A stretch of 64,000 bases of DNA from Dehalococcoidia bacterium (GTDB taxonomy: Bacteria > Chloroflexota > Dehalococcoidia > DSTF01 > RBG-16-68-14), in the NCBI GenBank assembly GCA_040882355.1, contig JBBEBM010000043.1:1-64000 (forward strand), read 5' to 3'. A program made the position numbers and the translations under genes. The notes beneath the pieces were generated by a model. That model did no database searches. It was not told where the DNA came from and saw nothing but the letters and a program-made list of their open reading frames with translations. Of the stretch, positions 1 to 64,000 are shown in pieces (position 1 is the stretch's first letter; every line of letters begins with the position of its first letter).

Positions 1-300
1 GGTAGGCGTCGGTGTATCCGTCGCGGTCGGCGTTGGCGTCGGCGTGTCGGTAGGCGTCGGCGTGTCGGTCGCCGTCGGCGTTGGCGTCGGTGTGTCGGTA
101 GGCGTAGGCGTGTCGGTCGGCGTCGCTGTCGGCAGCGGCGTGTCAGTCGCCGTCGGGGTGTCGGTAGGTGTATCCGTCGGCGTCGCCGTTTCCACGGGCG
201 TGTCCGTGGGTGTCGGCGTGTCCGTGTCCGTGGGCGTTGGCGTCGCGGTATCTGTTGGCGTATCGGTCGGGGTGTCGGTCGGCGTCGGCGTCGCCTCCGT
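1..300 (-). repeat. Coding low-complexity repeat encoding ([12 protein letters not shown])n
   Basis: Repeated gtcggcgt/gtgtcggt units on the + strand. Confidence 0.9.
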
Positions 301-933
301 GTACGTCACCCGCACCGCCGCCCAGTCCAGGAAGAAGTCCCGCGCCACGTCCGTGCTGTCCGCCGTCAGCCGCACCCGGAAGTTCGCGTTGCTCAGCTCA
401 GCCGCCGTCCACGAACGCCCCCAGGTGTCGCTCGCGCCGCCCAGCACCACGGTCCGCTCCGTTGCGCTCGAGACGCCGTCCGTCTGCGCCGCCGTCCACG
501 TCGTCCCCCCGTCCCACGACAGCTCCGCGCTCAGGCTGTTCGTCCCCGCCACGTCGTCCAGCCACCAGTCCAGCCGCACTTCGATCCCCTCGACGCTCGC
601 GTCCCCGGGGATCGCGATCCCGTAGTCGAAGTACCGGTGCCGGTCTCCCGCACCATCGATGTTCGACGCGAACGACGCGTCGTCCGCGAAGGCGTCCGTC
701 GGGTTCAGCTCGAAGCCGTCGTTGTCTCCGCCCGTGTCCGCCGCCTCCGCCGTCGCATTCAGGAAGCCCGTATCCACCGCCCCCGCCCGGTCGCTGCTCA
801 CCACCGCCACCAGCAGCGTCGCGAGCGTCGCCACCAGCGTCAGGACGAGGAGGGGTAGCCCCCGCGCTCGCCCCCACGATTCAGCGATTCGCTTGCTGCG
901 CCCGCCTTGGGCGGACAGAAGCTGCTTTCGCAT
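1..933 (-). CDS. Secreted/surface protein with N-terminal hydrophobic signal, beta-rich domain and long Thr/Pro linker (3' end outside window)
   Basis: Manual translation from ATG 933: MRKQLL...[22 protein letters not shown]...[20 protein letters not shown]...; frame open to base 1; absent from the ORF track because there is no stop in the window. Confidence 0.85.
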
Positions 934-1446
934 GCTCACAAAGCCGTACTTTCTAGATGAAGGAAGCGCGCGGGGCGTCTCGCTCCCTGGCTCAAAGGTG
1001 TGCGGTTACCCTGGGCCGTCCTACCTCTTAGAACCGGGCGGACGCCCTGGCATTGCGCGCGAAACCTAAGGTACGAGAAAACCACCTGGGCCCAGCTGCT
1101 CCCCCAGGCGGCTTGCTGGATGCGCTCTCCGGAGCTACCTCACTGCCTACCCAGGAGCCGCGTTCCTGCGGCGCGGCGAGGTCTCCTGCTTGAGATGCCC
1201 CTCTTATGTACTCTATTTCCCTTCAGCCGTCAAGAGGTTGCCACGCCTTCATCTACTCCGTTGGTCGCATCTTCCGTAGGGCGGCCTTAGGTGAAGCGAC
1301 CTGCGGTGCATGAGGGCGCGCGCCCCGCTCCCCTAGCCGGAAAGCCCGCCGACAATGCAGGGCGTTCCGAATGGTCGCGCCTGGCTCGTTCGGGCAAGCT
1401 GAATAGGCAAGCATCGCCGCGAACGCCAGAGGGAGATCGACTCCAT

Positions 1447-2037
1447 ATGCCGGACCTCAGCCGCCCGCCCGATTACCTGAACGCCCTGCGCGACACCCTC
1501 GCCCGCCTCGACGTCGCCATCGTCGACACCATCACCGAGGCGCTGCTGCGCGCTCGCGACCAGGCTCGAACCGTGTTCATCATCGGCAACGGAGGCAGCG
1601 CCTCCACCGCCGCTCACATGGCGACTGACCTCTGCAAGGTCACGGCTGTCGACGGCAAGGCCGGCGTTCGCGCCGTCTCGCTGCCCGACAATGTCGCGCT
1701 GCTCACCGCATGGTCGAACGACGCAGCTTACGAGCAGAGTTTCGCCGGCCCGCTCCGAGCCTATCTTTCGCCCGGCGACGTGCTCATCGCCATCTCAGCC
1801 AGCGGCCGCTCCCCGAACGTGCTGGAGGCGACACGCGTCGCCAACGAGCTGGACGCGCTCACCGTAGGCCTCAGCGGCTTTGGCGGCGGCGAGCTTGCGC
1901 GGCTCGCGCAAATCAGCCTCGTAGTCGACGCGTGCGACTACGGGCTCGTCGAGGACGCCCATCTGGCCGTCAACCACGCGCTCACTGCCGCCGTCAAGGC
2001 CCGCATCCGCGATCGTATTGAGGCGGAAGCAGCGTGA
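1447..2037 (+). CDS. gmhA: Phosphoheptose (sedoheptulose-7-P) isomerase, SIS domain
   Basis: IIGNGGSASTAAH, ISASGRSPNV, GLSGFGGG, VEDAHL motifs; GAGGGAG upstream of ATG 1447. Confidence 0.88.
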   Translation: MPDLSRPPDYLNALRDTLARLDVAIVDTITEALLRARDQARTVFIIGNGGSASTAAHMATDLCKVTAVDGKAGVRAVSLPDNVALLTAWSNDAAYEQSFAGPLRAYLSPGDVLIAISASGRSPNVLEATRVANELDALTVGLSGFGGGELARLAQISLVVDACDYGLVEDAHLAVNHALTAAVKARIRDRIEAEAA

Positions 2038-3200
2038 CGCTCGGCACATCGATGAAGGTCGCGCTCGTCCACGACTATCTCGTGGAACGCGGCGGCGCCG
2101 AGAAGGTGCTGGCCGCGCTCCACCAGACGTTGCCGGACGCGCCCATCTACACCTCGGTCCACAACCCGGACACCACGCTAGACGTTTTCCGCGGGGCCGA
2201 CGTGCGCGCATCGTTCCTGCAGCGCCTGAGCGCGCACCCGCATCGCTACCGCGCCCTGCTGCCGCTCTACCCGCTCGCCTTTCGCTCGTTCGACCTTTCG
2301 GCGTACGACCTGATCATTAGCAGCGCGTCAGGTTTTGCCAAGGGCGTCCGCAAGGCGCCCGGCGCTCGCCACGTCTGCTACTGCTACACGCCGCCCCGGT
2401 TCGTCTGGGGTTACCAGGACGCGAACCACCACGAACGCGTGGGCGCCGCCGGTCGCTGGGGCCTACGCGCGCTCCGTCCGTACCTGGCCCGGCGCGATCG
2501 CGTCGACGCCAGGAGCGTCGACCGGTTCCTCACCAGCTCGAAGTACGTCGCGGACCGCATCGCGAGCGTCTACGGGCGCGACGCGACGGTGCTGCCGCCG
2601 CCGATCGACTGCGCAGGGTTCACCCCGGCGGACGAGCGCATCGACGACTTCCTCCTCGTCTCCCGCCTCGTGCCATACAAGCGGGTCGATACCGCAATCG
2701 AAGCGTTCAACCGCAACGGCCTGCCGTTGATCGTCGTCGGCGACGGCCGCGACCGCCGCCGCCTCGAAGCGATGGCGAGGAGCGATCGCATTCGTTTCCT
2801 CGGCCACCTGCCGCAGCACGATGTGCGCGAGCTGCTCGCTAGCTGTCGGGCGCTCATCGTCACCGGCGAGGAGGACTTCGGCATGGCCGCGCTCGAGGCG
2901 AACGCCTCCGGCCGGCCGGTGATCGCGTACGGCGCGGGCGGCGCGCTGGAGACCGTCGTCCCTGGCGTCACCGGCCTCACCTTTGAAGAACAGACGGCCG
3001 CTGCGCTGATTGAGGCCGTCGATCGCTTCCAGGGCCTTGCCTTCGGCGCGGAGACCCTCGTCGGCCACGCCCGCCGCTTCGACACGTCGCAGTTCCAGAA
3101 CGCGGTCCGGGCCATCGTGCACGAAGAGGCGCGCCTTGCCGCCGCGCCCGGCGGCGAGCGTGTCGCCGGGCCGCTCCAACAAGGAGAGGCCCGCTCATGA
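2034..3200 (+). CDS. GT4 glycosyltransferase (WbaZ-like)
   Basis: KVALVHDYLVERGGAEKV, VSRLVPYKRVD, EEDFGMAALEANASGRPV. Confidence 0.92.
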   Translation: MTLGTSMKVALVHDYLVERGGAEKVLAALHQTLPDAPIYTSVHNPDTTLDVFRGADVRASFLQRLSAHPHRYRALLPLYPLAFRSFDLSAYDLIISSASGFAKGVRKAPGARHVCYCYTPPRFVWGYQDANHHERVGAAGRWGLRALRPYLARRDRVDARSVDRFLTSSKYVADRIASVYGRDATVLPPPIDCAGFTPADERIDDFLLVSRLVPYKRVDTAIEAFNRNGLPLIVVGDGRDRRRLEAMARSDRIRFLGHLPQHDVRELLASCRALIVTGEEDFGMAALEANASGRPVIAYGAGGALETVVPGVTGLTFEEQTAAALIEAVDRFQGLAFGAETLVGHARRFDTSQFQNAVRAIVHEEARLAAAPGGERVAGPLQQGEARS

Positions 3201-4189
3201 CAGGCCGATACCGCCCGCTCGATCTCGACGCGGTGCGGCTGCGCCCGATAGGTGAGCGCGCCCACAAGGTGCGCCTGGAGGACTTCGGCCGAACGCCCAG
3301 CGCCGGCGCGTCCTTCGCCGAGTTCATCGACGCGCTGCCTCACATTCTCAAGGGCAACGACCTGCGCGAAGTCGTCGAAGGACTCGCCCGCTCCGTCGAG
3401 CGGGGCAAGCCTGTGGTCTTCGGCCTCGGAGCGCACGTGATCAAGTGCGGCCTTAGTTCGCTCATCATCGACCTCATCGACCGCGGAGTGATCTCGGCCG
3501 TCGCTCTCAACGGCGGCGGGGCGATCCACGACTTCGAGCTCGCAATGTTCGGCGCAACCTCCGAGGACGTCGAAGCGAACCTCGCCGGCGGCCAATACGG
3601 CATGATCGCCGAGACGGCCCAGGGCTTCCACGCAGCGCTGGCGGCGCCTGACGGCGAGGGTGGCCTCGGCTGGGCGCTCGGTCGCGCGCTCACCAGGGCG
3701 GCCGCGCCCTACGGCCACCTGAGCATCCTTCAGCGCGGCTACGACGCGGGCGTGCCCGTCACCGTCCACGTCGCCATCGGCACCGACACGGTGCACATGC
3801 TGCCCGGCGTCGACGCTGGGCGCATCGGCGCGCTCAGCCACCGCGACTTCCGCCTGCTCGCCGCGGTGATCGCTGAGATGCGAGGAGGCGGCGCCTACGT
3901 CAACGCCGGCTCTGCCGTCGTGCTGCCGGAGGTCTTCCTCAAGTGCGTCGCCCTCTGCCGCAACCTGGGCCACGACATCGGCGGGTTCACGACTCTCGAT
4001 CTGGATATGGTGCGCCACTACCGGCCAATGACGAACGTCGTCGCGCGCCACACAACGCTCGGCGCGCGCGGCTACGCGATCACCGGCCACCACGAGCTGC
4101 TCCTGCCCCTGATCGCCTTCGCCCTCGTGGAGCGCCTCGAGGCGGACGCCGCGTCCGCACCCATGGACCGGAGCCACGCCCATGTCTGA
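3197..4189 (+). CDS. Uncharacterised deoxyhypusine-synthase-like fold protein
   Basis: GLGAHVIKCGL, NGGGAIHDFE, VHVAIGTD, GSAVVLPEVFLK, ITGHHELLLP; ATGA overlap with the upstream GT4 gene and an 8-bp overlap with the downstream kinase gene. Confidence 0.7.
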   Translation: MTGRYRPLDLDAVRLRPIGERAHKVRLEDFGRTPSAGASFAEFIDALPHILKGNDLREVVEGLARSVERGKPVVFGLGAHVIKCGLSSLIIDLIDRGVISAVALNGGGAIHDFELAMFGATSEDVEANLAGGQYGMIAETAQGFHAALAAPDGEGGLGWALGRALTRAAAPYGHLSILQRGYDAGVPVTVHVAIGTDTVHMLPGVDAGRIGALSHRDFRLLAAVIAEMRGGGAYVNAGSAVVLPEVFLKCVALCRNLGHDIGGFTTLDLDMVRHYRPMTNVVARHTTLGARGYAITGHHELLLPLIAFALVERLEADAASAPMDRSHAHV

Positions 4190-5216
4190 GCGCTACCCGA
4201 TCGTCGACGGCCAGTGGCCGTCGCTCGCGAAGGCATTCGGCCGGCGGACCGTGCTCGTGGTCGGCGACGTAATGCTCGACCACACCGCATCCGGCCGGGC
4301 CCCCCGCCTCAGCCCGGAGGCGCCCGTGCCGGTGCTCATCGTCGATGAAGAGTCGTACGGACTGGGCGGCGCCGCCAACGTCGCCCGCAACCTGGTGTCC
4401 CTGGGCGCCCGCGCTCGCGTCGTCGGCGTTGCCGGCGCTGACGAAGCCGGCGAACGGCTGCTCGGCCTGTGCCGCGCGGAGTCGATCGACGAGCGCGCCG
4501 TCCTCATCGCCAAAGACCGCCCGACCACGGAGAAGACGCGCTTCATCGCTCACGCCCAGCAGGTGCTCCGCGTCGACAGTGAGACCGCGCAGCCGCTCAC
4601 CTCGGACGAAGAACGGTGGCTCATCGAACGCATCGCGGCAAGCGCCCCGATTGACGCCGTGATCGTCTCCGACTACGCGAAGGGCGTCGTCACCGGCGGC
4701 GTGATCGCCGCCGCGGTCGATGTCGCTCGCAGGTCCGGCGCGCCCTGCATCGTCGATCCGAAGGGCGTTCGCTTCGAGCGCTACGCCGGGTGCACGCTGA
4801 TCACCCCCAACGCCGAGGAGGCGATGGCCGCGACGCATCTGCCGCTGCGCGACGACGCCGCCGCGGAAGCGATCGGCCGCGCGTTACTCGGCGCTGTCGG
4901 CTGCGAGGCCGTAGTGATCACGCGAGGGCAGGACGGCGTCAGTCTCGTGACGAACCAGCAGGCGTGGCACCTCCCCGCCCAGGCGCAGGACGTGTTCGAC
5001 GTCGCCGGCGCGGGCGATACACTCGTCGCCGCGCTGACGCTCGCCTGCGCGTGCGCGGCGCCGTTGCCCGCGGCCGTCGCTCTCGCCAACAGCGCTGCCG
5101 GGCTGGTCGTCCGCGCGCGCGGCGTCGTCACCACAACGCGTGACGAGCTCGGCCGCGCGCTGGCGGCGCAAGAATCGAGCCACCGCAACACGCGAAAGGA
5201 GCGGACCGCCGCATGA
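4182..5216 (+). CDS. rfaE1: D-glycero-beta-D-manno-heptose-7-phosphate kinase (HldE domain I / HldA)
   Basis: VGDVMLD, RLSPEAPVPV, GGAANVA, SDYAKG, TPNAEE, DVAGAGDT. Confidence 0.93.
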   Translation: MSERYPIVDGQWPSLAKAFGRRTVLVVGDVMLDHTASGRAPRLSPEAPVPVLIVDEESYGLGGAANVARNLVSLGARARVVGVAGADEAGERLLGLCRAESIDERAVLIAKDRPTTEKTRFIAHAQQVLRVDSETAQPLTSDEERWLIERIAASAPIDAVIVSDYAKGVVTGGVIAAAVDVARRSGAPCIVDPKGVRFERYAGCTLITPNAEEAMAATHLPLRDDAAAEAIGRALLGAVGCEAVVITRGQDGVSLVTNQQAWHLPAQAQDVFDVAGAGDTLVAALTLACACAAPLPAAVALANSAAGLVVRARGVVTTTRDELGRALAAQESSHRNTRKERTAA

Positions 5217-5761
5217 ACGGAAAGCTGCTCTCCCTGGAGGACGCCGAAGCCCGCTGCCGGACGATCCAGGCGCAGGGTCGGCGCGTCGTGCTGACCAACG
5301 GCTGCTTCGACCTGCTGCACGTGGGTCACGTGCGCTACCTGCGCAAGGCGCGCGGACTGGGCGATGCGCTCGTCGTCGCGCTGAACAGCGATGCCTCCGC
5401 CCGCGCGCTCAAGGGCCCGGCGCGGCCCATCGTGCGCGAGGAGGAACGGGCCGAAGTGGTAGCGGCGCTCGCCTCCGTGGACTACGTTACCGTCTTCGAC
5501 GATGCGACCGCGGAGGGTGTGGTGAGCGCGCTGCGGCCCGACATCTACGTGAAGGGCGGCGACTACGACACAGACCGCCGGGACCTGCCCGAGGCCGGCG
5601 TCGTGCGAGGCTACGGCGGCACCGTCTTCCTGCTCGAACTCGAGCCTGGCACCGGAACCACCGAGATCATCCGGACGGTCGTGCGCCGCTATCGCGACGG
5701 CCTCTTCTCCTGGCCGAGGACCGCGCTGCCGCCTGTGAGGGACGCCGTTGCTGGCGGCTAG
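5213..5761 (+). CDS. rfaE2: D-glycero-beta-D-manno-heptose-1-phosphate adenylyltransferase (HldE domain II / HldC)
   Basis: TNGCFDLLHVGHVRYL, LNSDAS, KGPARP, YVKGGDY. Confidence 0.93.
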   Translation: MNGKLLSLEDAEARCRTIQAQGRRVVLTNGCFDLLHVGHVRYLRKARGLGDALVVALNSDASARALKGPARPIVREEERAEVVAALASVDYVTVFDDATAEGVVSALRPDIYVKGGDYDTDRRDLPEAGVVRGYGGTVFLLELEPGTGTTEIIRTVVRRYRDGLFSWPRTALPPVRDAVAGG

Positions 5762-7232
5762 CGACCGCATCGCCTTCGGCCGGTCGGCACCCGGCGGCGC
5801 GCTCGATCTCGCGCCCGCGGCCGGACGCTGGCTACCCCTCGCGGGCGTCATCGCGGCGGGCGCCGCCGGCATGCTGGCCGGAAGGTTCGACGCCCTGCCG
5901 GCCGCTATGCTGCTCCTCGCCGTCGCGTCGCTCCTCGCTGCGCTGCTCAGCGCCCATGCCGCGGTTGCCCTCCTCATCGCGCTCCTGGTGATACCGCTGG
6001 AGACTACGGGGCTGCTCGCGGGCCGGCTTAACCAGGTCGATACGCTCTACGGAGCCGCGGTGTTGGGCCTCGCCCTTCGAGCGTTCGCATCGAAGGAGCG
6101 CCTGGCGCTCCAACCGGTTGGGCTCGCGCTGCTCGCGTTCATCGCTGCCGGCACAGTCGCGCTCGCTGCCGGGGTCCTCAGCACCGACACACTCAACGCG
6201 GCGCTGGGCCACTTTAGAGGCCCGTTCGGCTACGCGCTCATCCCCGCGCTCGTCCTCACGATGGGAAAGGAGGGCAAGAGCAAGCGCCAGGCGCTGCTCT
6301 GGCTCCTCTGCGCGGTCGCCGTCATCACCGCGGCGCGCGCCGTCCTCGCCTGGGCGCAGCTCAACGGACTGGTTCACCTGAGTGGCGTGCTCGCGCGCCT
6401 CGCCGCCCCTGGCGAGGATCAGCGGATCGGCGTCGTGGCGGCCACGGGGGGCGAGTTCGGCTATCTGCGCGCCTGGGCCGGCAACTTCGAAGGTAACTCC
6501 CTCGGCACCTTCCTCGTGCTTATCGCCCCGGTCAGCGCCTACTTCGCCCTTCAGAGCCGGTCTCACGCCCTTCGACTGGCCTTCGGCGCAGCGACAGCGC
6601 TGCTCCTCGTCGCGCTCATGGCAAGCTACTCGCGCGGGGCGTACCTCGGCCTGGCTGCTGCCTCGCTACCTTTGATCTTCAATCTGTGGCGCCGCTCGCC
6701 TCTGGGCGCGATCGCTCTCGTACTGACCTCGGGCATGTTGCTGGTTTTCCTTGCCAGCGAGCTGCCCGGCGCCCAGGACCGCCTGATAACGTTGGGCGCC
6801 CTGGGCGACGACCCCACCGTGCAGCACCGGCAGATCGTCTACCAGCAGGTGCTCGATGCCTTTCGTCAGAACCCGATCTGGGGCATTGGCCTGGGCACCC
6901 GCTTGGGTGAATTCGGCACCGGCGGCGACTCCCTCTACCTCTTCCTCCTACTCCACGGCGGACTGCTCGTCTCCGGCGCCTTCCTCTTGCTCGTCTGGGT
7001 CGCCGGACGTCAGGTGATCGACGCGTTTCGCGCCGGCCGGTTGAGCGGCCTCGATCTCGCGGTAGCGGCGGGGCTGTCGGGATTCGCCGTCCACTCCGCC
7101 GTCGACTACACGCTCTGGAACCCGAAGGTGGCGCTCACCATGTGGCTCATGGTCGGCTTCCTCATGGCAGCCGTCCTGGAACACGGCGACGAGCGCGTGG
7201 AGGACCCGCCGGTGGAGGAGCCGCAATGGTAG
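5748..7232 (+). CDS. O-antigen ligase/polymerase family membrane protein (Wzy_C)
   Basis: Many TM segments; NSLGTFL, SYSRGAYLG, NPIWGIGLG, HSAVD. Confidence 0.85.
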   Translation: MLAASDRIAFGRSAPGGALDLAPAAGRWLPLAGVIAAGAAGMLAGRFDALPAAMLLLAVASLLAALLSAHAAVALLIALLVIPLETTGLLAGRLNQVDTLYGAAVLGLALRAFASKERLALQPVGLALLAFIAAGTVALAAGVLSTDTLNAALGHFRGPFGYALIPALVLTMGKEGKSKRQALLWLLCAVAVITAARAVLAWAQLNGLVHLSGVLARLAAPGEDQRIGVVAATGGEFGYLRAWAGNFEGNSLGTFLVLIAPVSAYFALQSRSHALRLAFGAATALLLVALMASYSRGAYLGLAAASLPLIFNLWRRSPLGAIALVLTSGMLLVFLASELPGAQDRLITLGALGDDPTVQHRQIVYQQVLDAFRQNPIWGIGLGTRLGEFGTGGDSLYLFLLLHGGLLVSGAFLLLVWVAGRQVIDAFRAGRLSGLDLAVAAGLSGFAVHSAVDYTLWNPKVALTMWLMVGFLMAAVLEHGDERVEDPPVEEPQW

Positions 7233-8809
7233 CCGGTCAGCAGGCGATAGCGGCCGTCCGCGCGAGGCCCAGGTTGACCCTCTTGCGTGCCAGCTTGCTC
7301 CTTCTCGCTGTCGCGGGCGCGTCCAAGCTGACAACCCTCGCCGCCGACTCCTACGTCGCGGCCCGCTTCGGCTTGAGCGCCGACGCCGACGCCTACCTGC
7401 TCGCCGTCGGCCTGCTCGGCGCGTTGCTCGGGGCGCCCAGCGAGACCCTGCGGCTCGCCCTTGTGCCGATCTGCGGACGCTACCTGCGCCAGGGCGATCG
7501 GCGGCGCGCGGCGGGCGTCGTCGCGCTCGTGCTGGGCGCCGCCGTGGTCGTCGGCGGCGCGGCGGCGCTTGCCCTCGGGCTGAGCGCGCCCTGGCTCGCT
7601 CCGCTCGCCGCTCCCGGCTTTGAAGGCGCCACGCGCGACACCGCCGTCCAGCTTACGCGAATGCTCGCGCCCGCGCTCCTGCTCGGACTCGTCATGTCCG
7701 TGCTGCTCGGCGTCTTGCACGCTCAGCTCCGCTTCGGCGTGCCGGCCGTCGCGGGCATCGGACTGAGCGCCGGCGTCATCGGCGGCGGTGTCCTTCTCAG
7801 CGACGCCCTGGGTGTGAGCGCGCTCGCCGCCGGCTACGTAGCAGGCACGGGTGTGGCCGTGCTGGTGCTGGCGTGGCTGGCGCGCGGCCTCTTCCGCGAA
7901 GGCGCCGCCCTGCGCGGCGCTCGAGGCGAGCTGGCGCCCTTCGTTCGCCTCGCCCTTCCCACCGGCATCGCGATCACGATCGTCAGCAGCGGCGCCGTCA
8001 TCGAGCGCGCCGTCGCCTCAGCGACAGGCGCCGGCAACGTGGCCGCGCTCGGCTTCGCGATCAAGCTCGTCACGCAGGCCGGCATCATCTCCCAGAGCAT
8101 CTGGACGCCGCTCACTCCGCTGCTCATCGCCTCCGGCAGCGGCAGCCGCGACAACGACCCGCTGCTCGTCGCGTTTTCGATCAAGCTCGTCCTGCTCATC
8201 CTCACACTCGCGACGTCGCTCATCATCGCCCTGCGCGAGCCGCTCGTCGCCGTCATCCTGGAACGAGGCGCGTTCACCGCCGCCGACACCAGCAAGACGG
8301 CCACATTGCTCGCGCTGCACAGCGGCTCGCTGGTCGGCGAAGGGCTGTTCATGGTCGCCGTCGCCGCCCTCCTCTCCCTCTACGATGCAACGACGCGCCT
8401 CGTCGGGTCAGTGCTCTTCATCGTTGCCAAGGTCGTCCTCATGTTCGCGCTGGCGCCCGTCATCGGCGTCGCCGGTGTGGCCATCGCCGCGTCCGTCTCC
8501 AGCCTGCTCGCCGGGGCCTTCTCAGTCGCCGTGCTTGCCCGTCGCTTCCCGAGCGACACGACGCGCGATCTGCTCGCCTGCGGGGCGAAGGCCGCGCTCG
8601 CCGGATTGGTCGCGCTGGCCGTGGCTGGCGTGATCGCCGGGCTGGTCAGCAGCGCATCGCCTTCGAGCAACGTCGTCGTCCTCGCCCTCGGCGGCCTGGC
8701 CGCGACAGCCGCGTATCTCATCGTGCTGCTGGTCCTGCGCGTCCAGGAGATCGAGACGATCTTCCGCGGGGCGCAGCAACGCCTGACTCAGGTCTGGAGC
8801 CGTCCATGA
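7226..8809 (+). CDS. MurJ/MviN-like MOP flippase
   Basis: AARFGLSADADAYLLA, APGF, ERGAFTAADT, GVAGVAIA; many TM segments; GGAGGAG RBS before ATG 7226. Confidence 0.85.
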   Translation: MVAGQQAIAAVRARPRLTLLRASLLLLAVAGASKLTTLAADSYVAARFGLSADADAYLLAVGLLGALLGAPSETLRLALVPICGRYLRQGDRRRAAGVVALVLGAAVVVGGAAALALGLSAPWLAPLAAPGFEGATRDTAVQLTRMLAPALLLGLVMSVLLGVLHAQLRFGVPAVAGIGLSAGVIGGGVLLSDALGVSALAAGYVAGTGVAVLVLAWLARGLFREGAALRGARGELAPFVRLALPTGIAITIVSSGAVIERAVASATGAGNVAALGFAIKLVTQAGIISQSIWTPLTPLLIASGSGSRDNDPLLVAFSIKLVLLILTLATSLIIALREPLVAVILERGAFTAADTSKTATLLALHSGSLVGEGLFMVAVAALLSLYDATTRLVGSVLFIVAKVVLMFALAPVIGVAGVAIAASVSSLLAGAFSVAVLARRFPSDTTRDLLACGAKAALAGLVALAVAGVIAGLVSSASPSSNVVVLALGGLAATAAYLIVLLVLRVQEIETIFRGAQQRLTQVWSRP

Positions 8810-9612
8810 ACCGCGCGACGCTCTCCGTGGTCACGATCGCCCTGAACGAGGCGCTTCGTCTGGAACGCTGCCGCCGGAGCGCCTCCTGGGCGGACGAGTG
8901 GGTCGTGGTCGACTCCGGCAGCAGCGATGGTACGCAGGACGTCGCTCGCTCGCTCGGCGCGCGCGTCCTGGAGCGCCCCTTCGACAACTTCTCGAGCCAG
9001 TGGAACTACGCCGCCGAACAGGCCCGCGGTGACTGGGTGCTCGTTCTCGCCGCCGACGAGCAGGTGTCGCCAGAGCTCAGCCAGGAGATCGAGCGCGTCC
9101 TGCGCCGCGCGGGCGGCCCAAGCTGCTACGCCATGCCCAGGCGCAACGTGCTCTTCGGGCGCTGGTTGCGTCACGGCGGTCAGTACCCGGACTGGTCCTT
9201 CCGCCTCTTCCGCAAAGGAACGGCCCGCTGGGTCGGCGACATCCACGAGCAGCTATCGTACGATGGCGGGGCCAGCCGGCTCCAGCACGCCCTCGTTCAC
9301 CACAGCTTCGCCACGCTCACGGAGTGGATCCAGAAGATGGACCGCCAGACCGGCCAGGAGGCGCGCTTCGCCCATCAGGCCGGGAAGAAAGCCTCGTTGC
9401 TGGACGTGACGGTACGGCCGTTCTACTGGTTCGCTCGCATGTATGTGGCCCGACGCGCCTTCCTGGATGGCTGGCCGGGTCTGCTTCATAGCGGCTGCAG
9501 CGCCGTCTGCATCTTCTTCCGCTACGCCAAGCTCCGGGAGCTTTGCGCGCATCATCACGAGCCCCGCGGACAGAATCGAAACGAAGCCGCGGCCGTCCAG
9601 AGGAGTGGTTAG
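8806..9612 (+). CDS. GT2 glycosyltransferase (WaaE/KdtX-like)
   Basis: LSVVTIALNE, VVDSGSSDGT, RLFRK, IHE, FLDGWPG. Confidence 0.9.
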   Translation: MNRATLSVVTIALNEALRLERCRRSASWADEWVVVDSGSSDGTQDVARSLGARVLERPFDNFSSQWNYAAEQARGDWVLVLAADEQVSPELSQEIERVLRRAGGPSCYAMPRRNVLFGRWLRHGGQYPDWSFRLFRKGTARWVGDIHEQLSYDGGASRLQHALVHHSFATLTEWIQKMDRQTGQEARFAHQAGKKASLLDVTVRPFYWFARMYVARRAFLDGWPGLLHSGCSAVCIFFRYAKLRELCAHHHEPRGQNRNEAAAVQRSG

Positions 9613-10287
9613 ATGTCACGCTATACAGCCCTCAGCACGGAACTTCACTTCCAAGCCGTGCGGGACGTTGGCTGGTCCGTGGTACTCGATGTTGGATGCG
9701 GCGACGGAACGAACACCGTGGCGTACCTGGAGCCGCACTCGGTCATTGGCATTGACGGCTACGGCCCGGCCTGCGAGACCGCCCGCGCCGCGGGGTTGAG
9801 CGTCATGCAGGGCGACCTGGAACAGCCCTGGCCCATCGATGATGAGTCAGTGGATGTCGTGTCGGCCAATCAGGTGATCGAGCACCTTGCGGACACCGAC
9901 CGGTTCGCCCGCGAGTGCCACCGCGTGCTCCGGCCCGGCGGCACAGCCGTGATCTCCACAGAGAACCTGGCCGCCTGGCCGAATATCGCGGCGCTCCTGC
10001 TCGGCCAGGAGCCCTTCTCCAATAGCTACAGCAAGCGGGTCTGGGCGGTGGGGAATCGCCTCTCGCGCCGTTCCGGCCCTCTGCCGGAAGAGGTAGCCGC
10101 GTACCCTCATCGCTCCGTGGGCAGTCATCAGGCCGTAGCCGACCTCTTTGTTCAGTACGGGTTCCAGCACGCTCGTTCCTTGGGCGTCCACACCTTGCCC
10201 ACGAAATCAACGGTCCTTCGATGGCTCCGACGTATCGATGTCCGTCATTCGATGTACATCACGCTCATCTTTCGCAAGACATCATGA
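9613..10287 (+). CDS. Class I SAM-dependent methyltransferase
   Basis: VLDVGCGDG, QVIEHL, RVLRPGG. Confidence 0.9.
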   Translation: MSRYTALSTELHFQAVRDVGWSVVLDVGCGDGTNTVAYLEPHSVIGIDGYGPACETARAAGLSVMQGDLEQPWPIDDESVDVVSANQVIEHLADTDRFARECHRVLRPGGTAVISTENLAAWPNIAALLLGQEPFSNSYSKRVWAVGNRLSRRSGPLPEEVAAYPHRSVGSHQAVADLFVQYGFQHARSLGVHTLPTKSTVLRWLRRIDVRHSMYITLIFRKTS

Positions 10288-10967
10288 ACGAATCGCCAAG
10301 CGCGGACAGCCTGATGACCTCACTCCCATCAACCATCGGCGTGGACGGGCAAGCCGAACACGGCTGGGAGGCCTATTACGCGGGCGATCTGACCTGGTAT
10401 ACCCACGTGCGAAACGTCCTGCACCACCTGCCCATGCTCCGCGCGATAGGAAAGCTCAGCCCAAAACGCGTGCTGGAGGTCGGCGCCGGCACCGGCTCCC
10501 ACAGCATCTTCCTCTCCTACTTCCAGCCGCGCGTCGCCTCCATCGATCTCAGCCGGCTGCTCATCGAACGCTGCGTCCAGCACAATCGAAGGCTGCGCGG
10601 CCGCGCCCAGTTCCTCGCGATGGACGCCTTCCGCCTCGCCTTCCCCGACGATTCCTTCGATGCCGTTTTCTCGCAAGGGTTCTTCGAGCACTTTTCGGAG
10701 GACGAGATTGCGTTGCTCCTCGAGGAACAGACCCGCGTCGCGCGACATGTGGTGATCAGCGTGCCGAACCTCGCCTACGGTGTGCAGGACTTCGGCAACG
10801 AGCGCCTGCTCAGCAGGCATGCGTGGGAGGAGCTCTTGCAGAGGCTGGGGTACGACCTGCTCAGCTCCTCCGACTATGCGCCAATGCGCGGCCGGTTCTG
10901 GCGCGGCGGCCGCGACATGTACCTGGCCGTCGTTCAGCGACTCTCAGCGAATGGAGCAGCAAGATGA
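10284..10967 (+). CDS. Class I SAM-dependent methyltransferase
   Basis: VLEVGAGTG, FPDDSFD, GFFEHF, ISVPN; ATGA overlap. Confidence 0.9.
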   Translation: MNESPSADSLMTSLPSTIGVDGQAEHGWEAYYAGDLTWYTHVRNVLHHLPMLRAIGKLSPKRVLEVGAGTGSHSIFLSYFQPRVASIDLSRLLIERCVQHNRRLRGRAQFLAMDAFRLAFPDDSFDAVFSQGFFEHFSEDEIALLLEEQTRVARHVVISVPNLAYGVQDFGNERLLSRHAWEELLQRLGYDLLSSSDYAPMRGRFWRGGRDMYLAVVQRLSANGAAR

Positions 10968-11833
10968 GCGAATCGATCGCCGGCCGTTGTCCCGTCTGCG
11001 AGACGGACGGCGCCCGGAAAGGCCCGCGCCGTTTCCTGCGCTGCCCCGCGTGCGGCGTCCTCTTCGCTCGCGATATGCGCGCCGGGGATGAGGCCTGGTA
11101 TCAGCGCACGTGGATCTACGCCGGCGGCCGCGCGCCAAACGCGCTCTCGGCACTGGAGATCGAGGCGAACTGGGCCTGGGGGACGTTTCTCCGGGAAGCG
11201 CCCGTGCCCAGGGGCGCCCTGTTGGACGTTGGTTGCGGACGGGGCGACTTCCTCCATGCCGCCCAACTGCGTGGCTTCGACGCGGAAGGGATCGACTTTC
11301 AGGCTGAGCTGGCCGGCATCGGCCGCGAGATGTACGGCGTGCGCATCGCCTGCGGCGACATCTGGCAGGCGTTAGGAAACGGCAGACGCTTCGATGTCGC
11401 CACCGCGTTCGAGGTGGTGGAACACGTCGCGGACCCGGTCGGCTTGCTGCGCGCCATGGCCCGCGTCGCCGGCTTCGTCGCCGTCAGCGTCCCCAGCGCC
11501 GAACGGCGTCCGGCGCTGCTCTCGCCTGGCTTCGACGACCCGCCTCACCACCTGACCCTCTGGACGCGCGCCGCACTCGAGATCGCCATGACGAACGCCG
11601 GCCTGGAGGTCGTCTTCCTGCGCGGCGACTCTTACGAGCCGTCACACCTCGGCACATACGTCAGTTGCCTCTTCGGCGGCAACTACGCCGGCGCTCGATA
11701 CGTGCGCGGGGCGGCGCGCAGGTTCGGCACGGCGATAGGCCGCGCCCTGAGACCAGGCGACGACGCGCCGTTTACGCTGCTGGCCGTCGGGCGTCACCAC
11801 GAGGTTCGAGCCGGAAGGAACGGCGCGTCATGA
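10964..11833 (+). CDS. Class I SAM-dependent methyltransferase with N-terminal CxxC...CxxC zinc ribbon
   Basis: CPVC...CPAC, LLDVGCGRG, EVVEHVADP, PPHHL. Confidence 0.88.
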   Translation: MSESIAGRCPVCETDGARKGPRRFLRCPACGVLFARDMRAGDEAWYQRTWIYAGGRAPNALSALEIEANWAWGTFLREAPVPRGALLDVGCGRGDFLHAAQLRGFDAEGIDFQAELAGIGREMYGVRIACGDIWQALGNGRRFDVATAFEVVEHVADPVGLLRAMARVAGFVAVSVPSAERRPALLSPGFDDPPHHLTLWTRAALEIAMTNAGLEVVFLRGDSYEPSHLGTYVSCLFGGNYAGARYVRGAARRFGTAIGRALRPGDDAPFTLLAVGRHHEVRAGRNGAS

Positions 11834-13968
11834 GGATCGGCTTCGTCCTGCAGGATACGAGTCGCGCGCCCACCGGTCTCGATGCGTACACATCGGACCT
11901 CTGGCAGGCGTTGCGTTCAGTCGACGGCCAGAACGAGTACGTGCCGGTGACCTTGCCCGCCCGTTTCGCCCGGCGCGCCTACCTGCGCGCGCTCTGGGAG
12001 CAGGCATGTCTACCCGCTTGGGCCCGACGAGCGGACATCGACGTCCTCCACGCCCCGGCGGGCTCCGCGCCCGTGCTGCGCGACCGCCCCTGCGTCCTCA
12101 CTCTGCACGACCTCGGCGAGGACGCCACGCCCGCGTATCGCACACCCCTCGGCCCGCGACTCTATTTCGGGCGAATGGTGCCCTGGAGCGCGCGCCACGC
12201 AACCGCGCTCCTCGCCGACAGTGAGGCCACCAAACGCGACGCCGTCGCCCGGCTGGGCATCGACTCTGGGCGGATCACAGTCGTCCACCTCGCACCGTCC
12301 TCGTGCTATCGCGTGCTCCCGAAGCAGACCGTCGACGCCGTCCGTGAGAGGTACGACCTGCGCGATCCCTACTTCCTCCAGGTCGGCGCCGTCATTCCGC
12401 GAAAGAACGTCACGGGCGCGATGACCGGCTTCGCCCGCTTCCTGGCGGACCGGCCGGACGCAGGCACGCAGTTCGTCGTCGTGGGCGGCCGAGGCTTCGG
12501 CGACCTCACGCTGTCCCCGGAGGCGGAGGAGCTGACACGCGCGGGCTGCGTGCGTTTCCTCGGCCATGTGCCGCAGGACGACCTCGTCGCGCTCTACAAC
12601 GGCGCGCTGGCCGTCGTCCTGCCCTCCTTCTTCGAAGGTTTCGGCCTGCCGCTGGTCGAGGCCTTCGCCTGCGGCACGCCTGCCATCGCTTCGCGCGTCG
12701 CCTCCCTCCCCGAAATCGGCGGCGACGCGGCACTCTACGTCGACCCACGCGATCCCGACACCATCGCTGACGCCATGGAGCGCTACTCAACCCCTGTCCT
12801 TCGCGCGGAGATGGCGGAGCGCGCCCTGGAGCGCAGCCGTTCTTTTAGCTGGCGGCGCGCGGCGGAGCAAACGCTGGCCGTCTACCGGCAGGCCGCGCCC
12901 ACGGCATCGCGACGCCGCGCACCGGCGGTGTCATCGGACGGCGACGTCAAGCGACCCAAGGTGCTCTTCGTGCGCCTCGACGCCTTGGGCGATCTGGTGC
13001 TCACCACTCCTTGCTTCGACGCCCTCAAGCGGCGTTACCCGAACGCGGAGCTGCACGTCGTCGTCCAGCCCGCCACCGCGCCCCTGATCGAGCACGACCC
13101 GCGCGTCGACCGCGTGCATGTGCTGGCCGCGCCCTGGCACGGGCGCTGGCGCGCCGGCGCAGTCACCGAAACGCTCAGCCTGCTGCGCCGGCTTCGCGCG
13201 GAACGATACGACTACGTCCTCACACTGCGTCGCGACCTCGATGACGCTCTCTTCGCCCACCTCTGCGGCGGCCGCGAGACGTTGGGCTTCTCCGCGCCCC
13301 GCACGCGCCCCTTCCTCTCGCGCTGGGTGCGCATCCAGTCCGGGCGCCACCTCGTAGAGAACCACCTTCAGCTCATGACGCTGCTTGGCTGCGAAGTCGA
13401 AGGGCTGCAGCCGAGCGTCCGCTGCTCGTTGAGCGACTCGCGCAGCATCGGCGCCTTGCTCGGTCGCGCGGCCAAGCCGATCGCACTCGCGCCCTTCGCC
13501 TCGTCCGAGGCGAAGACGCTCGACCCCGCACAGACCGGCGCACTTGTCGACAGGCTGACGAAGGAGATCGGAACCCCGATCGTGCTGCTCGGCGGGCCCG
13601 CCGACCGCGAATGCGCCGACAAAGCGCTAGCGCGGGCATCGAGCGCCATTGTCGACCTCGTCGGGCGCACGAGCATCCCGGAGCTGTGCGACGTGCTCCG
13701 TCGCTGCCGCCTGATCGTCTGCGCCGACTCCGCTCCCATGCATTTGGCCGTCGCGCTCGGTACGCCCGTTGTCGCGCTCTTTGGCGGCGAGGACCCCGTC
13801 CTCTGGGGCCCGTACGGCGATACGCCGCGTCGCGTCCTTCAGGCGCGCGATGCCCGCGGCTTCCCCTCCGTACAGGCGATTGCGCCCGCAGGCGTCCTGG
13901 AAGCGGTGCGCGAACTGCTCGCAGGTGCCTGCCATACGGAGCCGCAGCCAGAGGAGGTAGCCGCATGA
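11830..13968 (+). CDS. Fused GT4 glycosyltransferase + GT9 (heptosyltransferase-family) protein
   Basis: N half: PRKNV, PSFFEGFGLPLVEAFACGTP; C half: VRLDALGDLVLTTP, DLVGRTSI, DSAPMHLAVALGTPVVALFG. Confidence 0.9.
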   Translation: MRIGFVLQDTSRAPTGLDAYTSDLWQALRSVDGQNEYVPVTLPARFARRAYLRALWEQACLPAWARRADIDVLHAPAGSAPVLRDRPCVLTLHDLGEDATPAYRTPLGPRLYFGRMVPWSARHATALLADSEATKRDAVARLGIDSGRITVVHLAPSSCYRVLPKQTVDAVRERYDLRDPYFLQVGAVIPRKNVTGAMTGFARFLADRPDAGTQFVVVGGRGFGDLTLSPEAEELTRAGCVRFLGHVPQDDLVALYNGALAVVLPSFFEGFGLPLVEAFACGTPAIASRVASLPEIGGDAALYVDPRDPDTIADAMERYSTPVLRAEMAERALERSRSFSWRRAAEQTLAVYRQAAPTASRRRAPAVSSDGDVKRPKVLFVRLDALGDLVLTTPCFDALKRRYPNAELHVVVQPATAPLIEHDPRVDRVHVLAAPWHGRWRAGAVTETLSLLRRLRAERYDYVLTLRRDLDDALFAHLCGGRETLGFSAPRTRPFLSRWVRIQSGRHLVENHLQLMTLLGCEVEGLQPSVRCSLSDSRSIGALLGRAAKPIALAPFASSEAKTLDPAQTGALVDRLTKEIGTPIVLLGGPADRECADKALARASSAIVDLVGRTSIPELCDVLRRCRLIVCADSAPMHLAVALGTPVVALFGGEDPVLWGPYGDTPRRVLQARDARGFPSVQAIAPAGVLEAVRELLAGACHTEPQPEEVAA

Positions 13969-14993
13969 GCCCCTCGCCGGTGCGCGTCGCCGTCCTCGGC
14001 TACGGCTATTGGGGGCCGAACATCGTCCGCACGCTCCTCGATCTGCCGGGCGCCGAGCTCGCCGTCTGCTGCGATGCCAGCGCTACAAGGCTGTCCGAGG
14101 CGCGCGATCGCTTCGCCGTCCCGGTCACTGACGACTGGCAGACGGTGCTGGCCGACCCGCGCGTCGACGCTGTCGTCGTCGCCACGCCCGCCCGCACCCA
14201 CCGCGAAGTCACCCTCGCCTGCCTCGCCCACGACAAGCACGCGCTGGTCGAGAAGCCCTTCGCCACCAGCGTCGCGGACGCGGAGGCGATGTACGAGGCG
14301 GCGCTGCGACGCGGCCTCGTGCTTGAGGCCGGCCACATCTTCCTGCACAACCCGTCCGTCCAGGCGCTGCAGCGCGAAGCCGCGCGCGGAGCGCTGGGCG
14401 AGCTGCGCACCGCCTTCGCCGTCCGCGCCAGCCACGGCCCGCGCGCCCGCAACGACGTCGACGTCACGTTCGACTGCATGGTGCACGACCTCTACATCCT
14501 GCACGAGCTACTCGGCCCCGCGACCGAAGTGAGCGCCAGCGGCGCCTCGTTCCTCACGCCCGGCATCGCCGACACAGCCTCGGCCCGCATCAGTCAAGCG
14601 AACGGCGCCGCCGCCTTCTGCTACGCGAGCTGGTACGAGCCGGTGAAGACGCGGCGCATGACGCTGGTCGGCTCGCGCGCCATGGCCGAGTACGACGACC
14701 TGCGAGAGGAGGAGCCGGTGCGCATCATCCGCCAGGGCTATGAGCCGATCGAGGGCATCGACGCGTTCGGCAACCACGGCTTGCGCCTCTTCGCCGACGG
14801 CGAGCGCGCGCCCCGCATCGCATGGGAAGAGCCGCTCAGACGCGAGCTCGCCGCCTTCATCGAGAGCGTCCGTAGCCCGCGCCGCGAGCCGAGCGTATCG
14901 CCTGAGTCCGTGCTCGCCGTCACTCGCGCGCTGGAGGCGATCGGCCGCTCTATGCGCAACGACGGTGCGCCCGAACGAGTGGAGGGAACCTGA
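13965..14993 (+). CDS. Gfo/Idh/MocA oxidoreductase (NDP-sugar dehydrogenase, WbpB/WlbA-like)
   Basis: VAVLGYGYWG, VATPARTH, HALVEKP. Confidence 0.9.
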   Translation: MSPSPVRVAVLGYGYWGPNIVRTLLDLPGAELAVCCDASATRLSEARDRFAVPVTDDWQTVLADPRVDAVVVATPARTHREVTLACLAHDKHALVEKPFATSVADAEAMYEAALRRGLVLEAGHIFLHNPSVQALQREAARGALGELRTAFAVRASHGPRARNDVDVTFDCMVHDLYILHELLGPATEVSASGASFLTPGIADTASARISQANGAAAFCYASWYEPVKTRRMTLVGSRAMAEYDDLREEEPVRIIRQGYEPIEGIDAFGNHGLRLFADGERAPRIAWEEPLRRELAAFIESVRSPRREPSVSPESVLAVTRALEAIGRSMRNDGAPERVEGT

Positions 14994-15992
14994 GTGGTAC
15001 GTCTCAACGGCAACGGAAAGGCAGGCGCCAGGACGCGCGTCGTACTGCTGGGCGGAAAGGAGCTCGCCGTGCACTGCCTGGAGAGCACGCTCGGCATGCC
15101 CGACGTGGAGGTTGTCGCCGTCATCCCTTGCGCCGGCGACGACCCGGACCAGGAGCGCTGGTATCCCTCGCTCGCTCGCCATGCGCGCGACCTTCGCCTG
15201 CCCGTTCACCGGCCACGCTCGGTCAACGACGCCGCCTTCCATCCGGTGTTAGAGCAGCTCCGGCCGGACATCCTGCTCTCCATCTTCTACGACAAGATCC
15301 TCAAGCCGCGCGTGCTCGCGCTCCCAAGGGTCGCGGCAGTCAACCTGCATTTCGGCCTGCTGCCCTTCAATCGCGGCTCCTTTCCCATCCCGTGGGCCAT
15401 CATCGATGGCAACGACGCCGGCGTGACGCTCCACCACATGGACCCCGGCGTCGATACTGGCGACATCGTCGCGCAGTGCGCGGTGCCCGTCGCGGGGCAC
15501 GAGACCGCCCGCGAAGTCTACGACCGCTGCACGGCGGCGGGCCGCTACCTGTTCGAAGGCTACTTCCCGCTCGTGGTCGAGGGGCGCGCGCCCCGCAGGG
15601 GACAGCCCGCTGAAGGCGGCACCTACTACCCGCCAGGCTACGCGTTCGACCGCTGGGTTGATTGGTCGCAGCCCGCCGGGACGCTCTCGCGTTTCGCGCG
15701 CGCACTCACCTTCGCCCCCTACCCGGGCGCTCGCTCCGCCTTCGCGGCCCGCGAGTTCGAGCTGCGCCACCCGGTCTGGGTTGCCGACACCGATGTCCGG
15801 GCGCCCGCCGGCACTCTGCTCGGAATCGACCCTCGCTGGGCGACCATCGCGACGGGCGACGGCGCGCTGCGCGTCCGCACCCTATGCATCGACGGCGTCG
15901 AGCTATCGGCGCAAGAAGCGCTCCGCCGCCTCGGTTGCAACCAAGGCGACGAGCTGGAGTTGAGATCATGGCAAACAACGGTAGCAGCGTAG
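14994..15992 (+). CDS. N10-formyl-THF-dependent sugar formyltransferase
   Basis: VNLHFGLLPFNRG, GVTLHHMDPGVDTGDI, RALTFAPYPGA. Confidence 0.88.
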   Translation: MVRLNGNGKAGARTRVVLLGGKELAVHCLESTLGMPDVEVVAVIPCAGDDPDQERWYPSLARHARDLRLPVHRPRSVNDAAFHPVLEQLRPDILLSIFYDKILKPRVLALPRVAAVNLHFGLLPFNRGSFPIPWAIIDGNDAGVTLHHMDPGVDTGDIVAQCAVPVAGHETAREVYDRCTAAGRYLFEGYFPLVVEGRAPRRGQPAEGGTYYPPGYAFDRWVDWSQPAGTLSRFARALTFAPYPGARSAFAAREFELRHPVWVADTDVRAPAGTLLGIDPRWATIATGDGALRVRTLCIDGVELSAQEALRRLGCNQGDELELRSWQTTVAA

Positions 15993-17113
15993 TCCCCCTC
16001 CTGGACCTGCGCGCGGAGTATGAGCCGCTGCGCGAGCAAGTGCTTAGCGCCGTCGACGACGTGTTCTCCAGCGGGCGGCTCTATCTGGGACCGCAGACGC
16101 AGGCGCTCGAAGAGGAGTTCGCCGCGTACTGCGGCGTCTCTCACGGCGTCGCCTGTTCATCGGGCACCGACGCGCTCATCCTGGCCCTCCAGGCCTGCGG
16201 CGTCGGCCCCGGCGACGAAGTGATCACCGTCTCTCACACCTTCATCGCCACCGCGGCCGCCATCGCGCTCATCGGCGCCAAGCCCGTCTTCGTGGACATC
16301 GACCCGCTCACGTACACCATGAACGTCGCCGGGGCATCGGCCCTGCTCAGACCGCGAACGAGGGCGATCGTACCCGTGCACATCTACGGCCACCCGGTCG
16401 ATATGGAGCCGCTGCGTAACTTCGCCCGCCGCCACGACATCGCCGTGATCGAGGACGCGGCGCAGGCGCACGGCGCGACCTACCGGGGACGCCGCGTCGG
16501 CGGACTGGGCGACGCCGCCTGCTTCAGCTTCGTCTTCACCAAGAACCTGCGCGCCTACGGCGATGCCGGCATGCTGGTCACGCAAGACCCCGCCATCGCC
16601 GAGCGGGCGCGCCGCCTGCGCGACCACGGCCGCGTCGGCCGCTACGAGCACGCGAGCTTCGGTTGGAACGCCCGCATCGACGAGGTGCAAGCCGCGATCC
16701 TCCGCGTCAAGCTCCCCCTCTTGGACGCCTGGACCGCTCGCCGCCGCGAGCACGCCCGCACCTACGACAGCGCGTTCCGGGAGGCGAACATCACCATCCC
16801 GTTCCAGAAACCTGACGTCAGCCACGTCTACCACCAATACGTGGTCCAGGTCGACGGGCGCGACGGCGTGCAACGCGCCCTCGCGGCCCGCGGCGTCGAA
16901 AGCGGTGTCCACTACCCTATCCCCTGCCACCTCCAGGAGGCGTGCGCGGGCTACGGTTACCGCCTCGGCTCGCTGCCCATTACCGAGGCCAGCGTCGAGC
17001 GCATCCTCTCGCTCCCCGTCTACCCCGAAATGACGGAGGAGCAGCGAGCCTACGTCATCGATTCCGTACTGGACGTAACCGGAAAGCAGGTCATGAAGGA
17101 GAAGGCAGCATGA
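15968..17113 (+). CDS. DegT/DnrJ/EryC1/StrS sugar aminotransferase
   Basis: SSGTDAL, IEDAAQAHGA, FSFVFTKNL, HVYHQY. Confidence 0.95.
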   Translation: MANNGSSVVPLLDLRAEYEPLREQVLSAVDDVFSSGRLYLGPQTQALEEEFAAYCGVSHGVACSSGTDALILALQACGVGPGDEVITVSHTFIATAAAIALIGAKPVFVDIDPLTYTMNVAGASALLRPRTRAIVPVHIYGHPVDMEPLRNFARRHDIAVIEDAAQAHGATYRGRRVGGLGDAACFSFVFTKNLRAYGDAGMLVTQDPAIAERARRLRDHGRVGRYEHASFGWNARIDEVQAAILRVKLPLLDAWTARRREHARTYDSAFREANITIPFQKPDVSHVYHQYVVQVDGRDGVQRALAARGVESGVHYPIPCHLQEACAGYGYRLGSLPITEASVERILSLPVYPEMTEEQRAYVIDSVLDVTGKQVMKEKAA

Positions 17114-18231
17114 GAGCCTTAGTAACCGGAGGCGCGGGCCAGATCGGCTCGCACATCGTCGAGGGGTTGCTGTCCCGCGGTTGGGATGTCACCGTGCTCG
17201 ATAGCCTCGACCCCGTCACCCACCCGCGCGGGCGCCCGCCCTGGGTCCCCTCCAGCGTCCGCTTCATTGAAGGCGACATCGTCGACGCCGACGCGATGGC
17301 GGCAGCGCTGGATGGCGTGCAGGTCGTCTTCCACGAGGCCGCCTACCAGGGCCTGCTGCCCGACTTCAGCAGGTTCTTTCACGTCAACGGCGCGGGCACC
17401 GCCCTCATCTACGAGACCATCGTCGAACGCAAGCTGCCCGTCCAGAAGGTGATCGTCGCCTCCTCCCAAGCCGTCTACGGCGAGGGTGCGTACCGCTGCC
17501 CGGAGCACGGTCCCGCATACCCGGTCCCCCGGCCCCTGGCCCAGCTCATGCGAGGCGATTGGGAGTTCCGTTGCGATCGGTGCGCCGCGCCGATGCTGCC
17601 TCAGCCCACGGACGAGGCGGTTGTCAACGGCGCGACCTCCTATGCCGTCTCCAAGCACACCCAGGAGGAGATCGCGCTCGGTCTCGGGCGGACGTACGGC
17701 ATCCCCAGCGTCGCGCTGCGCTACGCCATCACGTTCGGCCCGCGCCAGTCGTTCAACAACGCCTACTCCGGCCTCTCGGGCATCGTCGCGCAGCGCGTGC
17801 TCAACAGCCGGCCCGTCGTCGTCTATGAGGACGGCCTCCAGACACGCGACATCGTCTTTGTCGAGGACGTCGCCAGCGCGAACCTCTTCGTCATGGAGCG
17901 CGACGACGCCAACTTCGAGGTGTTTAACGTCGGCACCGGCCGCGCTGTCAGCGTGCTCGAGTTCGTCCGCGTGCTCGCCGGCATGTTCGGCCTCGAGCCG
18001 GACATCGAGACCAAGGGCGAGTTCCGTCTGGGTGACGTCCGCCACCTCGTGCCCGACGTGGGCAAGCTGGAGCGGATGGGCTGGCACGCGCTCCACACGC
18101 TGGAACATGCCGCGGAGGCCTACGCCAAGTGGATCCGCACTCAGCCCGAGGTGCGCGACAACGTCGCCGCCGCACTCGACGAGATGCGCCGCAGGGGCGT
18201 CGTCCTGCAGGCCGCGAGGCAAGCCGCATGA
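17110..18231 (+). CDS. NAD-dependent epimerase/dehydratase (extended SDR) with Cys-rich insert
   Basis: TGGAGQIG, ASSQAVYG, YAVSK, RDIVFVEDVA; insert CPEHG...CDRC. Confidence 0.9.
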   Translation: MRALVTGGAGQIGSHIVEGLLSRGWDVTVLDSLDPVTHPRGRPPWVPSSVRFIEGDIVDADAMAAALDGVQVVFHEAAYQGLLPDFSRFFHVNGAGTALIYETIVERKLPVQKVIVASSQAVYGEGAYRCPEHGPAYPVPRPLAQLMRGDWEFRCDRCAAPMLPQPTDEAVVNGATSYAVSKHTQEEIALGLGRTYGIPSVALRYAITFGPRQSFNNAYSGLSGIVAQRVLNSRPVVVYEDGLQTRDIVFVEDVASANLFVMERDDANFEVFNVGTGRAVSVLEFVRVLAGMFGLEPDIETKGEFRLGDVRHLVPDVGKLERMGWHALHTLEHAAEAYAKWIRTQPEVRDNVAAALDEMRRRGVVLQAARQAA

Positions 18232-19220
18232 TTGACGCACACGCCGCCAACGGCTCGGCTTCGCTCGCCGGCGTAGCCAACGCCCTCCAGCCTTCGCCTG
18301 CTACGGCCGGCATCTCCGTCGTCATCATCGCCCAGGATGAAGAGGCGAACATCGCGCCCTGTCTCGCCTCCGTGCGCTGGGCGGACGAAGTGGTCGTCGT
18401 CGACGGCGGCAGCCGCGACCAGACGGTGGAGCTTGCTTCCTCCCTCGGCGCGCATGTCTATCAGAACCCCTGGCCCGGCTTCTCCGCGCAATGGAACGTC
18501 GCGATAGAGCACGCATCGCGCGACTGGGTCTTCGTCCTCGCCGCCGACGAGCGCGTCACCGACGAGCTCGCCGAGCAAGTGCTCGCCGTGGCGATGGACG
18601 ACGTCGCATTCGACGCCTACTACGTGCTGCGCCAGACCTCCTTCCTCGACCACGCGATGCGCGGCTGCGGTTGGGGCGACCAGCCCGAGCTACGCCTCTT
18701 CCGGCGCGGGCGCGGGCGGATGGACGGCCGGCTCGTCCACGAGCGGCTGATCGTCGATGGGCCCGTCGGCGAGCTCACTGGTCATCTCCTGCACTACAGC
18801 CACCCCACCGTGCGCGACTACCTCGAGAACATGAACCGTTGCACCTCGCTTGAGGCGCAGGAGGCGCTCGCCCTCCGCCAGCGCGGGAGCTGGCTGCCAC
18901 CCACGGGGCCGTTGCTGCGGGCCGGGCGGCGTTGGCTGGCCGGCGACCGCAGCTACCAGTCCGCTCACGCCGCGCTCAAGGACGAGCTGAAGAACCGCTA
19001 CGCCTGGACCCCGCTTCAGCCATTCGCGCCGCTCCTCCGTTTCCTGCAGATGTATCTGCTGCAGCGCGGCTTCCGCGACGGACGTCACGGCCTCTACCTA
19101 TCGCTGCTGTCGGCAACCTATGTCCTCGTGAAGCAGATCAAGCTCTGGGAGCTGCGCAGCTCCGCTGCAGTTGACGCGAACACGACCGCCGGCGCTCAAG
19201 AGGCCGTCGGGAGGGGGTAG
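18228..19220 (+). CDS. GT2 glycosyltransferase (WaaE/KdtX-like), paralogue of 8806-9612
   Basis: ISVVIIAQDEE, VVDGGSRDQT, LRLFRR, VHE, GFRDGRHG. Confidence 0.9.
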   Translation: MIDAHAANGSASLAGVANALQPSPATAGISVVIIAQDEEANIAPCLASVRWADEVVVVDGGSRDQTVELASSLGAHVYQNPWPGFSAQWNVAIEHASRDWVFVLAADERVTDELAEQVLAVAMDDVAFDAYYVLRQTSFLDHAMRGCGWGDQPELRLFRRGRGRMDGRLVHERLIVDGPVGELTGHLLHYSHPTVRDYLENMNRCTSLEAQEALALRQRGSWLPPTGPLLRAGRRWLAGDRSYQSAHAALKDELKNRYAWTPLQPFAPLLRFLQMYLLQRGFRDGRHGLYLSLLSATYVLVKQIKLWELRSSAAVDANTTAGAQEAVGRG

Positions 19221-19223
19221 GCC

Positions 19224-20342
19224 ATGGCGCGCATCGTCGTTGACGCCCGCATTTCGCGCTCCTGGAGCACCGGCATCGGCGTCTACACGACGCAGCTCTT
19301 GCGCGCGCTCGCCCGCCTAGCGCCGCAGCACCGCCTCCTGCTCCTCATCGCGCCCGAAGCGCCCCTGCCGCATCTGTCCGGCGAAGGGCTGATCGATGAG
19401 CGGACCGTTTCCCACGCGATCGCCGGCCCGGCGCAGCATCTCCTCATGCCGGGCCTGCTGCGCGACCTCGACGCTGACCTCCTCATCGTCACGCATCCGG
19501 CGTGCGCTCCGCTCTGGTCGCCCTGCCCGCGATTTGTCTTTGTCCACGACCTGATTCCGCTCGCCCTCCCCCACGATTACAGCCTGGCGAAGCGCCTCTA
19601 CTACCGGACCGTCATCCGCAGCAGTCTGCGCGGCGCGGCGCGCGTGCTCGTCGATTCCGAGAGCACGAAGCGCGACTGCGAGCGGCTGCTTGGCCTGCCA
19701 GCCGGACGACTGCGCGTCGTTTACGGCGGCGTCGGCGATCAGTACCGGCCGGGCGAACCGCGGCGTAACGGCTCGCGGCCCTACGTCCTCTACGTCGGCA
19801 ACAAGCGCCCTCACAAGAACGTCGACCGCCTGATCGAGGCGTTCGCGCTGCTCCTGCGCGACGGCGACCCGGGCTGCGACCTGGTGATCGCCGGGCGGGA
19901 CGAACCGGGCTCGGTCGAGACCGACGGCTCGCGCCTCCGCGCCATCGCGGACGCTGGTGGCCTGAACGGACGCGTCCGTATCCTGGGCGAGGTCGCTGAC
20001 AGCGACCTGCCAGCATACTATCGCGGCGCCTCCGCCTTCGCCTACCTCTCCAGCTACGAGGGCTTCGGCCTGCCGCCGCTCGAGGCGATGGCCTGCGGCA
20101 CGCCCGTTGTCGCCCTCGACGCCACGTCGTTGCGCGAGGTCGTCGGCGAGGGCGGGATGCTCCTGCCCGACGCCGAGCCGGCCGCCGTCGCCCGAGCGCT
20201 CCGTTCCGTCCTCACCAACGAGGAGCTCCGTCGGGACCTCGCCGAACGCGGTTTGCGCCAGGCGCGGAAGTTCACGTGGCAGCGCACCGCCCAGGCGGTG
20301 CTCCAGGAGATCGACGCCGCACTGGAGGCGCGTCCACCGTGA
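19224..20342 (+). CDS. GT4 glycosyltransferase
   Basis: TGIGVYT, VHDLIP, PHKNV, YEGFGLPPLEAMACGTP. Confidence 0.93.
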   Translation: MARIVVDARISRSWSTGIGVYTTQLLRALARLAPQHRLLLLIAPEAPLPHLSGEGLIDERTVSHAIAGPAQHLLMPGLLRDLDADLLIVTHPACAPLWSPCPRFVFVHDLIPLALPHDYSLAKRLYYRTVIRSSLRGAARVLVDSESTKRDCERLLGLPAGRLRVVYGGVGDQYRPGEPRRNGSRPYVLYVGNKRPHKNVDRLIEAFALLLRDGDPGCDLVIAGRDEPGSVETDGSRLRAIADAGGLNGRVRILGEVADSDLPAYYRGASAFAYLSSYEGFGLPPLEAMACGTPVVALDATSLREVVGEGGMLLPDAEPAAVARALRSVLTNEELRRDLAERGLRQARKFTWQRTAQAVLQEIDAALEARPP

Positions 20343-21025
20343 CATCCGCCAAAGCGCCGCGCTACTTCCCCGCCACTCGCGCTTCCCCGCTCTACGACGC
20401 GTCGAAGCGCGCAATCGACATCGTGGTGGCGCTCGTCGTGCTCTTCGGCCTGGCGCCGCTCTGGCTGCTCACCGCGCTCGCCATCCGGCTCACCTCGCGC
20501 GGGCCCGCGCTCTACCGCGCGCAGGTCGCTGGGCTTGGCGGGCAGCCCTTCGCCTACTACAAGTTCCGCTCGATGCGAATCGAGGGCGACGACGCGGTGC
20601 AGCGCCGTTTCCGTCGCGAATTCATTCGCGCGAACAAGCCTTTCCGCGTCGAGCGCGACGCCGCCGGCCGGCAACGCGCGGTCTACAAAGTGGTCGACGA
20701 CCCGCGCGTCACGCCAGTCGGGCGCGTCATTCGCAAGCTGAGCATCGACGAGGTGCCGCAGTTCATCAACGTCCTGCGCGGCGAGATGAGCGTGGTCGGG
20801 CCCCGCCCGCCGCTGCTCTGGGAGGTGGAGTACTACGACGACTGGCATAGTGAGCGGCTGGCCGTCAAGCCGGGCATCACCGGCCCCGCCCAGGTGCGCT
20901 CCCGTCAGGGCTTGCCCTTCGACCAGATGGCGCGGATCGACATCGACTACGCGCGGCGGCGGTCCCTCTGGCTCGACCTGCGGGTCATGCTCCAGACGCC
21001 GCTCGCCATCCTGCGCGGCGGCTAG
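20339..21025 (+). CDS. Initiating monotopic phosphoglycosyl transferase (sugar transferase)
   Basis: [42 protein letters not shown]. Confidence 0.93.
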
Positions 21026-22059
21026 TCTGGCTGCTCCAAGATCGAGACCGCGTCGGGATAGTCGTAGCCGCTCCCGATGATCTCCGGCACCGAGGGTGTG
21101 CCGTCCTCGGAGAACGTGATCTTGCGCACGGTACCCTGACCTCCCGCCGGCCCTGGCAGCTCGCCCGGCGCCTCCTGCACGATCGCCAGGTCGGCGTAGT
21201 AGAGCGTCCCGTCCTTCGCAACCGCGAGGCCCGCCGGGCTGCCGATGTCGTCGCCTTCAGCGATCGTCCGCACGAACTCGCCGGTCGCATCGTACTCGCG
21301 GATCGTCTTCGGCAGGAAGACGCTTGAGACGTACCAGTTGCCGTTGGGCGCCCGCGCGATGCTGAAGGGCGTGCCCATCTCCTCATCCTCGATGAAAGTG
21401 TCCTTTGCCGGCACGACGGAGGCGCACTCGTCCTCGCTCTCCGGGAACGGACCCGAGTAGACCAGCACGACGCCCGGGGGCACGGTCTCTGACAGGTACA
21501 CCTTGCCCCCGTCGATCGTGATCGTGCCCGGCACGCGCAGCTCGCTCTCCAGGATGCAGGACGTCCCGTACTCCGGCGGGAAGAAGACGATGAACTTGCC
21601 GTCCATGGCGTCGAAGCTCCCCGAACCGACGTCCGTGACGAAGAGCCGCTCCTCGTCATCGAACCCACAGCCGAACGGCTCGGGCTGCGCCGGCTCGTTC
21701 GGCGTCTCCGGCTCCAGGATCTTGCGCACGAACTGGCCCTCCGGCGTGAAGATACCCCAGCCCTGACGGTCCCCCTCGCTCTGGTTCGTATCGTGGCCCA
21801 TCAGGAAGTTGCCGCTGCCGTCCGGCAGCAGGCACGCCTGACCGTTCAGGTCCTCCCCGCCATCCTGCGCCGACGGTACGAGCACGGTCGGATCGTCCGT
21901 CTCCAGATCGTAGACGTCCAGCTCGTTGCCCTGCGCGCTGAACAGCAAGTCCACGGTGCCCTCGCTGTCGTTACACGCGAACGAGAGCGCGACCAGCCCT
22001 ACGACAAGCGCGCCGAAAAGCGCCTTAGGGGGCGGGACTAGGTGTCGGAAGCGGTGCAC
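21022..22059 (-). CDS. Putative lipoprotein with NHL/SMP-30-like beta-propeller
   Basis: Lipobox-like LSFAC; repeats PFGCGFD, PFSIAR, PAGLAV; very acidic; start codon uncertain. Confidence 0.7.
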   Translation of the reverse strand: MHRFRHLVPPPKALFGALVVGLVALSFACNDSEGTVDLLFSAQGNELDVYDLETDDPTVLVPSAQDGGEDLNGQACLLPDGSGNFLMGHDTNQSEGDRQGWGIFTPEGQFVRKILEPETPNEPAQPEPFGCGFDDEERLFVTDVGSGSFDAMDGKFIVFFPPEYGTSCILESELRVPGTITIDGGKVYLSETVPPGVVLVYSGPFPESEDECASVVPAKDTFIEDEEMGTPFSIARAPNGNWYVSSVFLPKTIREYDATGEFVRTIAEGDDIGSPAGLAVAKDGTLYYADLAIVQEAPGELPGPAGGQGTVRKITFSEDGTPSVPEIIGSGYDYPDAVSILEQPD

Positions 22060-23713
22060 AATCAGCCTCCCCGTCGATGCAGAACGCCCAGACGCCGGCC
22101 GGCGCCCTGGCCAGAATAGCCTCGATATTGGTACCGCCGGCGCCCTGCGCGCCGAAGCCGGAGCCCATGTAGACCACGCCGTCCACAGGCACCGCCTGCG
22201 AGAAGCCAAGCCCGCCCAGCGGCAGCTTCGCCAGGATCTCGCCCGTATCGGCGTCGATTGCGCGCATCGAGAAGTCGATGCCGCCCATGAACACGACGCC
22301 CGGGATCGCGCTCGTCCCGCCGAAGAAGGGCGCCGCCTCCTCCTGCGACCAGACCACCTCGCCCGTCCCCGCATCGAGCGCCCACGCGGACGGCTTCTGC
22401 GGCGCCTCCACGTCCTCGCCGATGCCCACGCCGAAGTAGATCCGCCCGTCCATCACCGCCGGTGTGCCCGTAATCCCGCCGATCGCGCCTCCCTCGACGA
22501 CATTTCGCGTCCAGTACGGTTCGATCTCGCCAGTGAGCTCGTTCTCGCCGTCGCGGTCCAGCAGGTAGTAGCTGCCATCCTTGTTGCCGATGCCCACCAC
22601 CTCGCGCTCCTCGCCCTCGATCGTCGCCGTGAACAGGTTCGGCGCGGCGCCGAAGGCGTAGTCGTCGTTGTCGATTTCGCGCGGGCGCCAGCTCCAGACC
22701 GGCTCGCCGTCGAAGTCCACCGCCACGAGCGCCTCGTTATGCGTCGTCATCGGCGGCGTCGGCGGCGCCGACTGCGGGTCATCGTCCGTGTCGCAGTTGC
22801 TCGTCGCAAAGTAGAGCAGCTCACGGCCGAAGTCGACGCTCACCGGCGACCAGACGTTGCCACACGCCGTCTCTGTGCGGTCGAAATCGCACCCCCCTCG
22901 CGTTGAGAAGAAGTCGTCCTCGAGGCCGAGCTGCTCCGCGTTGTGGTAGCCGTCGAATTTGCGGACGTCGTCGTCGTCGTCCGGCCTGCACGTCTCGCCC
23001 GTCTCCACGTCGAAGTACCAGTGCAGATGGCCGTCCTTCGCCGAAAGGCCGTAGAACCCGCCCTTGCCCGGCGCGCGATCATTCACGTCCATCCCGAAGG
23101 CGACCAGGTCCTGCTCTGGCAGCACCGCCGGCGACGACAGGATCTCGTTGCGTTCCGTGTTGGTGTCGCAGTCCTGGCAGCCGGTGCCGGCGTCGAACTG
23201 CCAGATCTCGGCGCCGCTCACGGCGTCCAGCGAGTACATCGTCATGCCACCACCCACGAACACCCGCGGCTCGCCGTCCACCTCCGCGATCGCCGCCGAC
23301 GACGCGATGATGCCATACGACACGCCCTCGTGCGGCTTCACCTCGTAGGCCCAGAGCTGGGTGCCTTCGTCGGCTCGGATCGCGTAGACCTTGCCGTCGT
23401 ACGAGCCAACGAACACGATGCGCGTCGGCCCCTCATTGGGCAGGTCGATCGTGGCGACGGACGGCGTCGCGGCGACGGGCGCTCCCGTGCGGAACTGCCA
23501 CTTCGCAATGAGGTTGGCCGCGTTCGCCTTTGTGATGATCGTCTCGTGCGGGTTGTCGCCCGTCCGCTCATACGTGCGCGCCAGCATTGGCGCGTCTTCC
23601 GGCAGCCCGAGCAGGGCCGGCGGCTCGCTCCCTCCATCCTCGCTGGAGCATGCGATGACGCCGCACAATACCATCGCGATCAACGAGAATCGAACGCCCC
23701 AACGAACGCTCAT
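22025..23713 (-). CDS. PQQ-binding-like beta-propeller lipoprotein (PVA-dehydrogenase-like)
   Basis: GVIAC lipobox; repeats YAIRADEGTQLW, YSLDAVSGAEIW, ALDAGTGEVVW; VWSPVSVD, DYAFGAAP. Confidence 0.8.
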   Translation of the reverse strand: MSVRWGVRFSLIAMVLCGVIACSSEDGGSEPPALLGLPEDAPMLARTYERTGDNPHETIITKANAANLIAKWQFRTGAPVAATPSVATIDLPNEGPTRIVFVGSYDGKVYAIRADEGTQLWAYEVKPHEGVSYGIIASSAAIAEVDGEPRVFVGGGMTMYSLDAVSGAEIWQFDAGTGCQDCDTNTERNEILSSPAVLPEQDLVAFGMDVNDRAPGKGGFYGLSAKDGHLHWYFDVETGETCRPDDDDDVRKFDGYHNAEQLGLEDDFFSTRGGCDFDRTETACGNVWSPVSVDFGRELLYFATSNCDTDDDPQSAPPTPPMTTHNEALVAVDFDGEPVWSWRPREIDNDDYAFGAAPNLFTATIEGEEREVVGIGNKDGSYYLLDRDGENELTGEIEPYWTRNVVEGGAIGGITGTPAVMDGRIYFGVGIGEDVEAPQKPSAWALDAGTGEVVWSQEEAAPFFGGTSAIPGVVFMGGIDFSMRAIDADTGEILAKLPLGGLGFSQAVPVDGVVYMGSGFGAQGAGGTNIEAILARAPAGVWAFCIDGEADCAPLPTPSPAP

Positions 23714-23879
23714 GGATGAAGCGTGTAGCATACGCCTGACTTGAGTGTCAAGAAGTCAGGGCTGAGGTCCGCCGCTGCGCGACACGAACTTGAGACCCGT
23801 TTCCGGCCGGCCGCGGCGCGCTGATGCAGATGTGTGGAGGGCTGGTCGGTTCACCGGGGCTCCCGCCGGATCCTGTTGG

Positions 23880-24461
23880 TTAGATCCTCCCTTCGTCCAG
23901 GAGCGGATCGAGACGATCTTCCCGGCTCAGAGAACGCCCGATCAGCAGCAGGACACACGCCGATCCCACCTCGATAAGGCAGTTCACAATGATGCCCGCG
24001 CCCCGCGCCTTCGGCAGGAAGCTCCAACCCATGAGCGGCCAGAAGACCGTCTGAGGCATGCGTGTCACGGGATCGCACGGGAGGTGCGCCAGAGCGCCGG
24101 CGCCCACCGTCAGCAGCCTTGCGTCACCGCTGCGCGAGCGCTGGAGCAAGCCGGCCAGCACGAGCGCTGATCCGAAGAGTAACGTGTGCCCGAAGAGATG
24201 ATCGTTGGCGCGGAAGAACTTACGTAGGAATATCCAGCCGAGCGGCTTGTCAATGAGATCGGGGAGCAGCGCGCCGAACGCCACCAGGCGATAGTCGATT
24301 GTGTGGGCGTCATGCCCTTCGGCGGCCGAAGGAGATCGTAGCGGCTCGAGGGCCGGAGTGGCCAGTGTCTGAGCATCCTGTCCCGGTCGCGCGCGCTCGA
24401 TGAGCCGGCTGCCGGCCCACACGACCCCGCAGGCGAAGGTGATATGGCTCAGAGGATACAC
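23880..24461 (-). CDS. Membrane metal-dependent hydrolase (YdjM-like)
   Basis: SH, GALLPDLIDKP, GHTLLF, AHLPCD, FWP; AGGAG RBS before GTG 24461. Confidence 0.85.
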   Translation of the reverse strand: MYPLSHITFACGVVWAGSRLIERARPGQDAQTLATPALEPLRSPSAAEGHDAHTIDYRLVAFGALLPDLIDKPLGWIFLRKFFRANDHLFGHTLLFGSALVLAGLLQRSRSGDARLLTVGAGALAHLPCDPVTRMPQTVFWPLMGWSFLPKARGAGIIVNCLIEVGSACVLLLIGRSLSREDRLDPLLDEGRI

Positions 24462-24547
24462 GATCGCGCTCCTAACGGTGGAGACGTCCCGGTTCACCAG
24501 CCTAACGTGATCGACTGGTCTCGGCAATGAGTCGTGGCCCTCGTGCC

Positions 24548-25963
24548 CTACTTCGCCGCGATTCGCGCCGGCGCTACATCATCGAGAGCCGGTGAGTGGT
24601 ACGAAAGGGGCACCGATTCCTCCCGCCGCAGCGCTCGCATGAGCGATGCGACGAGCAAACGCAGATCGACCCAGAGCGAGTACTCCCTAACGTAGGCGAC
24701 GTCGTGGAGCCCCTGCTCCTCCAGCGACCACTCGACACGCTCGCCGACGCGCGGGCCGGTGAGGCCCGGTCGTACCAGCAGGAGCGTGCGCGCCCAGGGC
24801 TCCTGCAGGAGCCGCTCGTCGTCGGGGAGCGCGCGCGGCCCTACCAGGCTCATCCGTCCCGCCAGCACGTTCAGCACGTTCGGCAGCTTGCCCAGCCGCC
24901 CCATCGCGATGCCGTCGCGTAGCCGCCACGCCCAGCTCGCCGCGCCGCCGTCCGGCTGCTGACCTGCCGGCCGGGCAACGGTGCGCAGCTCGAACGTGGC
25001 GCCGCGCAGCCCGTGCGCGCGCTGGCTCACCAGCACCGGACCGCCCGTGAGACGGGCAGCCGGCCAGAGCAACGCCATCAGCGCGCCAAGGAAAGGTAGC
25101 GTTGCCAGCGCCGCGCCGTAGTCGAGGAGCGTCTTGAGCGCCGCGTCGAGGCCCGTGATGCGCAGCCGCTCCAGCGTGAGCAACGGCACGTAGTTCGCGT
25201 CCAGGGGCCTGGCCCCCGCTGCCAGGAGGTGGTAGAGGCCCGGCGCGAGCCGCACCGCCGGCTCATCTGTCGAAGCCGCCAGCTCCAGCAGGTCGCGCTG
25301 CGACTCCCAGCTCACCGCGTGCGGCACCACGATCAGATCGCTCGCGCCCAGCGTGTCAGCCAGCTCTGCCGCGCGCCTCGGATCGCCCACGACGCGGAGG
25401 CCGTCAACCACTTCGACGCCGACAGGTTGGTAGTCGTCCAGGAAGCCCAGCACCCGCCAGCCCGTATTCCCGTGCGAAAGCTGGCGCGCGATCGTGACCG
25501 CGTGCTCGTCGGTGCCGGCCAGCAAGACCATCCGCTGAAGCCGCCCGGACCGTCGCAGCCGGAACACCAGCCGCCGGAAGCCGAAGCGCGCGCCGCCCAC
25601 CAGCAAGCACGAGTACACCCAGTCAAGCACCAGCGCCCCGCGCGACAGGCCCGCGTCGAGCAGAAACGAGAGCGCCAGCGCCGCGAACGCCGCATACGTG
25701 CACGAACGCACCACGCCCGCGTACTCGCGGTGTCCGCTGAACAACTCGTCCAGGCGGTAGAGCCCGCCCGCCGCCATCAAGGCGAACGCCAGTAAGGGTA
25801 CGACGAACAACAGCGCGAGCGCGCCCGGACTCGCGCCGCTGCCGCCCGGCCAGCCGTGTACGCCGTAGCGCAGCGCAAGCGCCGCAGCCGCGGCCCACAG
25901 CAACATCCATGCATCACCCGCAGCGAGGGCCAGGACCGTCGCTTGTCGTTCGTTGGCGCGCAT
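24548..25963 (-). CDS. WcaJ/WbaP-architecture polyprenyl glycosylphosphotransferase homologue, catalytic motifs degenerate
   Basis: N-terminal TM bundle, VLGFLDD CoA-binding-like domain, KTLLDY, MSLVGPR, RPGLTG, SLWVDL; GK in place of the DE dyad. Confidence 0.85.
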   Translation of the reverse strand: MRANERQATVLALAAGDAWMLLWAAAAALALRYGVHGWPGGSGASPGALALLFVVPLLAFALMAAGGLYRLDELFSGHREYAGVVRSCTYAAFAALALSFLLDAGLSRGALVLDWVYSCLLVGGARFGFRRLVFRLRRSGRLQRMVLLAGTDEHAVTIARQLSHGNTGWRVLGFLDDYQPVGVEVVDGLRVVGDPRRAAELADTLGASDLIVVPHAVSWESQRDLLELAASTDEPAVRLAPGLYHLLAAGARPLDANYVPLLTLERLRITGLDAALKTLLDYGAALATLPFLGALMALLWPAARLTGGPVLVSQRAHGLRGATFELRTVARPAGQQPDGGAASWAWRLRDGIAMGRLGKLPNVLNVLAGRMSLVGPRALPDDERLLQEPWARTLLLVRPGLTGPRVGERVEWSLEEQGLHDVAYVREYSLWVDLRLLVASLMRALRREESVPLSYHSPALDDVAPARIAAK

Positions 25964-27018
25964 CAGGCGGCCTTGGCCAGCCCTGCCTCAGCACCCGGCG
26001 TCGGTACGCGCGTCGCGGAGTTGAGCATCACTTTCGCGCCGCCATCGTCGAAGTGGAACTCCATCCGGTAGAGGCCGCGCGCGCGCATCTCCTGACTGAC
26101 CGCATCCTGGTATCGCGGCTCGCAGTACAGCAGCAAGAAGCCGCCTCCGCCCGCGCCGGCGATCTTGCCGCCCAGCGCCCCGCATTCGCGCGCCCGCTGA
26201 TAGACCTCGTCGATCTCGGCGTTCGTCACGCCGCTGGCCAGACGGCGCTTCGCCGCCCACGACTCGTGCAGGATCCCTCCGAAGCGATCGAGGTCGCCCA
26301 TCTCTAGCGCCTCGCGCGTCTCCGCAGCGAAGCCCTTGATCGCGTGCAGCGCCTCCAGCACGTCGGACTCGCCCGCCGCGGTCGAGTCCCGTTGCTCGCG
26401 CAGGATCGCGTTCGCGCTGCGCGATGCGCCTGTGTAGAACAGCAGTAGCCGCGACTCCAGCTCGTGGCGCACGGCGGGCAGCAGGCGCATCGTCGTCACC
26501 CCGACACCCTCGGTCTCGAACGAGATGACGTTCAGCCCACCGAACGCCGACGCGTACTGGTCCTGCTTGCCGATCGGGCTGCCCAGTTTGTCGATCTCCA
26601 GACGCGAGGCGCGCTCCGCAATCTCACCCGGCGAGAGGCGCTGGCCTATGTACGTGCTGATCGCCTTCGTCAACGCTACTGCGACCGTGCTGGAGGAGCC
26701 GAGGCCGGTGCCCGGAGGCACCTCCGATGCCAGGAAGATCGAGAAGCCGTCGTTCACGCCGAACTCGTGCAGCACGGCGCGGGGCAGCCGCAGCTCGCCG
26801 TCCCAGACAGGCTGCTCGTCCGCCGACCAGCGCGAGAAGGCGCTGAAGTCTGACGAGCTGATGTGGATCCCTTCGCCTCCGGACGGATGCAGGAACACGT
26901 AGAAGTACTTGTCGATCGCCGCGCTCACCACAAGCCCGCCGAAGCGCTCGTAGTACGACGGCAGATCGGTGCCACCACCGGCGAAGCTGATGCGAACGGG
27001 TGCGCGTACCAGTAACAT
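25963..27018 (-). CDS. hddA: D-glycero-alpha-D-manno-heptose-7-phosphate kinase (GHMP)
   Basis: RAPVRISFAGGGTDLP, PPGTGLGSSS, IGKQDQY, GGKIAGAGGGG. Confidence 0.88.
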   Translation of the reverse strand: MLLVRAPVRISFAGGGTDLPSYYERFGGLVVSAAIDKYFYVFLHPSGGEGIHISSSDFSAFSRWSADEQPVWDGELRLPRAVLHEFGVNDGFSIFLASEVPPGTGLGSSSTVAVALTKAISTYIGQRLSPGEIAERASRLEIDKLGSPIGKQDQYASAFGGLNVISFETEGVGVTTMRLLPAVRHELESRLLLFYTGASRSANAILREQRDSTAAGESDVLEALHAIKGFAAETREALEMGDLDRFGGILHESWAAKRRLASGVTNAEIDEVYQRARECGALGGKIAGAGGGGFLLLYCEPRYQDAVSQEMRARGLYRMEFHFDDGGAKVMLNSATRVPTPGAEAGLAKAA

Positions 27019-27027
27019 GAGGCCTCC

Positions 27028-27750
27028 TTACACCGCTCCGGCGGCGGCCATGAGCTCGCCGGCGACTTGCGCCTTCCGATAGCCATCGGGCGTCCCAATA
27101 TCGATCACAATCGCCTCGCTCCGAAGGCCATAGAGCGGCGCGCCCTGCGCGAGCAGCAGCGGGAACAGGTCGCGGCCGAAATCGAACGGCTCGTTCGGCG
27201 GCACGTGGCGCAGTACGTTCGGGTCGACCACGTACACGCCCGCGTTCGCCCACGTCGAGGGCGCGTCGCCAAGCCGCGGCTTCTCGACAAACTCGACGAT
27301 GCGCTCGCCATCGAGGCCCGCCACGCCGCAGCCGGCCAGGCTCTCCGGCTCGTAGAGCGCGATGCTGACCGCCGCGCCCCGTTCGACGTGAAACGCCGCC
27401 AGCGCCGTCAGATCGATGTCGGTGAGCACGTCACCGTAGATCACGTAGAACGGCCCGTCACAGAAGAAGCGCTCGAGCCGCTTGACCCCGCCCGCGGAGC
27501 CGAGCAACCGTTCCTCCATTGAAAAGGTGACCCTCAGGCCGGCGCGACGCGCGCGCTCCAGGTACGCGACGATCGTCTCCGGCTGGTGGTGCAGATTGAC
27601 GGCGATCTCTTTCACGCCGTGACGGCTGATCAGGTCGAGAAGGTGCGCCATGAGCGGCCGCCTTGCGACCGGCAACATCGGCTTGGGCAGCGACTCCGTG
27701 AGCGGACGCATCCGCCGGCCTTCGCCGGCGGCCAGGATCATCGCCTTCAT
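27028..27750 (-). CDS. hddC: Nucleotidyltransferase, probably heptose-1-P guanylyltransferase
   Basis: ILAAGEGRRMRPLT, PKPMLP, FVEKP, NAGVY, DIGTP; lies between gmhB and hddA. Confidence 0.7.
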   Translation of the reverse strand: MKAMILAAGEGRRMRPLTESLPKPMLPVARRPLMAHLLDLISRHGVKEIAVNLHHQPETIVAYLERARRAGLRVTFSMEERLLGSAGGVKRLERFFCDGPFYVIYGDVLTDIDLTALAAFHVERGAAVSIALYEPESLAGCGVAGLDGERIVEFVEKPRLGDAPSTWANAGVYVVDPNVLRHVPPNEPFDFGRDLFPLLLAQGAPLYGLRSEAIVIDIGTPDGYRKAQVAGELMAAAGAV

Positions 27751-28319
27751 GCCGCCACCGGCTCCGTTCGCGCGGCAAAGCGCGACCGCACGGCGCTGGC
27801 GGCATCGGTCAGGCTGCGCGCGACGTAGAGGGGCGGCGTCTCTCGATACGCCGCGTGCCGCAGCGTCTCTTCTCCGCGACCCGTCCTCACCAGCACGAAC
27901 GGCACGCGGGCCGCCCGCGCGGCCAGCAGGTCCTCCGGCGCGTCGCCGATGAAGACGCAGCGCTCGGGCGGCTCGCCCAGCGCGGCCGTCGCCCGCCTAA
28001 GCAGGCCGGGCTGCGGTTTGCGGCAGCCACACCCCGCCCAGGGCGCGTGCTCACAGGCGAACACGCCTTCGATCGCGCCGCCGTTCGCCGCGCACAGCAC
28101 CAGCATCCGCCGGTGGATCTCGCGCAGCCGGTGCGACGCCAGCAGCCCGCGTCCCACGGCCGACTGGTTGGTCACGACCGCGAGGCGCAGCCCTGCGGCT
28201 CGCATCGTTGCGAGCGCCTCCAGTGCCCCTGGCAGGAACTCGAACTCGTCCCAGCGCTTCACGTAGTCCACGCGGTTTTTGTTGATCACACCGTCCCGGT
28301 CCAGCAGCACAGCGGCCAT
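27747..28319 (-). CDS. gmhB: Heptose-1,7-bisphosphate phosphatase (HAD)
   Basis: LDRDGVIN, VTNQS, CEH...CGCRKP, IGD. Confidence 0.92.
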   Translation of the reverse strand: MAAVLLDRDGVINKNRVDYVKRWDEFEFLPGALEALATMRAAGLRLAVVTNQSAVGRGLLASHRLREIHRRMLVLCAANGGAIEGVFACEHAPWAGCGCRKPQPGLLRRATAALGEPPERCVFIGDAPEDLLAARAARVPFVLVRTGRGEETLRHAAYRETPPLYVARSLTDAASAVRSRFAARTEPVAA

Positions 28320-28327
28320 GTTATCTC

Positions 28328-30256
28328 CTAGCGCTCCAGCTCGTACTGCACGACCAGCTCTCGGTCTTCCTGCAGGTCCGTCTCGATCGCGCCCAGCGAT
28401 TCGATCGGCTCGCCGTCCAGCTCCGCGTTGCGCAGCGTCGCGCCCCGCGGCAGAGTCAGACGCAGCCGGAAGGGGATCGCCCCGGTACCCGACTGCTTTT
28501 GGATGTGCATCCGGTACTCTAGGTATCCGTCGCGCTCTTTGACGACGCCGGGCGTCTCGTACCGGAAGCGCAGCTCCGTCTCCTCGCCGCTAGCTAGCGC
28601 GAAGAAGCGACCGAAGACCGCCTTCTCCTGCTCCACGCCGGCCTCCTCAGGGCCCGCCTCCCGCCCATCCAGAGCGATCGATTCGAGGCGGCTGCCCAGC
28701 GGCGCCAGCATCCGGACGTAGCCGCCGTACAGCCCGCCCAGCATCAGGCGCCGCACCAGTTCTGGGTCGCGCCCTTGCTGCCAGACCGGAAGGTCGTTCC
28801 TGTACCAGACCGTCGCGTTGTGGCTTGCCGTGCCGTCCTCATCGATCTGGACGGCCATGTCGATGCGCTCGCTCAGCGCGATGTTCAGCTTCGTGCTGTT
28901 CACGCTCGCGTCGACGAGCATGAAGTAGTCGCCTTCTCCGCCATCCAAAGCCCCGTCCAGCCCCAGGCGCGCTGCCGACTCCTGCGTCCGGGCGTCGTGA
29001 GAAAAGATCAGCACCTGACGTTCGTCTCGCAGGCGCGCCATCGCTTCCACCAGCGGTGTCCATTGCTCCGACGACGCGTGCGTGAGGCGCGACAGCAGCT
29101 CGTCCGCCAGCACGCCCACGAACGCCTTGCGGTCCGTCGTTGCGTCGTCCGCGCTCCGTGTGTGCTCCTCAATCACGTCGATGGCGTTGTTCGCGCTCAC
29201 AGTGATGCCCTCGACCGTGATCGGGCCCGTCACGCGCAGCAGCTCTTCGATCGTGCGCACGTTGAAGGCGATCACCCCGTCCACCGGCTCCCCGCCCGCC
29301 AGGCGGTAAAAGCGCTCCGCCTCCCGCGCCGCCGTCGGGTAGTCCGGCGACCAGTTCGAGACAGCAAGATTCCAGCTCATCTCGCGCAGCAGATGCCGCC
29401 GAAGCGGCTCGGGCGGTTCCACATACGCATCGGTGCGGTCCAGCCAGCGGCCACCGTAGCTCACGGCGTCCTCGAAGCGCTTGTCGACGATCCGTCCGTC
29501 ATCAATCGTCACTACGCCGTACACAGAGATCAGGCCGCCCGTCGGCATGAGCTCCGCGTTGTTCTGGGCCAGCAACAGGTAAGTCCGCCGGCCGTGAAAG
29601 CCCAGGAATTCAGGCACAAATGCAGAGAGGTTCTCATAGGTCGTCACCAGTTCGTCCAGCCTCGCCAGATCGTCATCCATCTCAGCAACCGCGCTCGCGA
29701 ACGGCGGCGGCAGGGGTGCGCCCGTCAGCTCGTTTCGGCGCGCCTTCATCCTGTGGAGCCGCTCCCTGATGGCGCTCATCGAAGGCTCGATCTCTTCCAG
29801 CAGTTCATCTACCCCCTCCGTCAGCGCGCCTTCACGCTCGTCGCGGGACTGGCGATACGTCTGTCCGACCGCGACGGCGTCGTGACCCATTCCAGCCCCC
29901 TCCTCGCCCAGCTCCAGGAGGCCGGTCGTCGCTTCGAACGACGCGCCGACCAGCGGCAGGTGCGCGCCCGCGCGCACCAACGGATCGTCCAACGTCCCGC
30001 GCGCATCCGCGAAGTCTCGTTCCGCCTCATCGAGCAGCGCATCCGCCTGGTCCAGGTCGGCTTCACTCGCATCGAGCCCGCGATCGTCGAGCAACGCCTG
30101 CGCTTCCTGCAACTGATCGCGCGCCTCCAGCGCGTTTCTATAGGCGGGGTAGTATCGGGCGATGGCGGCGACGACCACGAGGGCGAGCCCGACGACGCTC
30201 ACTGCGAGAATTAGCCAGCGCCGGTGTCCTCGCGTCAGCCGCCGCCGCCATCGCAT
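28328..30256 (-). CDS. DUF4012 domain membrane-anchored protein
   Basis: N-terminal TM, helical region, then YLLLAQNNAELMPTGG, NWSPDYP, VDGVIA. Confidence 0.88.
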   Translation of the reverse strand: MRWRRRLTRGHRRWLILAVSVVGLALVVVAAIARYYPAYRNALEARDQLQEAQALLDDRGLDASEADLDQADALLDEAERDFADARGTLDDPLVRAGAHLPLVGASFEATTGLLELGEEGAGMGHDAVAVGQTYRQSRDEREGALTEGVDELLEEIEPSMSAIRERLHRMKARRNELTGAPLPPPFASAVAEMDDDLARLDELVTTYENLSAFVPEFLGFHGRRTYLLLAQNNAELMPTGGLISVYGVVTIDDGRIVDKRFEDAVSYGGRWLDRTDAYVEPPEPLRRHLLREMSWNLAVSNWSPDYPTAAREAERFYRLAGGEPVDGVIAFNVRTIEELLRVTGPITVEGITVSANNAIDVIEEHTRSADDATTDRKAFVGVLADELLSRLTHASSEQWTPLVEAMARLRDERQVLIFSHDARTQESAARLGLDGALDGGEGDYFMLVDASVNSTKLNIALSERIDMAVQIDEDGTASHNATVWYRNDLPVWQQGRDPELVRRLMLGGLYGGYVRMLAPLGSRLESIALDGREAGPEEAGVEQEKAVFGRFFALASGEETELRFRYETPGVVKERDGYLEYRMHIQKQSGTGAIPFRLRLTLPRGATLRNAELDGEPIESLGAIETDLQEDRELVVQYELER

Positions 30257-30261
30257 GCCCG

Positions 30262-30804
30262 CTACGTCTTCGCCTTCGCCCGCCGCCAGGCGATCGCCAT
30301 GCCGCTCAGCGCGACCGCTGCGCCCGCCGCGATCAGCGCCCAGAACGCCCACGCCGTGCCGCTCTCACTGCCCCCGGTGCCCGTGCTGGGCAGCGAGGCG
30401 GGTGGGGCGGCTTCGCCCGCGACCAGACTCACCTCCGCCGAGAGCGTGCCGCAGGTCGCTTCCACCACAATCGTGCCCGCGGTGGCGCCGGTGCTCAACG
30501 TCGTCGAGACGTTGCCGTCGGCGTCAGTGGTGAAGGGCCCGGGGTCGACCTCAGCGTCGGTGCCCGGCTGATCAGTTACGGCAAACGTGCAGTCCACGCC
30601 GGCCGCCGCGTCGCCGTTCTCGTCTTGAATGACCGCACTCACCAGCACGTCGGAGTTCAGGTCCGGCGTGCCGTCCGCCGAGGTGAGCACCAGGCTTCCG
30701 TTGGGTGGCGGATACTGCGCCCCGGCCTGTCCCAGCAGACCAAGGGCCAGCACCGCACCCAGGCCGATCGCCATCAGCCATGTCTTCGTCCTTCCCAAGT
30801 TCAT
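30262..30804 (-). CDS. Secreted Ig-like (Big_1-type) protein with LPSTG sorting signal
   Basis: Signal peptide ...AGAQYPP; TTDADG; LPSTG + TM + WRRAKAKT. Confidence 0.85.
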   Translation of the reverse strand: MNLGRTKTWLMAIGLGAVLALGLLGQAGAQYPPPNGSLVLTSADGTPDLNSDVLVSAVIQDENGDAAAGVDCTFAVTDQPGTDAEVDPGPFTTDADGNVSTTLSTGATAGTIVVEATCGTLSAEVSLVAGEAAPPASLPSTGTGGSESGTAWAFWALIAAGAAVALSGMAIAWRRAKAKT

Positions 30805-30895
30805 GTTGCTACTCCTTCCGAGAGGTCTCGATCGTTCCTTTCGCATCGCTCTGCCGGCGGGCTGCGGCAGAACGAGTGCCCGTACCGTTGGCCGC

Positions 30896-31036
30896 TCATG
30901 CGGACTTCGTCGTCCCTAGCGGCGCTTCCCGCGCCTCGGGTGCCGGCGGCGCCTCTTGCCAGAGCAGCCTGGCGCCGAACAGCGCAAGCGCCGCCAACAA
31001 CGCCGCGGACGCCGTCAGCGGCACGGCCTTACGCAT
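30896..31036 (-). CDS. Small (46 aa) single-TM protein, below the ORF-track cutoff
   Basis: MRKAVPLTASAALLAALALFGARLLWQEAPPAPEAREAPLGTTKSA*; GGAG RBS; overlaps the wzc stop. Confidence 0.6.
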   Translation of the reverse strand: MRKAVPLTASAALLAALALFGARLLWQEAPPAPEAREAPLGTTKSA

Positions 31037-32456
31037 AGCTCCGACTTTCCGCTGCCGTCCGCCTTGACTTGCGCCGCCACGGCAACCGCGCGCCGCGGCC
31101 CTTCGTGCCGTCGTCCGCCGCGTAGTAGTTGTAGGAGTAGTAGTAGCCGCGGCCGCGCTCCGTCAGCTTGTTGAGCACCGCGCCCAACACCCGTGTCTTC
31201 GAGCGGCTCAGCGCCTCCTGCGCGCGCTGGAGGGCGTGCCCGCGCGTGCGCCCCGCATCCACTACCAGTATCGCGCCGTCCACCTTCCCCGCGAGAATGC
31301 TCGCGTCCGCCACGGCCAGCGCCGGCGGACTGTCGAAGATCACCACGTCTGCCTGCTTGCGCAGCGCTTCGATCACCGTGTCCAGCCTGCGCGAGCTGAG
31401 CAGCTCGGATGGATTGGGCGGCAGCGGCCCGCTGGTCATCACCGAGAGGTTCTCGAACGGCGTAGTTTGCAGGAAGCCGGCCAGCGCCTGCTCGCGCGCG
31501 AGCAGCGCGTTGGTGAGGCCGCTCTGGTTCGGAAGCGAGAAGATCCGGTGTAGCGACGGCCGCCGCAGGTCCGCATCGACGACGACCACACGCTGCCCCG
31601 TCTGCGCCATAGCGATCGCGAGGTTGGCGGTCGTCGTCGTCTTGCCCTCGCCCGGACTCGCGCTCGAGACGAGCATCACTTGAGCCGGCTGGTCGACAGT
31701 GCTGAACTGCACGTTCGTGCGCAGCACCTTGTACGCCTCGGCCGCCGCCGTCCGGCGCGTGGACGCGGCAATCAGGGGCTCGATCGTGCCGCGCCGGCGC
31801 GGGAAGCGCGCCACGCCGCCCAAAGTCGCCAGGCCCCCGGCGGCAACCTCCACGTCCTCCGGCGTCTTTACCGTGTCGTCCAGGTATTCGTAGAGCAGCG
31901 CGGCGGCGGCCGCGAGCAGCAGCCCGGCGAACGCGCCGAGGAGCGTATTCATCGTCGTCCGCGGCGAAATAGGCGCCCCTGGCGACACCGCCGGCTCGAC
32001 AATGCTCACGCTGCCGGAGCGGGTGAGCTGGTCCTCCTGGTTGACTTCGATGAACGCTCGCGCGCTGGCGTTCGCCAGACGGCGTGCCAGGATAGGGTCC
32101 GAGTCCTCAACCGAGAGGCGCAGGAGCTGCGTGTCGCGCACGACCTCCACACCGATCATCGATGCGAGCTCGTCCGGCCCGATGTCGATGCCGAGATCGG
32201 CGATCACCTCTTCCAGCACGGGACGTTTCGTGATCAGTTCACTGTATGTCTTGGTCAGCCGTTCGCTGGTCAGGATGTCGTTGTAGGCAATGGTCCCGGG
32301 CGTCTGGGTCTGGTTGACCAGCAGGGTCGCGCTGGTGCTGTACACCGGCGTCATGAGCTGGCTGATCCCCCAGGCGGTTCCGGCGCCAACGAGCAGCCCC
32401 ACCAACATCAGCCACCACCATCGCCGGGCCAGTCGCAGATAACGAGCAAGTTCCAA
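31029..32456 (-). CDS. Polysaccharide co-polymerase/BY tyrosine autokinase (fused CapA-CapB / Wzc-like)
   Basis: PVYSTSATL, Walker A PGEGKTT, VDADLRRP, FDSPP, Tyr cluster GYYYSYNYY; TTG start after GGAGGAGG. Confidence 0.93.
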   Translation of the reverse strand: MELARYLRLARRWWWLMLVGLLVGAGTAWGISQLMTPVYSTSATLLVNQTQTPGTIAYNDILTSERLTKTYSELITKRPVLEEVIADLGIDIGPDELASMIGVEVVRDTQLLRLSVEDSDPILARRLANASARAFIEVNQEDQLTRSGSVSIVEPAVSPGAPISPRTTMNTLLGAFAGLLLAAAAALLYEYLDDTVKTPEDVEVAAGGLATLGGVARFPRRRGTIEPLIAASTRRTAAAEAYKVLRTNVQFSTVDQPAQVMLVSSASPGEGKTTTTANLAIAMAQTGQRVVVVDADLRRPSLHRIFSLPNQSGLTNALLAREQALAGFLQTTPFENLSVMTSGPLPPNPSELLSSRRLDTVIEALRKQADVVIFDSPPALAVADASILAGKVDGAILVVDAGRTRGHALQRAQEALSRSKTRVLGAVLNKLTERGRGYYYSYNYYAADDGTKGRGARLPWRRKSRRTAAESRSYA

Positions 32457-32902
32457 GGATCCCTCCTCCAAGAATCGATGCGTGCGTATCACATCCATCG
32501 TCGTCGAGCGGCGGGAGCGCGTCAATCGGCGCCGCTGCTTAGGCGCGCTCCCTGGAGAAGCGCCGTAAACGCCTGAGAACAGACGTGGTTCCCTCCGTAG
32601 GGGAGCGGTGGAATCGACGTAGGAAGCGCCCGTTCAAAGCCGCCGCTGCGGGCGCGTGCTCTATCGAAAGGTCAGCCCTCCAGATCCCCGACACGAGCCC
32701 TCGCCGTCAGCGGGTCCGCGCCTGGTACCCTCGCGGCCCGCCTCGACCGTTCGACTCCTAGTGGCGCCTTAGGCGGAGGGGCAGCGCCGCGTTGGTGCCC
32801 TCCACACCATCGTCTCGGCGTCCTCGCCGGGCTGATGCGGTAGCCTTCCTCATGGTCAGCCTCCTGGCACACGTGACACACTGATCGGGAGGAGGTCCCG
32901 CC

Positions 32903-33616
32903 ATGGCTGAGACCGCAACGAGTGACCGTGTACGAATTCTCATCGCGGATGGCGCCGAGCTCGTCCGCCGAGGCATCCGCGACGTCATCGGGCACAACCG
33001 CAGCTTCACCGTCGTTGGTGAGAGCGCCCAGCACGACGTCATCCCGGAACTGTGCCTGGAGCACGCGCCGGACATCATTTTCCTGGGCATGACCTGGTCG
33101 GATGATGCCGCCGCGGACAAGGCCCCGGGCCTCGCTGCCCTGCGGCGCACGCTCCGGCTCGACCCCTTCGCTCGCATCGTCGTGCTCATCGACGACGATA
33201 GCGTGAGCGATCTCCTCGACGCGATCCGCAGCGGGGCGCGAGGCGTCCTCCTGCGCGACGCGCCGGCCAACATCCTCCTCCAGGCCACCCGCGACATCAT
33301 CGCCGGTGGCTGCTCGCTCGATCCTCGCCTCGCCCGCCGGCTCTTCGAGTCGCTCGCCTCAAACGGCGACGCAGCCCTGGCCGGCGCCTGGCCCAGCCTG
33401 GACGTTGGCGTGCTCCGCTCACTCAGCCCACGCGAGCAGGAGGTGCTCCGGCTGCTCGCTCAGGGCTGCCGCAACAAGGAGATCGCGCGAGACCTGGGCG
33501 TAAGCATCGGCACCGTCAAGACCCATCTGCGGCACATCTTCCGCAAGCTCAAGGTCTACGACCGCACCACCGCCGTCCTCACCGTGCTCCAGAGCCGCCA
33601 CCTGGACGCCGCCTAA
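32903..33616 (+). CDS. NarL/LuxR-family regulator with atypical receiver domain
   Basis: LSPREQEVL...NKEIA...TVKTH HTH; receiver ILIADG, PDIIFLG, GVLLRD. Confidence 0.9.
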   Translation: MAETATSDRVRILIADGAELVRRGIRDVIGHNRSFTVVGESAQHDVIPELCLEHAPDIIFLGMTWSDDAAADKAPGLAALRRTLRLDPFARIVVLIDDDSVSDLLDAIRSGARGVLLRDAPANILLQATRDIIAGGCSLDPRLARRLFESLASNGDAALAGAWPSLDVGVLRSLSPREQEVLRLLAQGCRNKEIARDLGVSIGTVKTHLRHIFRKLKVYDRTTAVLTVLQSRHLDAA

Positions 33617-33623
33617 GCGAGAC

Positions 33624-33756
33624 TGTCATGCTGAGCGCAAGCGAAGCACCTGGCCCTCCGCCGAGGCGCCGCGCGCCGTCGCCCGGACCCACGCGATTCT
33701 CTCTATCATCATGCTGAGCCCATCACTTCGCTCAGCGTAAACTCCGCGACGAATCT
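33624..33756. repeat. Two copies of a palindromic (G)TCATGCTGAGC...GAAGCA REP-like element
   Basis: tgtcatgctgagcgcaagcgaagcacctgg and tcatgctgagcccatcacttcgctcagcgtaaactcc; related copies at 46315, 49203, 56356. Confidence 0.75.
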
Positions 33757-33807
33757 TGCGTCTCCCTCCGCACAACGCGGCCCGTGGCCGCAGGCCGGCC
33801 CCGAGCG

Positions 33808-33833
33808 CCATCCGCTTATCCGTTTCCTATCCG
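33808..33833. repeat. ATCCG tandem motif
   Basis: ccatccgcttatccgtttcctatccg; related arrays at 46372-46433 and 49162-49278. Confidence 0.75.
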
Positions 33834-33845
33834 GTGACCGCCTCC

Positions 33846-33875
33846 TTGACCCCTGCCACGAAGCGTCCGTATGCT
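33846..33875 (+). promoter_or_regulatory. Sigma70-type promoter of proS (near-leaderless)
   Basis: TTGACC-N18-TATGCT, 9 nt before the ATG. Confidence 0.6.
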
Positions 33876-33884
33876 CCAAACAGG

Positions 33885-35603
33885 ATGCGCCTCTCACACC
33901 TCCTCTCTCGCACCCTCCGCCAGGCCCCCGCCGAAGCGGAGACGGCCAGCCACCAGCTCCTCCTTCGGGCCGGCCTGGCGCAGCAGTTCGCTGCCGGCAT
34001 CTACGGCTTCCTGCCGCTGGGCTGGCGCGCCGTCCGCAAGATCGAGCAGATAATCCGCGAAGAGATGGACGCCGTCGGCGGGCAGGAGGTGCGCACGCCC
34101 ATTCTCCAGCCAGCCGAACTCTGGGAGGAGTCGGGCCGCCGCGACACCTACGACCCGCCGCTGCTCGTCGTCAAGGACCGCCGCGACCGCGAGCTCGTCC
34201 TCGGTCCGACGCACGAAGAGGCGATTACCGACCTCTTCCGCCAGCAGGTGCAGAGCTATCGGGAGCTGCCCGTGCTCCCCTATCAGATCCAGTCCAAGTT
34301 CCGGAACGAGGTGCGCTCCCGCGGCGGCCTCGTCCGCCTGCGCGAGTTCATCATGAAGGACATGTACTCGTTCGACGCGGACTGGGCGGGCCTCGACAAG
34401 ACCTACGACGCCCTCGCCCAGGCGTACAAGAACGTCTTCGAGCGCTGCGGTGTCCCTGTCGTCCCAGCCCATGCCGACTCCGGCTCGATCGGCGGCAAGG
34501 ACAGCCAGGAGTTCCAGTTCCTCACCGACACCGGCGATAACCACGTCGTCATCTGCGAGCGTTGCGGTTACGCCGCGAACGACGAGAAGGCCGACCACAA
34601 GAAGATCGACCTCCCGCCCGAGGAGCCGCTCCCTGTCGAAGAGGTCGCGACGCCCGGCATCAAGACCATCGATGAGCTGGCGACGTTCCTCGGCGTGCCC
34701 CACGCGAAAACGCTCAAGGCCGTCTTCTACTCCGCCTCGAAGGAGCCCGTCTTCGTCGCCATCCGCGGCGACCTCGAGGTGAACGAGACGAAGCTGCGCA
34801 ACGCCCTCGACGGCGCCGACCTGCGCCTCCTCGACGACCGCGAGGTCGCAGCCGTCGGCCTCGTCGCTGGCTCCGCATCGCCCGTAGGGCTGAAGGACCT
34901 CGCGCGAAAGCCCGTGCGCATCGTCGCCGACGATTCCGTCCTTGAGGCGCACAACCTCGTCGCCGGCGCGAACAAGCCCGACACCCACCTCCGCAACGTC
35001 AACTACGGCCGCGACTGGCAGGCCGACATCGTCGCCGAGATCTCCCTCGCGCGTGAGGGCGACGCCTGCCCCCAGTGCCACGAGGGCGTCCTCACCATGC
35101 AGCGCGGCATCGAGGTCGGCCACATCTTCAAGCTGGGCACCGTCTACACCGAGAAGCTCGGCGCCACCTTCCTCGATGCCGAAGGCCAGCAGCGCCCGGC
35201 GGTCATGGGTTGTTACGGCATCGGCCTCGACCGTCTGCTCGCCTCCGTCATCGAAGCGAACCACGACGAGCGCGGCATCGTCTGGCCCGCCAGCGTCGCA
35301 CCCTTCGCCGTCCACCTCGTCGCCCTCAGCCCCGACCGCGCCGACGTGCGCGAGACCGCAGAGCGCCTCTACACCGAGCTCACCGATCGCGGCATCGACG
35401 TCCTCTTCGACGACCGCGACGAGTCGCCCGGCGTCAAGTTCGCCGACGCCGACCTCCTGGGCATGCCCCTCCGCGTCACCGTCAGCCCCCGCACGCTCAA
35501 GGAGTCCTCCATCGAGCTCAAGCGCCGTTCAGACCCGGAGACGACGCTGGTGCCGCTTGAGCGGGTAGTCGAACAGATCGCGACGCTGCACGGCCGTACC
35601 TAG
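33885..35603 (+). CDS. proS: Proline--tRNA ligase with editing insert
   Basis: SHQLLLRAG, LGPTHEE, REFIMKDMYSF, GIEVGHIFKLG, MGCYGIG. Confidence 0.98.
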   Translation: MRLSHLLSRTLRQAPAEAETASHQLLLRAGLAQQFAAGIYGFLPLGWRAVRKIEQIIREEMDAVGGQEVRTPILQPAELWEESGRRDTYDPPLLVVKDRRDRELVLGPTHEEAITDLFRQQVQSYRELPVLPYQIQSKFRNEVRSRGGLVRLREFIMKDMYSFDADWAGLDKTYDALAQAYKNVFERCGVPVVPAHADSGSIGGKDSQEFQFLTDTGDNHVVICERCGYAANDEKADHKKIDLPPEEPLPVEEVATPGIKTIDELATFLGVPHAKTLKAVFYSASKEPVFVAIRGDLEVNETKLRNALDGADLRLLDDREVAAVGLVAGSASPVGLKDLARKPVRIVADDSVLEAHNLVAGANKPDTHLRNVNYGRDWQADIVAEISLAREGDACPQCHEGVLTMQRGIEVGHIFKLGTVYTEKLGATFLDAEGQQRPAVMGCYGIGLDRLLASVIEANHDERGIVWPASVAPFAVHLVALSPDRADVRETAERLYTELTDRGIDVLFDDRDESPGVKFADADLLGMPLRVTVSPRTLKESSIELKRRSDPETTLVPLERVVEQIATLHGRT

Positions 35604-35625
35604 CGGCGACATCCGGTCGCCGCTA
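35601..35625 (+). terminator. Hairpin after proS
   Basis: TAGCGGCGAC-atccg-GTCGCCGCTA perfect 10-bp stem; no U-tract. Confidence 0.4.
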
Positions 35626-35739
35626 ACGCTGCGACGGCGAGTCTGTCCTCGAGGCTGTCCTCATCCTCAACCGCCGACCTGCCTCCAGCACCAGGCTCAC
35701 CCACAAGTCGGAGTGCTACAATCCCCCGAAGGAGTTCCT

Positions 35740-37839
35740 ATGTCGTCGACGTCCCCGGCTTCTCACCCAGACGGCCCGCGAACGCTCTGGACGCAGCTCC
35801 GCGACAGCGTCCCGATCCCGGCCGGCGTGCTTGCTCGCGGTCGCGCCCTCGAGGAGGGCCGTCACCCTACGCTGACCGAACTCCGCGAGGCCCTCGGGCT
35901 CGACCTCGAACTCTCCGCGGCGTGGGGCGCTGCTCGCAAGTCGGCGTCACAGCTGGGCGCGGTCCCGAGCGATGATGACCTGTCGACCTTGCTCGACGCC
36001 ATGTACGGCGCGCTGTCGTCCGCGCGCCTGGTCCGGGCGACGCTGACCGACGAAGGCCTCCACCTTCTGCCAGCGACCGCGCCCCTCCGTGTGAGGGAAG
36101 GAGAACGGCTGGCGCTCTTCGTCTTCTTCGACAATGTGACGGCCACCGAGATCGAGTTCGCTGCCGAGGCGCCGGGACGGCGGGTTGGCGGCCGTGTGGA
36201 GCCGCGCAGAACGCGGTCGGTGCTCCTCCCCATCGAGACCTTGCCCGCGGGCGAGCAACTCGTCCAACTGACCATCGTCGCCGGCGAGCGCACCGTCAAC
36301 CATGGCGTGAGGGTGGAGTGCGCTCCTTCCGGCGAGCTTGCAGTCGAGATCCTCAATGACAACACCGGCAGCCCGGTCGCCGCGAGAGTGTATCTCTCCG
36401 ACGATCTGGGCGAGGTCCGGGCGAACGGCGCCATGCTGCGGCGCGATCAACACGGGAGGGCGTTCTTCCACGCCGACGGGGCTTTCAGCGCGCGCATTTG
36501 CGGCAGCGCGCGGCTCTTGGTGATGCGCGGCCTGGAGTATGAGCCGCTGGACGAACGCCTGGTCGTCGCGCCGGGCAGTGAGACCTCGGCGACGGTCCGT
36601 CTAAAGCGTTGGGCGCACATAGCCGCTGAGGGCTGGCAGAGCGGTGATGTCCACGTCCACCTCCACTACGGCGGCGAGTACCTGCTTAGGCCCCAAGACG
36701 CGTCCCTGGCTCAGCGGGCGGAGGACGTGCATTTCATGAACATGATGGTGGCCAACCAGGGCAGCGGCTTCGTCCATGACGAGGGCTTCTTCGAGGGCGC
36801 TCCGCACGAACTCAGCGATTCGAATCATATTCTGCGCTGGGGAGAGGAGTACCGCAACGACTTCTACGGCCACATGTGCATGTTTGGTATCGCGGAGCTC
36901 GTGCCGCCTATCTACAGCGGATTCCGCTTGAGCGAGCATCCGCACGACTTGCCGGCCAACGCGGATGCCGCGGCGCACTGCCACACGGTCGGCGGAACCC
37001 TGAGTTACGCGCACCCTCTGTTCGGAAGCACTGACCTTGACCGCGTGTTCGCTCGCGCCCGCACCGTCGAGGCGAAAGAGCTGCCGGTCGACGCCGCCCT
37101 GGGAAGGGTGGACGCCTTAGACGTTATGTCGTACCCGGGCGTCGACCTGGAAACGGCTGATCTCTGGTATCGTCTCTTGAACTGCGGCCTGCGACTGCCG
37201 GCGACAGCGGGCACGGATACGTTCATGAATGTGGCCGCTGGTGGCGTCTTCAGCAATCCCCCGGCGGGGAACCGAGTCTTCGTCCGCGTCGACGGCAACT
37301 TCACAACCGAGTCGTGGTGCGAGGGCGTGAGGCAGGGCCGTACCTTTGTCACGAACGGACCGATCCTGCGTCTGAAGGTTGCCGGACACGACATTGGGGA
37401 GACCATCGATGCCCAGCCCGGGGAAGGTCTGGCCGTCGAGGCCGAGGCCGAGTCGTTCGCCCCGATGGAGCGCATCGAATTAATCGTGAACGGTCGAATC
37501 GTCGCTTCCGCCGAAGCGTTCTCAGGCGGACGAGCAGCGACGCTTCGGTACAACCTGTCCGTGCGTGAGACGTGCTGGCTGGCGCTCCGAGCCATCGGGC
37601 CGGCGGACCCGCTCGTCCTGGGAGGCGATCTCTTCGCCCATTCCAGCCCCATCTACGTCACGGTACGTGATACGCCACTTCCCTGCGCCGAAGACGCGGC
37701 ATACTTTGTCGAGTGGATCGAGCGGCTGATAGCGATGGTGCAGGAGCATGGCAACTACCCGAACGAGGCCGACCGCGACAAGGTCATTGCCCTCTTTCGC
37801 ACTGGACAGGACTATTACCGGCGCCTCGCCGCAACATAG
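35740..37839 (+). CDS. CehA/McbA-family PHP-like metallohydrolase
   Basis: GDVHVH, WGEEYR, YGH, YAHP, WYRLLNCG, AGTD, GRTFVTNGP, AHSSPIY. Confidence 0.82.
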   Translation: MSSTSPASHPDGPRTLWTQLRDSVPIPAGVLARGRALEEGRHPTLTELREALGLDLELSAAWGAARKSASQLGAVPSDDDLSTLLDAMYGALSSARLVRATLTDEGLHLLPATAPLRVREGERLALFVFFDNVTATEIEFAAEAPGRRVGGRVEPRRTRSVLLPIETLPAGEQLVQLTIVAGERTVNHGVRVECAPSGELAVEILNDNTGSPVAARVYLSDDLGEVRANGAMLRRDQHGRAFFHADGAFSARICGSARLLVMRGLEYEPLDERLVVAPGSETSATVRLKRWAHIAAEGWQSGDVHVHLHYGGEYLLRPQDASLAQRAEDVHFMNMMVANQGSGFVHDEGFFEGAPHELSDSNHILRWGEEYRNDFYGHMCMFGIAELVPPIYSGFRLSEHPHDLPANADAAAHCHTVGGTLSYAHPLFGSTDLDRVFARARTVEAKELPVDAALGRVDALDVMSYPGVDLETADLWYRLLNCGLRLPATAGTDTFMNVAAGGVFSNPPAGNRVFVRVDGNFTTESWCEGVRQGRTFVTNGPILRLKVAGHDIGETIDAQPGEGLAVEAEAESFAPMERIELIVNGRIVASAEAFSGGRAATLRYNLSVRETCWLALRAIGPADPLVLGGDLFAHSSPIYVTVRDTPLPCAEDAAYFVEWIERLIAMVQEHGNYPNEADRDKVIALFRTGQDYYRRLAAT

Positions 37840-37851
37840 TCCTGCCGCCGC

Positions 37852-38583
37852 CTACACCCCACCCTTCGTGGCCACCAGCACCAAGTTCACCCTAAGCCCC
37901 GCCAGCGCGTCGGACCGGCTGACCGCGCGCTCGTACGCGACGCCGAGCGCGTACGGCACGATGTGGAACGCCAGGTACTCCGGCTCCGTCTCGAACCGGT
38001 CGATGCGTTCCACGGTCAGCCCCGCCCCCTCCGCCAGCGACCGCAGCCGTCCAGCCGTGTTCGCGCGGTACTGCGTCGGGAAGATGTCGCGCGAGTCCAC
38101 GCCGCGCCAGTTGTTGAAGATTAGGTGCGCTCGATGCGGCACCAGCCGCGCCGCGATCGCCACATAGTGCCAGCGGCACGGCGTCAGCAGCAGCAGCCGG
38201 CCGGCCGGCCGCAGCACCCGCGACAGCTCCCGGAACACCGCCTCCGGCTCCGTCAGGTGCTCCGCCACGTGGCTCATCACGATCAGGTCGAACGCCTCGT
38301 CGCGCAGCGGCAGCGACGCCAGGTTGCCCTTCACCGCCTCGTCGATGTTCGTGTTGCCGCGCGGCTCGTTCGTCACGTCCACGCCCACGACGCGCCGCGT
38401 GCGCCCGGCGAGACGGTGCGCGAAGACGCGGCCGCTGCCGCAGCCCGCGTCGAGCACCACGTCCGTCGGCCGCGCGTACTGGTCGATCGTCCGCTGGAAG
38501 CGGTCGTACATCCCGACGAAGTCGTCGGGGTAGAAGCGCTTGCGCAGCGCCTCCTTGTGCCAGCCGAAGGCGAGCAACCCCAT
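37852..38583 (-). CDS. Class I SAM-dependent methyltransferase
   Basis: VLDAGCGSG, HVAEHL, RVLRPAG. Confidence 0.9.
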   Translation of the reverse strand: MGLLAFGWHKEALRKRFYPDDFVGMYDRFQRTIDQYARPTDVVLDAGCGSGRVFAHRLAGRTRRVVGVDVTNEPRGNTNIDEAVKGNLASLPLRDEAFDLIVMSHVAEHLTEPEAVFRELSRVLRPAGRLLLLTPCRWHYVAIAARLVPHRAHLIFNNWRGVDSRDIFPTQYRANTAGRLRSLAEGAGLTVERIDRFETEPEYLAFHIVPYALGVAYERAVSRSDALAGLRVNLVLVATKGGV

Positions 38584-38672
38584 CGCGACTTCACCCTACG
38601 GGCGAGGCATCGCGAGGGCAAGCGAGGCTCGCCGGTCGCCAGGTCAACTGCCATCGTGTAGGCTAATGGCGC

Positions 38673-40025
38673 ATGGACGGGGAGATCACGCTGGCAGAGC
38701 TGAGCGCCCGCACCGGCGAGTCCGAAGAGGCCCTGCGCGAGTGGCAGGCCCTTGGCCTGATCGGGGCGGCCGGCGGGGAATCGTGGCGCGCGAACGATCT
38801 CTACCGCGCGCGGCTGGTACAGCTCTTGCTCCGCCGCGGCATCTCGCTCGATGCCATCGCGCGCGCGGAAGCGCGCACCGCGTTCCTCGACAACGAGGTC
38901 TCGCGCGTCTTCCCCTGGGCAGCCGACACCGCGCTATCGCTGGCCGAAGCCGCCGAGCTTGCCGGCCTGGACATCGATGTCGCGCGCCGCTTCTGGCAGG
39001 CCGCCGGCCTGGGCGACGAGAGCGAGCTCGACCGGGCCGATCTCGCAGCGCTTCGAGGAGTCGGCCAAGCGCTGAGTGCTGGATTTCCGGAGGCGGCCCT
39101 CCTTGAGCTCTTCCGCGTCTTCGCGGACTGCCTCGACAGGGCGGCGGAAGCGGGCCAGAACGCGTTCCACTTCTACGTGCACGAACCCATGAGGGCGGCG
39201 CGCGCTCCCATCGAGCACTTGCGGGCTGCAACACCAGTCCAGGAAGCCATCCGGCCTCTGATCGAGCCCACTATCCTCTACTTCTTCCGCAAAGGCAGTG
39301 CGAAGGCTGCCCGTGACGATATGGTCATGCACGTCGCGGAAGCGGTGGGCCTCGCCCAGATACGGGAGACGCCTGGGCAAGTGACCCGGGCGATCGTCTT
39401 CACCGACCTCTCCAGCTTCACGCCGCTCACCGACGCCATGGGCGACAGCGAGGCCGCCGGCATCGTCGGTCGCTTCTCTGATCTGGTCAGGGAGGCCACC
39501 ATGCGATGGGAGGGCCGCGTGGTGAAGCAGATCGGCGACGCCTTCATGCTCGTCTTCGCCGACGCCCAGCCGGCGATCTGCTACGCCGTGGAGATCGAGA
39601 CAACGATCGCGAACGAGCCGCAGTTCCCGGCCGCGCGCAGCGGCGTCCACTGGGGCGACATCCTCTACCGTGACGGCGACTACGTTGGGCTCAACGCCAA
39701 CATCGCCTCACGGGTCGCCGAGCTCGCCGAACGCCACCAGGTGATCGTCACAGGCGCCGCCCGCAAGCAAGCGGGCAGTGTCGCTGGCCTCGACTTCGCC
39801 CGCGCGGGCAAGCGCCGCCTTCGTGGCGTCGCCGAGGAGGTCGAGCTGTTCACGGCTCGCCCCGCCACCGGCGACGCGAAAGCGAAGGTGATCGACCCGG
39901 TGTGCGGCATGGAGATCGGTGAGAAGGAGGTCGCGGCGCGGCTCGCTGTGGACGGCAAGGAGCGCCCGTTCTGCTCGGGCGACTGCCTCCGGCTCTTCGT
40001 CGCGAACCCGGAGCGCTACCCCTAG
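38673..40025 (+). CDS. MerR-like HTH + class III adenylate cyclase + YHS/TRASH fusion
   Basis: TLAELSARTG...LREWQALGLI; FTDLSSFT, KQIGDAFM, GDYVGLNANIASR; DPVCGM...FCSGDC. Confidence 0.88.
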   Translation: MDGEITLAELSARTGESEEALREWQALGLIGAAGGESWRANDLYRARLVQLLLRRGISLDAIARAEARTAFLDNEVSRVFPWAADTALSLAEAAELAGLDIDVARRFWQAAGLGDESELDRADLAALRGVGQALSAGFPEAALLELFRVFADCLDRAAEAGQNAFHFYVHEPMRAARAPIEHLRAATPVQEAIRPLIEPTILYFFRKGSAKAARDDMVMHVAEAVGLAQIRETPGQVTRAIVFTDLSSFTPLTDAMGDSEAAGIVGRFSDLVREATMRWEGRVVKQIGDAFMLVFADAQPAICYAVEIETTIANEPQFPAARSGVHWGDILYRDGDYVGLNANIASRVAELAERHQVIVTGAARKQAGSVAGLDFARAGKRRLRGVAEEVELFTARPATGDAKAKVIDPVCGMEIGEKEVAARLAVDGKERPFCSGDCLRLFVANPERYP

Positions 40026-40026
40026 G

Positions 40027-40308
40027 CTACGCGCCGCCCGCCACCGCCGGCACGATGCTCACTTCGGCGCCCGCCTCGATCGTCGTCTCGAGGCCGGAGA
40101 GGAAGCGCGCGTCTTCGCCGTTGATGTAGACGTTGACGAACCTACGCAGCTCGCCCGTCTCGTCGCAGAGGCGCTCCTTCATGCCGGGGAACTGCCCCTC
40201 CAGCAAGTCGATGAGCTGGCCCAGAGTCCCGTCCTGCTCAGCGATAACAGTGTCCTGCTCGTTGGTCAGCTTGCGTAGCGGCGTCGGTATGCGAACGGTT
40301 ACAGCCAT
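40027..40308 (-). CDS. MoaD/ThiS-family sulfur carrier (CysO-like)
   Basis: VRIPTPLR, LRRFVNVYING, IVPAVAGGA. Confidence 0.93.
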   Translation of the reverse strand: MAVTVRIPTPLRKLTNEQDTVIAEQDGTLGQLIDLLEGQFPGMKERLCDETGELRRFVNVYINGEDARFLSGLETTIEAGAEVSIVPAVAGGA

Positions 40309-40326
40309 CTCAACCTCGACATCTCA

Positions 40327-40493
40327 GCCACAGATTACCACAGCCAGACAGAGACGAACGAAGACGCCATCTGTGCCAACCTGTGTCATCTGTGGCCAGT
40401 CTTGCGTCTCCATGCCAAACACGCCTGCCCGCAGATGACGATTGCCTTCTCCGTCATCTGGAACCGTGTTTCATCTGTGTCTATCTGTGGCCA
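40327..40493. repeat. CACAGAT/ATCTGTG inverted-repeat element between the NIL and MoaD genes
   Basis: gccacagat...atctgtggc; further atctgtg copies near 40369, 40473, 40483. Confidence 0.65.
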
Positions 40494-40500
40494 ATTCGTC

Positions 40501-40743
40501 TCATCCCTCTACGATGTCACCCTGCACGGGGTCCACGCGGACGCCCTTCGCGGCCACCCAATCCAACCCCCGTTCGATCTCCTCCATCTCCCCGTCCAGC
40601 TCCAACACCACCCAACCCCGGTCCTCCGTCACGTCCGCCCGACGGATGTTCGTGATCAGGCTGAACTGCTTGCCAAGCTCGTAGATGATCGGGATCGTGA
40701 TCAGCTCCTGGGGAAACGTGAACTTCACGCGTTGTTTGGACAT
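40501..40743 (-). CDS. Stand-alone NIL domain protein
   Basis: VKFTFP...PIIYEL...TNIRRADV...GWVVLELDG. Confidence 0.9.
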   Translation of the reverse strand: MSKQRVKFTFPQELITIPIIYELGKQFSLITNIRRADVTEDRGWVVLELDGEMEEIERGLDWVAAKGVRVDPVQGDIVEG

Positions 40744-40754
40744 CCGCTCCTCCT

Positions 40755-42014
40755 CTACGTGCCCGGGCCCGCCGAGCCCGCCACCGGCCGCCCTCCCAGC
40801 GCCTGCTCGAACGCCGCGATGGTCGGCTGGATGCGCAGCGGCGGCGTCAGCGCCTCGCTCACCGCCTCCTGCGTCTTCAGGCCGGCGCCTGTGATGAACG
40901 CGACGACGACTTCGTCGCGGCCAACGCGACCCGCCTCGGCCAGCCGCTTCAGGCCGGAGATCACCACGCCGCCTGCCGTCTCGGCGAAGATGCCCTCCGT
41001 GCGCGCGAGGAGCTGGATGCCCGCGACCACCTCGTCGTCGCTCACCGCGACGCCGGAGCCGCCCGATTCAGCCATCACCTGCAGCGCGTAGTAGCCATCG
41101 GCCGGGTTGCCGATCGCGAGCGACTTCGCGATCGTGCGCGGGCGCACGGGTCGCACGTTCAGCGTGCCCGCCTCCCACGCGGTCACAATCGGCGAGCAGC
41201 CCGCCGCCTGCGCGCCCGACATCTTCGTGTGTACGCTATCGATCAGCCAGAGCTTCGCCAGCTCCTGCAGCCCCTTCCAGATCTTCACGTAGAGCGAGCC
41301 GGACGCCATCGGCACGACGCAATGGTCCGGCGCGCGCCAGCCCAACTGCTCCGCCACCTCGAAGCCCAGTGTCTTGCTGCCCTCCGCGTAGTACGGGCGC
41401 ACGTTCACGTTGACGAAGCCCCAGTTGTACTTGCCGGCCAGCTCGGAGCAGAGCCGGTTCACGTCGTCGTAGCTCCCGTCGACGGCGACCAGCGTCGGCT
41501 CGTAGACCGCCGAACCGATCACCTTCCCCTGCTCCAGGTCCGACGGGATGAAGACGAAGGCGTCCATACCCGCGTGGGCCGCGTGCGCGGAGACGCTGTT
41601 CGCCAGATTACCCGTCGAGGCGCAGGCCAGCGCCTCGAAGTTGAACTCGCGTGCCTTGCTCGCGGCCACCGTAACGACGCGGTCCTTGAAAGACCACGTC
41701 GGGTTCGTGCAGTCGTTCTTCAGGTAAAGGTGACGCAGCCCGAGCTCCTCGCCGAGCCGCTCCGCCTTCACCAGCGGCGTAAAGCCCGCCTGGATGTCCA
41801 CAGCGGGGTCCTGGTCGCACGGGAGCAGGTCGGCGTAGCGCCAGACGGAGAGCGGGCCGCGCTCGATCTTCTCGCGCGAGACCGCCTTCCGCATCGCTTC
41901 GTAGTCGTAGACGATCTCCAGCGGGCCGAAGCAGAAGTCGCAGACGTAGATCGGGTCGAGCGGGAACTCGCGGTGACACTCTCGACAGCGGAGGGCCGTA
42001 GCGAAGCTTGCCAT
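40755..42014 (-). CDS. thrC: Threonine synthase-like PLP enzyme (possibly O-phosphohomoserine sulfhydrylase)
   Basis: N-terminal CxxC..CxxC, NPTWSFKDR, ASTGNLA, EGSKT, ITGAGLK. Confidence 0.8.
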   Translation of the reverse strand: MASFATALRCRECHREFPLDPIYVCDFCFGPLEIVYDYEAMRKAVSREKIERGPLSVWRYADLLPCDQDPAVDIQAGFTPLVKAERLGEELGLRHLYLKNDCTNPTWSFKDRVVTVAASKAREFNFEALACASTGNLANSVSAHAAHAGMDAFVFIPSDLEQGKVIGSAVYEPTLVAVDGSYDDVNRLCSELAGKYNWGFVNVNVRPYYAEGSKTLGFEVAEQLGWRAPDHCVVPMASGSLYVKIWKGLQELAKLWLIDSVHTKMSGAQAAGCSPIVTAWEAGTLNVRPVRPRTIAKSLAIGNPADGYYALQVMAESGGSGVAVSDDEVVAGIQLLARTEGIFAETAGGVVISGLKRLAEAGRVGRDEVVVAFITGAGLKTQEAVSEALTPPLRIQPTIAAFEQALGGRPVAGSAGPGT

Positions 42015-42056
42015 GATGGCGATACCTCCTGCCCCGAGGCCGGGGCGTTGTGTCGA

Positions 42057-42137
42057 CTACAGGAGGCGCCCCAAACGGCCCAGCCTCAAATTCGGGCCGC
42101 TCTGGGGCTTCGGCATCGTCATCAAGTGGTGGTGCAT
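42057..42137 (-). CDS. Putative 26-aa leader peptide MHHHLMTMPKPQSGPNLRLGRLGRLL
   Basis: AAAGGA RBS, lies between the promoter and thrC, overlaps a GC-rich hairpin. Confidence 0.45.
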   Translation of the reverse strand: MHHHLMTMPKPQSGPNLRLGRLGRLL

Positions 42138-42169
42138 TGTTCCTTTGCGTTGTTGCGTGATTGCTTGGG

Positions 42170-42199
42170 AGCCTATCACAGGCTCGCTGGGCCTGTCAA
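42170..42199 (-). promoter_or_regulatory. Promoter of the thrC-NIL-moaD operon
   Basis: TTGACA-N18-TAGGCT with TG extended -10. Confidence 0.65.
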
Positions 42200-42227
42200 A
42201 CGCTTTTGGGGCGCGCGGAAGGGCGCG

Positions 42228-43511
42228 CTACACCTCGTTTTTCAGCGTCTCCAGGAACTCGGCGTTGTTCTTCGTGCGCGACATGCGCTCCAACAGCCGC
42301 TCCGTCGACTCCGTCGGGTTCGGCGAGTTCGACGCGATCATCGCGGCCATCCGGCGCACGAGCCAGACCTGGCGTAGCGTCGCCTCGTCCAGCAGCAGCT
42401 CCTCGCGACGGGTACTGCTGCGCTGGATGTCGATCGAAGGGAAGATGCGCCGGTCGGCGAGCCGTCGGTCCAGGTGCGCCTCCATGTTGCCCGTGCCCTT
42501 GAACTCCTCGAAGATCAGCTCGTCCATCCGGCTGTTCGTGTCGACCAGGCACGTGGCGATGACGGTCAGGCTGCCGCCCTCTTCCGTATTGCGGGCCGCG
42601 CCGAAGAAGCGCTTCGGCGGGTAGAGCGCGACCGGATCGATACCGCCCGAGAGCGTGCGCCCGCTGGGCGGCATCGCGACGTTGTAGGCGCGCGTAAGCC
42701 GCGTGATGCTGTCGAGGAGGACCACCACGTCCTGCCCGCCTTCTACGAGCCGCTTCGCCCGGTTCAGCGCCATCTCCGCGACGCGCGTGTGGTCCTCTAC
42801 CGGCTCATCGAAGGTCGAAGCGATCACCTCGCCCGTCACGGAACGGCGCATGTCGGTCACTTCTTCCGGCCGCTCACCGATGAGCACCACCATCAGGTGG
42901 ACGTCATCGTAGTTGGCCATGATGCCGTGCGCGATCGCCTTGAGCAGGAACGTCTTGCCCGCCTTGGGCGGCGACACGATCAACCCGCGCTGGCCGCGCC
43001 CGATCGGCGCGATGAGGTTGAGCACCCGCTGTGAAAGGTTATCCGGTCCCGGCCGCTCCGACTCCAGGTTGATCAGTTTGTCCGGAAAGATCGCCGTGAA
43101 CTGCTCGAAGTGCGGCCGCTGGCTCGCAACCTCCGGATCGACGCCGTTCACCGCCTCGACGCGCAGCAGCCCATAGTACTTCTCGCTGTCCTTGGGCGCC
43201 CGCACCTGGCCCATCACCAGGTCGCCCGTGCGCAGCGCGAAACGCCGCACCTGGGACTGCGAGACGTAGACGTCGTTCACCGTCGGCAGCATCGACTCGC
43301 CGCGGAGGAAGCCGTAGCCATCGTCGACGATGTCGATGGTCCCTTCGGCGAAGATGTTGCCTTCTTGTTCGGTCTGCGCCTGGAGGAGCTTGCGGATCAG
43401 CTCGTTCTTCTTCAGGCTGCTGTAGCCCGACACGCCAAGGCCTTTGGCGATGTCCATCAGGTCTTCGCGGGTCTTGCTTTCGAGTTCAGCTATGCTCACT
43501 TGACGCTCCAT
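42228..43511 (-). CDS. rho: Transcription termination factor Rho
   Basis: GYGFLR, PIGRGQR, PPKAGKT, ERPEEVT, GRTLSGG, FKGTGNME. Confidence 0.98.
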   Translation of the reverse strand: MERQVSIAELESKTREDLMDIAKGLGVSGYSSLKKNELIRKLLQAQTEQEGNIFAEGTIDIVDDGYGFLRGESMLPTVNDVYVSQSQVRRFALRTGDLVMGQVRAPKDSEKYYGLLRVEAVNGVDPEVASQRPHFEQFTAIFPDKLINLESERPGPDNLSQRVLNLIAPIGRGQRGLIVSPPKAGKTFLLKAIAHGIMANYDDVHLMVVLIGERPEEVTDMRRSVTGEVIASTFDEPVEDHTRVAEMALNRAKRLVEGGQDVVVLLDSITRLTRAYNVAMPPSGRTLSGGIDPVALYPPKRFFGAARNTEEGGSLTVIATCLVDTNSRMDELIFEEFKGTGNMEAHLDRRLADRRIFPSIDIQRSSTRREELLLDEATLRQVWLVRRMAAMIASNSPNPTESTERLLERMSRTKNNAEFLETLKNEV

Positions 43512-43682
43512 ACTCAACACAGCCTCTGTGCTGCATACGATCCATCATTATCGGTATCGTTCCTTGCCGTCCGGTTCAGTAGGGAAAATGTGTTAGGCGC
43601 CGGGAGATGTAGGCGCCGGGCTGACAGGCCAATGATACACGAATGGTTCTTCTACACAAATACCCGATCTAGCACCCTAATG

Positions 43683-44357
43683 TCAAGGATTGGCCCGCTC
43701 CTTCGTGGGCTGCTTCTTGTAGGCCTCCGAGTCGGCTAGGAAGCGCTCGATCCCCACGTCCGTAAGCGGGTGACGCACCATCGCCTTCAGCACCGAGTAC
43801 GGCAGGGTGGCGATCGGCGCCCCTGCCTGCGCCGCCTCGATAACGTGGCGCGGGTGCCGGATGCTCGCCGCCAGCACCTGGGCGGGCAGGTGGTACTGGT
43901 CGAAGATCTCGACCGACTCCCGCACCACCTCCATGCCGTCCTGGCCGGCGTCGTCGATCCGCCCGATGAACGGGCTAACGTACATCGCTCCCGCGACCGC
44001 GGCGAGCAGCGCCTGGTTCGCCGAGAAGATCAGCGTCATGTTGATCCGGATGCCCTCTTTCGAGACGATCGACGTCGCTTCGAGCCCCGCTTCGTCGATC
44101 GGGATCTTCACCACCACGTGCTCGTGCCACGCGTTCAGCTCGCGCGCCTCCTCGACGAGACCCGCCACGTCCCGCGCGGTGCACTCGGCAGAGACCGGGC
44201 CCTTGACCACCTCGCAGATCTCGACGACCCGCTCTCGATAGGTCACGCCGCTCTCCTTCGCCATCAGCGAAGGGTTCGTCGTCACGCCCGAGAGCAGCCC
44301 CATGCGCGCCGCGTGCCGGATCTCGTCGATATTGGCGGTGTCCAGGAAGAGACGCAT
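43683..44357 (-). CDS. tal: Transaldolase / fructose-6-P aldolase (short type)
   Basis: FLDTA, GVTTNPSL, VVKIP, YVSPFIGR, LAASIR. Confidence 0.92.
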   Translation of the reverse strand: MRLFLDTANIDEIRHAARMGLLSGVTTNPSLMAKESGVTYRERVVEICEVVKGPVSAECTARDVAGLVEEARELNAWHEHVVVKIPIDEAGLEATSIVSKEGIRINMTLIFSANQALLAAVAGAMYVSPFIGRIDDAGQDGMEVVRESVEIFDQYHLPAQVLAASIRHPRHVIEAAQAGAPIATLPYSVLKAMVRHPLTDVGIERFLADSEAYKKQPTKERANP

Positions 44358-44471
44358 CACGTCCTCCTTATCAGCTTCGGCGGGGACCGTTCAAAGTGGA
44401 CTACCTTATTGTACTCTCAGCACTCGTTGCCTGGAAACTAGGGAAACGCCGCGCAAGAGCGCACCCGCGCC

Positions 44472-46124
44472 CTACGCCGCGCCCCCTGCGATCGCGCCCG
44501 CCGCATCGACCGGCTCCGGACGCTGCAGGCTCGCCGCGTATTCGACCGCCGCGCCGATGAAGTCGCGGAAGAGCGGGTGTGGGCGCAGCGGTCGCGAACG
44601 GAACTCCGGATGGAACTGCGAGCCGAGCATGAACGGGTGGTCGCGCAGCTCGCTGATCTCGACGAGCGTCCCGTCCGGCGACATCCCGCTCGCGACGAGT
44701 CCGGCCTTGCCCAGCACGTCGAGGTACGCGTTGTTGAACTCGTAGCGGTGTCGGTGCCGCTCCTCGATCTCGTCCACGCCGTAGGCTTCGTGCGCGCGCG
44801 TTCCAGGCACGAGGTGGCACGGATAGCAGCCCAGGCGCATCGTCCCACCCTTGTCGACAACGCCCTCCTGCTCAGAGAGCAGGCTGATCACCGGGTGCGC
44901 CGTCTCCGGCGCGAACTCCGTCGAGTTCACGTCGTCCGTGCCCAGCACGCTCCGTGCGAGCTCGACGACCATCACCTGCATCCCCAGGCACAGGCCCAGG
45001 TACGGGATACCTTGCGTGCGGGCAAGCTTCGCCGCCTCGATCTTGCCCTCGATCCCCCGCTCGCCGAAGCCGCCAGGCACGACGATGCCGTGGACGCCAT
45101 CGAGCAGGCTCGCGTCGCCTTTCTCCAGCAGCTCCGCCTGCACCCAGCGGATGCGCACGTCCGCGCCGTGGTGGACGCCGGCGTGCGTCAGCGCCTCCTT
45201 CACCGAGAGGTAAGCGTCGGGGAGCTGCACGTACTTGCCCACGATCGCGATCGTCACCTCACTCGATGGGTGCTGCAGCCGCTCGACCAGCTCGCGCCAG
45301 TCGCTGAGGTCTCGTTCGCTTGCTTCCAGACCGAGCAGATCGATGATGTACTCGCCCAGCCCAGCCTCCTCCAGGATCAGCGGTACCTGATAGATGCTGG
45401 GCACCGTCGGCAGCGGCACGACGCCCTGCTTGTCGACGTCGCAGAAGAGCGCGATCTTCGCCTTCAGGTCCTCGGTCACAGGATGGTCGCTCCGGCAGAT
45501 GATCACGTCCGGCTGAATGCCCATGCTGCGCAGCTCGCGTACGCTGTGCTGGGTGGGCTTCGTCTTCAGCTCGCCAGCTGCCGCAACGTAGGGCAGCAGC
45601 GTCACATGGATCGAGAGCGTATCGTGCGCCTGCTCGCGGCGCATCTGGCGGATCGCCTCCAGGAACGGCTGGCCCTCGATGTCCCCCACCGTGCCGCCGA
45701 CCTCGATGATCACGACATCGGCCCCGCTCTCTTGCCCCAGGCCGCGGATGCTGCCCTTGATCTCGTTCGTCACGTGAGGGATCGGCTGGATCGTCCCGCC
45801 CAGGAAGTCGCCTCGCCGCTCCTTCGCCAGCACCGACTGGTAGATCTGGCCCGTCGTGACCGAGCTGCGCTTCGTCAGGTCATCATCGAGGAAGCGCTCG
45901 TAGTGGCCCAGGTCCAGGTCCGTCTCCGTCCCGTCGCCCGTCACGTAGACCTCGCCGTGCTGATAGGGCGACATCGTCCCCGGGTCGACGTTCAGGTACG
46001 GATCGAGCTTCTGGATGGCGACGGAGAGGCCTCGGGATTTGAGGATGCGGCCAATGGCCGCCGTGGTAATCCCTTTGCCGACGGAGCTCACGACCCCGCC
46101 TGTAACGAAGATGTACTTCGGCAT
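44472..46124 (-). CDS. pyrG: CTP synthase
   Basis: [49 protein letters not shown]. Confidence 0.98.
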
Positions 46125-46201
46125 TCCCCTCCACAAAGGGCTAGCGGTCGCCGCTGGCGACCGCCCATCAGCATAGTAGCGCCTCGCCAGGATGCAGTCA
46201 A
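46125..46201 (-). promoter_or_regulatory. pyrG promoter and 42-nt GGGC-initiated structured leader
   Basis: TTGACT-N17-TACTAT-N6-GGGC; 9-bp hairpin; CCCUU can pair with the SD GGAGGG. Confidence 0.7.
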
Positions 46202-46314
46202 GAACGAATGCTCTCCAACAGCGCCACAACGCCACAAATGCGCTCCCTAGGCGCCTATTCTCTGGATAAGGCGCCTCGCCCGCCATCCGCTAATCGGTTA
46301 GCAGGCGCCCTCAC

Positions 46315-46433
46315 TGTCATGCTGAGCCTGTCGAAGCATCTGGCGGCCCCGCCAGGGACGAGACGCCTCGAATCCGCATCCGTTTATCCGTTTGACATCC
46401 GCTGACGCCATTCGCTTATCCGATTCCTATCCG
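46315..46433. repeat. REP-like palindrome plus ATCCG array upstream of lysS
   Basis: tgtcatgctgagcctgtcgaagcatctgg; atccgcatccgtttatccgtttgacatccg...cttatccgattcctatccg. Confidence 0.75.
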
Positions 46434-46462
46434 CTGATTCGGCCCTCCGCTAAGATGACCCC

Positions 46463-47971
46463 ATGCCACGTCCCCCATCCGACGAAGGCGCCGTCTCCCG
46501 CCTGGCCGAGGTGCGGGCCGCTCGCATCCAGAAGCTGGAGCGCCTCCGCGAGCTCGGCATCGACCCGTACCCCGCCAGCGCCGGCGAGCGGGTACCCATC
46601 GCCTCCGCCCGCATGATGCCCGAGGGCACGTCGGCGCGCGTCGCCGGCCGCCTCATGTCCTGGCGCGGCCACGGCGGCTCGTCCTTCGCCACGCTGCGAG
46701 ACCAGTCCGGCGACCTCCAGCTCCACTTCCGCAAGGACGTCCTCGGCGACCAGCGCTACGAGCTGGTACGCCTGCTTGACGTCGGCGACTTCATCGCCGC
46801 CGAAGGCCACCTCTTCACCACCAAGACCGGCGAGCTCACGATCGAGGCCCAGGCGCTCTCGCTCCTGACGAAGTCGCTCCTGCCTCTGCCCGAGAAGTGG
46901 CACGGCCTCACCGACCCGGAGACCCGTGTCCGAAAGCGACACCTCGCGCTGATCGTCGAACCGGAGGAGCGCGAGCTGCTAATGCGGCGCGCGCGCTTCG
47001 TTCGCCAGATCCGCTCGTTCCTCGACGGTGAGGACTTCATCGAAGTCGCCACGCCCGCGCTCGAGAGCGTGCCCGGCGGCGCCGACGCCGAGCCCTTCGT
47101 CACCCACCACAACGCGCTCGACAGCGACTTCTACCTCCGCATCTCGCTCGAGCTCGCTCACAAGCGCCTCATCGTCGGCGGCTTCGAGCGCATCTACGAG
47201 ATCGGCCGCATCTTTCGCAACGAGGGCATCAGTCGCGAGCACCTCCAGGACTACGACCTGCTCGAGCTCTACTGGGCTTACGCCGACCTGCCCGCCCTCA
47301 TGCGTTTCGTCGAGCGCTTCTACGCGACGGTGATCCACGAGACCTTCGACACGCTCAAGCTCACCTACGGCGAGCGCGAGCTGGACTTCACGCCGCCCTG
47401 GCCGCAGTCCGACTACTTCGGTCTCTGTCGCGAGCACCTCGACATCGACCTCCATGCCTACCCGACGGCGGAGTCGCTCGTCCCCGTCGCGACGAAGCAC
47501 GGCATCGCCGAGGCGGACACCGGCATCGGGCGCGGCCGGATCATCGACCTGCTCTACAAGCGCCTCATCCGCCCCAAGCTCATCCGACCCCAGTTCCTGC
47601 TCAACCATCCCGTCGACGTCTCGCCCCTCGCCAAGCGCGACCCCAGCGATCCGAGCCGCGTTCAGCGCCTCCAGGTGCTCATGGCCGGCTCCGAGGTCGG
47701 CAACGGCTACGCCGAGCTGAACGACCCGCTCGACCAGCGGGCGCGCTTCGAAGAGCAGATGCGCCTGCGCGCCGCAGGCGACCGCGAGGCCCAGATGATC
47801 GACGAAGAGTACCTGGAGGCGCTTGAGCAGGGCATGCCCCCCACGGCCGGCTTCGGCGTCTCCATCGAGCGCTGGTTCATGTACCTCACCGACCGCGCCA
47901 GCATCCGCGACGTCGTCGCCTTCCCGCTCGTCCGCCCCCTCCGCCCCGGCGAAGCGCCGGAAGGGACGTGA
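46463..47971 (+). CDS. lysS: Lysine--tRNA ligase (class II)
   Basis: OB anticodon domain, PLPEKWHGL, GGADAEPF, IFRNEG, VSPLAK, GMPPTAGFG. Confidence 0.96.
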   Translation: MPRPPSDEGAVSRLAEVRAARIQKLERLRELGIDPYPASAGERVPIASARMMPEGTSARVAGRLMSWRGHGGSSFATLRDQSGDLQLHFRKDVLGDQRYELVRLLDVGDFIAAEGHLFTTKTGELTIEAQALSLLTKSLLPLPEKWHGLTDPETRVRKRHLALIVEPEERELLMRRARFVRQIRSFLDGEDFIEVATPALESVPGGADAEPFVTHHNALDSDFYLRISLELAHKRLIVGGFERIYEIGRIFRNEGISREHLQDYDLLELYWAYADLPALMRFVERFYATVIHETFDTLKLTYGERELDFTPPWPQSDYFGLCREHLDIDLHAYPTAESLVPVATKHGIAEADTGIGRGRIIDLLYKRLIRPKLIRPQFLLNHPVDVSPLAKRDPSDPSRVQRLQVLMAGSEVGNGYAELNDPLDQRARFEEQMRLRAAGDREAQMIDEEYLEALEQGMPPTAGFGVSIERWFMYLTDRASIRDVVAFPLVRPLRPGEAPEGT

Positions 47972-48444
47972 CAGTCTACGACGGCCCTGCCCTGCCCGCC
48001 GGGCCCGTCTCACTCGTCCTGCCGAACGAAGGCCTCCTCCGCGATGCCCTCGAGTCCGCCGACCTCGCCGACCACGAAACGACCTGGTTCGACCGCGCCC
48101 GCGCCGATCATGCGATCCACTATTTCGCCATCGAGCGCGACGGACGGCTCATCGGCCAGATCATGCTCCACGACATCGACTCAGCAGCCGGAGAGGGCAT
48201 GGTCGGCTACCACATCTTCCTTCCGGAAGACCGCGGCCAGGGCTCCGGCAGCGCCGCGCTCCAAGCCGTCTGCCGCTACGCGTTCGAGCAGCTAGACCTC
48301 CGCCGCCTCGTCGCGATTACCACCCACGACAACGCCGCATCGCGTCGGATCGCGGTCAAGGCCCGCTTCCGTGAGATCGGCCCCGCTCGCGAGGGCCCCG
48401 ACCTCGTCTGCTACGAACTGCGCCGAGAAGGTGACGACGAGTAG
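47968..48444 (+). CDS. GNAT acetyltransferase (RimJ/RimL-like)
   Basis: VGYHIF, RGQGSG, NAASRR; GTGA overlap with lysS. Confidence 0.85.
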   Translation: MTVYDGPALPAGPVSLVLPNEGLLRDALESADLADHETTWFDRARADHAIHYFAIERDGRLIGQIMLHDIDSAAGEGMVGYHIFLPEDRGQGSGSAALQAVCRYAFEQLDLRRLVAITTHDNAASRRIAVKARFREIGPAREGPDLVCYELRREGDDE

Positions 48445-48519
48445 GCATGGTCCTGTCACCTCCGCCGCCTGAGCGCGTTGTTGACTGCAGGAGCGAATAA
48501 TGAGGACCCAACCAGTCCT

Positions 48520-49131
48520 ATGCTGAGGTCCTTCACCGGCTCATCGCCCGGCAGGCTGCTGCTCGCCCTCCTCGGCGTCAGCGCCGTCTTCGCAGTCGTT
48601 GCCGTCGCGGGCATCGCCCTCGCGGTCGCCGGCGGCCCTGGTTCGTGCAGCCCCGGCGGCGGGCCTGTGACCGTAAGCGACGCCGGGGCGCACGCCTTCC
48701 AGTCGAAGTGGCGCGCCTTCGAGGATACGGTCGACGGCGGCACGCCCGCCTCCGTTACGCTCAGCGAAAGCGAGGTCACCTCTCGCGCTCAGGAGCGCCT
48801 CCACGACGACGCCAGCGGGCTCCACGACCTCCGCATCTGCCTCCACGACGGCTACGCGGAGGCGACCGCCACGCTCGATGTGCCCGCCTTCTTCAACGTT
48901 CGCGGCAAAGTGAAGGGCGACCTCGAGCTCGCCAGCCCGCACGCCCGCGGCCACATCGAAGACGTCGAGCTCGGCAGCATACCGGGCCCGCTGCTGGAGC
49001 CGCCGGAGGCCCTCCTCCGCCGCGCCGTCGACGAAGTCCTCGACGACATCGAAGTCGAGCCTCGCGCCTACACCATCACCTTCACCGAAGGCGCCGTCCG
49101 CGTCGACGCCGAACCGCTGCCGTCGCCCTGA
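48520..49131 (+). CDS. Hypothetical membrane-anchored/secreted protein
   Basis: N-terminal hydrophobic segment, acidic globular domain, high-GC3 codons. Confidence 0.7.
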   Translation: MLRSFTGSSPGRLLLALLGVSAVFAVVAVAGIALAVAGGPGSCSPGGGPVTVSDAGAHAFQSKWRAFEDTVDGGTPASVTLSESEVTSRAQERLHDDASGLHDLRICLHDGYAEATATLDVPAFFNVRGKVKGDLELASPHARGHIEDVELGSIPGPLLEPPEALLRRAVDEVLDDIEVEPRAYTITFTEGAVRVDAEPLPSP

Positions 49132-49161
49132 CCACAGCAACCGGCCCGGCGCAGGGCGCCA

Positions 49162-49361
49162 CCATCCGTTTATCCGTTTCGCATCCGTTCCAGGCGCCTC
49201 TGTGTCACCCTGAGCGAAGCGAAGGGTCTGGCCCGTCGAGCAAGACACCCCGAACCGCCATCCGATTTCGTATCCGTGGACACGCCCCCATCCCCTCGAC
49301 GAACCTCCCGCGAAACGCGTCACCCCTCGCCCGCGAGGCGGGAGAGGGGCCGGGGGTGAGG
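49162..49361. repeat. Composite repeat cluster upstream of alaS (ATCCG arrays, REP-like palindrome, CCCCTC...GGGAGAGGGG element)
   Basis: ccatccgtttatccgtttcgcatccg; gtcaccctgagcgaagcgaagggtc; cccctcgcccgcgaggcgggagaggggccgggggtgaggg. Confidence 0.75.
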
Positions 49362-49385
49362 GCCCGCTGCTATAATCCAACCACG

Positions 49386-52025
49386 ATGCGTAGCTCCGAA
49401 GTCCGCCGCAAGTTCCTCGCCTACTTCGAGGCCCGGGGCCACACCATCGTCCCCAGCGCCTCGCTCATCCCCGCCGGCGATCCAACGCTCCTCTTCGTCA
49501 ACGCCGGAATGGTGCCCTTCAAAGACGTCTTCCTGGGCAAGGAGCGCCGCCCCTACACGCGAGCCGCCTCCGTCCAGAAGTGCCTTCGCGTCAGCGGCAA
49601 GCACAACGATCTGGAGGAGGTCGGCCCCTCCTCCCACCACCACACCTTCTTCGAGATGCTCGGCAACTTCTCGTTCGGCGACTACTTCAAGGAAGAGGCG
49701 CTCGCCTACACCTGGGAGTTCCTCACGAAGGAGATGGGCCTGCCCGGCGACAAGCTCCACCCCACCGTCTACGAGGAAGACGACGAATCCGCCGCGATCT
49801 GGGCGAAGCTCAAGGGCATCCCGTCGTCCCAGGTCGTCCGGCTGGGCGCCGACGACAACTTCTGGTCGATGGGCGACACCGGGCCCTGCGGCCCCAACTC
49901 CGAAGTCATGTACGACCGCACCGGCGCCTGCCTCAACGACGGCTCCGACTGCCCCCTCACCTGCGAGTGCGACCGCTGGTGGGAGATCTGGAACAACGTC
50001 TTCATGCAGTTCGACCGCGCCGCCGACGGCACGCTCAGCCCCCTGCCCAAGTCCGGCGTCGACACCGGCATGGGCTTCGAACGCCTCTGCGCCGTCCTAC
50101 AGGGCGCCGAGTCCGACTACGAGACCGACGTCTTCGCGCCGCTCATCGACCGCCTGCGCGCCCTCACCGGCGAATCGCAGGCCATCACGCCCGAGCGCCT
50201 GGGGAGCTATCGCGCCGTCGCCGACCACGCCCGCTCGATCGCATTCCTCATCGCGGACGGCCTCATGCCATCGAACGAAGGACGCGGCTACGTGCTGCGC
50301 CGCATCCTGCGACGCGCCTCCTACCACGGACGCCTGCTCGGCCTCACGCGGCCCTTCCTCACCGAGGTCTGCGCCGCCGTCATCGACACGATGGGCGAGG
50401 CTTACCCGGAGTTGACTGAGGCTTCGTCGCGCATCACCGACCTCGTTTCCGACGAAGAGGAGCGCTTTCTCGCCACGCTCGAAGCCGGCCTCACGCGCCT
50501 CGAGCGCACGATTGAAGAGTCGCCGGCCGCCACAACCGTCCTCCCCGGCGACGAGGCCTTCCGCCTCTACGACACCTTCGGCTTTCCGATCGACCTCACC
50601 CGCAACGTGCTCGCCGCGCGCAACTGGCGCGTCGACGAAGACGGCTTCGAGCGCGCCCTCGAAGCCCAGCGCGAGCGCGCCCGCGCGGCGCTGCACGAGG
50701 AGCGCGGCGAAGAGGGCGCGCTGCTGGAGTCCCTCCGTGACCTGGCCTGGACGCAGTTCGCCGGCTACGACACGATGTCGTCCGAAGCGACCGTGCTCGC
50801 CCTCCTCCGCGACGCCGCCCGCGTCGCATCCGCCGCCGAGGGCGACACCGTCGACCTCGTCCTCGACGCGACGCCCTTCTACGCCGAGGGCGGCGGTCAG
50901 GTCGGCGACAGCGGTCGCATCACCGGCCCCGACGGCCAGGTGGAGGTCGAGACCGTCCGTCGCGTCGGCGCCGTCTTCGTCCATGCCGGCCGCGTCGTCC
51001 GAGGCCGCATCGCCGAGGGCGATCGCGTCCGCGCCGAGGTCGACGAGTCGAGCCGTCGCGCCACCATGCGCAACCACACCGCCACCCACCTCCTCCACAA
51101 AGCGCTGCGCGTCGTGCTCGGCCCGCAGGCGAAGCAGGCCGGCTCGCTTGTTGCGCCCGACCGCCTCCGTTTCGACTTCCTCCACGGCAAGCCGCTCTCC
51201 GAAGACGAGCTGCGCCGCGCCGAGCGCATCGTCCAGGAGCAGGTGCTGCTCGATAAGCCGGTCACCACCGACCTGATGAACATCCAGGAGGCGCTCTCGC
51301 TCGGCGCCGACGCCATGTTCGACGAGAAGTACGGAGAAGACGTCCGCGTCGTCAGCGTCAACGGCGGCGAAGTCTTCAGTCGCGAGCTCTGCGGCGGCAC
51401 CCACTGCCACCGCACCGGCGAGATCGGCGCGTTCTTCATTGTCGAGCAGCGCAGCGTCGGCGCCGGCGTCCGCCGCGTCGAGGCCGTCACCGGCTTCAAT
51501 GCCATCGAGTGGATGAACGCCCGCCGCCAGGTCGTCGACGAGCTCAGCCGCGAATACAACGTCCCGCCCGCCGAGCTGCCCGAGCGTCTTCGCGCCCTCG
51601 CCGAGCGCGCGAAAGCAACACGCGCAGTCAGCCATACGACGGACGCCGTGCTAGTCGACCGCGTCACAGAGATTCTCGCGCGCGCAGAGCAGGTCGACGG
51701 CCGCCTCGTCATCACCGAACGCGTCCCCGCCGCCGATCCCACCGAGCTGCGTGACTTCGGCGACGCGCTCCGACGCAAGGCGAAGGGCTCGGCCGCGCTC
51801 GCCCTGGGCGCCCTCTTCGAAGACCGGCCCGCGATCGTCGTCATGCTCAGCCCGGACCTTGTGCAGGTAGGCCTCGACGCGGCCAAGCTCGCGAAGCAGA
51901 TCGGCAACGCAATGGGCGGTGGCGGCGGCGGCCGGCCCGACCTCGCCGAGGCCGGCGGCCGCGACCCTGCCAAGCTCGACGACGCCCTCGCCCTGGCGAA
52001 GACCCTCCTTCGGGGTGAGGGCTAG
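49386..52025 (+). CDS. alaS: Alanine--tRNA ligase
   Basis: FVNAGMVPFK, HHTFFEMLGNFS, DTGMGFER, NHTATHLLH, ELCGGTH, GGGGRP; TATAAT 9 nt upstream. Confidence 0.98.
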   Translation: MRSSEVRRKFLAYFEARGHTIVPSASLIPAGDPTLLFVNAGMVPFKDVFLGKERRPYTRAASVQKCLRVSGKHNDLEEVGPSSHHHTFFEMLGNFSFGDYFKEEALAYTWEFLTKEMGLPGDKLHPTVYEEDDESAAIWAKLKGIPSSQVVRLGADDNFWSMGDTGPCGPNSEVMYDRTGACLNDGSDCPLTCECDRWWEIWNNVFMQFDRAADGTLSPLPKSGVDTGMGFERLCAVLQGAESDYETDVFAPLIDRLRALTGESQAITPERLGSYRAVADHARSIAFLIADGLMPSNEGRGYVLRRILRRASYHGRLLGLTRPFLTEVCAAVIDTMGEAYPELTEASSRITDLVSDEEERFLATLEAGLTRLERTIEESPAATTVLPGDEAFRLYDTFGFPIDLTRNVLAARNWRVDEDGFERALEAQRERARAALHEERGEEGALLESLRDLAWTQFAGYDTMSSEATVLALLRDAARVASAAEGDTVDLVLDATPFYAEGGGQVGDSGRITGPDGQVEVETVRRVGAVFVHAGRVVRGRIAEGDRVRAEVDESSRRATMRNHTATHLLHKALRVVLGPQAKQAGSLVAPDRLRFDFLHGKPLSEDELRRAERIVQEQVLLDKPVTTDLMNIQEALSLGADAMFDEKYGEDVRVVSVNGGEVFSRELCGGTHCHRTGEIGAFFIVEQRSVGAGVRRVEAVTGFNAIEWMNARRQVVDELSREYNVPPAELPERLRALAERAKATRAVSHTTDAVLVDRVTEILARAEQVDGRLVITERVPAADPTELRDFGDALRRKAKGSAALALGALFEDRPAIVVMLSPDLVQVGLDAAKLAKQIGNAMGGGGGGRPDLAEAGGRDPAKLDDALALAKTLLRGEG
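51931..52014 (+). repeat. Direct repeat copy 1 (alaS 3' end)
   Basis: 73/84 identical to 52599-52682 by manual alignment. Confidence 0.9.
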
Positions 52026-52069
52026 CCGCCGTGCCCGCGCCCGCCACTGCCGTCCGCCGGCGTTGGTAG

Positions 52070-52486
52070 TTACGTCGGCGGAAAAGAGCCGAGCTGCTGG
52101 AAGAACCCGAACGCGTCGACCTCCGACCAGTGCTCCGCTATCTTTCCGTCCGCGATTCGATGCACGGCGATGCCAGTCATCGTAACGCTCTTGCCGGTTG
52201 CGGGTATCCCCAGGAACTCGCCCGTATGCTTACCGGAGGCTCTCATCCGGGTGACGACCTTGTCGCCCTCAGCGATTTGGTCCACCACTTCGTGACTGAA
52301 GTCGGAAAAGGCCCCAAGAGCTAGCTGAAAGCCTTCCCTGGAGCCGGCTCGGCCAGCCGGAAGGTTCGGGAAGGGCGGATTGTGGTCGAGATAGTCCGGA
52401 GCGATGAACTCATCCAGAATCTTGGCGTCACCACGATCGATCGCCTCATAGAAGCGGCGCACAAGCCCCTTGTTCGATTCCAACAC
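52070..52486 (-). CDS. SnoaL-like ester cyclase (NTF2 fold)
   Basis: NKGLVRRFY, AEGDKV, HTGEFLGIPATGK, DGKIAEHW. Confidence 0.92.
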   Translation of the reverse strand: MLESNKGLVRRFYEAIDRGDAKILDEFIAPDYLDHNPPFPNLPAGRAGSREGFQLALGAFSDFSHEVVDQIAEGDKVVTRMRASGKHTGEFLGIPATGKSVTMTGIAVHRIADGKIAEHWSEVDAFGFFQQLGSFPPT

Positions 52487-52598
52487 AACGCACCCCTTTC
52501 GTTCATCTCCTGAGCAAGCTTGCTGCCCGGTTCGCGTTGCCCATGATAGGGCGCGTTCCTGACAACGGGTTGTCAGTACCACCCGCCTGATCACGCCA

Positions 52599-52711
52599 GC
52601 CAGCCCGATCCTGCCGAAGTCGGCGGCCGCGACCCCGCCAAGCTCGACGATGCCCTCGCCCTGGCCAGGATCCTCCTTCGGGCGGACGCCCGCCCGTCCG
52701 GTCGCGCCTAA
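52599..52711 (+). pseudogene. Displaced duplicate of the alaS 3' end (direct repeat copy 2)
   Basis: In the alaS frame reads QPDPAEVGGRDPAKLDDALALARILLRADARPSGRA* versus RPDLAEAGGRDPAKLDDALALAKTLLRGEG*. Confidence 0.85.
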
Positions 52712-52770
52712 GCGCCCGTCGGGCTATCCTGACCCCGTCACGCGTCTCGTAGTTCGCAAGGAGGCTGAAC

Positions 52771-53355
52771 GTGAAAACCGCACTCATCGCCGGAACACTG
52801 CTCGCTCTGGTCGCGCTGGCCGGCGCCTTCGCTCCGGGCGCCGCGGTGGCCCAGACCAACGTCTGCCAGACGAACCCCGGCCCGCCCGACGCCGCCGACC
52901 CTGACATCACCGTCAGCAGCCCGACCGCGAACGCCATGGTCACCAGCCCCGTCACCGTCACCGGCCAGGCGCGCACCTTCGAGTCGAACGTGCAGGTGCG
53001 GATGTTCGACGCCTCGGGCGCCGAGGCAGGTTCGGCGTTCGGCACCGCCAACGCGCCCGACGCCGGCCAGTTAGGCCCGTACACCATCGAGTTGACGTTC
53101 ACGGCCAGCGCCGGCGACGACCTCTGCCTCTGGGTCTTCGAGAGCAGCGCCGAAACCGGCGACCCGATCAACGTCGTGCAGGTGCCTGTCCAGGTCGCAG
53201 GGGCCGAAGCATCGCCGACCGCGGCGCTGCCGGCCACCGGCGCCGCCCAGCCAGGCAGCGGGGATCTCGGCACGCCGCTCATCGCTGCGGCGCTGCTCGC
53301 CGCGTTCGGCAGTGCCGCGCTCGTCGGCGCGTCCCTGCTACGCGCGCGTCGCTAA
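52771..53355 (+). CDS. Secreted Gmad2 Ig-like protein with LPATG sorting signal
   Basis: Signal peptide, ITVSSP...VTGQARTFESNV, ESSAETG, LPATG + TM + RARR. Confidence 0.85.
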   Translation: MKTALIAGTLLALVALAGAFAPGAAVAQTNVCQTNPGPPDAADPDITVSSPTANAMVTSPVTVTGQARTFESNVQVRMFDASGAEAGSAFGTANAPDAGQLGPYTIELTFTASAGDDLCLWVFESSAETGDPINVVQVPVQVAGAEASPTAALPATGAAQPGSGDLGTPLIAAALLAAFGSAALVGASLLRARR

Positions 53356-53364
53356 AGACGCACC

Positions 53365-54405
53365 ATGACCGCCGACGCCGCCGCCCGCATCACCGAGGCG
53401 GCGTCGGCGGTCCACGACGCGCTCGACGGCGCCCAGCGCGCAAAGGCGTCGTTCGCCTTCGACGACGAGGACGAGCGGCGCAACTGGGGCTACTTCCCGC
53501 GCGACTTCCACGGCCTGCCCCTGGGCGACATGGACGCAGCCCAGCAGAAGTTGGCGCTCGCGCTCGTCGCGTCCGCGCTCAGCCTGCACGCGTTCGCCCA
53601 GGTCACCACGATCATCGCGCTCGAGAACGTCCTCGACCAGATCGAGGGCGGCGTCATCCGGCGCGACCCATCGCGCTACTTCGTCAGCCTCTTCGGCTCG
53701 CCTAACGACGAGCTGTGGGGCTGGCGATTCGAGGGACACCACGTCTCGCTCAACTTCGGCGTCGCGAACGGCAAAGGCGTCTCGCCGGCGCCGATCTTCC
53801 TCGGCTCGAACCCCGCCGAGGTGCGCCACGACGACCGCTCCGTCATTCGTCCCTGCGGCGAGGAAGAGGACGCCGCCCGCGAGCTGCTCCTCTCGCTCGA
53901 CGCCGAGCGCCTCGCCCGCGCCGTCATCTGCGACACCGCCCCGCCCGACATCGTCCTCACGAACGCGCCGCGCGTGCCAGACGCCGCGCTGCCGGGCGCC
54001 GCCGGCAACAACCCGTTCATCGGGCGGCAGTTCGATGCGCTCACCGACGACCAGCGCCAGGCGTTGCGCTTCGACCGTGCCGCGCCCGTCGGGCTGTCCG
54101 CGTCCGACATGGACGCCTCGCAGCGGGGGCTCCTCCAGCAGCTCGTCGACGTCTACCTCCACCGCCTGCCCAGCGACCTCGCGCGCATCGAGCGCGAAAA
54201 GCTGGACGGCGATGACATCTCCTTCGCCTGGGCCGGCGAGGACCGCCCTCGCCGCGCTCACTACTACCGCCTGCAGGGGCCGTCACTCCTCGTCGAGTAC
54301 GACAACACCCAGAACGACGCCAACCACATCCACGCCGTCTGGCGCGACCCCACCGCTGACTTCGGGGCAGACCTCCTGCGCAGACACATCGCCGAAGCCC
54401 ACTAG
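53365..54405 (+). CDS. DUF3500 domain protein
   Basis: GWRFEGHHVSLN, FAWAG, YYRLQGP, EYDNTQNDANHIHAVWRDP. Confidence 0.88.
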   Translation: MTADAAARITEAASAVHDALDGAQRAKASFAFDDEDERRNWGYFPRDFHGLPLGDMDAAQQKLALALVASALSLHAFAQVTTIIALENVLDQIEGGVIRRDPSRYFVSLFGSPNDELWGWRFEGHHVSLNFGVANGKGVSPAPIFLGSNPAEVRHDDRSVIRPCGEEEDAARELLLSLDAERLARAVICDTAPPDIVLTNAPRVPDAALPGAAGNNPFIGRQFDALTDDQRQALRFDRAAPVGLSASDMDASQRGLLQQLVDVYLHRLPSDLARIEREKLDGDDISFAWAGEDRPRRAHYYRLQGPSLLVEYDNTQNDANHIHAVWRDPTADFGADLLRRHIAEAH

Positions 54406-54430
54406 CGGGGCTACGCTCACCTTCCTCCCG

Positions 54431-54471
54431 GTAGTCCAGGCCTTCAGCCTGNNNNNNNNNNGCCTGGACTA
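54431..54471. repeat. GTAG-type REP inverted pair spanning a 10-N assembly gap
   Basis: gtagtccaggccttcagcctg-NNNNNNNNNN-gcctggactac; related gacaggctgaagcctgtc at 57780. Confidence 0.7.
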
Positions 54472-54553
54472 CCCCCTCCCTGTCTCGCGGGTCCGGGCCT
54501 CTCCGCCAAACGTGGGTCCGCCTCTGGCGGAAGCCTGCACAGCTACACGTTCG

Positions 54554-55501
54554 TCACGCCGGGTCGGACTTCACAAACGTGTGCTCGCTGTCCACCTGCT
54601 CAAATCCCGCTGAGGCGTAGAGGGCCAATGCGGGCTTGTTCACGAAAGCGGTAGTCACGGCCGCCGTCGTCATGCCCTTCTCTCGCAACCTGCGGAACCC
54701 TTCGCGGACCACCGCTCGGCCAAACCCACGGCCGGTTGCCGACGGTCGCGTGCCGACTGGCTCGAAGTAACCAATTTGATTGGCGGAGTCGAGCCAGCAC
54801 ACGCAATAGCTCACCATCCCACCTTCAAACTCGAGAACAATGTCCAGCCCAGGATCGTAAAGGGGCGCCGACCGCAGCCGCTGGTACCGTTCCGTGCTGT
54901 GCTTGGACGGTCCCCACACCGACCACGCATCGCGATGAAGTTCCGCCCTTGCTGCAACGTCGCCCTCCGAGACCCGCCGGAAGGTCGCCCCGTCCGGCAG
55001 CACAACGGCCGGCAGCGGAGCCTCGAGACCGCGCGCAAATCGGACGCCCGACAGAGGTCCCTGTGTAAAACCGCTGTCGATGAGAAGCGTGATCCGGCTC
55101 GCGTCCGAGTCCATCGCAACTGTCGAAAGTGTGCCGCCTCCTAGCCCGCGGTAGGCGAGAGGGATCTCTTCCTTGTCGGCGACCAATGCCCGTCGCTGCT
55201 CGACCCATCGGATGATTTCAGCCGTCAGATCGCGCGGTTCGGCTATTGTCGGACTGATACCGAACTGGAAGGTCAGTGGTGGTTCAAAGATGGCACAGGC
55301 CGCGATTGCGCCGTCGCCTGCTCCCCTCCGCCAAAGCCGCACGTCATCGGACGTGTCGAAGGCATACAACTGCCAGACGAAATCGCCGGGGTGATAGTAG
55401 GAAGAACGTGGTTGGCGTGCCCGTGTTAGTTCCTGGGCAAAGGGGATGAGCGCCGCTAGATCAGACTCACGCTCGTAAGGACGGGCGACATAGCTTGACA
55501 C
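54554..55501 (-). CDS. GNAT acetyltransferase (tandem-type)
   Basis: YYHPGD, FEPVGT, GRGFGRA, NKPALALYASAGF. Confidence 0.85.
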   Translation of the reverse strand: MSSYVARPYERESDLAALIPFAQELTRARQPRSSYYHPGDFVWQLYAFDTSDDVRLWRRGAGDGAIAACAIFEPPLTFQFGISPTIAEPRDLTAEIIRWVEQRRALVADKEEIPLAYRGLGGGTLSTVAMDSDASRITLLIDSGFTQGPLSGVRFARGLEAPLPAVVLPDGATFRRVSEGDVAARAELHRDAWSVWGPSKHSTERYQRLRSAPLYDPGLDIVLEFEGGMVSYCVCWLDSANQIGYFEPVGTRPSATGRGFGRAVVREGFRRLREKGMTTAAVTTAFVNKPALALYASAGFEQVDSEHTFVKSDPA

Positions 55502-55673
55502 GATGAACTCCTTGTCACGAACCGAGCCGCTTCAGCGGCTCGGCTTTCGAGGCGAGCGGCCGTGTCACGAAAGCATCGGCGTCCTCTATGTCGGCGTACG
55601 TTCAAGGTAGCTGCGCAGGCGCAGGCACGTCAAAGCCGATAGGATCGCTATACTCATGCTATCCTTCAGTGCC

Positions 55674-56174
55674 ATGTCTGACCCAGCAGCGTTGGAGCGG
55701 GCCTTCTTTAGGTTGGTCAATGGCGTCGTCGAGCCACTGGTGCGTGCCGGGGGATTCTCTTCCAGCATGATGCCCGCCGGCCTGATCGTCCTCGAGACGA
55801 AGGGCCGGCGCTCCGGACAGCGCCGCTCGATCCCCCTTCACGCCGTCTCGCTGGGCGACTACCTACTCGTGAGCACGCTTCGCAGGCAGCGATCACAGTG
55901 GTTCCGAAACGTGTCAGTCGACCCGGATGTGCGTTACTGGCGAGGCGGCGAAGCCCGCGAAGCGAGGGCTCTGATTTTCTCGCCGGACGAGAGTCCGCCG
56001 CCTGCCGAGTTGGAGGAGCTGCCGCGGCTCGTGCGATGCGTTGTCGACGGCCTCTCTCTAGGAGGCGGCGGTCCCGGCTGGGCCTTTGCCGTCCTCGCCC
56101 CTCGCTCACCGCCGCCCGCCTCCACCCCCGCGCCACGTCCCCCTTCGCGCTCTCGCGCCACGCCCTTACCCTGA
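55674..56174 (+). CDS. Deazaflavin (F420)-dependent nitroreductase-family protein
   Basis: LETKGRRSGQRRSIPL, SQWFRNV..DPDV. Confidence 0.75.
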   Translation: MSDPAALERAFFRLVNGVVEPLVRAGGFSSSMMPAGLIVLETKGRRSGQRRSIPLHAVSLGDYLLVSTLRRQRSQWFRNVSVDPDVRYWRGGEAREARALIFSPDESPPPAELEELPRLVRCVVDGLSLGGGGPGWAFAVLAPRSPPPASTPAPRPPSRSRATPLP

Positions 56175-56475
56175 CCTCGACAACCCGGCCAGGGCATGGC
56201 CCGCCCGTGGTCTGGGCGCCGGATTCGCGCCGAAGGGGTGATCTGCCGTGACCCGCCAGAAAGGGCCATTTTGCCAAACCAACTGCCAGCTTTCGCGCGG
56301 CTTGCCCCGGACGCGGCGAAGGCGCGGTGCGGGGTAGTCTTGGCCCTCGACCCCTGCTACCCTCGAGCGGAGCGAAGGGACCCTCGACCCTCCGGCGGGC
56401 TCGGGCGCTGCCCTGGGCCCGCAAAGCGCCGACAATACTCCTAGTAGGTTCCCCAACCGAAGGGAGGGTGCGACA

Positions 56476-57732
56476 ATGGTAAGCGTCTTGGAGCAGCCCG
56501 GAACGATGTACGCCGAAGTGACCCAGCTCTTCGAGGAGGCGGCCAACGGCCTCGACCTCGAGGAGGAGGTCCGCCTCCTCCTCCGCATGCCCCACCGCGA
56601 GCTCCACGTCGAGGTGCCCGTCCGCATGGACGACGGCACCGTCCACGTCTTCCCCGGCTATCGCGTCCAGCACAACGGCGCCCGCGGCCCCTACAAGGGC
56701 GGCCTCCGCTACCACCCGCAGGCCGACCTGGACGAGGTACGCACCCTGGCCGCGCTCATGACCTGGAAGTGCGCCCTGGTCGACCTGCCCTTCGGCGGCG
56801 CGAAGGGCGGCGTCCAGTGCGACCCGACGGCGATGTCCTCGAGCGAGCTCAACCGCCTCACCCGACGCTACACCCAGAACATCGCCCACCTGATCGGCGT
56901 CAACCGCGACATCCCCGCGCCGGACATGGGCACCAACGCGCAGACCATGGCCTGGATGATGGACGCCTACGGCCAGCTCAACGGCTACACGCCGGGCATC
57001 GTCACCGGCAAGCCGGTCGAGCTGGGCGGGTCGGCCGGCCGCGACGCCGCGCCCGGCCGGGGCGTCTTCCTGGTGCTGCGCGCCCTCTGCGAAGACTTGG
57101 GCCGCGATCCGAATTCGACGAGCGTCGTCGTGCAGGGTTTCGGGCAGGTCGGCTCGTGGGCGGCGCGGCTGTCGCACGACGCCGGCTTCCGCATCGTCGC
57201 CGTCAGCGACATCTCGGGCGGCCTCCACAACGAGAGCGGCATCGACGTCCCTGCCCTGACGGCGCATGTCGCGAGCGGCGGCACCGTCGCGGCGTTCTCG
57301 AACGGCGAACATGTGTCGAACGAGGAGCTGCTCGCGCTCCCCTGCGACGTGCTCATCCCCGCCGCCGCCGGCGACGTTGTCACGGCCGCGAACGCAGGCT
57401 CGGTGCGCGCGAAAATCGTGATCGAAGCGGCGAACCACCCGCTCTCGTACGGCGCCGACGTCTCGCTCGCGGAGCGAGGCGTGCTCGTCGTGCCCGACAT
57501 CCTCGCGAACGCCGGCGGCGTCATCGTCTCCTACTTCGAGTGGACGCAGAACATCCAGCAGTTCCGCTGGGAGCTCGACCACGTCAACCGCGAGCTGGAG
57601 CGCATGCTGCTCCCGGCCTATCGCGCCGTGCGAACGCTCGCTGAAGAGCGAAACGTCACCATGCGCCGGGCAGCGTACCTGATCGCCGTCGAACGCGTCG
57701 CCCGGGCGATCCGCCTGCGCGGCTTCGTGTAG
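56476..57732 (+). CDS. gdhA: Glutamate (Glu/Leu/Phe/Val) dehydrogenase
   Basis: GPYKGGLRYHP, GGAKGG, DIPAPDMGT, GFGQVG, PDILANAGGV. Confidence 0.92.
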   Translation: MVSVLEQPGTMYAEVTQLFEEAANGLDLEEEVRLLLRMPHRELHVEVPVRMDDGTVHVFPGYRVQHNGARGPYKGGLRYHPQADLDEVRTLAALMTWKCALVDLPFGGAKGGVQCDPTAMSSSELNRLTRRYTQNIAHLIGVNRDIPAPDMGTNAQTMAWMMDAYGQLNGYTPGIVTGKPVELGGSAGRDAAPGRGVFLVLRALCEDLGRDPNSTSVVVQGFGQVGSWAARLSHDAGFRIVAVSDISGGLHNESGIDVPALTAHVASGGTVAAFSNGEHVSNEELLALPCDVLIPAAAGDVVTAANAGSVRAKIVIEAANHPLSYGADVSLAERGVLVVPDILANAGGVIVSYFEWTQNIQQFRWELDHVNRELERMLLPAYRAVRTLAEERNVTMRRAAYLIAVERVARAIRLRGFV

Positions 57733-57812
57733 CCACCATACTCGAAGGTCGTGCTGGCAGCCCGGCGGGCCGAGTGGCCGACAGGCTGAAGCCTGTCCGA
57801 CAAGCAGGTCTG

Positions 57813-58478
57813 CTACGAAGGGTCGTGTGAGGCCTGCGCCTCGCGCGAATACTCGCCGAGGCGACGCTCCACGTCGGCCGCGAGGTCCTCCACCTCGCGG
57901 AAGGGGCCCTGCTGCTCGGGGTACCACACCGTCACCACGACCATCAGACGTCCGGACGGGAACACGAGGCTGTCGGAGAAGAGGCGGTCATCCTCGATCA
58001 GTCGCGCCAGCCTGGAGCGGAGCGAGCCGGGCACCGGGTCGTCGCTCAGCGCGAAGTACGTGCCCGGATCGCCGCCCAGCACCTCGGGCCCCAGCAGCGC
58101 TTCCTGCTGGAGGAGGAGCTGCGTCAGCGGCTCGACGACCCGCTGGCCGGCGATCTCCTGCGGGATCGCCCCCGCCGCCTCCGCCTCGATGACGATGACC
58201 GCGGCGCCCTCGTTGCCGGTGTCATCCTCATAGGCGCGAAGCAGTAGACGCGCCTCGGAGTTGGCCGAGAGCAGCTCGGGCAGCACGTCCCAGAGAGCCT
58301 GGCCGCGCTCCTGATCGAAGTCGGAGGGCGCCCAATCGCCGGGCACGTCGCCGTCATTGAGGGCTACCTCGTCGAGGGTGGGCGCGCTACCGCCGCCGCA
58401 CGAGACGGCGACGGCCACGAACGCCAGCAGCGCGGCGACCAGCAGGACGGCGTTGACAGAGAGCGGGGAGCGGGTCAT
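57813..58478 (-). CDS. Hypothetical lipoprotein
   Basis: Hydrophobic signal ending VAVSC-GGG; GGAGG RBS. Confidence 0.75.
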   Translation of the reverse strand: MTRSPLSVNAVLLVAALLAFVAVAVSCGGGSAPTLDEVALNDGDVPGDWAPSDFDQERGQALWDVLPELLSANSEARLLLRAYEDDTGNEGAAVIVIEAEAAGAIPQEIAGQRVVEPLTQLLLQQEALLGPEVLGGDPGTYFALSDDPVPGSLRSRLARLIEDDRLFSDSLVFPSGRLMVVVTVWYPEQQGPFREVEDLAADVERRLGEYSREAQASHDPS

Positions 58479-58589
58479 GGGGACACCTCCCTACTCCTAA
58501 CGTCGGCTGGATGGCGATATAACCCGCACGCGCGCGGCTACGCGGCGCGTCAGGCCCTGCGACGAACGTGGCGAACGCTCTACGTGGGG

Positions 58590-58931
58590 TTAGTAGCGGC
58601 GAGCGGGCCGTACCTGGTCGAAGCACTCGCGACAGTAGACGGGCCGGTCGCCTCGAGGCTGGAACGGCACTTCCGTCTCCTTGCCGCAGTTGCTGCAGGT
58701 GGCCGGGAAGAGCTGCTTGGGGCCGGAACTCCAGCCTCCTCCACCGCCCCCGCCTCCACCGCCGCCGCCTCCACCACCACCTCCGCGCTCCTGCTTACGG
58801 GCAGCGCGACATGATGGGCAGCGCTTCGGCTCGCTGAAGCCCTTCTGTGCGTAGAACTCCTGATCGTCTCCGGAGAAGCTGAACGACTGGCCGCAGTCCT
58901 GGCACGTGAGTTCTTTGTCGGTGTATGACAC
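58590..58931 (-). CDS. Zinc-ribbon / CxxC-x17-CxxC protein with poly-Gly linker
   Basis: DKELTCQDCG...EPKRCPSCR; CSNCG...VPFQP...VYCREC. Confidence 0.92.
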   Translation of the reverse strand: MSYTDKELTCQDCGQSFSFSGDDQEFYAQKGFSEPKRCPSCRAARKQERGGGGGGGGGGGGGGGGGWSSGPKQLFPATCSNCGKETEVPFQPRGDRPVYCRECFDQVRPARRY

Positions 58932-59087
58932 GCGACGACCTCCTTTTTTTCGTTTCTACCGTCCAGTCGTCGGTGCCTGGCCCTCACTGCGGGCGGGACT
59001 GATGACTTGGAACGCTCGACTGCCCATAGCCTACGCCAGTCGGCCTAAGAAGGCAACCCCGGCGCAAGCGTCCGGTAAAGAAAAGCA

Positions 59088-59205
59088 CCCCGGCAACGGC
59101 CTATTTTCCCAGAGAGTTGCCCCCCAAGTATCGTCGGCGCTGAGGCGTTTCACTTCCGTGTTCGGGATGGGAACGGGTGGGTCCGCCTCGCTCTGGTCAC
59201 CGAGG
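59088..59205 (-). rRNA. rrf: 5S ribosomal RNA (stand-alone)
   Basis: Reverse complement contains CACCCGTTCCCATCCCGAACACGGAAGTGAA...GCGCCGACGATACT...GGGAAAATAGG; terminal helix CCTCGGTGAC/GTTGCCGGGG. Confidence 0.96.
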
Positions 59206-59212
59206 TAATAAT

Positions 59213-59241
59213 ACGATACCACACGGTTCTCCGACGGACAA
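59213..59241 (-). promoter_or_regulatory. Own promoter of the 5S rRNA gene
   Basis: TTGTCC-N17-TATCGT with TG extension, 7 nt upstream of the 5S 5' end. Confidence 0.65.
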
Positions 59242-59247
59242 GCCATG

Positions 59248-61128
59248 CTAGCCTCCTACCGCCCACAGCGTCGCGCAGCGGGCCGGGAGCGCGATCGCCG
59301 CGTCCGGCTGAAGCGTCAGGCCCTCCAGCGGCGCACCGGGCCCCGCGAAGCGCGCCTCGCTCGTTGAGAGCAGCGGCCGCCAGGTGAGCGTGGCGGCGTC
59401 GCCCAGCCACGCCTGCGACGCAACGTCGAACGACGCCTGCTGGCCGAAGTTTACGAGCAGCAGCCGGCGCTCCCCTTCCGCATCCCAGCGCTCGATGCCA
59501 ACGAGCTCGGGCGCGAGCGCGGCCGCGAGCAAGCGCCACCGGTCTTGCGCCCGCAGCACCGCGTCCTCTCGTCGCAGCCGGAGTAGCTCGCGCGTCAGGC
59601 GGTAGACGCCGTCGTGCGGCGGCTGCGCGCGCTCGCTGTGGTCGAGGCGGGAGTCCACGAACGCCTGCTCGTCCTGCGGGTTCGGCACGGGCGCCAGGTC
59701 TGCCGGTCGCGTGGCCCAGAAGTCCTTGAACTCGGCCAGGCGCCCGGCCAGCACCTGCTCGCCCAGCTCATACTCGTGGTCCGTGAAGTAGTAGAAGGGC
59801 GCTGAAGCGGCGAACTCATCGCCCATGAAGAGGAGCGGCGTGCACGGCGAAAGCAGCAGCAGCGCAAGCGCCGCCTTATACCGCTCCAGGTCGATCAGGT
59901 CGGAGAGCCGCCGCCCGAAGGGGAGGTTGCCCACCTGATCGTGGTTCTGGAGGCTGTAGACCAACCGATGGGCCGGCAGCGCCGGCGCGACGCCTGCCGG
60001 CGGCTCGCCCGGTTTCTTTGGCGGGCTCTGGTAGAGAAACCCGACGCGCAGCAGTCGCGCGATCTCTTCCGCCGTGCCCTCGTAGCTGCCCAGGTAACCC
60101 TCCTCCTCGCCGGTGAGGAGAACGTGCACCGAGTGGTGGAAGTCGTCCACCCAGAGCGCGTCAAGCCCGAAGCCGCCCTCGTCGCGCGGGAGGACCAGCC
60201 GCGTCTCGTTGCGCTCATCTTCAGCGACGATCAGGGCGCCCCGCTCGACTGGACCGTGTTCGCGAACGGCCTCGACCAGCTCCTGCAGGATGTGCTTCTG
60301 GCCGGAATCGTAGATGGTGTGCGTCGCGTCGAGGCGCAGGCCGTCGATGTGGTACTCGTGCAGCCAGTGGAGCGCGTTGTCGATGAAGAGGCGGCGCACG
60401 ACGGCGCTGTTCGGCCCGTCGAAGTTGATCGCGTCACCCCAGGGCGTCTGGTAGCGGTCGGTGAAGTAGTCCGGCGAGTAGACGCGCAGGTAGTTCCCGT
60501 CCGGCCCCAGGTGGTTGTAGACGACGTCGAGGATCACGCCGATTCCTGCCGCGTGCGCCGCATTCACGAGGCGACGCAGCCCCTCCGGGCCCCCGTAGAT
60601 GCTGCTCGGAGCGAAGAGATTGACGCCGTCGTAGCCCCAGTTGCGCCGGCCCGGGAACTCCGCCACCGGCATCAGCTCCAGCGCCGTTACGCCCAGCGTC
60701 CGCAGCCCCTCCAGGTGCGGGACCAACGCGTCGAACGTGCCCTCAGGCGTGTAGACGCCGACGTGGCACTCGTAGGTCACCAGCGCTTCGGGATCGAGCC
60801 CGCGCCAGGCCGCGTCTGACCATTCGAACGCCGACGGATCGATCACCTGCGACGGTCCGTGCACTCCCTCCGGCTGGCTGCGCGAATACGGATCGGGGTA
60901 GCCCCACTCGTTCAGGTGATAGCGGTAGAGCGTGCCGGCCGCCACCTCCACCTCGGCGCTCCAGGACCCGCCTTCCTCAGGGGCCATCGCGTGGCGAACG
61001 ATGCCCTCCGGCGGCGGGTAGAGCTCGACTTCGATCGAGCGCGCGGCCGGCGCCCAGACGCGGAAGCGTACCCGGCCGCCCGCGATGACCTGCGCACCCA
61101 TTTCGAGTTGCCAGCCGGTCTGGGCCAT
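59248..61128 (-). CDS. treZ: Malto-oligosyltrehalose trehalohydrolase (GH13)
   Basis: FRVWAP, DPYSRSQPEGVHG, NWGYDG, DVVYNH, GLRLDATH, QNHDQVGN. Confidence 0.93.
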   Translation of the reverse strand: MAQTGWQLEMGAQVIAGGRVRFRVWAPAARSIEVELYPPPEGIVRHAMAPEEGGSWSAEVEVAAGTLYRYHLNEWGYPDPYSRSQPEGVHGPSQVIDPSAFEWSDAAWRGLDPEALVTYECHVGVYTPEGTFDALVPHLEGLRTLGVTALELMPVAEFPGRRNWGYDGVNLFAPSSIYGGPEGLRRLVNAAHAAGIGVILDVVYNHLGPDGNYLRVYSPDYFTDRYQTPWGDAINFDGPNSAVVRRLFIDNALHWLHEYHIDGLRLDATHTIYDSGQKHILQELVEAVREHGPVERGALIVAEDERNETRLVLPRDEGGFGLDALWVDDFHHSVHVLLTGEEEGYLGSYEGTAEEIARLLRVGFLYQSPPKKPGEPPAGVAPALPAHRLVYSLQNHDQVGNLPFGRRLSDLIDLERYKAALALLLLSPCTPLLFMGDEFAASAPFYYFTDHEYELGEQVLAGRLAEFKDFWATRPADLAPVPNPQDEQAFVDSRLDHSERAQPPHDGVYRLTRELLRLRREDAVLRAQDRWRLLAAALAPELVGIERWDAEGERRLLLVNFGQQASFDVASQAWLGDAATLTWRPLLSTSEARFAGPGAPLEGLTLQPDAAIALPARCATLWAVGG

Positions 61129-61179
61129 GGTGGTGAAGTGTTGCGCAGCCCTCTCCGCCAGGGGCGCCGGCGAGACCCG

Positions 61180-61614
61180 CTAGCTTCCCTTCGCCCTTGG
61201 GTAGAGGACGGTCTGGGTCTGGAGCGACCGGCTCACGTGGCGGCCGTTCTCGTCCGTGGCGTCGGTCTGCACCACGATCACGGACCGTCCGACGTGAAGC
61301 GGCTTCGCCTCAATCGCGACCTGCCCGGAGCGCACCGCGGCGAAGAAGTTCGTCTTCGACTCGATCGTGCTCGTGCCGGTCGCGCCCTCGGGCAGGTTGT
61401 AGAAGGCGCACATCGCGCCCGCCGAGTCGACGGCCGCCATAAGGTAGCCTCCGTGAAGCATCCCGTTGCTCGTGCAGCGCTCTGCGTCCCAGCGCCCCCG
61501 CACGCTCACACGCTCCGCGTCAGCGTGCAGCACTTCCAGGCCGAGGAGCCGCATGAACGGCATGGTCTTGTGCGCGAGGTCGGTCAGCTCGGGCGAGGCT
61601 TCGTCGCTGGCCAT
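61180..61614 (-). CDS. PaaI-family thioesterase
   Basis: GMLHGG...D, TIESKTNF, LHVGRS. Confidence 0.9.
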   Translation of the reverse strand: MASDEASPELTDLAHKTMPFMRLLGLEVLHADAERVSVRGRWDAERCTSNGMLHGGYLMAAVDSAGAMCAFYNLPEGATGTSTIESKTNFFAAVRSGQVAIEAKPLHVGRSVIVVQTDATDENGRHVSRSLQTQTVLYPRAKGS

Positions 61615-61635
61615 GGTGTGTTGGGGGCCCCTGCG

Positions 61636-61974
61636 CTACTTCTCTACCGGCTCGCCGGCCTTGATCCAGGCTTCGGTGCCGCCTTCCAGGTTGTAGATGC
61701 GCTCGGCAGGCAGGCCCGCGGCCGCCGCCATCTCGCAGGCGAGCGCGCTGCGCTGGCCAACAGCGCACGTGAAGATGATCTTCCCATCCTTCGGCAGCTC
61801 CTCCCGCCGCGCGAAGACGGCGCCGACCGGGATCAGCGGCGCGCTCGGGATGTGGCCGTCCTGGTATTCGTGCATCTCCCGCACGTCGATGATGTGGGCG
61901 CCGTCGTTCAGCAGCTCCTTCGCCTCGGACACGGTGGCGCGGTAGAAGGGCTCCTGCGGGTTCTTGCTCGGCAT
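61636..61974 (-). CDS. Single-domain rhodanese
   Basis: IDVRE..EY..GHIP, CAVGQRS, LEGGTEAW; GGAGG RBS. Confidence 0.92.
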   Translation of the reverse strand: MPSKNPQEPFYRATVSEAKELLNDGAHIIDVREMHEYQDGHIPSAPLIPVGAVFARREELPKDGKIIFTCAVGQRSALACEMAAAAGLPAERIYNLEGGTEAWIKAGEPVEK

Positions 61975-62053
61975 CGTTCGATAACCTCCCAGAGGATTCT
62001 GGATGTTTTCGGGTTGCGAACTCATTTTACCAGAGCGCCGCGCTACCCGCCCT

Positions 62054-63481
62054 TCAGCGCCGCCGCCATCGATACGCTCCGAAGCCTCCCGCGCCCGCAA
62101 CGACCGTCGTGCCGGCGAGCGCCCACGGCCACCAGGACGCGCCTCCGCCTGACGGCAGGGCAGCGTCCGCCCCCGACCGCTCCCCCCGGCGCACGACGGG
62201 CGTCGGCTGTTCGACGAATGACGCCCCTCCCTCGACTCGCGACCCACCCGGCCCGTCCTGCCCGCCGCTCGACCGCACCGAGCTTCGCTCCGAAGCCGCG
62301 CGCGCCTCACCTGGCGCTGCGCCCGCCTCGCTGGGCCAGAGCGCGACATCATCGATATAGATCACGCCGCCCGAAGCCGAACGCGGACGGAGCAGCACGC
62401 GCGCCTTCGCCGAGCGCGCGCCCGGCGGCGCCTGCATCGGTCCCGTCGTGAGGTAGCGATAGCGCGACTCGCGCGAGACCAGCTCCTCCGTCGAATCGAC
62501 GTTCGCCAGAGCGCTGCCGCTCCCATCCGTGCTTGCGTACCAGGACACGCGCAGCAGCGCGCCCTCAACGCCTGAGTCGTTCAGCGAAACGTAGCCGTCA
62601 AGCTCGTACCAGGCGAGCGCGGTCACCGGCACCGTCTGATAGGCCCACTTCGTGCTGTCGCTCGCGCTGGCAAACGCCGCCGCGAAGCGCCCGCCATGCA
62701 CGGGCGACGCCACTTGGCCAAGCACGCCGCCCTGCGTGCGCCAGCCGGCGGGCCGTCCCGCCTGCGCCACCTCGAAGCCGCCGTTGGCGAGCAGGCTGGT
62801 CATCGGCAGGGGCGGCGCGGCGGCGCCCGGCTGGCCCGTGGGTGGTCCGCCGGGCGGGTCCGTCGGCGCCGGAGACGTCGAACCTGGCGGAAGTTGCGTG
62901 GGCAACGGAGGGCGCGTCGGCGTCGGGCAGGGCACTGCAGGCGGGACGGCTTCGAGGCTGAGGTCGTCTATGTAGGCGTAGGCCACCGCGCCCGTGGCAT
63001 CGTACCTTCGCAGGTCGACCATCGCGACCAACACCCCGGCGTCGCATGGCACGTAAAGAGGCGATGTCTCGAGCGGCCAATAGCTGGCGCCGGTGTCGTC
63101 CTCCTGGGCCGACGGCGCTGCGAGGCCTGCGACGCCAGCCACCCGCCATTCGAGCTTGAGGCTAGCGTACTGGACATTAGAGCCACCTACTCGCACCTGG
63201 CCGGTCAGGCGATATGTCGCGCCTGGCTGGAACACTTCGACCGGCTGCTCAATCCGGGTGGCTGGGTTGTCACCGACGGCACGCAGAAGGCCCGCGGTGG
63301 TGTTACGCGCGCCGAGACCAGCCTCCGTGCGGACTTCACCTCCGAACGGATGCCAGCCTTTTGTGCCCGACTCAAAGCCGCCGTTGATCAGGAGCAGTTC
63401 CTGGGCGCGAGCATCCCTCGTCGCGAGCGACGCGAACAGCGATACGAGGAGCAACGCTCCTAGGAAAGAGACGCGCGCCAT
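62054..63481 (-). CDS. Secreted surface protein, two CBM4/9-like jelly-roll domains, Pro/Thr linker, C-terminal membrane anchor
   Basis: Signal peptide; LINGGFE...YIDDL and LANGGFE...YIDDV repeats; LPSGG + TM + RWRRR. Confidence 0.8.
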   Translation of the reverse strand: MARVSFLGALLLVSLFASLATRDARAQELLLINGGFESGTKGWHPFGGEVRTEAGLGARNTTAGLLRAVGDNPATRIEQPVEVFQPGATYRLTGQVRVGGSNVQYASLKLEWRVAGVAGLAAPSAQEDDTGASYWPLETSPLYVPCDAGVLVAMVDLRRYDATGAVAYAYIDDLSLEAVPPAVPCPTPTRPPLPTQLPPGSTSPAPTDPPGGPPTGQPGAAAPPLPMTSLLANGGFEVAQAGRPAGWRTQGGVLGQVASPVHGGRFAAAFASASDSTKWAYQTVPVTALAWYELDGYVSLNDSGVEGALLRVSWYASTDGSGSALANVDSTEELVSRESRYRYLTTGPMQAPPGARSAKARVLLRPRSASGGVIYIDDVALWPSEAGAAPGEARAASERSSVRSSGGQDGPGGSRVEGGASFVEQPTPVVRRGERSGADAALPSGGGASWWPWALAGTTVVAGAGGFGAYRWRRR

Positions 63482-63545
63482 CCCTAACGCCTGTCCCTGG
63501 TCGGGGTGAGGGCTGAGTGCCCTGCAAGTTGCCTTCGCGCGACGG

Positions 63546-63565
63546 CCCCCCCCCCCCCCCCCCCC
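63546..63565. repeat. C20 homopolymer
   Basis: 20 consecutive C. Confidence 0.9.
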
Positions 63566-63675
63566 AAACCGGGGTCCTTACGCTCTGATTTCCAGGTCCC
63601 GAGAGCGCCTTACGACGCGCCCTCGGAGGTGATCATCGGCTAGAGAGTTCAGCATACAAGCCCCTCGATTGAAGG

Positions 63676-63999
63676 CTAGCGGCGGAAGCGGATGCGGCGG
63701 AAGAGCACCGTCTCGCTTACCACCTGCGTGTCTTCTGGCAACGAGTCGTCCACGTCAGCGACCGCAGCGCGGCGCCGGGCTGGCGCCCGAGACGACGCCT
63801 TTTCGCCGCGACCGAACGCGCCCCTCACCATGCGCCGCACGAGGATCTCGGCGATCGTCCCCGCCGCGACGAAGGCCGCACCCTTCACGACCGCGACCGG
63901 CACCGGCGGCTGCCAGACCGTGGGCAGATGGCGGCCGTTGCTGATCGCCGGGAGCTGAGGGTCGTGGAGGGCCAGGCCGCACTGGCGACAGAAGTTGTC
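63676..63999 (-). CDS. Hypothetical protein with zinc-ribbon (5' end outside window)
   Basis: ...DNFCRQCG...VPVAVVKGAAFVAAGT...FRRIRFRR*. Confidence 0.7.
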   Translation of the reverse strand, partial: DNFCRQCGLALHDPQLPAISNGRHLPTVWQPPVPVAVVKGAAFVAAGTIAEILVRRMVRGAFGRGEKASSRAPARRRAAVADVDDSLPEDTQVVSETVLFRRIRFRR

Positions 64000-64000
64000 C

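Follow-up and report, generated by a model that had tools for sequence, protein, structure and literature searches.

A Gram-positive-type organism studied in 2001 reportedly uses GmhA, HddA, GmhB and a nucleotidyltransferase to activate alpha-heptose for its surface glycan, the last of these enzymes reportedly being a GTP-specific HddC; to our knowledge, it lacks a parallel HldA/HldC/GT9 route. The locus described here likewise encodes GmhA, an HddA-type kinase, GmhB and a nucleotidyltransferase, but for its transferase both GTP and UTP are candidate substrates. Campylobacter jejuni, a diderm with LPS, carries HldE-type and HddA/HddC-type routes within one genome, as does our host: excerpts of PMC10680097 describe a single GmhB (Cj1152), located in the ADP-heptose cluster, that also serves the GDP-heptose route, and a separate GmhA (Cj1424) in the capsule cluster. 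In contrast, we found no LPS genes in our host, which has a single GmhA, both routes in one locus, a split HldE and a transferase that is not HddC-like by sequence; a search for HldD found none.

Biosynthetic enzymes for NDP-beta-D-manno-heptose were described across kingdoms by Tang et al. (2024, Science), and the commentary on that work (PMC11461863) places an isomerase, kinase, phosphatase and stand-alone nucleotidyltransferase outside LPS producers, as in our LPS-less host, and links an Arg (STTR5) to CDP/UDP-heptose synthesis. Unlike those CDP/UDP-heptose enzymes, the HldC found here (motif LEPGTGTT) lacks Arg both at position 5 of the motif and in the five residues that precede it, and the commentary mentions neither a deoxyhypusine-synthase-like fifth protein nor pairing with an alpha route. 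In Geobacter sulfurreducens, gmhA (GSU2087), GSU2086 and hldE (GSU2085) lie in that order, placing the same protein family between GmhA and the heptose kinase, and the relevant part of PMC5585712 reports similar growth defects on electrodes for transposon mutants in the three genes (−3.7, −3.2 and −3.1). Geobacter differs in being a diderm whose HldE is fused; in our locus HldE is split and a GT4 gene separates GmhA from the GSU2086 homolog.

We analyzed a 64,000-nucleotide stretch of DNA from an uncultured Dehalococcoidia bacterium, referred to as the window. At a probability of about 0.6, we read its 1.4–32.5 kb region as a single surface-glycan locus of Wzx/Wzy type in an LPS-less host, combining two heptose-activation modules that are separate elsewhere in the class.

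Gene content of the locus and envelope type of the host

Gene families in the window were called from Pfam and NCBIfam profile scores and NCBIfam equivalog cut-offs, and GC3 was used for reading frames and starts in the 8806..11833 region. The predicted products are as follows (PGT, polyprenyl-phosphate glycosyl-phosphotransferase).

1447..2037 (ORF from 1291), +, GmhA, sedoheptulose-7-P isomerase (SIS; SIS_2, TIGR00441)
2034..3200, +, GT4 glycosyltransferase (Glycos_transf_1/Glyco_transf_4), start overlapping the GmhA stop
3197..4189, +, GSU2086-family protein (NF052581, 352 bits, cut-off 250; no Pfam family)
4182..5216, +, HldA, HldE domain I kinase (PfkB; TIGR02198, 338.7 bits, cut-off 345), single copy
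5213..5761, +, HldC, heptose-1-P adenylyltransferase, HldE domain II as a separate gene (TIGR02199, 183.6 bits, cut-off 181.5)
5748..7232, +, Wzy_C/O-antigen-ligase-like membrane protein (PF04932, 50 bits)
7142..8809, +, MurJ/Wzx-type flippase (PF03023, 146 bits)
8806..9612, +, GT2 (Pfam)
9613..10287, +, methyltransferase (Pfam)
10221..10967, +, ORF without assigned function
10964..11833, +, methyltransferase (Pfam)
11665..13968, +, GT4-GT9 (heptosyltransferase) fusion (PF01075, 121 bits, aa 504–725; Glycos_transf_1, aa 232–386; TIGR02201, 142 bits, cut-off 170)
13611..18231, +, sugar modification: GFO/IDH/MocA oxidoreductase, ArnA-N-like formyltransferase, DegT aminotransferase, GalE-like SDR
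18129..21025, +, GT2, GT4, then short PGT (Pfam)
20276..21025, +, the short PGT, last gene of the + operon (TIGR03025, 247 bits)
21022..24527, −, operon tail: protein without assigned function, PQQ-like beta-propeller, YdjM-like membrane protein (Pfam)
24548..25963, −, long PGT (Bac_transf and CoA_binding_3; Pfam, NCBIfam)
25963..27018, −, HddA-type GHMP kinase (best NCBIfam match HddA NF049969)
27028..27750, −, short sugar-1-P nucleotidyltransferase in the HddC position (NTP_transferase PF00483)
27747..28319, −, GmhB, heptose-1,7-bisphosphate 7-phosphatase (HAD-IIIA; NF006506; solved chains 4PNH, 111 bits, and 3L8H, 106 bits)
28328..32525, −, operon head: DUF4012 protein, LPXTG-anchored Ig-like protein, Wzz/BY-kinase
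30262..30846, −, the LPXTG-anchored Ig-like protein
31029..32525, −, the Wzz/BY-kinase

An initial annotation had proposed that two convergent operons here encode a beta route through HldA/HldC together with an alpha route through an HddA-type kinase, and the analysis bears this out. Profile scores locate all six heptose genes where it had put them: GmhA, HldA and HldC in the + operon, and GmhB, the nucleotidyltransferase and the HddA-type kinase in the − operon. The operons are convergent: in the ORF list of the window, the + operon runs to 21025 and the final − strand ORF to 21022, so that they meet at 21022–21025.

The host assembly spans 3.33 Mb in 82 contigs and is 93.9% complete. tblastn of window proteins and HMM searches revealed one genomic copy each of GmhA, GmhB, HldA, HldC, HddA and GT9; the window copy was the sole tblastn match for GmhA, HldA, HldC, the GT9 domain and GmhB, and apart from its window copy the GHMP kinase had a single relative, a galactokinase. 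PF01075 matched just once in the whole genome, in the GT4-GT9 fusion, which is the presumed user of ADP-heptose. The single GmhA and single GmhB in separate operons, initially seen in the window, thus extend to the whole assembly, although at about 94% completeness a second copy of either might sit in the unassembled part. LpxC, LpxB, LpxK, the Kdo transferase KdtA (PF04413) and Omp85 gave no match in the genome, whereas control searches matched diderm reference genomes; two window ORFs carry a canonical LPXTG sorting signal, and the genome has one sortase. These results agree with the probably LPS-less, monoderm envelope suggested earlier and support an LPS-less, monoderm-type envelope for this sortase-bearing host, which the names of its closest protein homologs place in the Chloroflexota.

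Assignment of the alpha-route genes

No alpha-route protein reached its NCBIfam equivalog cut-off: scores were 93.9 bits for GmhA (TIGR00441, its best match; cut-off 209), 203.6 for HddA (600), 80 for HddC (300) and 169.5 for GmhB (178). We therefore considered whether the − strand trio might not be a heptose route, its kinase and transferase instead activating, for example, mannose, fucose or glucose, with ADP-heptose alone being made. The HddA shortfall and the scores of the transferase are in keeping with this idea. The transferase scored 141 bits on the ManC model, and its scores on GlmU-like and MurU models likewise exceeded the HddC score; its best solved chain was 8X7S (182 bits), named a UTP-glucose-1-P uridylyltransferase, against 104–110 bits for GMPPB/ManC-type chains and 71–72 bits for HddC 5XHW/6JQ8.

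Other evidence makes such a reading very improbable. Among solved chains, the kinase best matched heptose kinases, namely 3K85 (209 bits), WcbL 4USK/4USM (185–188 bits) and 4N3O (174 bits), far above fucokinase (99 bits), which argues for a heptose role of this enzyme, and its gene adjoins GmhA/GmhB in relatives. The GmhB and transferase genes overlap by 4 nt (27747–27750) and are translationally coupled. Among 20 HddA loci examined in the class, the full set of transferase, HddA, GmhA and GmhB was present in nine, and three more had HddA, GmhA and GmhB with no transferase detected. Homologs of the transferase (43–55% identity) flank HddA in G058, G169, G141 and G017, and in G017 the homolog is fused to GmhB; this context and this fusion point to a heptose role for the transferase. 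Moreover, the genome encodes a separate short ManC-like gene beside phosphomannose isomerase, an RmlA-RmlB pair and the galactokinase elsewhere.

In the alpha route that we propose, the single GmhA would convert sedoheptulose-7-P to D-glycero-D-manno-heptose-7-P, HddA would phosphorylate the alpha anomer, GmhB would then remove the 7-phosphate, and the adjoining ManC/UGPase-like transferase would yield NDP-alpha-heptose. The initial annotation had named the product GDP-heptose; as the transferase is nearer to ManC and 8X7S than to HddC, GDP would be assigned by analogy, and UDP may also serve.

Relatives in the class and a proposed origin of the layout

Of 201 class genomes, 29 contained HldA and 37 an HddA-like kinase, with both present in 12. 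Besides the host, each of the remaining 11 two-route genomes carries the alpha and beta modules on separate contigs. A beta module of the form GT9-GmhA-GSU2086-(GmhB)-HldA-PGT occurred in 12 of 14 class loci examined. The nearest relative, G058, from the same order as the host, has the same locus as a single co-directional operon, which reads (identity to the window) Wzz/BYK (60%), LPXTG-Ig (45%), DUF4012 (45%), GmhB (51%), transferase (55%), HddA (63%), long PGT (47%), GmhA (50%), MurJ, orfX, GT4, GT4, short PGT (44%) and SDR (49%). The first three genes share order and orientation with the window, the long PGT occupies the same position, and the segment from GmhA to the short PGT is inverted in the window. 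Searches of the G058 genome gave no strong HldA, no HldC and no GSU2086, and no counterpart of the 21022..24527 tail genes was detected in its operon.

Because G058 has the locus co-directionally, the convergent layout looks like the outcome of inversion plus insertion of beta genes. An ancestral one-way alpha-heptose operon, of the form kept in G058, would have had its distal half inverted; GT4-GSU2086-HldA-HldC would have been inserted afterwards just behind GmhA, so that the alpha-lineage GmhA would now feed both routes. The phylogeny of GmhA (ATG at 1447, GAGGGAG upstream) is consistent with this. In a tree of 32 rows (the window, 12 beta-module and 19 alpha-locus GmhAs), a 100/100 branch parted all 12 beta-module GmhAs from the clade containing the window GmhA, which was sister to the alpha-module GmhA of G058 (support 99/92) and belongs to another lineage than the GmhA of the Geobacter-type arrangement; five second copies from alpha loci grouped with the beta-module GmhAs. 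Given this orthology between the window GmhA and its alpha-route counterpart in G058, the prediction that one GmhA serves both routes is well supported.

The arrangement is real, yet it is built from modules common in relatives and is not unique. Calling the system undescribed, as was done initially, was too strong: 12 of 201 class genomes have both routes, C. jejuni GmhB serves both in the excerpts cited (PMC10680097), and Tang et al. reported NDP-heptose enzymes outside Gram-negatives, according to the commentary (PMC11461863). A single glycan bearing both heptoses would go beyond the evidence too, as there are two priming phosphotransferases and two separate glycans are equally possible. 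In particular, two side-by-side assembly lines, with the beta route, GT9 and short PGT making one glycan, the alpha route and long PGT another, and sharing limited to GmhA and perhaps GmhB, form a tenable alternative that we place somewhat below even odds. It accommodates the two PGTs (20276–21025 and 24548–25963), the separate contigs in the other 11 genomes, and the presence in the class of a PGT for each module type, after HldA in 11 beta loci and after HddA in G058, G065 and G007. However, the G058 operon has both PGTs without a beta route, so two PGTs need not imply two glycans, and the window has a single flippase and a single Wzy_C protein.

The beta route, GmhB and the GSU2086-family protein

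In the one-locus reading that we favor, the beta-route heptose would be transferred by the GT4-GT9 fusion. Whether this route draws on the − operon GmhB bears on the initial claim that the two pathways must share enzymes. The GmhA part of the claim stands, with a single copy of alpha lineage, but GmhB sharing is plausible rather than required, because at E≤1e-15 a GmhB was missing from eight of the 14 class genomes that carry this beta module, with GSU2086-HldA and HldC; in one family (f8, 82–98% complete), none of five beta-module genomes has it. If the beta route uses another phosphatase, sharing of GmhB is unneeded. Heptose-1-P might then come from that phosphatase or from a step involving the GSU2086-family protein, leaving GmhA as the only shared enzyme. 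This possibility, which we consider less likely than not, fits these absences, the synteny-based orthology of the window GmhB to the alpha-route enzyme of G058, and a fusion (P0137) in which the partner of HldC and GSU2086 is a DUF89 damage-control phosphatase instead of a HAD. Against it, four genomes of genus g12 carry GmhB within the beta module, another fusion (P0132) unites GSU2086, HldC and GmhB, and the window GmhB scored 169.5 bits on the beta-type model (NF006506) versus 66.9 on the alpha-type NF050049 (cut-off 250). The one GmhB for both routes in C. jejuni, in the excerpts of PMC10680097, also speaks for sharing.

In 14 of the 15 class genomes with GSU2086, its gene immediately precedes HldA, and outside the class it occurs fused to HldA, HldC and GmhB. 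The AF2 model of the 3197..4189 protein (pLDDT 90.8) matched deoxyhypusine synthase (DHS), LOR/SDH and AgrE in Foldseek (TM 0.48–0.62, probability 1.00, identity 10–17%), whereas the sequence gave no Pfam DS match and an E-value of 0.6 to a DHS chain. The protein is thus predicted to have a deoxyhypusine-synthase-like fold, resembling the NAD-binding fold of DHS, LOR-SDH and the AgrE C-terminal domain, but in a wholly different genomic context. It would catalyze an additional beta-route step and is probably an undescribed fifth enzyme tied to that route, and it is the most unusual piece and the newest lead of the locus.

Gene content of the locus and envelope of its genome

Between 1.4 and 32.5 kb, the window (G+C approximately 69%) carries two convergent gene strings. 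The six heptose genes listed in the initial annotation were correct, as were their coordinates, including the GmhA start at 1447.

Gene strings of the heptose locus
1447-21025, +, first part: GmhA (1447-2037), GT4, GSU2086-family protein (3197-4189), HldA (4182-5216), HldC (5213-5761), Wzy_C protein, MurJ-type flippase
+, middle: GT2, two methyltransferases, small unknown ORF, then GT4-GT9 fusion (11665-13968)
+, last part: oxidoreductase, formyltransferase, aminotransferase, GalE-like SDR, GT2, GT4, short priming phosphotransferase
32525-21022, -, first part: Wzz/BY-kinase, LPXTG-anchored Ig-like protein, DUF4012 protein, GmhB (27747-28319)
-, rest: short nucleotidyltransferase (27028-27750), HddA-type GHMP kinase (25963-27018), long priming phosphotransferase, YdjM, PQQ-like propeller, unknown protein

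Genes of the plus string overlap by 4-14 nt (2034/2037, 3197/3200, 4182/4189, 5213/5216, 5748/5761). Two Bac_transf proteins, a MurJ family member, Wzy_C and Wzz with a P-loop kinase identify a Wzx/Wzy-dependent polysaccharide locus, and aa 504-725 of the 767-aa fusion ORF belong to CAZy family GT9 (PF01075, 120.7 bits; cut-off 22). The GFO/IDH/MocA oxidoreductase, ArnA-N-like formyltransferase, DegT aminotransferase and GalE-like SDR encoded at 13611-18231 (+) suggest that this glycan contains a formamido sugar. The SDR and DegT proteins have homologues, at 45-51% and 33-49% identity respectively, that adjoin alpha-heptose modules in several genomes, G169, G141 and G143 among them. The SDR (17110-18231) was also considered as a heptose dehydratase or epimerase and rejected, its best solved matches being GalE-type 4-epimerases with nothing heptose-specific. 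Among housekeeping genes, at a distance of 11 kb from the cluster, lies a transaldolase/fructose-6-P aldolase family gene (43686-44360, -), a possible source of sedoheptulose-7-P.

The LPS-less, monoderm-type envelope proposed initially was supported. The genome assembly (3.33 Mb, 82 contigs, 93.9% complete) yielded no LpxC, LpxB, LpxK, PF04413 Kdo transferase or Omp85, and every one of these lipid A, Kdo and outer-membrane controls matched in diderm reference genomes. Two window ORFs have a C-terminal LPxTG motif, then a hydrophobic segment, then a basic tail, and the genome encodes one sortase; the sortase control matched only the three Gram-positive reference genomes. The first of these ORFs, at 30262-30846 (-) between the Wzz/BY-kinase and DUF4012 genes, encodes an LPSTG-anchored Ig-like protein (Big_1/Invasin_D3, weak). 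It is kept at the same place in the nearest relative (G058, same order) with 45% identity, and could be a recipient or displayer of the glycan. In the second, a small ORF at 52771-53355 (+), LPATG is followed by a hydrophobic segment and a terminal RARR. For one window protein, the closest named homologues came from "Chloroflexi bacterium" MAGs at no more than 75% identity, and the matches listed in a contig scan with HldA were five distant PfkB kinases of Ruania/Occultella (25-28% identity).

Predicted enzymes of the two heptose routes

For the beta route, HldC passed its equivalog model (TIGR02199, 183.6 bits; cut-off 181.5), and HldA scored just below its own (TIGR02198, 338.7 bits; cut-off 345) while covering profile positions 3-314 of 315. 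HldD, the ADP-heptose 6-epimerase, is required only for the L-glycero form. A search of the genome with its model TIGR02197 at E ≤ 1e-50 found nothing, and the window SDR reached 73.6 bits (cut-off 274.6); barring epimerisation by a different enzyme, the beta product would thus have the D-glycero form. The HldC motif LEPGTGTT has no Arg at motif position 5 or in the preceding five residues. The window enzyme therefore lacks the feature that a commentary (PMC11461863) on Tang et al. (2024) ties to CDP/UDP-heptose synthesis.

The HddA-type kinase had NF049969 as its top NCBIfam match, at 203.6 bits and far below the cut-off of 600. Among solved chains, its top four matches were heptose kinases (3K85, WcbL 4USK/4USM and 4N3O; 174-209 bits), with a fucokinase at 99. 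The transferase is the weak point among the enzyme assignments: it scored 80 bits with the HddC model NF049965, short of the cut-off of 300, and 141 bits with the ManC model. Its best solved match was 8X7S, named as a UTP-glucose-1-P uridylyltransferase (182 bits), followed by GMPPB/ManC-type chains (104-110 bits) and Yersinia HddC (71-72). Homologues with 43-55% identity flank HddA in G058, G169, G141 and G017, and in G017 a single 456-aa ORF (L044:5382-6749:-) joins a nucleotidyltransferase of the window type to a GmhB domain (NF006506, 178.9 bits). The link between the transferase and heptose is thus contextual, through operon position and the GmhB fusion. Of the alpha-GDP-heptose claimed initially, the HddA-type route stood, but the nucleotide did not follow from a transferase resembling ManC and 8X7S; the product is here called an NDP-alpha-heptose, with GDP likely by analogy and UDP possible.

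In tblastn searches of the genome, GmhA, HldA, HldC, the GT9 domain and GmhB had window copies only, in agreement with the claim of one GmhA and one GmhB placed in different operons. The sole other relative of the GHMP kinase was a galactokinase. Paralogues of the transferase were a short ManC-like gene beside phosphoglucose/phosphomannose isomerase and RmlA beside RmlB; these lie elsewhere, which makes the window transferase an extra copy dedicated to its operon.

Descent of GmhA and origin of the convergent layout

We surveyed 201 genomes of the same class, including that of the window.

Heptose-route genes in the class sample
Strong HldE-domain-I kinase (≥228 bits): 29/201, 13 with two copies
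HldC (E ≤ 1e-25): 33/201
HddA-like kinase (E ≤ 1e-30): 37/201
GmhB (E ≤ 1e-15): 42/201
HldD (E ≤ 1e-50): 2/201
Strong HldA and HddA-like kinase together: 12/201

Both kinases share one locus only in the window genome; in the other 11 of the 12 dual-route genomes they lie on different contigs. The recurrent beta module of the class is GT9-GmhA-GSU2086-(GmhB)-HldA-priming transferase. Among the 20 HddA loci fetched, nine carried the full transferase-HddA-GmhA-GmhB set and three more had HddA, GmhA and GmhB with no transferase detected. Four alpha modules (L036, L037, L039 and L040, from G111, G123, G169 and G152) contain two GmhA paralogues, one from each deep GmhA lineage.

In G058, the whole locus is a single co-directional operon, with the order WzzBYK (60% identity to the window), LPXTG-Ig (45%), DUF4012 (45%), GmhB (51%), transferase (55%), HddA (63%), long phosphotransferase (47%), GmhA (50%), MurJ, orfX, GT4, GT4, short phosphotransferase (44%) and SDR (49%). 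No HldC, no GSU2086 and no strong HldA were found in that genome. Relative to G058, the stretch of the window that runs from GmhA through the short phosphotransferase lies on the opposite strand and reads towards the rest of the locus, and GT4-GSU2086-HldA-HldC stands directly behind GmhA. An in-place inversion of this segment could have produced the convergent layout, and insertion of GT4-GSU2086-HldA-HldC could have brought in a beta module that either had no GmhA on arrival or was deprived of it later.

Window GmhA is a SIS_2 domain protein with TIGR00441 as its top match (93.9 bits; cut-off 209), and it clusters with the GmhAs of heptose modules. A maximum likelihood tree of 32 GmhA sequences placed it as sister to the G058 enzyme (support 99/92), and a 100/100 branch set all 12 beta-module GmhAs apart from its clade. 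By this placement, the single GmhA is by descent the enzyme of the alpha route. As the only copy, it is well supported on phylogenetic grounds as common to both routes, and its alpha descent is the best evidence for sharing.

The initial statement that the two pathways must share enzymes thus held for GmhA, but "must" was too strong for GmhB, where sharing is the weaker case, plausible and not required. GmhB scored just below its cut-off (NF006506, 169.5 bits; cut-off 178), lies in the other operon from HldA and HldC, and is syntenic with the alpha-route enzyme of G058; the beta-type model gave it a better score than the alpha-type model did. In Campylobacter jejuni, one GmhB serves dual heptose routes (PMC10680097), an arrangement like the one considered here. 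On the other side, of the 14 class genomes that carry the GSU2086-HldA module, 8 had no GmhB (E ≤ 1e-15), so another phosphatase may act in the beta route. GmhA, GSU2086, HldA, HldC and GT9 occurred without GmhB at this threshold in G004, G048, G074, G095, G113, G021, G033 and G016.

The GSU2086 family and the beta route

The protein between GT4 and HldA matched NF052581 (352 bits) and no Pfam family. GSU2086 occurred in 15/201 class genomes and stood directly upstream of the best-scoring HldA in 14 of the 15, namely all 13 genomes above the TIGR02198 cut-off plus the window genome; second, lower-scoring HldA copies were never paired with it in this sample. The family has at least 7989 homologues (7989 of 8000 scored candidates at E ≤ 1e-10). 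A 38-member alignment, which left out the G002 homologue, contained 53 invariant columns, often of His, Asp or Glu. That homologue (L025, G002:C266, 3828-4811) has an in-frame stop and no adjacent GmhA or HldA, in a genome 54% complete, and may be a pseudogene or contain a recoded codon.

Of 80 metagenome loci (L047-L126), 64 extended far enough upstream of GSU2086 to show the adjacent gene, which was GmhA in 38; 47 extended far enough downstream, and there the adjacent gene was HldA in 5. The remaining neighbours were unrelated housekeeping genes. The namesake gene of Geobacter sulfurreducens likewise lies between gmhA and the heptose kinase gene hldE, and transposon mutants of these genes share a phenotype (PMC5585712). 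Longer relatives carry the domain in fusions.

Fusion proteins with a GSU2086 domain
P0132: GSU2086-HldC-GmhB
P0139: GSU2086-PfkB kinase
P0133: GSU2086-HldC-KdsB
P0137: DUF89 phosphatase-HldC-GSU2086

Across phyla, the family accompanies GmhA, and fusions link it to three of the four known enzymes of the pathway. A role as a substitute for HldC or HldA was rejected because of the fusions to each. Substitution for GmhB is disfavoured by coexistence with GmhB in four class modules, by the GmhB domain of P0132, and by a fold that is NAD-binding-like and not phosphatase-like. The AlphaFold model (pLDDT 90.8, pTM 0.87) resembled deoxyhypusine synthases, an LOR/SDH protein and the NAD-binding C-terminal part of ArgZ/AgrE (TM 0.48-0.62, 10-17% identity), and ESM Atlas gave the same fold picture. 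The likeness to deoxyhypusine synthase is one of fold only: Pfam DS (PF01916) had no match in the window protein, and a few homologues have a precomputed match.

Fusion to kinase, adenylyltransferase and phosphatase, together with a place next to the isomerase, makes a fifth, undescribed activity of the beta-heptose pathway the simplest reading of the protein. We consider the protein a genuine component of the heptose pathway of some kind with a probability of about 0.7, and it probably binds NAD. NAD-dependent epimerisation or isomerisation is the guess that we prefer, by inference. A more specific version, in which it acts as an epimerase or redox-isomerase on a heptose phosphate directly after the GmhA step, perhaps at C6, and so stands in for HldD earlier in the pathway, we regard as unlikely.

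The literature searches returned no functional assignment for the GSU2086 family, nothing for 8X7S or for deoxyhypusine synthase with gmhA, and, by title, no paper on G. sulfurreducens LPS structure. By title and abstract, nothing relevant appeared on ADP-heptose in Chloroflexi or heptose in Dehalococcoid*. The locus had been called an undescribed two-heptose system; both routes are indeed encoded where LPS genes are undetectable, and may yield one glycan or two. The kind of system is known: C. jejuni has dual routes with a shared GmhB, and the commentary on Tang et al. (PMC11461863) describes NDP-heptose enzymes outside Gram-negatives. Overall, the initial observation was confirmed and its interpretation partly supported. 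Three points are new here: both modules have been joined in one locus by apparent inversion and insertion, one alpha-lineage GmhA supplies the two routes, and the GSU2086 family is tied to the beta route.

Heptose is commonly regarded as characteristic of Gram-negative LPS, ADP-heptose acts as an innate-immune agonist, and the pathway is of interest as a target for antibiotics and adjuvants. Here, an LPS-less Chloroflexota lineage has both heptose-activation routes in one surface-glycan cluster. The locus illustrates how such clusters can be assembled, by inversion and module insertion, with the duplicate isomerase lost or never brought in. With the beta module in approximately 14% and the alpha module in approximately 18% of sampled genomes, heptose-bearing surface glycans are probably common among these uncultured bacteria. 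The wider payoff lies in the GSU2086 family, whose activity could add a step to the heptose pathway; if its epimerase role is true, the textbook ADP-heptose pathway would be altered for many bacteria, among them Geobacter, Acidobacteriota, Gemmatimonadota and Planctomycetota.
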